Source: Nitrosospira multiformis ATCC 25196
GTDB taxonomy: Bacteria; Pseudomonadota; Gammaproteobacteria; Burkholderiales; Nitrosomonadaceae
Assembly: GCF_000196355.1 (NCBI RefSeq)
Contig: NC_007614.1
Coordinates: 2,100,001-2,132,000 of the forward strand
DNA: 32,000 bases
Reading direction: 5' to 3'
Positions within the stretch are counted from its first letter, which is position 1; the number at the start of each line of letters is the position of its first letter. The position numbers and the translations under genes were made by a program. The notes under the pieces were generated by a model that was not told the origin of the DNA, made no database searches, and worked only from the letters and a program-made list of their open reading frames with translations. Shown here one piece after another: positions 1 to 32,000 of this stretch.

Positions 1-1887
1 GACGCTCACGCCCTTTGGTTTACCTGTGGAGCCTGAGGTATAGATGACATAGGCAAGGTTGTGTCCATGCAGGACGGCTTGCGGATTGCTGTCGGATTCA
101 TCCTCGAGGTCGAGCCTGTCCAGCTCCAGCACCGGATATTGGCCGGAGTGGGGAATGCGCGATCGAACCCGGCTTTGCGTCAGCAACAGCCCGATGCCAC
201 TGTCTGCCACCATGTAGGCCAGCCGCTCCTGCGGATATTCCGGATCAAGCGGCACATATGCTCCGCCCGCCTTCAGGGTGGCAAGCAACCCCACCACCAT
301 GTCGATCGAGCGCTCCACCGCAATGCCCACCTTGACCTCCGGCCCAACCCCAAGCCTGATCAAACGGTGCGCCAGGCGGTTCGCCCTTCGGTTCAGCTCG
401 CCGTAGCTCAATTCGACATCGCCAAAGATCAGGGCAATCGCTTCCGGCTGGACTTCAACCTGCCGCTCGATCAGCCTGTGCACGGGCTCGGTATTGGCGT
501 AGCGCTGCTCGTTGATCCCCCAGGCCTTGAGCTGCGCCCGCTCGGCTTCACTGAGGATGTCGATGTCGCCAAGGTTCTGCTGCGGATGCTCGGCCAGTTG
601 CTCCAGAAGAAGCAGATAATGGTTGCCAAGCCGCCCAATGGTGGCAGGTTCAAACAGCTCGGCGGCATAGGTGAAGGTGGCTTCCAGCCTGCCATCGGGC
701 TGCTCGACCGTATCCAGGGTCAGTTCGAACTGCGCCGCCTGCTCGCTCAGCTCGTGATTTTCCACCTTGAGCCCGGGCAATTGCTCGAGTGCCCGGTAGT
801 CTTCGCGCAGGTGGTTGTACATGACCTGAAACAGAGGATTCTGATTCAGGTTGCGTTCGGGTTGCAGGGCTTCAACCAGTCGCTCGAACGGCAAATCCTG
901 GTGGGTCTGGGCACCCAGCGCTGCTTCCCGCGTCTGATCGAGCAACGTATGCAGGGACATGCGCCCATCCATGAGGGTGCGCAATACCTGGGTATTGACG
1001 AAGAAGCCGACGATGTTTTCTATTTCAGCCCGATGCCGGTTGGCAATCGGCACGCCCACGCGGATATCCCGCTGGCCGGTATAGCGATAGAGCAGGCCTT
1101 GAAAGCCCGAGAGCAGCGCCATGAACAGGGTCGCTCCCTGGCTTTGCGCCTGACGCTGCAAGCGTGTAACCAGACCCGCAGGTAATGTGAAGGTGTGGCG
1201 CGCCGCACGGTAACTGGCCCTGGAAGATCGGGGGTGATCGGTGGGCAATTGCAATACCGGGTGCTCTTCCCCCAACTGGCTGCGCCAGTAGGCCAGCTGG
1301 CGCTCTTTTTCTCCCGCTTCCAGCCAGTTGCGCTGCCATATCGCGTAATCGGCATACTGGATCGGCAGGGCCGGCAGGGAGGGTTCCTGCCCCTGTTTCT
1401 CCCCCTCCTGCTCCTGCTGCACCCGTGCCCGATAGTGGGCGGCAAATTCGTCAATGACAATGCGGTTGGACCAGGCGTCCGAGATGATGTGGTGCATCAC
1501 CACCACGAGAAGATGTTCTTCCGCTGCAATGCGGATGAGGGCAACCCGAAGCAGCGGGCCTTGCGTCAGATCAAAGGGCGTGCCGGCTATCCGGCCCGCT
1601 TCTTCACCGGCTTGCGCTCTGGCTTGTTCCAGCGGCAGTCCGGAAAAGTCGGTCAGCGGAATTTCAAGCCGCGGCTCGTCTTCGATGATCTGCTCCGGCA
1701 ACCCTTCCGAATTGACCCTGAATATCGTACGCAACGACTCATGCCGCCTGCCCAGCGCCGCAAAGCTCCAACGCAGCGCTTCAATATCCACCCTGCCCGT
1801 CAGCCGCAATCCCCCGCTCAAATGATAAGCCGTGCTCAACGGCTCCAATTGCCATAAAAACCAGTGACGCTCCTGTGCGTATGAGAG
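1..1887. repeat. Intragenic long direct repeat, copy A (in the truncated NRPS gene)
   Basis: Offset of +3423 to copy B. Nt 161-1887 appear identical to 3584-5310: all overlapping six-frame ORF pairs have identical translations (for example 471..695 = 3894..4118, 1020..1460 = 4443..4883, 1195..1857 = 4618..5280), and spot checks of the raw lines agree. Nt 1-160 vs 3424-3583 show 22 mismatches by my count (about 86% identity). Similarity ends abruptly after 1887. Confidence 0.95.
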
Positions 1888-2034
1888 TGCGCTACGGTTT
1901 CCCGTTTTTTGCGGAACAATGGGAAGAAGAGAAAAATCGAATCCCCGTTTTTTCAGGGCATTCAGGAATTCTTTCTGTTTCTCGGGAGCAAGGGCTGCGA
2001 ACCGCTCGGCAATATCCTGCTTGTTCAATTCCAT
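1..2034 (-). CDS. Non-ribosomal peptide synthetase, N-terminal part (unique N-terminal linker/docking region, C domain, first third of A domain); 3' end lies beyond the window
   Basis: ATG at 2034-2032 directly abuts the TGA (2037-2035) of the upstream NRPS. My translation: MELNKQDIAERFAALAPEKQKEFLNALKKRGFDFSLLPIVPQKTGNRSALSYAQERHWFLWQLEPLSTAYH... The frame stays open to nt 1, where it reads NLAYVIYTSGSTGKPKGVSV (A-domain core A3). It is absent from the ORF track only because it has no in-window stop. From aa 50 onward it is the same sequence as the 2035..5451 product. Confidence 0.9.
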   Translation of the reverse strand, partial: MELNKQDIAERFAALAPEKQKEFLNALKKRGFDFSLLPIVPQKTGNRSALSYAQERHWFLWQLEPLSTAYHLSGGLRLTGRVDIEALRWSFAALGRRHESLRTIFRVNSEGLPEQIIEDEPRLEIPLTDFSGLPLEQARAQAGEEAGRIAGTPFDLTQGPLLRVALIRIAAEEHLLVVVMHHIISDAWSNRIVIDEFAAHYRARVQQEQEGEKQGQEPSLPALPIQYADYAIWQRNWLEAGEKERQLAYWRSQLGEEHPVLQLPTDHPRSSRASYRAARHTFTLPAGLVTRLQRQAQSQGATLFMALLSGFQGLLYRYTGQRDIRVGVPIANRHRAEIENIVGFFVNTQVLRTLMDGRMSLHTLLDQTREAALGAQTHQDLPFERLVEALQPERNLNQNPLFQVMYNHLREDYRALEQLPGLKVENHELSEQAAQFELTLDTVEQPDGRLEATFTYAAELFEPATIGRLGNHYLLLLEQLAEHPQQNLGDIDILSEAERAQLKAWGINEQRYANTEPVHRLIERQVEVQPEAIALIFGDVELSYGELNRRANRLAHRLIRLGVGPEVKVGIAVERSIDMVVGLLATLKAGGAYVPLDPEYPQERLAYMVADSGIGLLLTQSRVRSRIPHSGQYPVLELDRLDLEDESDSNPQAVLHGHNLAYVIYTSGSTGKPKGVSV

Positions 2035-5000
2035 TCAACTCTCCAGTAAATCAAGCAATTCCGCCATTCCCAACAGGTCCTCCTGCTCCGCGTCTTTTTC
2101 GGATGCCCGGGACCGTTTTTCCTGGATGGCAGAAGCAATATCCTTCAGCAGGGGATTCTCGAAATGCAGCCGCAAAGGCAACGAAATGGATAGGGCTTGT
2201 TGCAGTTTCTGCTGAACCTGGAGGATAGCGAGCGAATGTCCCCCCAGTTCAAAGAAGTTGTCATGCCGTCCCACCTGCGCCACACCCAGCACCTGCGCCC
2301 AGATACCTGCCAGCACCTCTTCCGCTTCCCCCCGCGGCGCCTCATAATGCTCCGTATGGGTAAACTCCGGCTCGGGCAAGGCCTTGCGGTCTACCTTGCC
2401 GCTCGGATTGAGCGGCAGACTCTCCAGCACCACAATCATTGAGGGCAGCATGTAGTCTGGCAAAACCTTGCCCAACGCTTCACGCAGTCGCCCAACTTCC
2501 ATCTCCGCTTCCGCATGCAAGGAAACATAGGCAACGAGTCTTGCTCCTCCCGCAGGATTGGAGCCGCGGGCACTTTCCCTGGCAACCACCACCGCTTCCC
2601 TGACTTCCGGTTGCGCCAGCAGTTGCATTTCGATTTCGCCCAGCTCGATGCGGAATCCCCGTATCTTGACCTGATGATCCAGCCGCCCCAGATATTCGAT
2701 CTGCCCGTCCGAGCGCCATCTTGCCAGATCTCCCGTGCGGTAGAGTCGTCCGCCTCCTCCATCGAAGGGATCGGCTATGAAACGCTCCGCCGTCAATCCT
2801 CCACGGTTGAGATAGCCGCGAGCGAGCAATTCCCCTCCTATGCACAGCTCACCGGGAATTCCAGGGGAAACAGGAGTCAGGTTGGCGTCCAGCAGATAGA
2901 TATGACGGGCGGCAAGCGGACTGCCAATCGACACAATAGGGACAATGGACACTTGGGAGGATATTTCGTTACCCTGCGAATAATCGCTGCAATTCCATAC
3001 GGTCGCGGTCACAGCGGCTTCGGTCGGACCGTAGGTATTCAGCAGGGTCACACCGTCGAATCCCGCCTCGCTCCAGGCTTTGAGTCCTTCAGGCGACATG
3101 GCCTCACCGCCCGCATGAACCTGGCGTAACAACCCGTAGTCGCGTGGACCCCCTCTGGCAAAATCCTGCACCAGCATGAACCAGTAGGCGGTGGTAAGAT
3201 CGGCAACCGTGATGCGCTTTTCGATCAGCTCGCGATAGAAAGTCTCGCTGTCCCACAGCGCCGGGCCGCGCAAGACAACGGCGGCTCCCGCGCACAAGGG
3301 GGGGAAAAGCTGTTCGATAAACCCATCGAAGTTGATGGTGGAAAATTGCAACATCCGGTCTGTGGAACCAAGACCGAAGAAGCCTACCGCTACCTGTGCA
3401 TGCTCAACCAGCGCATGATGCGCTACACTTACGCCCTTTGGTTTACCTGTGGAGCCTGAGGTATAGATGATGTAGGCAAGGTTGTATCCATGCAGGGCGA
3501 CTTGCGGGTTGCTGCCGGATTCCTCCTCGAGATCGAGCCTGTCCAGCTCCAGTACCACGCATTGGTCGGAATGGGGAATGGCGGATCGAACCCGGCTTTG
3601 CGTCAGCAACAGCCCGATGCCACTGTCTGCCACCATGTAGGCCAGCCGCTCCTGCGGATATTCCGGATCAAGCGGCACATATGCTCCGCCCGCCTTCAGG
3701 GTGGCAAGCAACCCCACCACCATGTCGATCGAGCGCTCCACCGCAATGCCCACCTTGACCTCCGGCCCAACCCCAAGCCTGATCAAACGGTGCGCCAGGC
3801 GGTTCGCCCTTCGGTTCAGCTCGCCGTAGCTCAATTCGACATCGCCAAAGATCAGGGCAATCGCTTCCGGCTGGACTTCAACCTGCCGCTCGATCAGCCT
3901 GTGCACGGGCTCGGTATTGGCGTAGCGCTGCTCGTTGATCCCCCAGGCCTTGAGCTGCGCCCGCTCGGCTTCACTGAGGATGTCGATGTCGCCAAGGTTC
4001 TGCTGCGGATGCTCGGCCAGTTGCTCCAGAAGAAGCAGATAATGGTTGCCAAGCCGCCCAATGGTGGCAGGTTCAAACAGCTCGGCGGCATAGGTGAAGG
4101 TGGCTTCCAGCCTGCCATCGGGCTGCTCGACCGTATCCAGGGTCAGTTCGAACTGCGCCGCCTGCTCGCTCAGCTCGTGATTTTCCACCTTGAGCCCGGG
4201 CAATTGCTCGAGTGCCCGGTAGTCTTCGCGCAGGTGGTTGTACATGACCTGAAACAGAGGATTCTGATTCAGGTTGCGTTCGGGTTGCAGGGCTTCAACC
4301 AGTCGCTCGAACGGCAAATCCTGGTGGGTCTGGGCACCCAGCGCTGCTTCCCGCGTCTGATCGAGCAACGTATGCAGGGACATGCGCCCATCCATGAGGG
4401 TGCGCAATACCTGGGTATTGACGAAGAAGCCGACGATGTTTTCTATTTCAGCCCGATGCCGGTTGGCAATCGGCACGCCCACGCGGATATCCCGCTGGCC
4501 GGTATAGCGATAGAGCAGGCCTTGAAAGCCCGAGAGCAGCGCCATGAACAGGGTCGCTCCCTGGCTTTGCGCCTGACGCTGCAAGCGTGTAACCAGACCC
4601 GCAGGTAATGTGAAGGTGTGGCGCGCCGCACGGTAACTGGCCCTGGAAGATCGGGGGTGATCGGTGGGCAATTGCAATACCGGGTGCTCTTCCCCCAACT
4701 GGCTGCGCCAGTAGGCCAGCTGGCGCTCTTTTTCTCCCGCTTCCAGCCAGTTGCGCTGCCATATCGCGTAATCGGCATACTGGATCGGCAGGGCCGGCAG
4801 GGAGGGTTCCTGCCCCTGTTTCTCCCCCTCCTGCTCCTGCTGCACCCGTGCCCGATAGTGGGCGGCAAATTCGTCAATGACAATGCGGTTGGACCAGGCG
4901 TCCGAGATGATGTGGTGCATCACCACCACGAGAAGATGTTCTTCCGCTGCAATGCGGATGAGGGCAACCCGAAGCAGCGGGCCTTGCGTCAGATCAAAGG

Positions 5001-5451
5001 GCGTGCCGGCTATCCGGCCCGCTTCTTCACCGGCTTGCGCTCTGGCTTGTTCCAGCGGCAGTCCGGAAAAGTCGGTCAGCGGAATTTCAAGCCGCGGCTC
5101 GTCTTCGATGATCTGCTCCGGCAACCCTTCCGAATTGACCCTGAATATCGTACGCAACGACTCATGCCGCCTGCCCAGCGCCGCAAAGCTCCAACGCAGC
5201 GCTTCAATATCCACCCTGCCCGTCAGCCGCAATCCCCCGCTCAAATGATAAGCCGTGCTCAACGGCTCCAATTGCCATAAAAACCAGTGACGCTCCTGTG
5301 CGTATGAGAGCGGCACCCGCGCGGAAGCATTGCGGCAAGGGATATTCGATTGAAGTGCTGGAGCATGAGCTCCGGCCAGCCGCTGCGCCAGCCTCTCCCG
5401 TTGCTCGGGGGTCAGGCGGGCGCGTCTTTGAACTAGACTGCTGCTATGCAT
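2035..5451 (-). CDS. Non-ribosomal peptide synthetase, one module C-A-T
   Basis: 1138-aa ORF. C domain about aa 47-490 (nt 3982-5313): LSYAQERHWFLWQL, MHHIISDAWS. A domain about aa 515-1025 (nt 2377-3909): LKAGGAYVPLDP, YIIYTSGSTGKPKG, NTYGPTE, GELCIGGELLARGY, YRTGDLARW, GRLDHQVKIRGFRIELGEIE, NPSGKVDR. T domain about aa 1040-1108 (nt 2128-2334): FFELGGHSL. Acidic C-terminal tail EKDAEQEDLLGMAELLDLLES. Confidence 0.95.
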   Translation of the reverse strand: MHSSSLVQRRARLTPEQRERLAQRLAGAHAPALQSNIPCRNASARVPLSYAQERHWFLWQLEPLSTAYHLSGGLRLTGRVDIEALRWSFAALGRRHESLRTIFRVNSEGLPEQIIEDEPRLEIPLTDFSGLPLEQARAQAGEEAGRIAGTPFDLTQGPLLRVALIRIAAEEHLLVVVMHHIISDAWSNRIVIDEFAAHYRARVQQEQEGEKQGQEPSLPALPIQYADYAIWQRNWLEAGEKERQLAYWRSQLGEEHPVLQLPTDHPRSSRASYRAARHTFTLPAGLVTRLQRQAQSQGATLFMALLSGFQGLLYRYTGQRDIRVGVPIANRHRAEIENIVGFFVNTQVLRTLMDGRMSLHTLLDQTREAALGAQTHQDLPFERLVEALQPERNLNQNPLFQVMYNHLREDYRALEQLPGLKVENHELSEQAAQFELTLDTVEQPDGRLEATFTYAAELFEPATIGRLGNHYLLLLEQLAEHPQQNLGDIDILSEAERAQLKAWGINEQRYANTEPVHRLIERQVEVQPEAIALIFGDVELSYGELNRRANRLAHRLIRLGVGPEVKVGIAVERSIDMVVGLLATLKAGGAYVPLDPEYPQERLAYMVADSGIGLLLTQSRVRSAIPHSDQCVVLELDRLDLEEESGSNPQVALHGYNLAYIIYTSGSTGKPKGVSVAHHALVEHAQVAVGFFGLGSTDRMLQFSTINFDGFIEQLFPPLCAGAAVVLRGPALWDSETFYRELIEKRITVADLTTAYWFMLVQDFARGGPRDYGLLRQVHAGGEAMSPEGLKAWSEAGFDGVTLLNTYGPTEAAVTATVWNCSDYSQGNEISSQVSIVPIVSIGSPLAARHIYLLDANLTPVSPGIPGELCIGGELLARGYLNRGGLTAERFIADPFDGGGGRLYRTGDLARWRSDGQIEYLGRLDHQVKIRGFRIELGEIEMQLLAQPEVREAVVVARESARGSNPAGGARLVAYVSLHAEAEMEVGRLREALGKVLPDYMLPSMIVVLESLPLNPSGKVDRKALPEPEFTHTEHYEAPRGEAEEVLAGIWAQVLGVAQVGRHDNFFELGGHSLAILQVQQKLQQALSISLPLRLHFENPLLKDIASAIQEKRSRASEKDAEQEDLLGMAELLDLLES
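3424..5310. repeat. Intragenic long direct repeat, copy B (in the C-A-T NRPS gene)
   Basis: See copy A. It corresponds to aa 48-676 of the 1138-aa NRPS, that is the C domain, the C-A linker and the A domain up to core A3. Confidence 0.95.
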
Positions 5452-5517
5452 GATGGTGCGGATAAAAATGATGGAACATCGGGAGATGGAATGGCTTCAC
5501 ATCAAAGGGGCGGGAAA

Positions 5518-8500
5518 TCATAGGCACTCGATCTCGTCCAGTAATTTCGTTTCTACCAGCTCGGCGAGACCTGCAACGGTGGGGGACCGGAAAAAATCTG
5601 CAGGACGCATGTCGATTCCGAAAACTGCCCGCACTCTCGAAAGCAGTTGAATACCCAGCAACGAATCCCCCCCCAATTCAAACAGATTGTCATGAATACC
5701 GACGGCATCCATTCCAAGCAAGCTCTGCCAGATCTCTGCAATGCTCTTCTCCAGATCGCTCTCTGGAGCGACAAAGGCCGTGTCCAGGGCAGGTCGCGGA
5801 TAGTGCGGCTGGCCCCCCTGCTCATGCTGCCCGTTCTCCGCCAGCGCGAAAGGCTCTCCGACGAGGGTTACCAGATCCTCCTGCGTCTGATTGAGGCGGG
5901 CGTGCAAGTCAAGGGTGGAGACGATCACCTGGGGCCTGACCACGTTATTGACGATGTGCTCGAAAGCCTCAGCGCCTTCCCTGGGTGAAATTCCCATCCC
6001 CTCGGGCATTGCCATGTTGGCCGCCATCCCCACGTCCCGCCAGCCATCCCAGTTAACGGATATGACGGGAAATGTGAAGCCGCTATGGGCGGAACGGGTA
6101 GCCCCGCGGGCGACAGCATCGAGGTAGGCATTGGCGGCACAGTAATCGACCTTGCTGAGGCCACCCGCAATGGCTGCCAGCGATGAGCACAGCAGCATGA
6201 AATCCAGGGAGGCATCCCTGAATACAGCCTGCAATGCCTGCGTTCCCTGTACCTTGGGGGCAAACACTTTCGCCACCTCCCCCCCGTTTTTCACCGAAAT
6301 GAGATCGGTACCGACCTCTCCCGCGGAATGAATCACGCCGTGAATAGCACCGAAGTGCTCATAGGCCTGTGTCACCGCCGTCTTCAACTCCGCCTGGATC
6401 GCAACGTCGGCCTGCAATACCAGCACTTCCGCGCCCAACGCCTCCAGGTGCATGACTTTCTCGATCTTGCTGCGCGTGCGGTCTGCTTTTTCCGCTGCTG
6501 AAATGACATTGGACCACTGCTCGCGGGCTGGAAGCAGGGAGCGTCCCATCAGCACCAGCTTTGCGCGATAGTTGCGCGTCAGATGCTCGGCCAGCGTCAG
6601 GCCGATGCCGCCGAGGCCACCGGTAATCAGATAGACGCCGCCATTTCGAAGGCGCAGGTGCGCTTTCCCCGGTTTCCCACATTGAATGGGTTCGAAAGTC
6701 TGAATCCAGCGGTGGGGTCCCCGGTAGGCGACCATTGAGGAAACCGGCTCAGCCTGAGACTCGGCCACTATCTGATGCACAAGCCGGTTTTTTGCAGTAC
6801 CGTCGCCTGCAGGCAACTCGATATCAACCAGCCGGCAGCTCAGGTAGGCGTATTCCTGGGGAATGACCTTGCAGGGTCCAAGCAGCAGTGCTTTTTCCGG
6901 GCGAAGGGATTCGCTGCCGGTGACATCCTCGAACTGGTCGGTGATGACCATGATTTCGACCTTCGCCTCGCTCGGGATCACCTGTTTGGCACTCTCCAGC
7001 GCCTGGGCGAGATAAAACAGACTGAAGAAATTCCTGGCCTCGATTTCCACTTGATTTTCGACCTGGCTTTCCCTATAAATGCGCCCGCCGCCATTTCCGG
7101 TCAGGCTCCACAAGTGAAAGATATGGCCGAGGGTCCTGCCATCCTCGTCGATGTTGCGCAACAGAAGATCGTAATCCTGACGTTCGCCCGGACGGACAAC
7201 ATAGTGGTCCTTGTCCTGACGGTAAAAGGCCGGGCCCGCGGAGACAACGATTGGCTTTATTCCCAGCGTAAGCAAATGCCCTGTCAGGGCCACCCCGAAG
7301 GGATGATCATCTGCGAAGAGGATGAATGATCTTCCCTGATCCAGGAGGATGCTCTCTTGTTCAATGCTGTCCGAGCGGCGCCACGAAGGGGTGTAAAACC
7401 ATTCATCGAGCGGTCGAACTACCGGCCCGGCATTATCCCTCACCTGCCGGCGTGCACCTGGCTCAAGGCCAGCCATGAGCCTGGGCCTGTCTTCTTCCCC
7501 CACTGCCTTTGCAGTCTTCGCAGTCTTTTGGTTTCCGGGCTTGATCCAGTATGACTGGCGTTCGAATGGGTAAGTCGGCAAGGAGACGCGGCGGCGGCGC
7601 TCGTCAGCGTAAAAACTCCTCCAATCGATATCGACCCCGGCAAGCCACAATCGTCCCAGGCAAAGATAAAAATGTGCTTGAGATTGGTTTGCTCTGCCAG
7701 GATGGGGCAAGGATGAAAGGATGAGGTGTTCCGGTTTTGCTTCGGAGTGACGCCGCGCAAGGGTAGTCAATGTTTCGCCCGGTCCCACCTCCAGCAGGAT
7801 TCGATTGGGATTGCCCAACAGCTCGCGCAGTCCATCATCGAAGCGTACCGTCCCGCGCACGTGCTGTCTCCAATACCCGGGATCAGTGGCTTCCTGCGAA
7901 GTAATCCAGTCGCCGCTGAGATTGGAAAGAAAGGGAATCTGCGGGGGGTGCAACTCCATGGCCGAAATCAGCTCCATGAAAGCCGGCAACATCGGCTCGA
8001 CCTGTGCGGAGTGAAATGCATGGGAAACATGAAGGCGTCGCGCCTCGACACCTTTATTACGCAGATCGGTTTCCAACGCTTCAATGGCGGCGACCGGGCC
8101 TGAAAGAACGCACAATTCAGGCCCGTTGACAGCGGCGAGATCGCAGCTTTCCGACAGGTAAGGCGTGATTTCCGCCTCGGGCAGCATGACCGCGAGCATG
8201 GCGCCCGTCTCCGTCTGCTGAAGCAAGCGTCCGCGCAAGGCAACCAGGCGTAGCGCGTCTTTGAGCGAAAATATGCCCGCAAGACATGCCGCGACGTATT
8301 CGCCTACACTGTGACCGATCATTGCCGCCGGTTGGATGCCCCAGGACATCCATAGCTGTGCAAGAGCATATTCGACGGCAAAGAGTGCGGGCTGGGTAAC
8401 TTCCGTCTGTTCGAGGCGCGCGGACAACTCCTTCTTCCGCGCCTCATCCCCACCTTCAAGGTTAGGGTCAAGGTTAGGATATAAGGCGGTGCGCAAGTCG

Positions 8501-10242
8501 AAATTCAGGTGGGGTTGCAGCAATTCGACGCAGCGATCGAATTCCCGCCGAAAAACCGCCTCTCCGTGGTAAAGCTCCCACGCCATATCGATATGCTGGG
8601 CACCCTGACCGGGGAAAAGAAAGACTATGGGGCGATTTTCCGATGCCACTTGTCCGGTAACAAAGCGGTCCGCAGGCTTCCTTTCCAAAACGCCGAGCGC
8701 TTCATTCCTGTCATGGCACAGCACTACTGCGCGGCAGGCAAAACCTTTTCTTCCCGTTTGAAGGGTATAAGCGGCATCGGCAAGGGGTAAACCGGGATGT
8801 GCGCGCAGATGCTCGTGCAATCCGGCAATCATCGCATCCAGCGCCGTGCGCGTGCGCGCCGAGAGTGTGAGCAACTGACAGGCGCGTGAGGAACTCACGG
8901 GCTCTACGGGCGGAGCTTCCTCGAGCACGACGTGCACATTGGTCCCCCCGATGCCGAAGGAACTCACTCCGGCGCGCCGTGGGGCCGATTCATTCGACCA
9001 ATGCCTGCTCTCCGTGTTGACGTAAAAAGGACTCGAGGAAAAATCGATTTGTGGATTGGGCTGCTCGAAATTCAGGCTGGGCGGAAGGGTTCGGTGCTTC
9101 ATTGCCAGGACGGTTTTGATCAGGCCGGCGACGCCTGCTGCTGCATCCAGGTGACCTACATTCGTCTTGACCGATCCGATGGCGCAGAATCCGCGCTTGT
9201 CCGTGCTTTCGCGGAAGGCTTGCGTGAGCGCCGCGATCTCGATCGGATCGCCGATCGTTGTTCCCGTGCCATGCGTCTCCACGTAGCTGATCGTGTCGGC
9301 ATCCACGCCGGCGATGGCTTGGGCAGCCAGAATCACTTCCGCCTGGCCTTCCACGCTCGGTGCAGTGTAGCCCACCTTGGCCGAACCATCGTTGTTGATT
9401 GCGGACCCTTTGATTACGGCATGAATCGTATCGCCATCGGCGAGGGCGTCCGCCAGCCGCTTGAGCACGACGATCCCCACCCCGCTCCCGATCACCGTGC
9501 CCGCCGCATTTGTATCAAACGCGCGGCAGTGGCCATCCGGCGACAGAATCGCTCCAGGCTGGTAGCGATAACCGCCTTCGTGCAACAGATTGACCCAGAC
9601 ACCCCCAGCCATTGCCATGTCCGCCTCGTGATTGAGCAGGCCACGGCAAGCGACATGCACGGCCGCGAGTGAAGTGGAACAGGCTGTCTGCACGGTAATC
9701 CCCGGTCCGCGCAGATTGAGCTTGTAGGAGACGGTCGTCGTCATGGAGTCCTTGTTGTTTCCATTCATCAACCCTTGCAGCGAAGAAATGTCGTGCATAT
9801 CCGAAAATCGACCGCTGGAAAACAGATTCAGCAGCAGGTAGGTGTTAACCCCGCAGCCGGCATAAACCCCGACCGGGACCCTGCAGTTCGAGGCGTCATA
9901 GCCGGCATCTTCCAGCGCCTGCCAGGCCACCTCCAGGAACAGCCGGTGCTGCGGGTCCGTTTCCGCTGCCTCGCGCGGGGTATAACCAAAGAAAGAGGCA
10001 TCGAAAAGATCGACGCCGGGCAGTTCGGCGCCCGCCTTGATATAGTGCGGATCTTCCAGAGTCTTGCGCGAAATCCCTCGCGCCAGGAGTTCCTCGTCGG
10101 TAAAGAAAGTAACGGACTCGACTCCATCCTGCAGATTGCGCCAGAAAGTATCCACGTTATCCGCGCCTGGAAACCGGCCCGCCATACCGATAATCGCGAT
10201 ATCGATATCGTCTCTTTCCGAAAACTCTTCCGTATGATCCAT
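5518..10242 (-). CDS. Type I polyketide synthase module KS-AT-KR-ACP
   Basis: 1574-aa ORF. KS about aa 13-440 (nt 8923-10206): TACSTSL, ETHGTGT, NVGHLDAAAG. AT about aa 538-850 (nt 7693-8631): FLFPGQGAQ, GHSVGEY, and HAFHS, the motif usually linked with malonyl-CoA. KR with its structural subdomain about aa 945-1445 (nt 5908-7410): Rossmann motif ITGGLGGIG, YCAANAYLD. ACP about aa 1495-1568 (nt 5539-5760): LFELGGDSL. No DH, ER or MT motifs seen. The start ATG shares one nt with the upstream stop (TAATG at 10244-10240). Confidence 0.95.
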   Translation of the reverse strand: MDHTEEFSERDDIDIAIIGMAGRFPGADNVDTFWRNLQDGVESVTFFTDEELLARGISRKTLEDPHYIKAGAELPGVDLFDASFFGYTPREAAETDPQHRLFLEVAWQALEDAGYDASNCRVPVGVYAGCGVNTYLLLNLFSSGRFSDMHDISSLQGLMNGNNKDSMTTTVSYKLNLRGPGITVQTACSTSLAAVHVACRGLLNHEADMAMAGGVWVNLLHEGGYRYQPGAILSPDGHCRAFDTNAAGTVIGSGVGIVVLKRLADALADGDTIHAVIKGSAINNDGSAKVGYTAPSVEGQAEVILAAQAIAGVDADTISYVETHGTGTTIGDPIEIAALTQAFRESTDKRGFCAIGSVKTNVGHLDAAAGVAGLIKTVLAMKHRTLPPSLNFEQPNPQIDFSSSPFYVNTESRHWSNESAPRRAGVSSFGIGGTNVHVVLEEAPPVEPVSSSRACQLLTLSARTRTALDAMIAGLHEHLRAHPGLPLADAAYTLQTGRKGFACRAVVLCHDRNEALGVLERKPADRFVTGQVASENRPIVFLFPGQGAQHIDMAWELYHGEAVFRREFDRCVELLQPHLNFDLRTALYPNLDPNLEGGDEARKKELSARLEQTEVTQPALFAVEYALAQLWMSWGIQPAAMIGHSVGEYVAACLAGIFSLKDALRLVALRGRLLQQTETGAMLAVMLPEAEITPYLSESCDLAAVNGPELCVLSGPVAAIEALETDLRNKGVEARRLHVSHAFHSAQVEPMLPAFMELISAMELHPPQIPFLSNLSGDWITSQEATDPGYWRQHVRGTVRFDDGLRELLGNPNRILLEVGPGETLTTLARRHSEAKPEHLILSSLPHPGRANQSQAHFYLCLGRLWLAGVDIDWRSFYADERRRRVSLPTYPFERQSYWIKPGNQKTAKTAKAVGEEDRPRLMAGLEPGARRQVRDNAGPVVRPLDEWFYTPSWRRSDSIEQESILLDQGRSFILFADDHPFGVALTGHLLTLGIKPIVVSAGPAFYRQDKDHYVVRPGERQDYDLLLRNIDEDGRTLGHIFHLWSLTGNGGGRIYRESQVENQVEIEARNFFSLFYLAQALESAKQVIPSEAKVEIMVITDQFEDVTGSESLRPEKALLLGPCKVIPQEYAYLSCRLVDIELPAGDGTAKNRLVHQIVAESQAEPVSSMVAYRGPHRWIQTFEPIQCGKPGKAHLRLRNGGVYLITGGLGGIGLTLAEHLTRNYRAKLVLMGRSLLPAREQWSNVISAAEKADRTRSKIEKVMHLEALGAEVLVLQADVAIQAELKTAVTQAYEHFGAIHGVIHSAGEVGTDLISVKNGGEVAKVFAPKVQGTQALQAVFRDASLDFMLLCSSLAAIAGGLSKVDYCAANAYLDAVARGATRSAHSGFTFPVISVNWDGWRDVGMAANMAMPEGMGISPREGAEAFEHIVNNVVRPQVIVSTLDLHARLNQTQEDLVTLVGEPFALAENGQHEQGGQPHYPRPALDTAFVAPESDLEKSIAEIWQSLLGMDAVGIHDNLFELGGDSLLGIQLLSRVRAVFGIDMRPADFFRSPTVAGLAELVETKLLDEIECL

Positions 10243-13200
10243 TAATGCGTCCTCCCTGCTCTCTGCCTGCGTTGTATGAACGTCGCTCTCTGCCGCTGCG
10301 CCCGTTCCTGATGGCGCTGCAAGGGCAGACGCCCCTTATCCGCCTGCCTGTCCTCCTGGCCGAGAAATTTGGCCAGGCTCGCGACGGTGGTATATCTGAA
10401 AAGATCGATGATGGCGATGCGTGTTTTCAACCGCTCTTCCAGTTTGCATTGCACCTTGATGAGCAGCAGCGAATGCCCGCCCAGATCGAAAAAATTGTTG
10501 TGCAGCCCCACTCGGGGTAGCTCCAGGACTTCCGCCCAGATCTCCGAAATCATCGTTTCCACGGCATTGACGGGCGTCTGATAGGCCGCCTCATCGATCT
10601 GCTCCGCCAGGGGCAAGGGCAACGCCTGGCGATCGACCTTGCCATTGGGGTTGAGCGGCAGACTATCGAGCAGCACAAACGAACCAGGCAGCATGTAATC
10701 CGGAAGCACAGCAGCCAGGGCAGTCTTGAGCATGGATGCATTGAGTGTTACGCCGTGATGCGCGGCGACGTAGGCGATGAGACGCGTTCCATTGCGGCTT
10801 TCCTTTGCCACTACCGCCGCCTCGCGAACTCCGGGCTGGGCCAGCAACTGCCCCTCGATTTCGCCCAGTTCAACCCGAAAGCCGCGAAGCTTGACCTGGT
10901 GATCGAGTCGGCCCAAGTATTCGAGTTGGCCGCCATTGTCCTCATTGCGCCAGCGCACGCGATCCCCCGTGCGGTAAAGGCGGCTCCCATCCGGTGCGAA
11001 AGGATCGGCAACGAAGCGGTCTGCGGTGAGACCGGGACGATCAAGGTATCCGCGGGCAAGTCCTGTCCCACCGATATAGAGTTCTCCGGCACAGCCGGGA
11101 GGCATGATATTCAAGTCCTCATCGAGTACGTACAACTTGCGATCTCCAACGGCACGGCCGATGGGCGCGAACTCGTGGAGAATACGAACCTCAGCGGTTT
11201 CAGACGCATGGGCTACCCAGGCGGCTGGAGTGATGACCGTTTCGGTAGGCCCGTACGCGTTGACCAGCCGGGCTTGCGGAAGAGCCGCCTGCGTTGCGGC
11301 CAGGTCGGCTGCAAACCATGCTTCGCCGCCGGCTATGCAAGTGCGTACCGACGGGGCACCGTCCTGCATCAAGGGAAGCAGCATCCGTAGATAAGCGGGC
11401 GGCAAGTGCAGCGTGGTGATGCTGTGCTTTCCGATCTGATCGACGAAACCGTCGCCAGCAAGATCCCGTGTCGATGAAAGGACAAGCGTCCCACCTTCGC
11501 ACAAGGGCGTGATCCACTGTTCCGCAGCCGCATCGAAATTCATCGAGAAAAACATGAGTTCGCGATCGCCAGGACGTACGTCGTAGATTTCCCTGATCGC
11601 TGCCAGATGCATTGCCAGGGGACCATGGCTTACTCCTACTCCTTTCGGTCTGCCGGTCGATCCGGATGTATAGATGACATAAGCGAGATTGTCGGGATGT
11701 AACGCAATCTCCGGGTTGGTCTCTGCTACCCCCTTCACGTCGACGCTATCCAGTTCCAGCACCGAAAGCTTTTCCGAATCGGGGATACGGTTCCTGAGAG
11801 GGGATTGCGTCAACAGCAACCGGATGCCGCTATCCTCAACCAGATAGTCGAGGCGTTCGCGCGGATAGTCGGGATCGAGCGGTACATATGCTCCTCCTGC
11901 CTTGAGAATGCCCAGCAGGCCGACGATCATCTCGATGGAACGTTCTACCGTAATGCCAACCTTTACTTCCGCTTTGACTCCCAGAGCGATTAAATGGTGT
12001 GCGAGCCGGTTTGAGCGACAGTTCAGCTCCTGGTAGGTTATTTCGGTATCGTTGAAAATCAGGGCGCAGACGTTCGGGCGTTCTTCCGCCTGGCGCTCTA
12101 TGCGCCGATGTACAGGTTCATGGGCCGCATGACGGGCAGCTTCATGGGCGGCTGGATGAGCAGATCGATCGAACACCGCGCTACCTGAAAGGTGCGCTCC
12201 AGCATTCGCCCCCCATGCTCCCCATGCTCCGAGCTGCGCCATATCGCTCTCGCTCAACAGAGGCACATCGCCGATGGTTATTTCCGGCTGCCCGGCCAGT
12301 GCCCGCAACAGAGCCACATACTGGCGTCCGAGGCGCTCGATCGTGCGGATATCGAAGAGCTCTGACGCATAGATGAAGCTTGCACGCACGTTTCCATCGG
12401 GTGATTCGATCGTTTCCAGCGTCAGCTCGAACTGTGCAGCCTGCTCGCCCAACGGATAGTCAACGATCTTCAGCTCCTTGATTTGATCGAGCTTGCGTCG
12501 GTCGCTTACCAGATGATTAAGGGTCACCTGGAACAGCGGCGTCCGGCTCAGGCTTCTCTCCGGCTGCAATGCCTCAACCAACTGCTCGAAGGGCAAATCC
12601 TGGTGTGCCTGGGCGTCGATTGCCGCCTCCCTGACCTGCGCGAGCAGGGTTGACAAAGCCATGCGGCTGTCGATCTTCCCGCGCAGTACCTGGGTATTCA
12701 CGAAAAAACCGACGATGCCTCTGGTTTCAGTCCGGTTGCGATTGGCGACCGGCACGCCGACACGAATATCCTTTTGTCCCGTGAGGCGATAGAGCAAAGC
12801 TTGAAAACCCGCCATCAGCGCCATGAAAAGGGTCGCACTGCGGTTATCCGGGCGTTGGGCAAGGCTTCGCAGCCTGCTCAGCACATCCGGCGGCAGGTCG
12901 AAAGAATGATGTGCCGCCTGATAATTTGCCACAGGCCGCCGCGGATGATCGGCCGGCAATTCCAATACCGGATGTTCGGTGCCCAGGCAATCACGCCAGT
13001 AGGCCAGTTGCCTGTCTTTCTCGCCTGCTTCCAGCCAGTTGCGCTGCCACTCGGCATAGTCCGCGTAGCGGATGGGTAACGGGTCGAACTGCGGCAACTG
13101 CCCTTGGGCATGAGCCATATACCCGATGGCGAGCTCGTCAAGCAACACCTGCATCGAGGCACCATCGGAGATGATGTGATGCATGGCCATAACCAGGATG

Positions 13201-15647
13201 TGCTCATCCTGCGTCAGCCGGATCAGGACTACTCGCAGCAACGGGCCCTGTGTCAGATCGAAGGGATCCGAAATGATCCGGTCGGCCTCCTCTTTCGCAT
13301 ACGCTTCACGCACAAAGGCGGGAGTGTCGTCCAGATGGATGTGTGGAATATGCAACCGCACTGCCGGTTGGATCACCTGCTCCGCGGAACCTTCCGCTCC
13401 TGTCCGGAAAACGGTACGCAAGGATTCGTGGCGCGCGGCCAGCCCATCAAGGCTGGCCTGCAACGCCTGGGCATCCAGGGAGCCTGACAATCGCAACGCC
13501 TGCTTGATGTGATAGGCGGTGGATGTCCGGTCCAGTTGCCAAAGGAACCAGAGACGCTGTTGACCAAAGGAGAGCGGTGCCGCATCGGCTGCTCCAATCC
13601 TCCTTGCGGTGGAAAGAATGCGGATGCTGGCAGTGCGTCTGGGAGTGCCAACCGACAGTACGCGCTTGATTTCCTCTGCGCACTCGCGCAACTTTGGATT
13701 CTCGAACAGGCTGCGGAGCGTGAAATCGATCTGCCAATGCTCAGCAATACGCGCCACAGCCTGAACTGCCGAGAGTGAGCTTCCGCCGCTGGCAAAAAAA
13801 TGATCCTCGCGCCCCAACCCACGGCGATTCAACACGGTTTCCCAGAGGCCCGCGAGCGAAATTTCGACGTCATCCGTCAGCGTGAGTACGGGCCGAACGC
13901 TGCCGCCCAGCACGAAATTGCCAAACTCATAGACGGCATATGCGTCCAGGGTGCGCTCGCGCCAGCCTTGGCGGCAGGCTGCGCGCTGCAATTTTCCGCT
14001 GGAAGTCTTGGGCAATCCTCCCGGATTCAGTAGTACCACCACCGAGAGCGGCTCATGGCAGCTTCCGCTCACGGCCTCACTCAACGCCTGCACCAGAGTT
14101 TCAACGGCGATAAGCTTCTGCATGCCGCGGGATATCTCCACGGCCATGCCGATTCCTTCCCCGTTTTCGGTTTCTACCGAAAACGCGGCCACCCTTCCCT
14201 TCCGGGCGGCCTCCACTTCATCCTCGATCACTTGCTCGAGGTCCTGCGGGTAGACGTTCTGCCCCCTTATGATGATGAGATCCTTGCGCCTTCCTGCAAT
14301 GTATAACTGTCCATCATGTATGAAGCCAAGGTCTCCGGTGCGGAGCCAACGTCCCCCCTCGCGGGAAACAAAAGTTTCGGCTGTCTCCTCTGGTTTTCGC
14401 CAGTAGCCGCAAGCCAGACTGGCACCATCCGTCCAGATCTCTCCGATCGTACCATCGGGCAATTGGACACCTGTTTCCGGATCTACAACCCTCACCGTAT
14501 GACCGGAAGCCGGCACACCGCAAGCTACCAGAGAGGTTCCCTGCTCCGCCACTTCGACCTTGCCTTGCGCGAGCAGCTGGGTAGAGAAGCAATGTGCCTC
14601 CATGCCGTCTCCACGCGTCCCACCGGTGACAAAAAGCGTTGCTTCGGCCAGGCCGTAACAGGGATAAATTGTGCCAGGTGGAAATCCTGCCGGTGCGAAG
14701 CGTTCGATAAATGCTTTCATCGTTTCCCGGCGTACCGGTTCGGCACCCGAAAAGGCGACACGCCAGCTCGACAAATCGAGCTCTTGTAGCTGAGCATCGC
14801 TTACCCGGTCCGCACAGAGTTGAAACGCAAAATTGGGCGCGCCACTCACCGTCGCACGGTAGTGCGAAATGGCTTTCAACCATCGTACCGGTCGTTCGAT
14901 AAAAAATCGGGGCGTCATCAGCACGACAGGAATGCCCCGATGGATGGGTTGCAGCAAGCCGCCGATCAGACCCATATCGTGATACAGCGGCAACCAGCTC
15001 ACGAATATGTCGTTTGCATTGATCGACATGCCCTCCTCGAACACTCTCGTATTTGTCATCAGGCTGCCGTGGCTCACCATCACCCCTTTGGGCGTAGATG
15101 TAGACCCCGAGGTATATTGCAAAAACGCGATATCTCCCTCTGCGGGAGAACATTCACGCCATGCGGAGGCGTTATCGCATTTCACCGTGTCCACAGTCAG
15201 CACGATCGCATAAGAAAACTGTTCCACCGCGGCACGAGCAATCAAGGGCATAATTTCGCTCGTGGTCAATATGCAGCGTGCCTCAGCATCGGCTGCAATG
15301 GCGAGCAGGCGTGCCAGATGCCGTTCTCGCACCATCTCCGGCGGAAAAACGGGCACAGCGATGAGGCCTGCATAAAGACAGGCGAAGAAGCCGATTACGT
15401 AATGCTCATCATTTTCCATGAGCAACAGGGCGCGTTCGCCTGCCGAAAAACGGTCCTGCAAAATGGCTGCGAGTGCACGAACATGTTGATCCAATGTTCT
15501 ATAGTCGAATGCTTTTTCCACGGCTCCCTCGCCTTCCTGGCCCATTACCGTCAAGGCGAGGTCTGTGGGACGTGCCAACGCGAGATTACGGAGATGCGTC
15601 ACCAGGTTTTGGGGGTAAATGCGGTGAAAAATTGACCTTGGCGTCAT
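10242..15647 (-). CDS. Hybrid loading/elongation NRPS: fatty acyl-AMP ligase (FAAL)-ACP-C-A-T
   Basis: 1801-aa ORF. FAAL-like adenylation domain about aa 20-575 (nt 13923-15590): FLQYTSGSTSTPKGVMVSH, YGLAEATL, WLRTGDLGF, GRRKDLIIIRGQNVYPQDLE. ACP about aa 592-665 (nt 13653-13874): FFASGGSSLS. C about aa 688-1130 (nt 12258-13586): LSFGQQRLWFLWQL, MHHIISDGAS. A about aa 1180-1680 (nt 10608-12110): YVIYTSGSTGRPKG, NAYGPTE, GELYIGGTGLARGY, YRTGDRVRW, NPNGKVDR. T about aa 1693-1762 (nt 10362-10571): FFDLGGHSL. Arg/Gln-rich C-terminal tail. Confidence 0.95.
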   Translation of the reverse strand: MTPRSIFHRIYPQNLVTHLRNLALARPTDLALTVMGQEGEGAVEKAFDYRTLDQHVRALAAILQDRFSAGERALLLMENDEHYVIGFFACLYAGLIAVPVFPPEMVRERHLARLLAIAADAEARCILTTSEIMPLIARAAVEQFSYAIVLTVDTVKCDNASAWRECSPAEGDIAFLQYTSGSTSTPKGVMVSHGSLMTNTRVFEEGMSINANDIFVSWLPLYHDMGLIGGLLQPIHRGIPVVLMTPRFFIERPVRWLKAISHYRATVSGAPNFAFQLCADRVSDAQLQELDLSSWRVAFSGAEPVRRETMKAFIERFAPAGFPPGTIYPCYGLAEATLFVTGGTRGDGMEAHCFSTQLLAQGKVEVAEQGTSLVACGVPASGHTVRVVDPETGVQLPDGTIGEIWTDGASLACGYWRKPEETAETFVSREGGRWLRTGDLGFIHDGQLYIAGRRKDLIIIRGQNVYPQDLEQVIEDEVEAARKGRVAAFSVETENGEGIGMAVEISRGMQKLIAVETLVQALSEAVSGSCHEPLSVVVLLNPGGLPKTSSGKLQRAACRQGWRERTLDAYAVYEFGNFVLGGSVRPVLTLTDDVEISLAGLWETVLNRRGLGREDHFFASGGSSLSAVQAVARIAEHWQIDFTLRSLFENPKLRECAEEIKRVLSVGTPRRTASIRILSTARRIGAADAAPLSFGQQRLWFLWQLDRTSTAYHIKQALRLSGSLDAQALQASLDGLAARHESLRTVFRTGAEGSAEQVIQPAVRLHIPHIHLDDTPAFVREAYAKEEADRIISDPFDLTQGPLLRVVLIRLTQDEHILVMAMHHIISDGASMQVLLDELAIGYMAHAQGQLPQFDPLPIRYADYAEWQRNWLEAGEKDRQLAYWRDCLGTEHPVLELPADHPRRPVANYQAAHHSFDLPPDVLSRLRSLAQRPDNRSATLFMALMAGFQALLYRLTGQKDIRVGVPVANRNRTETRGIVGFFVNTQVLRGKIDSRMALSTLLAQVREAAIDAQAHQDLPFEQLVEALQPERSLSRTPLFQVTLNHLVSDRRKLDQIKELKIVDYPLGEQAAQFELTLETIESPDGNVRASFIYASELFDIRTIERLGRQYVALLRALAGQPEITIGDVPLLSESDMAQLGAWGAWGANAGAHLSGSAVFDRSAHPAAHEAARHAAHEPVHRRIERQAEERPNVCALIFNDTEITYQELNCRSNRLAHHLIALGVKAEVKVGITVERSIEMIVGLLGILKAGGAYVPLDPDYPRERLDYLVEDSGIRLLLTQSPLRNRIPDSEKLSVLELDSVDVKGVAETNPEIALHPDNLAYVIYTSGSTGRPKGVGVSHGPLAMHLAAIREIYDVRPGDRELMFFSMNFDAAAEQWITPLCEGGTLVLSSTRDLAGDGFVDQIGKHSITTLHLPPAYLRMLLPLMQDGAPSVRTCIAGGEAWFAADLAATQAALPQARLVNAYGPTETVITPAAWVAHASETAEVRILHEFAPIGRAVGDRKLYVLDEDLNIMPPGCAGELYIGGTGLARGYLDRPGLTADRFVADPFAPDGSRLYRTGDRVRWRNEDNGGQLEYLGRLDHQVKLRGFRVELGEIEGQLLAQPGVREAAVVAKESRNGTRLIAYVAAHHGVTLNASMLKTALAAVLPDYMLPGSFVLLDSLPLNPNGKVDRQALPLPLAEQIDEAAYQTPVNAVETMISEIWAEVLELPRVGLHNNFFDLGGHSLLLIKVQCKLEERLKTRIAIIDLFRYTTVASLAKFLGQEDRQADKGRLPLQRHQERAQRQRATFIQRRQRAGRTH

Positions 15648-15683
15648 AGTGAAACCTTTCAGTGGACTGACTTTGAAACCTTT

Positions 15684-16526
15684 TCAGGCGTGATCTATCT
15701 GGCGAACGGAATGATCGCAAGCCTGCGGAGATGCACCCCGATCTTGGCAGGGCTCCAGGCTTGACAGGGGAAGCCAGGATGTCTGTCGAGACACTTCCCG
15801 GCTTTTCCCTTGGGTTGAAGCCCGGTCATGAGTCTGGAATGCGAGAGCCGCTGCATAGCCATCGGATACCGGAAGGCGCCAGGCTTGTATTTCCGGCCAC
15901 TCCGGGGAATCATGCGCAATCTGGTAAGCCTCGTCGTCCCGGGGCAGAATGGACACGGATTGCAGGTGTTCGGAGATGCCCAATCCCAAGGCTTTCAGCA
16001 CGGATTCCTTCGCTACCCAGTGCTGGATGAAATCTTTGGAGGTCTGCAACGCAAGGTGGCGCTCCAATGGAGAAAAGACGTAGGCCGCGAGCTCCTCGAG
16101 GTTTTTAGCATTGAGGACGCGCTCTTCGCATTCGATATCGACGCCGACCGGTCCGCTGGTCGAAAGAGCAATCAGGGCGCAACAACCGGCATGAGAAACA
16201 TTGAACTCGATCTCTGGCTCACCTTCCAGCCGCGGCTTGCCATATGGATTGACCACGAAGCGCAGCTGGTCGGGCGGCAACATCAACCGCGCTCCGACAA
16301 GTCGCCGCAGCGCGGCACGGGTTGCGACGGACCGCACACGGTCTTCTTGCCGCCGAAACCGTTGCGCATGCGCACGCTCTTCTGCAGATAACAACGCCAG
16401 TTCGGCATCCGGCACCGAGAGCCCAACATCAAGCTCGAGCAACCACACTTCCATGCCATCCGGAATGCGCTCGGACAGCGGCAAGCGCCTTATGGGAGAC
16501 CTTAGTGGATACCTTATGGAATACAT
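15684..16526 (-). CDS. 4'-phosphopantetheinyl transferase (Sfp/EntD type)
   Basis: Motifs FNVSHAG, GVDIE, WVAKESVLKALG. The longest ORF starts at 16526, overlapping the thioesterase stop by 13 nt. An internal ATG at 16454 (MEVWLLELD...) is an equally plausible start. Confidence 0.85.
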   Translation of the reverse strand: MYSIRYPLRSPIRRLPLSERIPDGMEVWLLELDVGLSVPDAELALLSAEERAHAQRFRRQEDRVRSVATRAALRRLVGARLMLPPDQLRFVVNPYGKPRLEGEPEIEFNVSHAGCCALIALSTSGPVGVDIECEERVLNAKNLEELAAYVFSPLERHLALQTSKDFIQHWVAKESVLKALGLGISEHLQSVSILPRDDEAYQIAHDSPEWPEIQAWRLPVSDGYAAALAFQTHDRASTQGKSREVSRQTSWLPLSSLEPCQDRGASPQACDHSVRQIDHA

Positions 16527-17278
16527 AGGGACATATCAGCAGGTTCTCGATGTGCTTCCTGATATACCTCTGGACGGTATAGAGCCATTCTCTGGACGAG
16601 CACGGGAAGAAAGGCCTCTTCGTGCTGACGGAGAAAGAAATGCCCTCCTTCAAACAGATCCAGTGACAACTCTTCTGTAGTTTCGGATTGCCATGCTTCC
16701 AGTTTCGACTCATGAATTTCATCGCCCCGGCCCCCAAAAACATGAATCGGCAGCGGCAAAGGCAAGGATTGCGTGTGGCGAAAGCTCGCGCAGATGCGGT
16801 AGTCCGCACGCAGCAGGCTGAGCGTCAGGGACAACAACTCCGGGCTCTCGAACACCTCTTCCGGTGTCCCTTTCTGCTTGCGCAGATCAGCAATGAGCGA
16901 CGCGTCGGCATTCTTGTCCGCATAACGCCGCCAGTCCTGCCGGGAGGGTGCGGCACAGCCCGACACAAACAGGGCAAGAGGCAAGGGTCTTTCTCTCTTG
17001 CGCAAGGAATGGGCAATTCCGAAAGCGAGCAGCGCTCCCATGCTGTGCCCGAAGAATGCGTATCGACGGGGCGGGCACGCCTCGATCTCATCCGTTAGGC
17101 GCTCGACCAGTGAAGGGAAGCTTTTCGCGAACATTTCATCCAGGCGGCCTCCACGACCCGGCAGCTCGACCGGTTCCACTTGCACCCAGGAAGGCAATCT
17201 GCGCCGCCAGCGCAGATACATGACCGAGCTCGCGCCTGCGCATGGCAGCGCGAAAAGTGTCAGGATCGGGGACATCAC
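16514..17278 (-). CDS. Type II (editing) thioesterase
   Basis: 254 aa. Alpha/beta-hydrolase nucleophile elbow GHSMGA, N-terminal [11 protein letters not shown]-terminal GGHFFL. These are typical of NRPS/PKS-associated TEII proteins. The start overlaps the stop of the upstream MbtH-like gene by 4 nt. Confidence 0.9.
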
Positions 17279-17505
17279 CTGGCTTCAGCGGGACATTGTT
17301 CGTCCATGAAGCGCCGCAGGCTGAGGGGGCGCATATCCGTCCAGACTTTCTCTACATGTTCCAGGCAGGTTTTCTTGTCTCCCAGCACTCCGGTGTCCCG
17401 CCATCCTCCCGGAATGGCTTTCCACTCCGGCCAGATGGAGTACTGCTCTTCATGATTGACCAGCACGCGAAATGTCCCGTCTTCGCGGTCGAAGCAACTT
17501 GTCAT
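17275..17505 (-). CDS. MbtH-like protein
   Basis: [24 protein letters not shown]...[17 protein letters not shown] matches the MbtH signature (three conserved Trp, SxWP, PxGW, WTDxRP). I prefer the ATG at 17505 because an AAGGGGA Shine-Dalgarno sequence lies 6 nt upstream. The longest ORF starts at 17550. Confidence 0.9.
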
Positions 17506-17609
17506 GCTTGTTCCCCTTATGTCTGTAAACAGATGCGTTCCAGATTCCATGGACGAATTCCACAGATTGGAAATGCGTCTTAATCTTATTTGGAACCTTG
17601 ATTAGCTAG

Positions 17610-17633
17610 ACGAATAAGGATTCGAAGAATTTA
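17610..17633 (-). promoter_or_regulatory. Candidate ECF-sigma (PvdS-type iron-starvation box) promoter: TAAAT-N16-CGT
   Basis: The minus strand reads ccTAAATtcttcgaatccttattCGTct. TAAAT is the complement of 17629-17633, CGT the complement of 17610-17612, and the spacer is exactly 16 nt. It is oriented toward the mbtH-like gene, 57 nt upstream of the 17550 ATG and 102 nt upstream of the 17505 ATG. Confidence 0.5.
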
Positions 17634-17750
17634 GGAAAACGACTGATAGCTGACCGGTTTTTGATCAGAGAGATCGAAGAGATAGCTTGATAGCGAAAAT
17701 TTTTTGTGACTTTTTAATCCCGGATAGCTCAGGCATTAAGCTATATCTTC

Positions 17751-17769
17751 GATAATAATGAGTTTTATA
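17751..17769. promoter_or_regulatory. Weak Fur-box-like 19-mer
   Basis: gataataatgagttttata matches GATAATGATAATCATTATC at 13/19 positions by my count. It lies in the AT-rich non-coding region upstream of the NRPS operon. Confidence 0.2.
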
Positions 17770-18005
17770 CCCATTTCTATTATGATGGATCGCGATGCCT
17801 TGCTCTAATGAGCGTTAGATCCCCTTCGCGAGCCTCTAGAGTTCTGTTTGATATCTGATTTTCTCCGTGTCGAACTCTCGATACATTTCTCCTGCTTTGC
17901 CGCATCCTGGTTACAGAATAGTTGAAAAGAAACGCGAATAAGGATTAGTATCGCATGACCTGCCCCTCCTATTAGCTTCATGACGTAGTAGAGTCCGATT
18001 CTTAA

Positions 18006-18044
18006 TGACCCTACCCCAGAATCAGTACCGGCGCATTCAACCGG
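18006..18044. repeat. IS30 element left terminal inverted repeat
   Basis: tgaccctaccccagaatcagtaccggcgcattcaaccgg. The reverse complement of 19221-19260 is tgaccctaccccaataaactgtaccggcgcattcaaccgg. The outer 13 nt and inner 21 nt are identical, with a short mismatched or indel core. Confidence 0.8.
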
Positions 18045-18086
18045 TCAGTGCAACACCTATTGATTCTTGATTTGTAGAGGTGTGCA

Positions 18087-19229
18087 ATGGCTAGCGTATA
18101 TGGTGGCATGACTGATGAACGCAAAGCGTGTATTTGGCGGTTATGGCAGCAAGGGGTTGCTATGAGTGTAATTGCTAGAGATATTGCAAAGCCGCCTGCG
18201 ACGGTATATTCGTATCTTCTCTACCATGGAGGCATAAAGCCGAGGCAACGATCTCGTCGATCTGGTTGCCTGTCGCTGAAGGAACGTGAAATGATTTCTC
18301 GTGGATTGGCTAGTTGCAAAAGCCTGCGCAGGATTAGCCAGGAACTTGGTCGGGCTGCCTCTACGATATCAAGAGAAATTGCCCGCAATGGCGGACCTGA
18401 AAAATATCGGGCATGCCATGCCGAGAAAGCTTTTCTCAAGCGCAGTCGACGCCCCAAGCCCACATTGCTTTCCCAGGATGAGGAGCTAAGAGGCGTGGTA
18501 ACAGCACTGCTGGAGGCTGATTGGTCGCCAGAACAGATAACCGGATGGCTCAAGCGACACTCTTCTGACGGAAAAGCGATGTGTGTATCGCATGAGACGA
18601 TCTACAAATCCCTGTTCATTCAAACTCGTGGCGTACTACGCCAGGAACTGAAGAAGCACTTGCGCACCAAAAGAATGTTTCGTCACGCCAAGTCCCACCG
18701 GGTTGCAGGCAGAGGACACATTACCGATGCGATTTCTATTCGAGAGCGCCCTGCACAGGTGGAAGACAGGGCCCTGCCGGGGCATTGGGAAGGAGACCTG
18801 CTTATAGGCTCGAGTAATAGTGGCATTGCTACGATGGTCGAGAGATACTCCAGATTCACCGTGCTTTGCAAAGTGCAGGACAAGCGCGCTGAAAGTGTTG
18901 TTCAGTCCTTGATAACCCAGATGCGCATGCTTCCTGAGCAACTGCGTAAGAGCCTGACATGGGATAGAGGCCAGGAACTTGCCGCACACAAGCGATTTAC
19001 CATGGCCACCAATATGGCCGTCTATTTCTGCGATCCGAGCAGCCCATGGCAAAGGGGAACCAATGAGAATACCAATGGCCTGCTAAGACAATACTTTCCA
19101 AAAGGAACGAGTTTGGCGCCATACACACAGTGTCAACTGAATGAGGTCGCCGAAAAACCAAACTCTCGCCCGAGGAAAACCTTGGATTTTAGAACACCCG
19201 CCCAAGTACTGAATGAAGCGTTGCACTGA
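18087..19229 (+). CDS. IS30-family DDE transposase
   Basis: 380 aa. N-terminal helix-turn-helix regions, HWEGDL, TWDRGQE, PWQRGTNENTNGLLRQYFPKG (the IS30 DD(33)E-type catalytic signature). Confidence 0.95.
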   Translation: MASVYGGMTDERKACIWRLWQQGVAMSVIARDIAKPPATVYSYLLYHGGIKPRQRSRRSGCLSLKEREMISRGLASCKSLRRISQELGRAASTISREIARNGGPEKYRACHAEKAFLKRSRRPKPTLLSQDEELRGVVTALLEADWSPEQITGWLKRHSSDGKAMCVSHETIYKSLFIQTRGVLRQELKKHLRTKRMFRHAKSHRVAGRGHITDAISIRERPAQVEDRALPGHWEGDLLIGSSNSGIATMVERYSRFTVLCKVQDKRAESVVQSLITQMRMLPEQLRKSLTWDRGQELAAHKRFTMATNMAVYFCDPSSPWQRGTNENTNGLLRQYFPKGTSLAPYTQCQLNEVAEKPNSRPRKTLDFRTPAQVLNEALH

Positions 19230-19260
19230 CCGGTTGAATGCGCCGGTACAGTTTATTGGG
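19221..19260. repeat. IS30 element right terminal inverted repeat
   Basis: ccggttgaatgcgccggtacagtttattggggtagggtca, the inverted partner of 18006-18044. Confidence 0.8.
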
Positions 19261-19756
19261 GTAGGGTCACAGAACGTTTCGGGTAGTCGTAACGATGAGA
19301 CTGTGCCAGGGGGCAGCAGCAGAACCGGGCCTCCTACGTCTTGCGCTCATCCCCTTGAAATTTATGCATCGTTTGTCGACGCATTTGGCGGCTGCAGACT
19401 TTTCCTGGCGGAACAAGGTGGGTGCCGGTATAGCCATCACACACGGTTGGGGCTGGTTGTGAATCCAGGGGCAAAGATTGGGAATAACGTAACCCTTTTT
19501 CACGGGGTTACCCTTGGGTGATCGCATTTCCCCTGACGGAAATAGTCAAACTGAACACCCAGTGATTGAGGATGAAGTCTGGATCGGGCCTCACGCGATC
19601 ATCGTCGGAGGAGTAACCATAGGTCGCGGAAGCAGAATCGCAGGAGGCGCATTTGTTACAGAGAACGTCCCTCCCTATTCAATTGTATCGGGAAATCCCT
19701 CTACGATTGTCAAAGCGAATTGTACGCCGGATGTAATGAATCCCGCTCCCCTCTGA
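19261..19756 (+). pseudogene. Hexapeptide-repeat (left-handed beta-helix) O-acetyltransferase, CysE/WcaB-like; 5'-truncated and frameshifted
   Basis: The frame starting at 19262 reads ...LLRLALIPLKFMHRLSTHLAAADFSWRNKVGAGIAITHGWG, then stops. The next frame continues LGLVVNPGAKIGNNVTLFHGVTLG*. The original frame resumes GDRISPDGNSQTEHPVIEDEVWIGPHAIIVGGVTIGRGSRIAGGAFVTENVPPYSIVSGNPSTIV. Both frame changes fall in G runs (about 19448-19451 and about 19516-19518). The N-terminal part expected for this family is missing at the IS30 boundary. Confidence 0.7.
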
Positions 19757-19929
19757 TAAGACGCATGAATCATTCGGAGATACCGCATATTGGCACTCGT
19801 TTTGCCACATCCACGCCTTAAAGTCTATTCCGGGCTGTAGTAGGGGTATATCAATTCAACTCCAGCGGATTGATGTGACGTAGCAAAGAACATTATGGAG
19901 CCCCCCATCACAGTATTATCTCTTCGTCA

Positions 19930-20145
19930 TCAATCCTCGGCAGGGGGTTCAAAGGGTGGAACAAGACCGGTGATGAGCCAGAGGCGGGAAGCCTCATCGT
20001 AGGCCTTTCTATGGGCAAGGTTCATGCTTAGCCAACCGATCAGCTCTTCCCGTTCAATGGGGCTGAGTGACTCGTGCTCACGTATCACCCACTCGACTGC
20101 TGTATGCCACACCTGATCCGAATCCTGGTCCTCTGAATTCGCCAC
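19930..20145 (-). CDS. FecR-type anti-sigma factor, N-terminal (sigma-binding, DUF4880-like) domain only; possible gene remnant
   Basis: 71 aa, GTG start with AGGTGA upstream. AVEWVIREHESLSPIEREELIGWLSMNLAHRKAYDEASRLW fits the pattern A..W..rl......s......l..WL..dp.h..Ay......w of FecR/FpvR N-termini. No transmembrane or periplasmic part follows. It lies 141 nt downstream of the ECF sigma gene. Confidence 0.6.
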   Translation of the reverse strand: MANSEDQDSDQVWHTAVEWVIREHESLSPIEREELIGWLSMNLAHRKAYDEASRLWLITGLVPPFEPPAED

Positions 20146-20286
20146 GCTCTCACCTTGATGTTCCCTCGATGAATCTTCGGATCCATCGATTCTTTAAACT
20201 TACCCGAAACAAGTATAGCGGATACCGTTGTGCAAATGCTTCCAGGCTACAGGAGTGATCCAGGCTGGCAGTGATCAAGTGGGAGA

Positions 20287-20796
20287 CTAGGTGGATTGGA
20301 GAGCGGCGCGGCAGTGGTCTAGTGCCTCGTGGATCAGGATATTCACTAGGGAAGTCGAAATAGCCAGTTCGGCAGCGATGGCACGGTGCGTCTGCCCTTC
20401 CAGACGATGAAGTTCAAAAGCGCGCCTCGTCCGCTCCGGAAGTTCCGATATTGCTTTTGCAACCAGTTTCAGATGCTCGCGGCTGATGACCGTGGCTTCG
20501 GGCATGCCAATATGGGAGGGCACATGCAGCCCGTTGTCTTCGCCCTCGAAAAGATTCAATTCGAATGAAATGCGCCGATGATGATCGATGGCAAGATTGC
20601 GAACCATCTGGAACAGGTATGCGACGGGCTGCTTGACGTGGAATACTGCCGCTGCTTCCGATACTTTGAGATATGCATCCTGCACCACATCCTCCGCCCG
20701 CTCGGGATTACCGAGAATCTTGAGCGCCGCCCAGCGCAACTGGGACCGATGAGCCATGAAGACTTCGCTCAGTTCAACCTGCTCTTCGACAATCAT
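20287..20796 (-). CDS. ECF sigma-70 factor, FecI/PvdS (iron-starvation) group
   Basis: RAEDVVQDAYLKV (region 2), VAYLFQMVRNLAIDHHRR, LPERTRRAFELHRLEGQTHRAIAAELAISTSLVNILIHEALDHCR (region 4 HTH). By my recollection these blocks closely parallel Pseudomonas PvdS. I prefer the ATG at 20796 (GGAG 8 nt upstream). The longest ORF starts at 20829. Confidence 0.9.
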   Translation of the reverse strand: MIVEEQVELSEVFMAHRSQLRWAALKILGNPERAEDVVQDAYLKVSEAAAVFHVKQPVAYLFQMVRNLAIDHHRRISFELNLFEGEDNGLHVPSHIGMPEATVISREHLKLVAKAISELPERTRRAFELHRLEGQTHRAIAAELAISTSLVNILIHEALDHCRAALQST

Positions 20797-20833
20797 TACC
20801 GCATCTCCACAAAAAGCATATAATAACAATAAC

Positions 20834-20852
20834 GAGAAGTATTCTTATTATC
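20834..20852 (-). promoter_or_regulatory. Fur-box-like 19-mer upstream of the ECF sigma gene
   Basis: The minus strand reads GATAATAAGAATACTTCTC, 14/19 matches to GATAATGATAATCATTATC by my count. It lies 38-56 nt upstream of the preferred sigma start, in the AT-rich divergent intergenic region. Confidence 0.4.
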
Positions 20853-20943
20853 ATATAGCAATTTCTATTTTACAATATGGATCAACTTCCGGTTCTGAAG
20901 GATAGAGTGGATATCCTCACTTTCCGGATCGGCTTGAACCGAA

Positions 20944-22332
20944 ATGGCCAGAATATTTGCGATAATAATTGTTTCGATTTCCCTCGCCGGAATTGGCGGT
21001 TGCAAAACATCTCCACTGAGAAATCCTGGAGATGCAGGCGCAGCAATCCCAGCCAGATGGACAGCGGATAAAGGGACTCCACAACCCACCCCGGAAAACT
21101 GGGTAGAAACTTTTGGCGACCCTAATCTGAGCGCCGTGGTTAACAGCGCCCTGGCGGATAATTATCAACTGAAGGCTGCGGCGGCGCGGGTAAAAGCTGC
21201 GGTGGCCCAGGCGCGCATAGACGGTGCAAGCCGATGGCCGCAACTGCTCTTTGCCCCGGATTACCAATATGCGCAAATCCGCGAGGAGGGATTCGGCTCA
21301 GCTCGCTTCAGTGTGTTTGAAACATTGTTCAGCCTGAGCTGGGAGCTGGATGTGTGGGGACGGATAAGCGACTTCCAGCAGGCAGCAATAAGAGAAGCGA
21401 ATGCGACCGCAACCGATTTTCAAGGGGCGCGCCTGTCTCTGGCCGCACGGGTGGCGCAGAGTTATTTTGAGCTTGCCGAAGCCAGACTGCAAGCAGCAGT
21501 GGCGGAGCGATCGGTAAAGGATCGCAGCGTTATTGTCGACCTGGTGCGGGGGCGCTTCGCCCGGGGTTTGACGAAAGCGCTGGATGTGCGCCTGGCCCTC
21601 ACCGACCTTGCCAACGCGGAGGCCGAGCTTACCCAGGCGCGCAACCAAGTTCAGATCGTGGCACGCCGACTGCAAGTGCTGCTTGGGCGCTATCCGGAAG
21701 CTGTGCTGAGGGCGACTGCGGAACTGCCTGAACTTCCACCCGATATGCCAGCGGGGTTGCCCTCGGAATTGCTGGAAAGACGGCCGGATCTCGTCTCTGC
21801 CTATGATCGTTTACTGGCTGCCGACTCCCGTCTGCAAAGCACGAGAAAATTACTGCTGCCGCGAGTTGCCCTGACTGCAGCGGGAGGAATGCGCAGCCAG
21901 GCACTGACCGAATTGGTGGATCCCAGGGCTCTCGCATGGAACGTGCTCATCGGGTTGGCGCAACCGGTATTCACGGGCGGGCGCATCCGCGGCCAGATCG
22001 AACTTGACAAGGCACAGACCGAGCAGGCCCTTAATCTGTACAAGGACACGGCACTCAATGCTTTCCGGGAAGTGGAGCAGGCGCTGGCAGCCGACGAATG
22101 GCTACGGAAGGAAGAAAAAGCCTTGAGAAGTGCGGTTGAGCAAACCGAAGCAAGCCGAAAACTGGCAGTCTATTCCTATCAACATGGGTATATCGAAATT
22201 CTTACCCTGCTGGATAGCTACCGCAGCACCCTCACTGCCCAGAGTGCGCATCTTTCCGTCAGGCGCCAGCTTCTGAGCAATCGAATCAATCTTTACCTGG
22301 CATTAGGAGGCAGCATTTGCGAGGCGTGCTGA
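20944..22332 (+). CDS. RND efflux outer-membrane factor lipoprotein (NodT/OprM family)
   Basis: 462 aa. Signal peptide plus lipobox LAGIGGC. Two-repeat OEP-type helical sequence (WPQL..., LDVWGR, ALGG near the C-terminus). Confidence 0.9.
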   Translation: MARIFAIIIVSISLAGIGGCKTSPLRNPGDAGAAIPARWTADKGTPQPTPENWVETFGDPNLSAVVNSALADNYQLKAAAARVKAAVAQARIDGASRWPQLLFAPDYQYAQIREEGFGSARFSVFETLFSLSWELDVWGRISDFQQAAIREANATATDFQGARLSLAARVAQSYFELAEARLQAAVAERSVKDRSVIVDLVRGRFARGLTKALDVRLALTDLANAEAELTQARNQVQIVARRLQVLLGRYPEAVLRATAELPELPPDMPAGLPSELLERRPDLVSAYDRLLAADSRLQSTRKLLLPRVALTAAGGMRSQALTELVDPRALAWNVLIGLAQPVFTGGRIRGQIELDKAQTEQALNLYKDTALNAFREVEQALAADEWLRKEEKALRSAVEQTEASRKLAVYSYQHGYIEILTLLDSYRSTLTAQSAHLSVRRQLLSNRINLYLALGGSICEAC

Positions 22333-22352
22333 AACAACTGGCAAGCAAGGGC

Positions 22353-23558
22353 ATGCTCAAAATCATCATCCCCGTTCTTGTTGTGCTGGCCGGCATCAGT
22401 ATTTCGTGGGCGATTGCTGTTCACCGCCCGTCACTGAAATCCGAATTGCCGGATAGCGGAATACCAGCGGTACAGGTGATCGAGACAACTCCCCAAACGA
22501 TCAAGCTGAATATTAGTTCCCAAGGTGTAGTCGTGCCCCGTACCGAGATTGATCTCGTCCCCGAGGTAGCGGGTCAGATCGTTCGACTTCATCCCAGCCT
22601 GGCGGCCGGAGGTTTTTTTGAGGCGGGCGATATACTGATGATGATCGATCCCCGCGACTATGATCATGCGATCGCGGAGGCATACGCGCGCATCGCCGAG
22701 GCGGAGCGCCAGGTTGCGATGGAAGAGGCGCAGGCGGAACAGGCACGCCAGGAATGGCAGGTTCTGGGGGAAGGAACACCCTCGCCTTTGACCATGCGGG
22801 AGCCGCAACTGGCGGAGGCACGCGCAAAACTGAAGGCAGCGCAGGCCGACATGGTAAAAGCCCGCCTGCAGCGAGGCCGGTGCGAGTGGCGCTCGCCATT
22901 TGCCGGGCGTGTGCGCAACATGCATATCGGTCTTGGTCAGTACGTTCAACCTGGAGAAAAGCTGGCCCGCCTTTATGCGACCGATGTTGCCCAGATACGC
23001 CTGCCTTTGGCGACCGACCAATTCGCATACCTCGATCTTCTCCTCGACCATAGGGACAACAAGGCAGAAAGGGGACCCAGGGTTGTCTTGAGCGGGGAAT
23101 TTGCGGGCGCAACTCACCGATGGGAGGGGCACGTTATCCGGACGGAGGGTGCGCTGGATGAGGAAACCGGGCTCCTCCACGCCGTTGCCGAAGTGCGGAA
23201 TCCTTATAAGGTCAAGTCCGGCCAGCCTCCGCTCATACCCGGCTTGTTTGTAAAAGCGGAGATCGAAGGGCGGGAGCAGGCCGATGTCTTTGTATTGCCG
23301 CCCGGAGCCGTCAATGCTTCCCGGGAGGTGCTACTCGTCGATGCGGAAAACCGCCTGCATATCCGCGGTGTAGAAATTTTGCGGCGTGAGCCCGATCGCA
23401 TTCTCGCCAAAAGGGGGTTGAACGCGGGAGATAGGCTCGTCATCTCGAGGATCGAGGTCCCCGTGGAGGGAATGAAGGTAAGCGCCGAGATTGTGGATCC
23501 GGGGCCGAAGCTCAAAAAGACCGGTCTGGAGGCGCCAACACAGGATGGTGCGCTATGA
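22353..23558 (+). CDS. RND efflux periplasmic adaptor (membrane fusion protein, HlyD family)
   Basis: N-terminal membrane anchor MLKIIIPVLVVLAGISISWAI, a coiled-coil hairpin segment (AEAYARIAEAERQVAMEEAQAEQARQE...AEARAKLKAAQADMVKARLQ), and beta-barrel and lipoyl-like segments. I prefer the ATG at 22353, 20 nt after the OMF stop. The ORF-track start at 22317 is a TTG overlapping the OMF gene. Confidence 0.9.
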   Translation: MLKIIIPVLVVLAGISISWAIAVHRPSLKSELPDSGIPAVQVIETTPQTIKLNISSQGVVVPRTEIDLVPEVAGQIVRLHPSLAAGGFFEAGDILMMIDPRDYDHAIAEAYARIAEAERQVAMEEAQAEQARQEWQVLGEGTPSPLTMREPQLAEARAKLKAAQADMVKARLQRGRCEWRSPFAGRVRNMHIGLGQYVQPGEKLARLYATDVAQIRLPLATDQFAYLDLLLDHRDNKAERGPRVVLSGEFAGATHRWEGHVIRTEGALDEETGLLHAVAEVRNPYKVKSGQPPLIPGLFVKAEIEGREQADVFVLPPGAVNASREVLLVDAENRLHIRGVEILRREPDRILAKRGLNAGDRLVISRIEVPVEGMKVSAEIVDPGPKLKKTGLEAPTQDGAL

Positions 23559-23646
23559 GCGAAGCTTATATGCCCAGCTGTTCTTCGTTCCATTTGCTAT
23601 GCCCGCCACTTTGCCAAGAGAAGAGTCTATCCGTGAGTTTTTTTTA

Positions 23647-26600
23647 ATGAAGGGCATCTTTCCTCCTTCCCTTCCCTCCTCCGGGCCGATTGCGTGGTTC
23701 GCGGCCAATCCGATCGCTGCCAACCTCCTCATGTTGCTCATTCTGCTGGGGGGTGCGGGCAGCCTGCTGCTGATGGACAAGGAAGTGTTTCCGCGATTCC
23801 TGCCCCATCAGATCGAGATCAGGGCGACCTATCCCGGTGCGGGTCCGTTGGAGATCGAAGAATCCGTTTGCATCCGGATCGAAGAGGCTGTCTACAATCT
23901 GCCCGGCATTAAAAGGTTGAACTCGGAAATCGTCGAGGGGGAATGCAGGGTCAGGCTGACCGCCCTGCCCACTTACGACAGGGATCAGGTGATGAATGCG
24001 GCGCGTGGAAGGGTGCAAGCGATTCAGCGCCTGCCGAAAGGGCTGGAGAAGATTGACGTGCAGCCGGCAAACCGTATCGGAGATGATGGCGTTATCTGGG
24101 TGGCGTTATATGCCCCCACCGATCCGCTTACCCTCAGGCGGCTGGGCGATGACATCCATGCCGAGCTCTCCCGCATACCTGGGGTAACGCAGGCGCACAA
24201 CTATTACGAGCTGCCATACGAGATTGCAATCGAGGTATCCACGGAGAAACTGCGTCAGTATGGCGTCTCGCTCAAGGAGGTGACGGAAACCATTCGACGC
24301 GCTTCGGTGGACCTGCCCGGAGGGGTAATGAAGAACCCGGCAGGCGAGCTGCTGCTCAGGGTCAAGGGCAAAGCCCAGGATGATGTATCGGTTGGAAATC
24401 TGGTGGTGAGTACCCGGCCGGACGGGAGCCGGGTGCTGCTTCGCGATGTAGCGGTGGTGAAGGACGGCCTGGAAGAGCGGTTGTCGGAGTGGCATCACAA
24501 TGGGGAAACCGCTCAAGGCTGGGAAATTCATGCCGAAAAAGATTCGGTGGCAGTGGCACGTCGTGTCAAGGCTTATGTGGCGGAAAAAAAAGCGGAGCTT
24601 CCCCAAGGAGTGGGCCTGATCACCTGGTGGGACGATTCGCAGGCTTACGAAGAGCGCATTGGCACCCTGCTGGAGGATGGGCTCACCGGATTCGCACTGG
24701 TCTGCCTCATCCTGACCCTGTTCCTTCAGTTCAAGGTGGCCGTGTGGGCCGGAGCGGGAATCCTGACGTCGATATTCGGCGCGTTCTGGCTCATGCCGGC
24801 TCTGGATATTTCCCTCAACATGCTGTCGCTGTTCGGTTTCCTGCTGGCAATGGGAATTCTCGTGGATGATGCAATTATCATAGGAGAAGCCATCTATGCC
24901 CGCCAGGAAGAGGCGAAAGCAGGAGCCGCTGCCGCAACAGGTGAAGGGAACGGCTCATTGGCTGCGGAATTCCGCTGGATGCAAAGAAACCTGCAGGCAG
25001 CCATTCTTGGCGCCCGTGAAGTCGCGCTGCCGGTTACTCTCGCCGTCATGATCGCACTTGTCGCGTTTCTACCCGGCTTATTCCTGCCGGGATGGGCAGG
25101 CCAGATGATGAAACCCATCTGTCTGGTAATGGTTCTCACGCTGGTATTTTCGCTGGTTGAGGCGCTGCTGATACTGCCCTCTCATCTGGCGACACCGTCC
25201 GGGAGCACATGGGCGTACCCGCCCTTACTGCATCTGCGCGCTGCGCTCAATCATGGATTGCAGCAGTTCGTCCGCCGTGTTTACGAACCATTGCTACAGA
25301 AAGCGCTTGCCTGGCGTTATCTCACGATCGCCATTTTCGCTGTCCTGCTGATGCTGGCTGGGGCGTTGGTGGCGGGAGGCCATGTGCGGATGGCCTTGCA
25401 GGCGGACGTGACAAAAGAGAGCTTCTGGGTCTATCTGAAATTGCCCGAAGATGCCCCCTATAGCGAAACGCGCAGGATAGCGGAAAAAGTGGAGCAGGCG
25501 TTGCTGCAATTGCGGGAAGAACTGGATAGAGAGGCAGCCAAGAGTGACGCGGATATCGGCGGGAGCGTCATCGTCGGCATGGAAACGATCATCGCGGAAC
25601 ATAGCGCGGGTTTCTGGACCGAACTCTCTCCCGCTGGCCGCCAGCACATCGTGGTAGAGGATTTCATCCGCGAGTGGCGCAAGCGTATCGGTGACATCGG
25701 ACGGGCCAAGATTGACTTCCTGTATAAGGAAGGGGATCTCCCCTACGATATCGAATTCGATCTCGGTCACCCCGATCCGGAAATCCTGACGGCAGCCGTG
25801 GGGGTATTCAAACAGAAACTGGCGGATTATATCGGGGTATACGATGTGGTGGATTCCGCCGAGGCCGGTAAACCCGAAGTCCGCCTGCGTCTCAAGCCCG
25901 AGGCGGAACGCCTTGGTATACGGCTGGAAGATATTGCCGAGCAAATGCGCCACGCCTACTATGGCGACGAGGTGCATCGGCTGCAACGGGGGCGCAATGA
26001 AGTCAAGGTCATGGTGCGGCTGCCGCGTAGCGAGAGGCAGTCACTCGACGATCTGCAGAATCTCCCGGTTCGTTTGCCCAGTGGAGCCCAGGCTCCCCTC
26101 GGGGTCCTTGCGGAAGTCGAATTGATGCCCGGCCAGGCAAAACTGCTTCGCCAGGACCGGCAGCGCATCCTCAAGGTACAGGCCCAGACCGACCCCAAAC
26201 TTGCTGATGTGAACCACATTTATGCCGGTTTTGCAGCGCATGAAATACCTGAAATAAAACGTCAGTTTCCAGGACTGGATATCGACATTGGCGAAGAGCG
26301 CCAGGAACAGGAACAGACGATCCAGAAGCTGGTGCTTTTTACCGGAGCTGCCCTGGCCGTTATCTACGCCTTGATTGCCGTCCCCTTTCGTTCGTATACC
26401 AAGCCGCTGATCTTTCTTCTGGCGGCTCCGGTTGCCTGGAGCGGCGCGGTGTGGGCGCACTGGCTGATCGGTCTTCCGCTATCCATGGAGTCGCTGGTGG
26501 GCATGATCGCCGCGAGCGGGGTGGTAATAAACGATAGCCTGGTACTGCTGGATTACGTGCAAAAACGGGGAGACAGCGGCCGGCCCGTCTCGGCGCTTAT

Positions 26601-26841
26601 CCTCGAGGCATGCAGCGCTCGCTTCAGGCCAATTCTGCTCGCCTTTCTCACCAATTTTGTCGGATTTCTTCCCATCCTGCTCGAAAGGAGTGAACAGGCA
26701 CAGTTCCTGGTCCCCATGACGCTCTCCCTGACCGTGGGGCTGCTGGTGGGCATGGCCGCAAGCCTCATACTGACACCCGTGTGCTATGCTGTCACCGAGC
26801 CTTTCGGCAAACAGCCGATGCTGGCGGAAATGGCTCGCTGA
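23647..26841 (+). CDS. RND efflux permease (AcrB/HAE-like)
   Basis: About 1064 aa with 12-TM RND architecture. N-terminal IAWFAANPIAANLLMLLILLGG, TM4 motif GILVDDAIIIGEAI (Asp-Asp proton-relay pair), TM10 region GVVINDSLVLLDY. The start is uncertain: ATG 23647 (MKGIF...) or 23599 (MPATL...). The ORF-track start at 23491 overlaps the MFP gene by 68 nt and is unlikely. Confidence 0.9.
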   Translation: MKGIFPPSLPSSGPIAWFAANPIAANLLMLLILLGGAGSLLLMDKEVFPRFLPHQIEIRATYPGAGPLEIEESVCIRIEEAVYNLPGIKRLNSEIVEGECRVRLTALPTYDRDQVMNAARGRVQAIQRLPKGLEKIDVQPANRIGDDGVIWVALYAPTDPLTLRRLGDDIHAELSRIPGVTQAHNYYELPYEIAIEVSTEKLRQYGVSLKEVTETIRRASVDLPGGVMKNPAGELLLRVKGKAQDDVSVGNLVVSTRPDGSRVLLRDVAVVKDGLEERLSEWHHNGETAQGWEIHAEKDSVAVARRVKAYVAEKKAELPQGVGLITWWDDSQAYEERIGTLLEDGLTGFALVCLILTLFLQFKVAVWAGAGILTSIFGAFWLMPALDISLNMLSLFGFLLAMGILVDDAIIIGEAIYARQEEAKAGAAAATGEGNGSLAAEFRWMQRNLQAAILGAREVALPVTLAVMIALVAFLPGLFLPGWAGQMMKPICLVMVLTLVFSLVEALLILPSHLATPSGSTWAYPPLLHLRAALNHGLQQFVRRVYEPLLQKALAWRYLTIAIFAVLLMLAGALVAGGHVRMALQADVTKESFWVYLKLPEDAPYSETRRIAEKVEQALLQLREELDREAAKSDADIGGSVIVGMETIIAEHSAGFWTELSPAGRQHIVVEDFIREWRKRIGDIGRAKIDFLYKEGDLPYDIEFDLGHPDPEILTAAVGVFKQKLADYIGVYDVVDSAEAGKPEVRLRLKPEAERLGIRLEDIAEQMRHAYYGDEVHRLQRGRNEVKVMVRLPRSERQSLDDLQNLPVRLPSGAQAPLGVLAEVELMPGQAKLLRQDRQRILKVQAQTDPKLADVNHIYAGFAAHEIPEIKRQFPGLDIDIGEERQEQEQTIQKLVLFTGAALAVIYALIAVPFRSYTKPLIFLLAAPVAWSGAVWAHWLIGLPLSMESLVGMIAASGVVINDSLVLLDYVQKRGDSGRPVSALILEACSARFRPILLAFLTNFVGFLPILLERSEQAQFLVPMTLSLTVGLLVGMAASLILTPVCYAVTEPFGKQPMLAEMAR

Positions 26842-27048
26842 GGGTTTGAAACTTCGCTATTTATAAGGATGGCGGCAGTTTATAATAAAAACCGTGCCAC
26901 AATCCTCCATGATAGCCGCACGGATTGTTCTGATCTTTAGCCACCTCTTCAAACTACCCTTGATTTGATTTTTTCGATATCTGGAATAGATATCCGGTAT
27001 TGAAAACCTGGATACGGGCAACCGCACATTCATTGTAAAGCGTCAAAT

Positions 27049-28167
27049 ATGGAATCCGTTTTAAAGCAGTCGCGGCGCATTGTCGTCAAGGTCGGCAGCA
27101 GCCTGGTAACGAACCAGGGACAAGGCCTTGACCATTCGGCGCTCGCGCACTGGGCTGGACAAATCGTTAAACTCAAGAAGACCGGCAAGGAAGTGGTACT
27201 CGTTTCTTCCGGGGCCATAGCGGAGGGAATGCAACGCCTGAAATGGAAAAAGCGCCCCCACGCGGTCCATGAATTGCAGGCGGCAGCGGCGGTGGGACAA
27301 ATGGGCCTGGTGCAGGCCTATGAAACCTGCTTCCGCAAGCATGAATTGCACTCGGCCCAGATTTTGCTCACCCACGAAGACTTGTCCGACCGCAAGCGCT
27401 ATCTGAACGCACGCTCCACGCTGGCCACGCTGTTGGATCTGAATGTCATTCCAATCATCAATGAAAATGATACGGTAGCAACCGATGAAATCCGCTTCGG
27501 CGATAACGATACGCTAGCCGCACTGGTAACCAACCTGATCGAGGCGGATGTTCTGGTAATTCTAACCGATCAGCGAGGGTTATTCACAGCCGATCCGCGA
27601 AAAGATACCCAGGCGAAACTGGTGGAGCAAGCAAAAGCCGGAGACGCGGACATCGAACGGATGGCGGGGGGGGCAGGCAGCGAAATAGGACGGGGCGGCA
27701 TGTTGACCAAGGTGCTGGCGGCCAAACGCGCAGCGAGAAGCGGCGCGCACACGGTGATTGCGTCGGGACGCGAAGCGGATGTCTTGATTCGCCTCGCCCG
27801 AGGGGAAGCAATCGGCACCCAGTTGCTGGCGGAAACCATGACGCTTGCCGCTCGCAAGCAGTGGCTGGCGGACCATCTGCAAATCCGGGGAAATGTCACG
27901 CTGGACGAAGGAGCGGTGGAAGCACTGGCCGTTGGCGGCAAAAGTCTTCTGCCGGTCGGCGTGACCGATGTGCGCGGCAACTTCGAACGGGGTGAAGTCG
28001 TAGGCTGCCTCGATCCGCACGGAAGGGAAATCGCTCGCGGACTGGTCAATTACAATGCTGCGGAAACCCGGCGTATTCTCCGCCGGGCAAGCGACGAAAT
28101 CGAAAGCCTTCTCGGCTATATTGGTGAACCGGAGCTCATCCACAGGGATAACCTGGTTCTGCTTTAA
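27049..28167 (+). CDS. proB: Glutamate 5-kinase with C-terminal PUA domain
   Basis: 372 aa. [51 protein letters not shown], followed by a PUA-like C-terminus ([11 protein letters not shown]...GEVV). Confidence 0.95.
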
Positions 28168-28353
28168 CACCTCTATGGGAAAGCGGAACCATGAGTCCAG
28201 ATAACTTCTTGAAATCTGGATACCCCCTTTTCGCGGGTATGGCACATAATGGAGCGATGCGGAAATCTATTCATGGCGGTCAGTCCAGTTCCCCATCCAA
28301 CCGTTACTTCGTTTCGCCTTCCTTGGGGAGAAGGAGAGCACGCATCTTCTCGG

Positions 28354-28884
28354 CTAATACCTTACCGCTCGCGGATGAATGCCGGCTTTCAATGCCTGGA
28401 TCGCTTCATCCGTATCCTTCACTGTCTGAAGTCCGAGAGGACAGAAAAAATACCGGAACAGCGCGCGCTGAGGATAGTTCTGCGCAATACTTTCGAGATC
28501 GACCCATTTCGACAGCCCTGCCCGTGCCCAGGTTTTATCGTTGCGCCCATAGGCATAGGTTCTCTTCTCGTTGGTCTGGCAGCGTATTCCCTCGTAGCTC
28601 ACATTCATCGCACCGGTGGGAGACTTGATGACGAGGGTGTAACGCACCACACCATCTTCTCCCACTGTAATAGACGCACCATCGACGTAATGCGTATTCG
28701 AACTTGCAGGACCAGCATCGAATTGCAGCAGATTCTCCTGTTCGGGATACGGGGGTAATTCCGTCTGCAACTCGACCCACGGTCGTTCATGATCGAACTC
28801 ATATTCGAATTTTTGTTGCTGGGCAAAAGCTGAAATCGATGTACTCGAAAGCAGCAACCAGAATATGAGCAGGTAAGTTCTCAT
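28354..28884 (-). CDS. CNP1-like secreted protein of unknown function
   Basis: Signal peptide MRTYLLIFWLLLSSTSISAFA|QQ. The remainder resembles the CNP1-like family as I recall it (family assignment from memory). The ATG at 28884 shares one nt with the upstream TGA (TGATG). A GTG at 28887 is the ORF-track start. Confidence 0.65.
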   Translation of the reverse strand: MRTYLLIFWLLLSSTSISAFAQQQKFEYEFDHERPWVELQTELPPYPEQENLLQFDAGPASSNTHYVDGASITVGEDGVVRYTLVIKSPTGAMNVSYEGIRCQTNEKRTYAYGRNDKTWARAGLSKWVDLESIAQNYPQRALFRYFFCPLGLQTVKDTDEAIQALKAGIHPRAVRY

Positions 28885-29483
28885 CACCCCGCGAGATCTG
28901 CGGTCAGATCATCCATCAAAGCATTCCGCACTGCCGCATCCACTTCCTGTCCCGGCACTTTATAGGCAGAATGATCAATGCCCATGCTCAAAGAGGCGCC
29001 TTCACGCAATGCCTTTATCATTTCCAGCTCCAACTCGAATCGCAGAAAATGGACGGAAGCAGTCTTTTTTTCATTCTCCCGGTCCAGGTCTTCATCGGCA
29101 ATGGCATAGATCGGGTCGAAGCCATTCACTTTTATCCATACCTTGTCCTCTATGCCTATCAATTCGGCCAATCTGGCTACGCGCTCAACAGGATCCGGGT
29201 ACTCGATCATCATCGTTGCCTTCCAGTTGGTCCCATCCGGCACCAGCGGATTGTAGGCTTCCAGTTCCTCCTGGATGCCCGCTTCCTCAAAAATCTTTTC
29301 TACCCGCAGCATCTCCTGGATCTGATACCGCATCGTCAACTCATCCTCGAAAATGAGAGTCACGTTCGTGCCGAGATGTATCTTGCGGTTACGTTTGTGC
29401 GCCATTACACGCGCACGGAATTCCTGCCGTGACTTTGCGTAATCTTCCAGGGTCATCAGGCTGCTGCGGGTGATCTGAGGCAT
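28884..29483 (-). CDS. DUF3501-family protein
   Basis: MPQITRSSLMTLEDYAKSRQEFRARVMAHKRNRKIHLGTNVTLIFEDELTMRYQIQEMLRVEKIF... 199 aa from the ATG at 29483. The ORF-track start at 29645 would add 54 Arg/His-rich residues and overlap the upstream gene by about 100 nt. Confidence 0.7.
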   Translation of the reverse strand: MPQITRSSLMTLEDYAKSRQEFRARVMAHKRNRKIHLGTNVTLIFEDELTMRYQIQEMLRVEKIFEEAGIQEELEAYNPLVPDGTNWKATMMIEYPDPVERVARLAELIGIEDKVWIKVNGFDPIYAIADEDLDRENEKKTASVHFLRFELELEMIKALREGASLSMGIDHSAYKVPGQEVDAAVRNALMDDLTADLAG

Positions 29484-29542
29484 AATTATTATTTGATCAT
29501 GATAATGAATAGAGGCAACGCCAACCGAACATCGGCCATCGT

Positions 29543-30874
29543 TCAGGGCAGCCCGTATGCGATGCGGATGAGGGTCAAGGGATGCGCCTTCTGCGCGCTT
29601 GTTTCGCCCATGCCTTGCTCGATATGGCGACCAGCGATCGCGCAATCGGAACTGATATAGTCAGGATCATGCTGGGCCATCTGCCTGAACACGGGCCTGC
29701 CGATCTTCATGGAGTCGGCAAAGTATTCGCTTTTTACGCCCCAGGTGCCGTCGTGCCCGGAGCAGCGCTCCACTACGGTCACCTTTGTGTCGGGCACCAT
29801 CTGCAACAGATCTTTCGTCTTCTGCCCGATATTCTGCACGCGCAAATGGCAAGGAATATGATATGAAACCTTGCCTAGCGATTTCCTGAAATCCGTTTTC
29901 AACAGCCCATCACGATTTCGCATCGTCAAATATTCGAAGGGATCGAGCATGGCTTTGGCTACCGCCTTCACATCCTCGTTGTCCGGAAACATGAGTGGCA
30001 ATTCCTGTTTGTACATGAGCGTGCAGGACGGCACCGCTGTAAGTATTGCATAACCTTCCCTGGCCAGTTTCGCCAAGGGAGGGATATTTTTATCCTTGAG
30101 TTCTTTCACGGCTTGCAAGTCACCCAGCTCCAGCTTCGGCATTCCACAACAGGCTTCTTTCTCCACCAGGCATACTGGAATCTCGTTATGGTCCAGTATC
30201 TTCAATAAATCGTGCCCTATTCCGGGCTCGTTATAGTTGATGTAACAGGTGGAATAAATTGCCACTTTCCCGGGCGTTCGCTCGCCGTTGCGCACCGCGT
30301 GGTCCGCGTTCGGCTGGGCGGTCTTGCGAAATCTGTGACTGTCGTACTCCGGCAATCTGCGCTCTGCATGAATGCCAAGCATGCTGTCCATCAGTTTGCG
30401 GGTAGCGGGCGCCTTGTTGATCGCATTGACTGCCTGGACCACGACGGGAATGCTGGCAAGCTTGCCCACCGCGTCGGTGCTGGATAATAGCTTGTCACGG
30501 AAACTCGTACCGCCTTTTTCGTGCTTGACTGCCTTGGCGCGCAGCATCAGGTGTGGAAAATCGACATTCCATGGATGAGGGGGCACATACGGGCATTTCG
30601 TCATGGAGCACATATCGCAGAGATAGCAGCGATCCACTACCTCCCAATATCTCGATTTCTCCACCGCGTCCAGTTCGCCGGTCGACCCCTCATCTATGAG
30701 ATCGAACAAGCGCGGAAATGCGGTGCACAGATTCACACAGCGGCGGCAACCGTGACATATGTCGAAGACACGCTCCATCTCCGCGAACAGCTTGGGTTCG
30801 TCATAATATTCCGGATTTTCCCAGTCGATGGGAAGGCGCTTCGGCGCCTCCAGGCTGCCTTCGCGAGTGGTCAT
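29543..30874 (-). CDS. HdrD/GlpC/GlcF-like (Fe-S)-binding oxidoreductase with CCG domains
   Basis: 443 aa. Two ferredoxin-type Cys clusters ([24 protein letters not shown]), then two Cys-rich CCG-type regions (ACCGMP..., IPCHL...CSGHDG). Confidence 0.8.
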
Positions 30875-30941
30875 GCGTGAAAATGGATGGGGAAATAAAA
30901 CAGATGGAAATTCGGTTGAAAATTCCCGAACAATAACAATA

Positions 30942-30984
30942 CAAGCGGAAGGAACGGGATGCAGGATCCGATCCCTTCCGCTTG
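30942..30984 (-). terminator. Strong hairpin between the rubrerythrin and Fe-S protein genes (possible terminator, attenuator or mRNA-stabilising element)
   Basis: caagcggaagg (30942-30952) pairs perfectly with ccttccgcttg (30974-30984), an 11-bp stem. Extra ggat/atcc pairing is possible inside the 21-nt loop. On the minus strand a T-rich stretch (gtattgttattgtt) follows. Confidence 0.4.
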
Positions 30985-31033
30985 CTGTCTATAGTCGCCT
31001 ATCGGATCGACTGTCGCATTACTTGTCGAATCG

Positions 31034-31456
31034 TCAGTCGCCGAGACTGTCCAAGGCCTTTTGGAAGCGATTGGCGTGGGAGCGCTCGGCCTTGCCCAAT
31101 GTCTCAAACCATTCGGCGATTTCATCGAAACCTTCATCACGTGCAGTTTTAGCCATTCCGGGATACATATCGGTATATTCATGCGTCTCTCCCGCAATGG
31201 CTGTTTCAAGGTTGGCGCGCGTCGAACCAAATGGCAAGCCGGTAGCTGGATCTCCACTCGCCTCCAGGTATTCGAGGTGACCGTGCGCATGTCCGGTTTC
31301 GCCTTCAGCAGTCGAGCGGAAAACCACTGCCACATCGTTTTGCCCTTCCACATCCGCTTTGTTTGCGAAGTAGAGATAACGCCGGTTCGCCTGCGATTCC
31401 CCGGCAAAAGCCGCTTTCAAGTTTTCCTCGGTTTTGGTTCCTTTGAGTTCCATCAT
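31034..31456 (-). CDS. Rubrerythrin-family di-iron protein (no rubredoxin domain)
   Basis: 140 aa. Four-helix-bundle di-iron ligand motifs [50 protein letters not shown] Shine-Dalgarno sequence just upstream, so the second ATG at 31453 may be the real start. Confidence 0.9.
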
Positions 31457-31651
31457 TCCCCTCCTGTAATCAAATTGCCATAAATAGAGCTTTACACCGA
31501 TGCGGCCGGATATGCGCTCCGAATGAACCTGGATCCGTACGCATCAGCTCACTCTAGCTCTATGAGACTATCGAAGGCTACTTGAGTTGTCAACCGCCTA
31601 TATGCGTTCTTTATATTCCGCCTTTCCGCCGATGCGAACCGGACTGAAAAT

Positions 31652-32000
31652 TCAGGTAAGCAGGTTTTGCGGCTTGCCTGCCACCCAGGCTTCGATATTG
31701 TCGACCAGCTGATCGGCAAGAAAACGCATGGCCTCGGTAGAGGCCCAAGCAATATGAGGTGTCAGGATAAAGTTGGGACGGCGCAAGCCAAGCAGGGGAT
31801 TGCCGTTTCTGGGAGGTTCCGTCGTCAGCACATCGAAACCGGCGCCGGCGATAGTGCCATCGTCCAGAGCCTGTACCAATGCCGCCTCATCCACCAATCC
31901 TCCCCGCGCCGTGTTGATGAGCAATGCGCTGCGCTTCATCTTGCGCAATTCGTTCACGCCAATCAGGTTTCGGGTAGCGGGGGTCAGCGGGCAATGCAGC
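31652..32000 (-). CDS. D-isomer-specific 2-hydroxyacid dehydrogenase (glycerate/hydroxypyruvate reductase-like), C-terminal part; 5' end beyond the window
   Basis: The in-frame translation continues upstream of the listed Met: LHCPLTPATRNLIGVNELRKMKRSALLINTARGGLVDEAALVQAL...GAGFDV...PNFILTPHIAWAS, the classical catalytic-domain signature. Confidence 0.85.
   Translation of the reverse strand, partial: LHCPLTPATRNLIGVNELRKMKRSALLINTARGGLVDEAALVQALDDGTIAGAGFDVLTTEPPRNGNPLLGLRRPNFILTPHIAWASTEAMRFLADQLVDNIEAWVAGKPQNLLT

Follow-up and report, generated by a model that had tools for sequence, protein, structure and literature searches.

Our analysis indicates that the window (the whole 32,000-nt stretch of Nitrosospira multiformis DNA analysed here) covers the regulatory side of a hybrid NRPS-PKS cluster and three and a half biosynthetic genes from its start, and that the cluster's product is most likely a hydroxamate lipopeptide siderophore of the same kind as the variochelin, vacidobactin and variobactin of Variovorax. 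Judged by its sequence, the cluster of this soil ammonia oxidiser is intact, and the window contains its front half. The PKS is 95% identical to those of N. multiformis Nl12 and Nl7, and the 1138-aa NRPS protein is identical in assembly GCA_900108135.1. A lipopeptide siderophore resembling the variochelins had already been proposed in the original prediction. That idea is backed by synteny with Variovorax, by A-domain codes of the Orn and hydroxy-Orn types, by an iron-starvation-type promoter box, and by a close relative whose cluster ends in receptor, N-oxygenase, acyltransferase and exporter genes.

ORF coordinates and Pfam reproduce the seven tightly packed, co-directional minus-strand genes described earlier, with the same domain orders and junctions. 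The first gene of the operon encodes an MbtH-like protein (17275..17550; PF03621, E 2.9e-23), and its stop overlaps by 4 nt the gene for a type II thioesterase (TEII, 16514..17278; PF00975, E 8e-48). A 13-nt overlap leads to an Sfp-type 4'-phosphopantetheinyl transferase (PPTase, 15684..16526; PF01648 and PF22624, with a weak NCBIfam HetI-type match). These three are the usual helpers of such lines, with general roles in attaching the carrier cofactor, clearing mis-loaded carriers and supporting A-domain activity. After a 36-nt gap comes the 1801-aa FAAL-ACP-C-A-T protein for lipo-initiation and module 1 (10242..15647, from Pfam, PDB matches and motifs; approximately FAAL 13947-15533, ACP 13653-13877, C 12231-13586, A 10638-12098 and T 10362-10550). 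Base 10242 is common to its stop and to the start of the PKS gene, a KS-AT-KR-ACP module of 1574 aa (5518..10242, from Pfam and motifs; approximately KS 9064-10203, AT 7738-8625, KR 6037-6639 and ACP 5554-5742). A 66-nt gap separates the PKS from NRPS module 2 (C-A-T, 1138 aa, 2035..5451; Pfam), whose stop abuts the ATG of the next NRPS gene (1..2034). By Pfam, the latter encodes the C domain of module 3 together with ~155 aa from the start of its A domain, and it runs left past nt 1.

Every catalytic motif checked in the seven ORFs, over 17.5 kb, is intact. The KS has the Cys in TACSTS, HGTGT and NVGH, the AT has GHSVG and HAFH, and the PKS ACP has GGDSL. C-domain HHxxxDG/A and T-domain GGHSL motifs are present, in the FAAL-NRPS gene as HHIISDG and GGHSL. 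The N-terminal 580 aa of this last protein find their best PDB matches in FAAL structures (7r7g, 3kxw, FadD32, FadD23 and 3pbk, E 1e-136 to 1e-91), while CoA ligases reach at best E 1e-32. It is thus nearer to FAALs than to acyl-CoA ligases, and its ACP is fused. The Pfam order (AMP-binding, PP-binding, Condensation, AMP-binding, PP-binding) places a fused FAAL-ACP-C before the first A-T, and together with the PDB matches it confirms how the colinear N-acyl peptide predicted for this line would be initiated. Read from the domain order, the FAAL activates a fatty acid and loads it on its own ACP, after which residue 1 is N-acylated by the first C domain.

HAFH is, as a general rule for PKSs, the motif of malonyl-type ATs. 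Pfam finds no DH, ER or MT in the PKS module, so that the expected extension of residue 1 by malonate with keto-reduction only agrees with the KS-AT(HAFH)-KR-ACP organisation. Read in the same way, this module adds two carbons to residue 1 and reduces the ketone, giving a 4-amino-3-hydroxy acid; since the AT is of the malonyl type, no 2-methyl branch is expected. Pfam also finds no E, Cy, MT, TauD, TE or R domain in the window, in line with the earlier claim that E, Cy, MT and terminal TE/R domains are missing from it.

The A-domain codes point to basic residues. The module 1 code, DAEHIGAITK, is Arg-like except for His at position 278; it follows the Arg consensus D[AV]ED[IVL]GA[VI][TD]K (PMC12283262) apart from this position, and our literature search found no characterised code that matches it. 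From this we infer that residue 1 is basic. Module 2 has the code DGEDHGTVTK, reported from Orn-activating domains, and module 3 has DGECTGGIT-, read by extending into a draft contig of the same strain (L001); DGECTGGITK is reported from modified-Orn domains (PMC12283262). The predicted residues are accordingly Orn-type for module 2 and N5-hydroxy/acyl-Orn-type for module 3. As a whole, the predicted product is an N-acyl peptide in which the first, basic residue is malonate-extended and keto-reduced and is followed by hydroxamate-forming ornithines.

Relatives show how the line may continue. The same-strain contig L001 (18.8 kb), the only one on record with the exact 1138-aa protein, ends within the NRPS gene after module 2 and adds 220 aa to it. 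The counterparts of this gene in two related loci (L014 and L082, the latter with an NRPS of 3983 aa) read C-A-T-E-C-A..., and a terminal TE lies further on, which bears out the expectation of at least two more residues and of a line running to the left. The left end of the cluster was reached indirectly, starting from a peptidase gene located just after the TE in strain Nl18. Contig L085, from a close Nitrosospira relative, matches N. multiformis Nl18 at 88.6% DNA identity over the terminal module, peptidase and esterase genes. Its far end contains the terminal TE, a FhuA/FoxA-like TonB-dependent receptor, an Orn/Lys N-oxygenase (PF13434), an IucB-like acyltransferase (PF13523), a PvdE-like exporter (TIGR01194) and a PepSY_TM protein. 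These tailoring and uptake genes were seen only in L085, a related contig, outside the window, and Pfam finds no ligand-forming enzyme for the chelating groups encoded within the window. A hexapeptide transferase was considered as hydroxy-Orn acyltransferase and rejected, being absent in Nl18 and truncated here.

Read from the sequence, modules 2 and 3 add two more residues. In relatives an epimerase comes after module 3, and according to the mechanism that we propose, the line would run left of nt 1 to a terminal TE. The neighbouring Orn N-oxygenase and IucB-like acyltransferase would supply the hydroxamate precursor. The PvdE-like ABC exporter, and possibly also an RND pump adjacent to the cluster, would secrete the product, and iron would be recovered through the FhuA/FoxA-like receptor and the PepSY_TM protein. 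The same far-end genes bear on whether the lipopeptide could serve mainly another metal, for example copper for ammonia monooxygenase. The copper demand of ammonia oxidisers is high, and the sequence alone does not fix which ligands the product would have. However, the receptor is of the ferric-hydroxamate type, hydroxamate-forming enzymes are present in the relative, and the control elements are of the iron-starvation type. Moreover, the homologous Variovorax products are proven iron chelators (PMC10999976; bioRxiv 10.64898/2026.02.28.708764). We consider this possibility very improbable.

The closest syntenic loci are lipopeptide clusters of Variovorax, Massilia and Pseudoduganella. Variovorax paradoxus (locus L015) has the identical order from sigma factor to PKS, followed by NRPS genes, with protein identities between 37 and 70%: 42% for sigma, 47% for DUF4880, 70% for MbtH, 53% for TEII, 37% for PPTase, 53% for the FAAL-NRPS and 51% for the PKS. 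It differs in its module 1 code (DVWNIGLIHK, modified-Orn type, versus DAEHIGAITK here), in its next modules (Ser and then DGEGSGGVTK, versus DGEDHGTVTK and then DGECTGGIT-) and in an atypical VAFH motif in the AT where the window has HAFH. From the species and the codes, we infer that this locus makes vacidobactin or variobactin. Variovorax siderophores carry a PKS-extended N-terminal residue derived from Arg or Orn (PMC10999976; bioRxiv 10.64898/2026.02.28.708764). In vacidobactin this first residue is Orn-derived and hydroxy-Orn ligands are also present (bioRxiv 10.64898/2026.02.28.708764). In variochelin (var cluster, KT900023, of Variovorax boronicumulans / Variovorax sp. H002), acyl-Arg is extended by a single KS-AT-KR-ACP to a 4-amino-3-hydroxy acid, and the later NRPS modules include N-acetyl-N-hydroxy-Orn (PMC10999976).

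The comparison with variochelin rests on its published description. The window shares with it the order FAAL-ACP-C-A-T, KS-AT-KR-ACP, C-A-T and an Arg-like module 1 code. By contrast, variochelin has a 2-methyl branch where the AT of the window is of the HAFH malonyl type, and the module 1 code here has His instead of Asp at 278. Variochelins have a beta-hydroxy-Asp ligand as a hallmark, which calls for an Asp module plus TauD or another hydroxylase; no Asp module and no TauD domain turned up in the window or among the other Nitrosomonadaceae modules examined. Many Nostoc and Calothrix loci, which we assume to be cyanochelin clusters, likewise have a PKS (46-58% identical) after a FAAL-NRPS (37% identical in L017). 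Their identity is lower than that of Variovorax, and the head of sigma, MbtH, TEII and PPTase genes is missing from L017 and L065.

The 2008 genome paper of N. multiformis reportedly called the system a pyoverdine-like siderophore, that is, one bearing a chromophore. Several features recall Pseudomonas pyoverdine: putative ECF-sigma control via a PvdS-type TAAAT-N16-CGT box, MbtH and TEII helpers, an acyl-adenylating start domain as in PvdL, and, in the relative L085, a PvdA-family N-oxygenase and a PvdE-like exporter. In addition, many of the best-scoring non-nitrifier NRPS matches are Pseudomonas pyoverdine synthetases. However, to our knowledge pyoverdine lines have no PKS module, whereas here a PKS follows module 1, so that the domain order already contradicts this identity. 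PvdL-type chromophore modules are lacking too, since none of the codes read in the window and the relatives is of the Glu, Tyr or Dab type, and the nearest syntenic loci are the lipopeptide clusters named above. We thus give a pyoverdine-like system hardly any credence; in contrast to pyoverdine, the acyl chain is presumably retained in the mature product.

The regulatory end of the cluster is consistent with a response to iron limitation. A PvdS-type iron-starvation box, TAAAT-N16-CGTCT (17608..17633, minus strand), lies 58 nt upstream of the MbtH ATG. TAAAT-N16-CGT matches only once in the window, at this site, correctly placed and oriented for the MbtH gene. The box is kept in N. multiformis-group loci, and one also stands, independently, ahead of the MbtH gene in Massilia and Pseudoduganella loci; it was not found in more distant ammonia-oxidiser loci. 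The operons for the exporter and the acyltransferase in L085 have related boxes ahead of them. The gene for an ECF sigma factor of the FecI/PvdS class (20287..20829, minus strand; Sigma70_r2 and r4; NF005448, 232 bits against a cutoff of 190) adjoins the cluster in Nitrosospira, Nitrosovibrio, Nitrosomonas, Variovorax and Pseudoduganella, and its product is predicted to drive expression through the TAAAT-N16-CGT promoters. Near it, on the same strand, a 71-aa protein consists only of DUF4880, the FecR N-terminal domain (19930..20145; PF16220). Orthologues of 66-71 aa take the same position in L015, L022, L014 and L005; equally short ones in Variovorax, Pseudoduganella and Nitrosovibrio led us to reject the idea that this ORF is a FecR remnant of an IS30 event.

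Fur probably controls the sigma gene in turn. Directly upstream of it lies a weak Fur-box-like sequence (20834..20852, minus strand; 14/19 against GATAATGATAATCATTATC), one of four 14/19 sites in the window, where matches reach only 13-14/19. A strict Fur-box search of the window, allowing <=3 mismatches, found nothing. On the other side of the sigma gene, an RND efflux operon occupies 20944..26841 on the plus strand (OMF 20944-22332, MFP 22317-23558, AcrB-like pump 23491-26841; Pfam OEP, HlyD and ACR_tran). The OMF gene adjoins the sigma gene in Nitrosospira and Nitrosovibrio loci, and this synteny makes the pump a possible candidate exporter. Scanning of the window revealed no iron-starvation box ahead of the operon.

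These control elements have to be weighed against a cationic lipopeptide with a non-iron role (antibiotic, surfactant or signal), next to which the iron-type neighbours would be coincidental. FAAL-primed NRPS-PKS lines also yield non-siderophore lipopeptides, the module 1 and 2 codes are of the basic-residue type, and the window encodes no ligand-forming enzyme. However, the head of sigma, DUF4880 and MbtH genes is a conserved feature that Variovorax siderophore loci share, the shared promoter box binds the cluster to the exporter and acyltransferase operons, and the hydroxamate-type receptor, N-oxygenase and IucB-like genes sit at the cluster end in the close relative. A non-iron role therefore seems quite unlikely, and we favour the hydroxamate siderophore.

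Within the assembly line, modules 2 and 3 are joined by a perfect 1,727-nt direct repeat. Its copies, 100% identical with an offset of 3423 nt, lie at 161..1887 (module 3 C domain and start of A domain) and at 3584..5310 (within module 2), and the two module proteins are identical across about 560 aa. The same cluster head is found in Nitrosospira, Nitrosovibrio and several Nitrosomonas lineages, and the modules behind it vary; some related assemblies have frameshifted or different module sets. A truncation or frameshift of module 2 in L003 and L005 was rejected, the cause being masked runs of N (665 and 729 N). The line of Nl18, C-A-T-C-A-T-TE, looks short, perhaps by assembly collapse, and the same assembly holds an orphan 3-kb NRPS contig. 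With unmodified Arg and Orn at modules 1 and 2, the shortest relatives would fall short of the bidentate ligands for a hexadentate complex.

The cluster could also be silent or decaying in this strain, giving no product. An IS30 element (18014-19260) has inserted upstream of the promoter box, at a distance of about 380 nt, and the present strain lacks about 620 nt that strain Nl7 has. The perfect repeat invites deletion, and the frameshifted or different module sets of related assemblies point in the same direction. Against this, the seven ORFs are open with intact motifs, neither the promoter box nor the sigma gene is damaged, and the IS30 disrupted only a non-conserved hexapeptide transferase gene. 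We consider a silent cluster unlikely. Returning to a functional siderophore cluster, it is tempting to propose, with slightly less than even confidence, that the betaproteobacterial ammonia oxidisers (Nitrosospira, Nitrosovibrio and the Nitrosomonas communis, nitrosa and oligotropha lineages) possess their own family of PKS-extended lipo-hydroxamate siderophores. In these, the acyl-(Arg-like, His278)-malonate head would stay constant while the peptide tail is rapidly reshuffled; gene conversion between C domains would drive this change, and the 1,727-nt repeat would be a frozen instance of it.

In summary, sequence comparison places this system in a familiar kind with an uncharacterised product, in a cluster family common to many ammonia oxidisers. 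The product would add a malonate-extended variant, maybe without beta-hydroxy-Asp, to the variochelin/vacidobactin class, an incremental and not a conceptual addition. Ammonia oxidisers need much iron for their haem-rich enzymes. In the literature searched, no experimental description of a siderophore from Nitrosospira was found. The model species N. europaea does not produce one, judging by genome content and by CAS assay (PMC3050691). If true, a siderophore family of their own would overturn the view, based on N. europaea, that these nitrifiers do nothing but pirate siderophores. With an intact and widespread cluster of this kind in soil Nitrosospira, some nitrifiers would be their own source of iron and might provide for their neighbours too, with a bearing on nitrifier ecology and on the interactions of ammonia oxidisers, nitrite oxidisers and plants.

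The genes at the left of the window encode an intact assembly line. ORF mapping and Pfam reproduced the seven co-directional minus-strand genes with the domain orders of the original prediction and identical junctions: MbtH-like (17275-17550; 91 aa), type II thioesterase (16514-17278; 254 aa), Sfp-type PPTase (15684-16526; 280 aa), FAAL-ACP-C-A-T (10242-15647; 1801 aa), KS-AT-KR-ACP (5518-10242; 1574 aa), C-A-T (2035-5451; 1138 aa) and C-A... (1-2034), which runs out of the window. Solved FAALs match the N-terminal adenylating domain far better than acyl-CoA ligases do (PDB comparison). The AT carries GHSVG and HAFH, as first described. Pfam found no E, Cy, MT, TauD, TE or R domains in the 32-kb window, so the earlier statement that E, Cy, MT and TE/R are absent holds. 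The cluster has a G+C content of 58-60%, higher than the non-cluster flanks (51-55%). The claim of an intact line also stood, the KS Cys/His/His, both carrier serines, the C-domain HHxxxDG/A and the T-domain GGHSL being unbroken. As all ORFs and motifs are intact, a silent or decaying cluster is improbable.

Residues were read from A-domain codes, each domain being anchored on GrsA Phe-A numbering (a control gave the expected DAWTIAAICK). Module 1 (DAEHIGAITK) reads as Arg-like, module 2 (DGEDHGTVTK) as Orn-type and module 3 (DGECTGGIT-, taken from L001, a same-strain draft contig in which the C-A... gene runs on) as modified Orn. A 2025 survey of signature sequences supports these predicted readings (PMC12283262): its Arg consensus is D[AV]ED[IVL]GA[VI][TD]K, and thus module 1 would be Arg-like with His in place of Asp278; DGEDHGTVTK belongs to Orn-activating domains, the Lys code being distinct only at the ninth position (…VVK); and DGECTGGITK, DGEGSGGVTK and DVWNIGLIHK are among the codes accepting N-hydroxylated or acylated Orn. 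We hypothesize that the product would be acyl-NH-CH(basic side chain)-CH(OH)-CH2-CO-(Orn-type)-(D-?N-acyl-N-hydroxy-Orn)-... and that a terminal TE would release it. No description of the Nitrosospira product was found in the literature searched.

Variochelins are N-acyl hexapeptides in which residue 1, Arg, is methylmalonate-extended and keto-reduced (4-amino-7-guanidino-3-hydroxy-2-methylheptanoate) and the chain continues with beta-hydroxy-Asp, Ser, Pro and two N-acetyl-N-hydroxy-Orn; disrupting varG, identified by that study as the PKS gene, abolished all five variochelins (PMC10999976). The predicted product differs from them in its malonate-type AT motif and in lacking beta-hydroxy-Asp in the sequence seen. 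In vacidobactin, variobactin and imaqobactin, the analogous unit derives from Orn (bioRxiv 10.64898/2026.02.28.708764). From the ECF sigma factor through the PKS, genes of a Variovorax paradoxus siderophore locus (L015) follow the order seen in the window, with protein identities of 42% (ECF sigma), 47% (short DUF4880 protein), 70% (MbtH), 53% (TEII), 37% (PPTase), 53% (FAAL-NRPS) and 51% (PKS). Its module 1 code, DVWNIGLIHK, suggests that it is probably of the vacidobactin/variobactin type rather than a variochelin locus.

The motif TAAAT-N16-CGT(CT) occurs once in the window (17608-17633), correctly oriented and 58 nt ahead of the start codon (ATG) of MbtH. About 0.5 matches per whole window are expected by chance, and therefore a correctly oriented match would seldom fall by accident in this ~540-nt intergenic region. 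The box is kept in other N. multiformis-group loci, and Massilia and Pseudoduganella have it upstream of MbtH with a different spacer sequence. In L085, a related metagenome contig, TAAAT-N16-CGTCTTT lies 41 nt before the exporter gene, and the operon of the acyltransferase, oxygenase and receptor has a variant, TAAAA-N16-CGTCTTT, in front of it. The exact motif was not found in more distant nitrifier loci. PvdS is an ECF sigma factor that acts through such boxes, and these candidate promoters would fit a PvdS-like role for the ECF sigma factor encoded nearby (20287-20829, minus strand). Fur-box-like sites lie just upstream of the sigma gene (14/19) and upstream of the MbtH gene (13/19), but because these intergenic regions are AT-rich they only weakly suggest Fur control. 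Beside the sigma gene, 19930-20145 encodes a FecR N-terminal (DUF4880) domain alone. Such proteins, of 66-71 aa, adjoin the sigma gene in Nitrosospira, Nitrosovibrio, Variovorax and Pseudoduganella (loci L015 ~3210-3425, L022 ~4540-4743 and L014 ~2655-2855), and every copy stops just past a GLVPP motif, without a transmembrane or periplasmic part. FecI is activated by N-terminal fragments of FecR, and the short protein may be a stand-alone sigma factor partner.

The PKS shares 95% identity with its counterparts in N. multiformis Nl12 and Nl7, 89% with that of Nl18, and 64-78% with homologues in N. briensis, Nitrosospira sp. NpAV, Nitrosovibrio Nv6 and Nitrosomonas communis, nitrosa, Nm132, Nm33 and Nm34. 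Beyond nitrifiers follow Variovorax, Massilia and Pseudoduganella (~51%), then many Nostocales (46-58%). Other named matches are Nitrosospira Nsp14, Nl5, Nsp2 and Nsp5, Nitrosovibrio Nv4, Nitrosomonas oligotropha and N. halophila. An identical copy of the 1138-aa protein is on a draft contig of GCA_900108135.1. A Methylosinus trichosporium OB3b plasmid carries an annotated C-A-T protein with 61% identity to a window module (matches P0044, P0109). The genes are not new, since N. multiformis was reportedly credited with a 'pyoverdine-like siderophore' system in its 2008 genome paper. This description seems to name the wrong kind of system: the presence of a PKS and the missing chromophore modules exclude a true pyoverdine system.

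The module 1 code is invariant across nitrifier loci (sole clear substitution DAEPIGAITK, N. briensis), while the modules after the PKS differ: an Orn-type, Ser or Gly-type module comes first and a hydroxy-Orn-type one after it. Past the constant head, in the loci compared downstream of the PKS (L005, L003, L082, L014, L051, L012), content varies even among N. multiformis-labelled strains: Nl7 has module 2-E-Gly-..., L082 (GCA_900103165.1) Orn-type, Ser and hydroxy-Orn-type-E, and the window Orn-type, then hydroxy-Orn-type; counterparts of the C-A... gene in L014 and L082 read C-A-T-E-C-A.... Part of this variation may be an assembly artefact. A perfect 1,727-nt direct repeat (161-1887 = 3584-5310) spans the C domain and the A domain's first ~100 residues in the consecutive modules 2 and 3; across 1,887 nt the two regions share 98.9% identity overall. 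Such a repeat points to gene conversion or duplication in the very recent past, readily allows modules to be deleted or duplicated, and probably accounts for draft assemblies breaking or collapsing here. One contig of the Nl18 assembly (FOCT01000036.1, 2,987 nt) is an orphan encoding only condensation-family domains, and thus the short line on its main contig (L003) may be collapsed. Apparent frameshifts in the module 2 A domain of L003 (17167-17834) and Nl7 (L005, ~17153-17880) proved to be masked N runs (665 and 729). On the 3.47-Mb contig L082 (10001-13365), module 2 is encoded in two pieces, with products of 871 aa and 266 aa, owing to either a frameshift or a sequencing error.

An IS30-family element (18014-19260; transposase ORF 18087-19229 with HTH_38 and rve domains) has 41-nt terminal inverted repeats, 90% complementary. 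Relative to Nl7, window 17956-19268, including this element, replaces ~620 nt that contain the 5' end of a hexapeptide transferase gene; the promoter box and sigma gene are untouched. The hexapeptide-repeat acyltransferase is thus a remnant here (19269-19756), intact in Nl7 (197 aa, L005 1520-2113) and absent from Nl18, and therefore a variable passenger outside the cluster. Divergent from the sigma gene is an RND efflux operon (20944-26841; OMF, MFP, AcrB-like pump), with no iron-starvation box ahead of it in the window motif scan. The OMF gene adjoins the sigma gene in Nitrosospira and Nitrosovibrio loci, not in Nitrosomonas or Variovorax loci. Past the efflux operon, proB (glutamate 5-kinase plus PUA domain), a DUF3501 protein and a CCG plus 4Fe-4S protein (27049-30874) appear housekeeping-looking and unrelated to the cluster.

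In Nl18, C-A-T-TE closes the line, and genes for a C70/C39-like peptidase and an esterase come next. L085, 88.6% identical in DNA to Nl18 across 5.8 kb, extends further: past the esterase lie a FhuA/FoxA-like TonB-dependent receptor, a Lys/Orn N-oxygenase (PF13434), an IucB-like acyltransferase (PF13523), a cyclic-peptide/PvdE-type ABC exporter (TIGR01194, above cutoff) and a PepSY_TM protein. An IS605 OrfB gene fragment (13203-13652) lies between its acyltransferase and exporter operons. A copper role for the product is speculative. A non-iron lipopeptide is unlikely, given that the cluster has conserved genes of iron type at both ends. Judged from its predicted proteins, the gene set of this close relative is the standard kit to make, export and re-import a hydroxamate siderophore.

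What the first reader, a model, noticed from the sequence alone, without database searches (positions are those of the whole stretch)
17610..17633. Exact PvdS-type iron-starvation box (TAAAT-N16-CGT) upstream of the mbtH-TE-PPTase-NRPS operon
The minus strand reads TAAAT tcttcgaatccttatt CGT with the canonical 16-nt spacer, correctly oriented, 57-102 nt upstream of the two candidate mbtH-like start codons. The motif specifies 8 nt, so it is expected by chance about once per 65 kb per strand. Finding it in the single 420-bp promoter region, in the right orientation, next to a PvdS-like ECF sigma gene 2.7 kb away, is a coherent signal. It predicts that the assembly line is transcribed by an alternative sigma factor rather than sigma-70.
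Basis: partly seen in the sequence, partly recalled or inferred. Interest (0 to 1): 0.7.

Follow-up and report, generated by a model that had tools for sequence, protein, structure and literature searches.

The report
Iron-starvation sigma promoter before siderophore operon
The short motif is a real, evolutionarily conserved promoter for an iron-starvation sigma factor that sits in front of a siderophore-type NRPS/PKS operon in Nitrosospira multiformis; it is a correct but ordinary example of a known regulatory design.

Summary
The motif TAAAT-N16-CGT(C) is present exactly as reported, on the minus strand at 17633-17610 (C at 17609). It is the only match in the window.

One match in 32 kb is not significant (0.49 expected). 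One match in the 500-nt upstream region has p about 0.013.

Comparison with other genomes settles it. All 19 related loci with the layout sigma, mbtH, thioesterase, PPTase, NRPS carry a pentamer-N16-CGTC site 62-106 nt before mbtH. Those loci come from Nitrosospira, Nitrosomonas and seven other genera. The pentamer is exactly TAAAT in five unrelated genera.

A matrix built only from sites in other genera scores the window site 26.6 bits. The next best site in the window scores 7.1, and the best shuffle scores 16.6.

Among N. multiformis strains, homology upstream of mbtH begins about 8 nt before TAAAT.

The sigma gene (20287-20796) belongs to the same NCBIfam equivalog as Pseudomonas PvdS. Its own promoter overlaps a conserved Fur-like operator.

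An experimental precedent exists: the Herbaspirillum seropedicae mbtH promoter depends on PfrI.

This is a new member of a known kind, of modest interest.

Side finding: a 71-aa stand-alone FecR-type anti-sigma domain gene follows the sigma gene throughout this clade.

The parts
17629..17633 (-). -35 element TAAAT of the iron-starvation (IS box) promoter
   Evidence: The aligned position is TAAAT in the N. multiformis group and in Aquabacterium, Exilibacterium, Microbulbifer, Massilia and Duganella. It is TGAAT, TGTAT or TATAT in other Nitrosospira and Nitrosomonas.
17613..17628 (-). 16-nt spacer (tcttcgaatccttatt). It carries the features shared with other genera: T(C/T) directly after TAAAT and TT directly before CGTC.
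   Evidence: Site alignments.
17609..17612 (-). -10 element CGTC
   Evidence: Invariant in all 19 mbtH-linked loci at N16 spacing. TCGTCTA is invariant, and TCGTCTAG is kept in all but one (L009, TCGTCTAA), across the Nitrosospira loci.
17506..17603 (-). Predicted transcription start (about 17600-17603, inferred) and a roughly 100-nt 5' UTR. It contains a conserved block AATAAGATTAAGACGCATTTCC (17590-17569) and the RBS AAGGGGA (17518-17512).
   Evidence: Nearly invariant in five N. multiformis-group genomes. The fold is not unusual, z = -0.72. No Rfam family matches. The start position is inferred from the known geometry of PvdS promoters and is not measured.
17275..17505 (-). mbtH-like gene (76 aa), first gene of the operon
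   Evidence: Pfam PF03621, E = 2.9e-23. Start supported.
16514..17278 (-). Type II thioesterase
   Evidence: Pfam PF00975, E = 8e-48. Overlaps the mbtH stop codon.
15684..16526 (-). Sfp/HetI-type 4'-phosphopantetheinyl transferase
   Evidence: Pfam PF01648 and PF22624. NCBIfam HetI-like.
10242..15647 (-). NRPS (A-T-C-A-T)
5518..10242 (-). PKS module (KS-AT-KR-ACP)
2035..5451 (-). NRPS module (C-A-T). The next NRPS gene runs from 2034 off the left end of the window.
20287..20796 (-). PvdS-family ECF sigma factor (169 aa), identical to ABB75134.1 of N. multiformis
   Evidence: NF005448 at 231 bits against a cutoff of 190. The same equivalog is hit by a Pseudomonas PvdS orthologue (292 bits), a Herbaspirillum sigma (217) and a Massilia sigma (199). 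46% and 57% identity. Names and accessions.
20828..20875 (-). Sigma-70-type promoter of the sigma gene (TTGTAA 20875-20870, 17 nt, GATAAT 20852-20847) overlapped by the Fur-like operator GATAATAAGAATACTTCTCGTTATT (20852-20828). The same block overlaps a divergent promoter-like site for the RND efflux operon.
   Evidence: 14/19 match to the Fur consensus. (conserved at -56 in all Nitrosospira; 15-17/19 boxes in other genera). (the only conserved block in an otherwise unalignable intergenic region).
19930..20145 (-). Stand-alone FecR/PupR-type anti-sigma domain protein (71 aa, DUF4880) with no membrane or periplasmic part
   Evidence: Pfam PF16220, E = 7.7e-7. AF2 model is a three-helix bundle, pLDDT 81. 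Best PDB fold match is the PupR cytoplasmic domain 5COS, TM 0.66/0.76-0.80, rmsd 1.3 A. Present directly after the sigma gene in 21 of 27 loci of this clade. Absent from the Cupriavidus, Pandoraea and typical Pseudomonas pvdS loci; two outliers carry longer FecR-like ORFs (L079 335 aa, L030 157 aa).
18006..19269 (+). IS30-family insertion sequence (transposase 18087-19229, inverted repeats of about 41-50 nt). Not part of the regulatory unit; it separates the sigma gene from the promoter.
   Evidence: Absent from L001. It replaces about 620 bp that are present there.

Best explanation
The site at 17633-17609 (minus strand) is the promoter of the operon mbtH, thioesterase, PPTase, NRPS/PKS. It is read by the PvdS-family ECF sigma factor encoded at 20287-20796.

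Proposed cascade:
1. With enough iron, Fur-Fe(II) sits on the operator that overlaps the -10 and start region of the sigma gene's sigma-70 promoter (20828-20875). It probably also covers the divergent promoter of the RND efflux operon. Little sigma is made.
2. Under iron starvation the sigma is made and binds core RNA polymerase. Region 4.2 contacts TAAAT and region 2 contacts CGTC.
3. Transcription starts about 6-10 nt downstream of CGTC, near 17600-17603. A transcript of at least 17.5 kb for a siderophore-type assembly line is produced.
4. The small DUF4880 protein encoded just after the sigma gene probably binds the sigma and tunes its activity.

Shown here: motif, orientation, conservation, sigma family membership, and the conserved Fur-like operator.

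Inferred: which sigma reads the site, the start position, the iron response, Fur binding, and the role of the DUF4880 protein.
For: - The motif is exact and unique in the window.
- Chance placement in the upstream region has p about 0.013, or 0.003 with CGTC.
- The gene order sigma, (DUF4880), mbtH, TE, PPTase, NRPS is conserved in nine genera.
- Every one of the 19 loci has x5-N16-CGTC 62-106 nt before mbtH. Exact TAAAT occurs in five genera whose flanking DNA is unrelated.
- Among five N. multiformis-group genomes, homology begins about 8 nt upstream of TAAAT and is nearly perfect down to the ATG. The DNA further upstream differs from strain to strain.
- The leave-one-out matrix gives 31.0 bits against 7.6 for the next site.
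- The matrix built from 10 sites outside the Nitrosomonadaceae gives 26.6 bits against 7.1, with a null maximum of 16.6.
- Across 80 loci (1.5 Mb) only 22 hits reach 16 bits, and the listed hits of 27 bits or more all lie just before the first biosynthetic gene.
- The sigma belongs to the PvdS equivalog and shares the region 2 and region 4.2 motifs.
- A Fur-like operator is conserved at the sigma promoter.
- No sigma-70-like promoter was found in the conserved block.
- Precedent: in H. seropedicae a canonical IS box before mbtH drives expression that depends on iron and on PfrI (PMC6037834). ECF09-type sigma genes are typically next to mbtH-like genes (PMC8908255).
Against: - There are no transcript, reporter or binding data for this organism.
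- In the nearest other Nitrosospira, Nitrosovibrio and Nitrosomonas genomes the -35 pentamer is TGAAT, TGTAT, TATAT or even TGTTA. TAAAT itself is therefore not under strict selection in this lineage.
- The region 4.2 recognition helix of the Nitrosomonadaceae sigmas (SLVNILIHEA) differs from the TLVNFMIRDA of PvdS and of the genera with exact TAAAT. Specificity may have shifted.
- Only one site exists in the 32-kb window, so a regulon could not be shown.
- A sigma-70-like site with a Fur-like box lies 120 nt further upstream (17752-17779) and could add transcription in this particular strain.
Confidence: 0.85

Rival explanations
1. The match is a chance occurrence in AT-rich intergenic DNA. 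The operon would instead be driven by a sigma-70 promoter under direct Fur repression, for instance TAGAAA-16-TATTAT at 17779-17752, which overlaps a Fur-like box at 17751-17769.
For: One match per 32 kb is expected about half the time. A sigma-70-like site and a 13/19 Fur-like box exist 120-150 nt upstream.
Against: That upstream segment occurs only in the window and in L001. L002, L003 and L026 lack it and still keep the IS-box block intact. The IS-box site is conserved in position across nine genera and scores far above the null.
Confidence: 0.05
2. The conserved block is functional but is not read by the neighbouring sigma. It could be a promoter for a different ECF sigma, or an operator for a repressor or activator.
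For: Many ECF sigmas use CGTC-type -10 elements (own knowledge). The -35 varies within the Nitrosomonadaceae. A conserved element of unknown role follows CGTC (17590-17569).
Against: The site co-occurs with this sigma clade in every syntenic locus and lies directly downstream of the sigma/DUF4880 pair. Strong sites are otherwise almost absent from 1.5 Mb of loci. Sigmas of the same family were shown to use this motif in Pseudomonas and Herbaspirillum.
Confidence: 0.07
3. The operon is transcribed mainly by read-through from upstream, either from the sigma/DUF4880 transcript or from an outward promoter of the IS30 element.
For: In strains without insertions, only about 300 nt separate the DUF4880 gene from mbtH on the same strand.
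Against: In the window, an oppositely oriented pseudogene and the IS element (transposase pointing away from mbtH) lie in between. The IS end is 373 nt from the -35 element. Read-through would not explain selective conservation of the x5-N16-CGTC block.
Confidence: 0.03

Closest known systems
PvdS-dependent iron-starvation (IS) box promoters of the pyoverdine genes in Pseudomonas (TAAAT-N16-CGT)
   Same: Identical core motif and spacing. The sigma belongs to the same NCBIfam equivalog (NF005448) and is 46% identical to a Pseudomonas PvdS orthologue. The targets are siderophore NRPS genes. The sigma gene lies behind a Fur-like box.
   Different: - The sigma gene is directly linked to its target operon.
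- The region 4.2 helix differs (ILIHE against FMIRD).
- Close relatives tolerate TGAAT and TGTAT at -35.
- No FpvR-type membrane anti-sigma gene was seen; a soluble 71-aa DUF4880 protein is encoded next to the sigma instead.
PfrI-dependent mbtH promoter of the serobactin cluster in Herbaspirillum seropedicae
   Same: A canonical IS box lies before an mbtH gene that opens an NRPS siderophore operon next to a pvdS-like sigma gene. Dependence on iron and on the sigma was shown by reporter fusion (PMC6037834). The sigma encoded in a Herbaspirillum locus (L023) is 57% identical to the window sigma.
   Different: In H. seropedicae the sigma gene follows a TonB-dependent transducer gene (cirA), and the authors found no anti-sigma factor. 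The window has no transducer gene, and the sigma gene has its own promoter with a Fur-like box. The Herbaspirillum loci I could read (L022, L023) are receptor-only modules, not the serobactin cluster.
OrbS/MbaS-dependent promoters of the ornibactin and malleobactin clusters in Burkholderia
   Same: - The sigma gene comes first in the cluster and an mbtH-like gene follows.
- The sigma gene is Fur-regulated.
- The promoter elements are TAAA and CGTC (own knowledge of Agnoli et al. 2019; that paper could not be opened).
- The context matches the ECF09 description (PMC8908255).
   Different: The window sigma has no N-terminal extension and no Cys-rich C-terminal iron sensor. It ends DHCRAALQST and keeps only the one conserved Cys, whereas OrbS has Cys196-X2-Cys-X3-Cys-X5-Cys. 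The spacer has no A-tract after the -35 element (TAAATTCTTCG).
FecI/FecR and PupI/PupR cell-surface signalling pairs
   Same: The protein encoded after the sigma gene has the FecR/PupR N-terminal anti-sigma domain.
   Different: It consists of that domain only, about 60 structured residues. It has no transmembrane or periplasmic part, so it cannot itself receive a signal from an outer-membrane transducer.

Membership tests
PvdS-type IS-box promoter | -35 element TAAAT | tested here: met
   17633-17629 on the minus strand.
PvdS-type IS-box promoter | 16-nt spacer followed by CGT as the -10 element | tested here: met
   Spacer 17628-17613, CGT 17612-17610, then C at 17609.
PvdS-type IS-box promoter | Sense orientation, a short distance upstream of an iron-acquisition or siderophore gene | tested here: met
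   104 nt before the mbtH ATG (17505), which opens an operon of TE, PPTase and NRPS/PKS genes. That the product is a siderophore is inferred from context only.
PvdS-type IS-box promoter | A PvdS-family ECF sigma factor is present in the genome | tested here: met
   NF005448 equivalog at 231 bits against a cutoff of 190, the same model that a Pseudomonas PvdS orthologue hits. 46% identity.
PvdS-type IS-box promoter | The site is under selection (conserved in orthologous promoters) | tested here: met
   19 of 19 syntenic loci carry x5-N16-CGTC at the same place. Matrix scores are 26.6-31 bits against a null of at most 17.7.
PvdS-type IS-box promoter | Transcription starts downstream of CGT and depends on the sigma factor and on iron limitation | not testable with these tools
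   Needs 5'-RACE or dRNA-seq, a reporter or in vitro transcription.
Fur to ECF sigma cascade (PvdS/OrbS paradigm) | A Fur box overlaps the promoter of the sigma gene | tested here: inconclusive
   A 14/19 match to the Fur consensus starts at the -10 hexamer. It is invariant across Nitrosospira in an otherwise unalignable spacer, and other genera have 15-17/19 boxes. Equal 14/19 matches also occur inside coding DNA of the window. Fur binding was not tested.
OrbS-type sigma and promoter | TAAA and CGTC elements | tested here: met
   TAAA-N17-CGTC fits.
OrbS-type sigma and promoter | A-tract extending downstream from the -35 element (own knowledge of Agnoli et al. 2019) | tested here: not met
   The sequence after TAAA is TTCTTCG.
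OrbS-type sigma and promoter | Cys-rich C-terminal iron-sensing motif and an N-terminal extension on the sigma | tested here: not met
   The protein is 169 aa and ends DHCRAALQST with a single Cys. The motif definition comes from PMC9023288.
FecR/PupR-type anti-sigma factor (for the 71-aa protein) | N-terminal cytoplasmic anti-sigma domain (DUF4880) | tested here: met
   PF16220 at 29.3 bits against a cutoff of 25. The fold matches PupR 5COS.
FecR/PupR-type anti-sigma factor (for the 71-aa protein) | Transmembrane helix and periplasmic signal-receiving domain | tested here: not met
   The ORFs measure only 74-111 codons from stop to stop in 21 loci, and the protein ends about 10 residues after the domain.

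The most novel reading that the evidence does not exclude
A distinct clade of PvdS-like sigma factors is controlled by a soluble 70-aa protein. That protein is nothing more than the FecR/PupR anti-sigma domain, and its gene lies between the sigma gene and the IS-box promoter. The clade was found here in Nitrosospira, Massilia, Duganella, Microbulbifer, Exilibacterium, Aquabacterium, Noviherbaspirillum, Herminiimonas and Herbaspirillum.

This would be a third way of gating an iron-starvation sigma after translation, alongside the membrane anti-sigma FpvR of Pseudomonas and the built-in Cys-rich iron sensor of OrbS. It would also qualify the textbook view that ECF09-type sigmas next to mbtH genes have no partner protein.
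Probability: 0.5. Interest if true: 0.55.

Novelty: new member of a known kind. Interest (0 to 1): 0.3.

Why it matters
The result gives a concrete, testable wiring diagram for how a soil ammonia oxidiser would switch on a costly NRPS/PKS assembly line when iron is scarce: Fur, then an ECF sigma, then a single promoter.

The design is already well known from Pseudomonas, Burkholderia and Herbaspirillum, so the regulatory principle is not new.

Three things are useful for annotation and for promoter engineering:
- The conserved extended motif, TAAATT(C/T)-N13-(T)CGTC.
- The drift of the -35 element within the Nitrosomonadaceae, together with changes in the region 4.2 helix.
- The consistent presence of a mini anti-sigma-domain gene.

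Tried and rejected
- **More sites in the window.** Neither the relaxed pattern TRWAT-N16-CGTC nor the two matrices found another site, including in front of the RND efflux operon. A regulon could not be shown.
- **RNA element in the 5' UTR.** No Rfam family reaches threshold anywhere in the window. The UTR fold is not unusual, z = -0.72.
- **Direct Fur control of the mbtH promoter.** The conserved block after CGTC looked Fur-like by eye. A matrix built from the sigma-gene operator does not pick it up: the best non-self hit scores 6.7 bits and lies elsewhere. Dropped.
- **The upstream sigma-70-like site with a Fur-like box (17752-17779).** It lies in a strain-specific insert.
- **Pseudomonas loci as a positive control.** The exact motif gave 38 matches against about 32 expected under uniform base composition. 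They cluster by position, but the test was not informative as designed.
- **Extending the cluster leftwards.** The look-up through an encoding contig ended inside the NRPS genes.
- **Herbaspirillum loci L022 and L023.** They turned out to be receptor-only modules, not the serobactin cluster. I therefore could not check whether the H. seropedicae pfrI gene is followed by a DUF4880 gene.
- **Papers.** Agnoli et al. 2019 and Norton et al. 2008 are not in the library. No paper mentioning the locus tags tried (Nmul_A181x-184x) was found.

Full report
**Observation.** The minus strand reads TAAAT (17633-17629), a 16-nt spacer, then CGT (17612-17610) followed by C at 17609. This is the only match in the window, both to TAAAT-N16-CGT and to the relaxed pattern TRWAT-N16-CGTC.

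One match in 32 kb is unremarkable. Shuffles give 0.49 matches per window, and 41 of 100 shuffles contain at least one. The chance of a match on the sense strand of the 500-nt, 41% GC region upstream of mbtH is 0.013, or 0.003 with CGTC. Taken alone, the motif is suggestive but not conclusive.

**Surroundings.** The window comes from Nitrosospira multiformis. The sigma protein is identical to ABB75134.1, which lies on a 3.18-Mb contig.

Downstream of the motif, on the minus strand, lies a tightly packed operon:
- mbtH, 17275-17505
- type II thioesterase, 16514-17278
- PPTase, 15684-16526
- NRPS with domains A-T-C-A-T, 10242-15647
- PKS module KS-AT-KR-ACP, 5518-10242
- NRPS module C-A-T, 2035-5451
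- a further NRPS gene that runs off the left end of the window

The mbtH start is 17505, not 17550. It has the RBS AAGGGGA 6 nt upstream. The upstream ATG is absent or out of frame in close relatives.

Upstream of the motif, in order, are:
- 373 nt of intergenic DNA
- an IS30-family element at 18006-19269 (transposase on the plus strand; inverted repeats)
- the 3' part of a hexapeptide acetyltransferase pseudogene. The gene is intact in strain Nl7 (L001 11052-11645). In the window the IS replaces about 620 bp of it.
- a 71-aa DUF4880 gene, 19930-20145
- the ECF sigma gene, 20287-20796

An RND efflux operon diverges from the sigma gene: OEP 20944-22332, MFP 22317-23558 and RND 23491-26841.

**Comparative test of the promoter.** A scan of species-representative genomes with the sigma protein returned 80 loci. 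The order sigma, (DUF4880), mbtH, TE, (PPTase), NRPS is kept in Nitrosospira, Nitrosovibrio, Nitrosomonas, Noviherbaspirillum, Aquabacterium, Exilibacterium, Microbulbifer, Massilia, Duganella and Caldimonas.

In all 19 loci with mbtH, a pentamer-N16-CGTC site lies 62-106 nt before the mbtH start. The pentamers are:
- TAAAT in the N. multiformis group and in Aquabacterium, Exilibacterium, Microbulbifer, Massilia and Duganella. The flanking DNA of these genera is unrelated in sequence and in GC content.
- TAAAC in Noviherbaspirillum
- TGAAC in Caldimonas
- TGAAT, TGTAT, TATAT or TGTTA in the other Nitrosospira and Nitrosomonas genomes. There TCGTCTA is invariant, and TCGTCTAG is kept in all but L009 (TCGTCTAA).

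Among five N. multiformis-group genomes the alignment is nearly perfect from 8 nt upstream of TAAAT down to the ATG. Further upstream the DNA differs from strain to strain.

Two position matrices confirm the site. One trained without the window site scores it 31.0 bits; the next best site scores 7.6 and the null maximum is 17.7. One trained only on 10 sites from outside the Nitrosomonadaceae scores it 26.6 bits, against 7.1 for the next site and a null maximum of 16.6.

Across all 80 loci (1.5 Mb) only 22 hits reach 16 bits. In the loci whose hits were listed, every hit of 27 bits or more lies directly before the first biosynthetic gene: mbtH, an ATP-grasp-like gene or a PPTase gene. The site is therefore a conserved, specific element that co-occurs with this sigma clade.

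**The sigma factor.** It matches NCBIfam NF005448 (an equivalog model) at 231 bits against a cutoff of 190. The same model is hit above cutoff by three other sigmas:
- a Pseudomonas orthologue (292 bits), whose 90% cluster contains a member named PvdS
- a Herbaspirillum sigma (217 bits)
- a Massilia sigma (199 bits)

Identity is 46% to the Pseudomonas protein and 57% to the Herbaspirillum one. The region 2 motif (AEDVVQDAY...YLFQMVRNLAIDH) and the region 4.2 motif (LPERTR.AFEL.RL) are shared.

One difference stands out. The presumed recognition helix reads TLVNFMIRDA in Pseudomonas and in every genus with exact TAAAT or TAAAC. It reads SLVNILIH(E/D/Q)A in the Nitrosomonadaceae, the group in which the -35 pentamer drifts. 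This is a correlation only. It suggests relaxed or shifted -35 specificity in this lineage. If so, the perfect PvdS consensus in N. multiformis is compatible with the local specificity but not required by it.

**Control of the sigma gene.** A sigma-70-type promoter (TTGTAA, 17 nt, GATAAT; 20875-20847) is overlapped from its -10 hexamer onward by GATAATAAGAATACTTCTCGTTATT. That sequence matches the Fur consensus at 14 of 19 positions. The block is invariant across Nitrosospira, while the rest of the intergenic region cannot be aligned. Other genera carry 15-17/19 Fur boxes before their sigma genes. A promoter-like site for the divergent efflux operon overlaps the same block. Fur binding is inferred, not shown. 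Equal 14/19 matches also occur inside coding DNA of the window.

**Mechanism.** Iron limitation releases Fur from the sigma promoter. The sigma then loads onto core polymerase and reads TAAAT and CGTC. Transcription starts near 17600-17603 and runs through the operon of at least 17.5 kb.

Experimental precedent comes from three systems:
- In H. seropedicae, a canonical IS box before mbtH drives a reporter only at low iron and only when the pvdS-like gene pfrI is present (PMC6037834).
- The IS-box consensus is established for pyoverdine genes (PMC2235872).
- ECF09-type sigma genes are typically adjacent to mbtH-like genes (PMC8908255).

**Rival explanations.**
- Chance match with a Fur-controlled sigma-70 promoter. 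A sigma-70-like site with a 13/19 Fur-like box exists at 17752-17779. It lies in DNA found only in the window and in L001, whereas the IS-box block is kept in strains that lack it.
- A different factor reads the block. This cannot be excluded without experiments, but it is made unlikely by the strict co-occurrence with this sigma clade.
- Read-through from upstream. In this strain it is blocked by an oppositely oriented pseudogene and by the IS element.

**Comparison with known systems.** The site meets every sequence-level criterion of a PvdS-type IS box. It also fits the OrbS elements TAAA and CGTC. However, the sigma lacks the N-terminal extension and the Cys-rich C-terminal sensor of OrbS, and the spacer has no A-tract. 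The closest described case is the Herbaspirillum mbtH promoter. I found no paper on this locus in Nitrosospira.

**Side finding.** The 71-aa protein encoded after the sigma gene is a stand-alone FecR/PupR-type anti-sigma domain:
- Pfam DUF4880, E = 7.7e-7
- The AF2 model is a three-helix bundle with pLDDT 81.
- The best PDB fold match is the PupR cytoplasmic domain, TM 0.66/0.76-0.80 and rmsd 1.3 A. The E-value is not significant for so small a domain.
- The only PDB sequence hit is PupR, at E = 0.48.

Homologous short ORFs of 74-111 codons from stop to stop follow the sigma gene in 21 of the 27 loci L001-L027. Apart from the Cupriavidus locus L027 (44%), the sigmas of these loci are about 50% or more identical to the window sigma. 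The Cupriavidus, Pandoraea and typical Pseudomonas pvdS loci lack them. Two outliers carry longer FecR-like ORFs after the sigma gene: L079 (335 aa) and L030 (157 aa). The literature mentions an "ECF sigma-DUF4880 module" only in descriptive terms. Whether the protein inhibits or assists the sigma is unknown.

**Verdict.** The principle is already known, so this is a new member of a known kind, of modest interest.

Noticed in passing
window 19930-20145 (-): A 71-aa stand-alone FecR/PupR-type anti-sigma domain (DUF4880) gene lies directly after the PvdS-like sigma gene. It is conserved in 21 of 27 loci of this sigma clade and absent from typical Pseudomonas pvdS loci. It has no transmembrane or periplasmic part. 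It is a possible soluble partner of a sigma group that is usually said to lack an anti-sigma factor.
   Followed up: partly
window 18006-19269 (IS) and 19270-19759 (pseudogene): An IS30-family element (380-aa transposase, inverted repeats of about 41-50 nt) sits inside a hexapeptide acetyltransferase gene that is intact in strain Nl7 (L001 11052-11645). About 620 bp present in L001 are missing next to the IS, and no target-site duplication is visible. The DNA between the DUF4880 gene and the promoter is a strain-variable insertion hot spot. L002 and L026 have nothing inserted there.
   Followed up: partly
window 20828-20876: The divergent promoter region between the sigma gene and the RND efflux operon contains one block that is invariant across Nitrosospira: TTGTAA, 17 nt, GATAAT, then GATAATAAGAATAnTTCTCGTTATT. 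It looks like a shared Fur operator for both promoters. The efflux operon has no IS box.
   Followed up: partly
sigma residues about 150-160 (window about 20320-20350) and the -35 elements of L005-L012: The region 4.2 helix reads SLVNILIH(E/D/Q)A in the Nitrosomonadaceae and TLVNFMIRDA in all genera with TAAAT or TAAAC. The -35 pentamer drifts to TGAAT, TGTAT or TATAT only in the former group. This may be co-variation between the sigma factor and its promoter.
   Followed up: partly
window 17569-17590 (-): A conserved block in the early transcribed region (AATAAGATTAAGACGCATTTCC, with related AATAAGAAGCATTCT in other Nitrosospira and Nitrosomonas) is followed by several GGA motifs. Its function is unknown. 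It does not score as a copy of the sigma-gene operator, and the UTR fold is not unusual.
   Followed up: partly
window 201-1800 and 3624-5223: 1.6 kb of two consecutive NRPS modules are 100% identical at the DNA level, offset by 3423 nt. This points to recent duplication or gene conversion. It probably explains why draft assemblies break here: contig FNVK01000038 ends inside the NRPS genes.
   Followed up: partly
window 5518-10242 (-): The assembly line is an NRPS-PKS hybrid with a KS-AT-KR-ACP module after an A-T-C-A-T protein. The product and its iron-binding groups were not predicted. No hydroxylase or N-oxygenase genes lie within the window.
   Followed up: no
L022 14337-14369 (-) and L023 about 14400 (-): In two Herbaspirillum loci the homologous sigma-DUF4880 pair is not next to an NRPS operon. 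It is next to a PepSY-like gene and a TonB-dependent receptor gene, and the receptor gene is preceded by TAAAC-N16-CGTC. The same module therefore also serves receptor-only (siderophore piracy) loci.
   Followed up: partly
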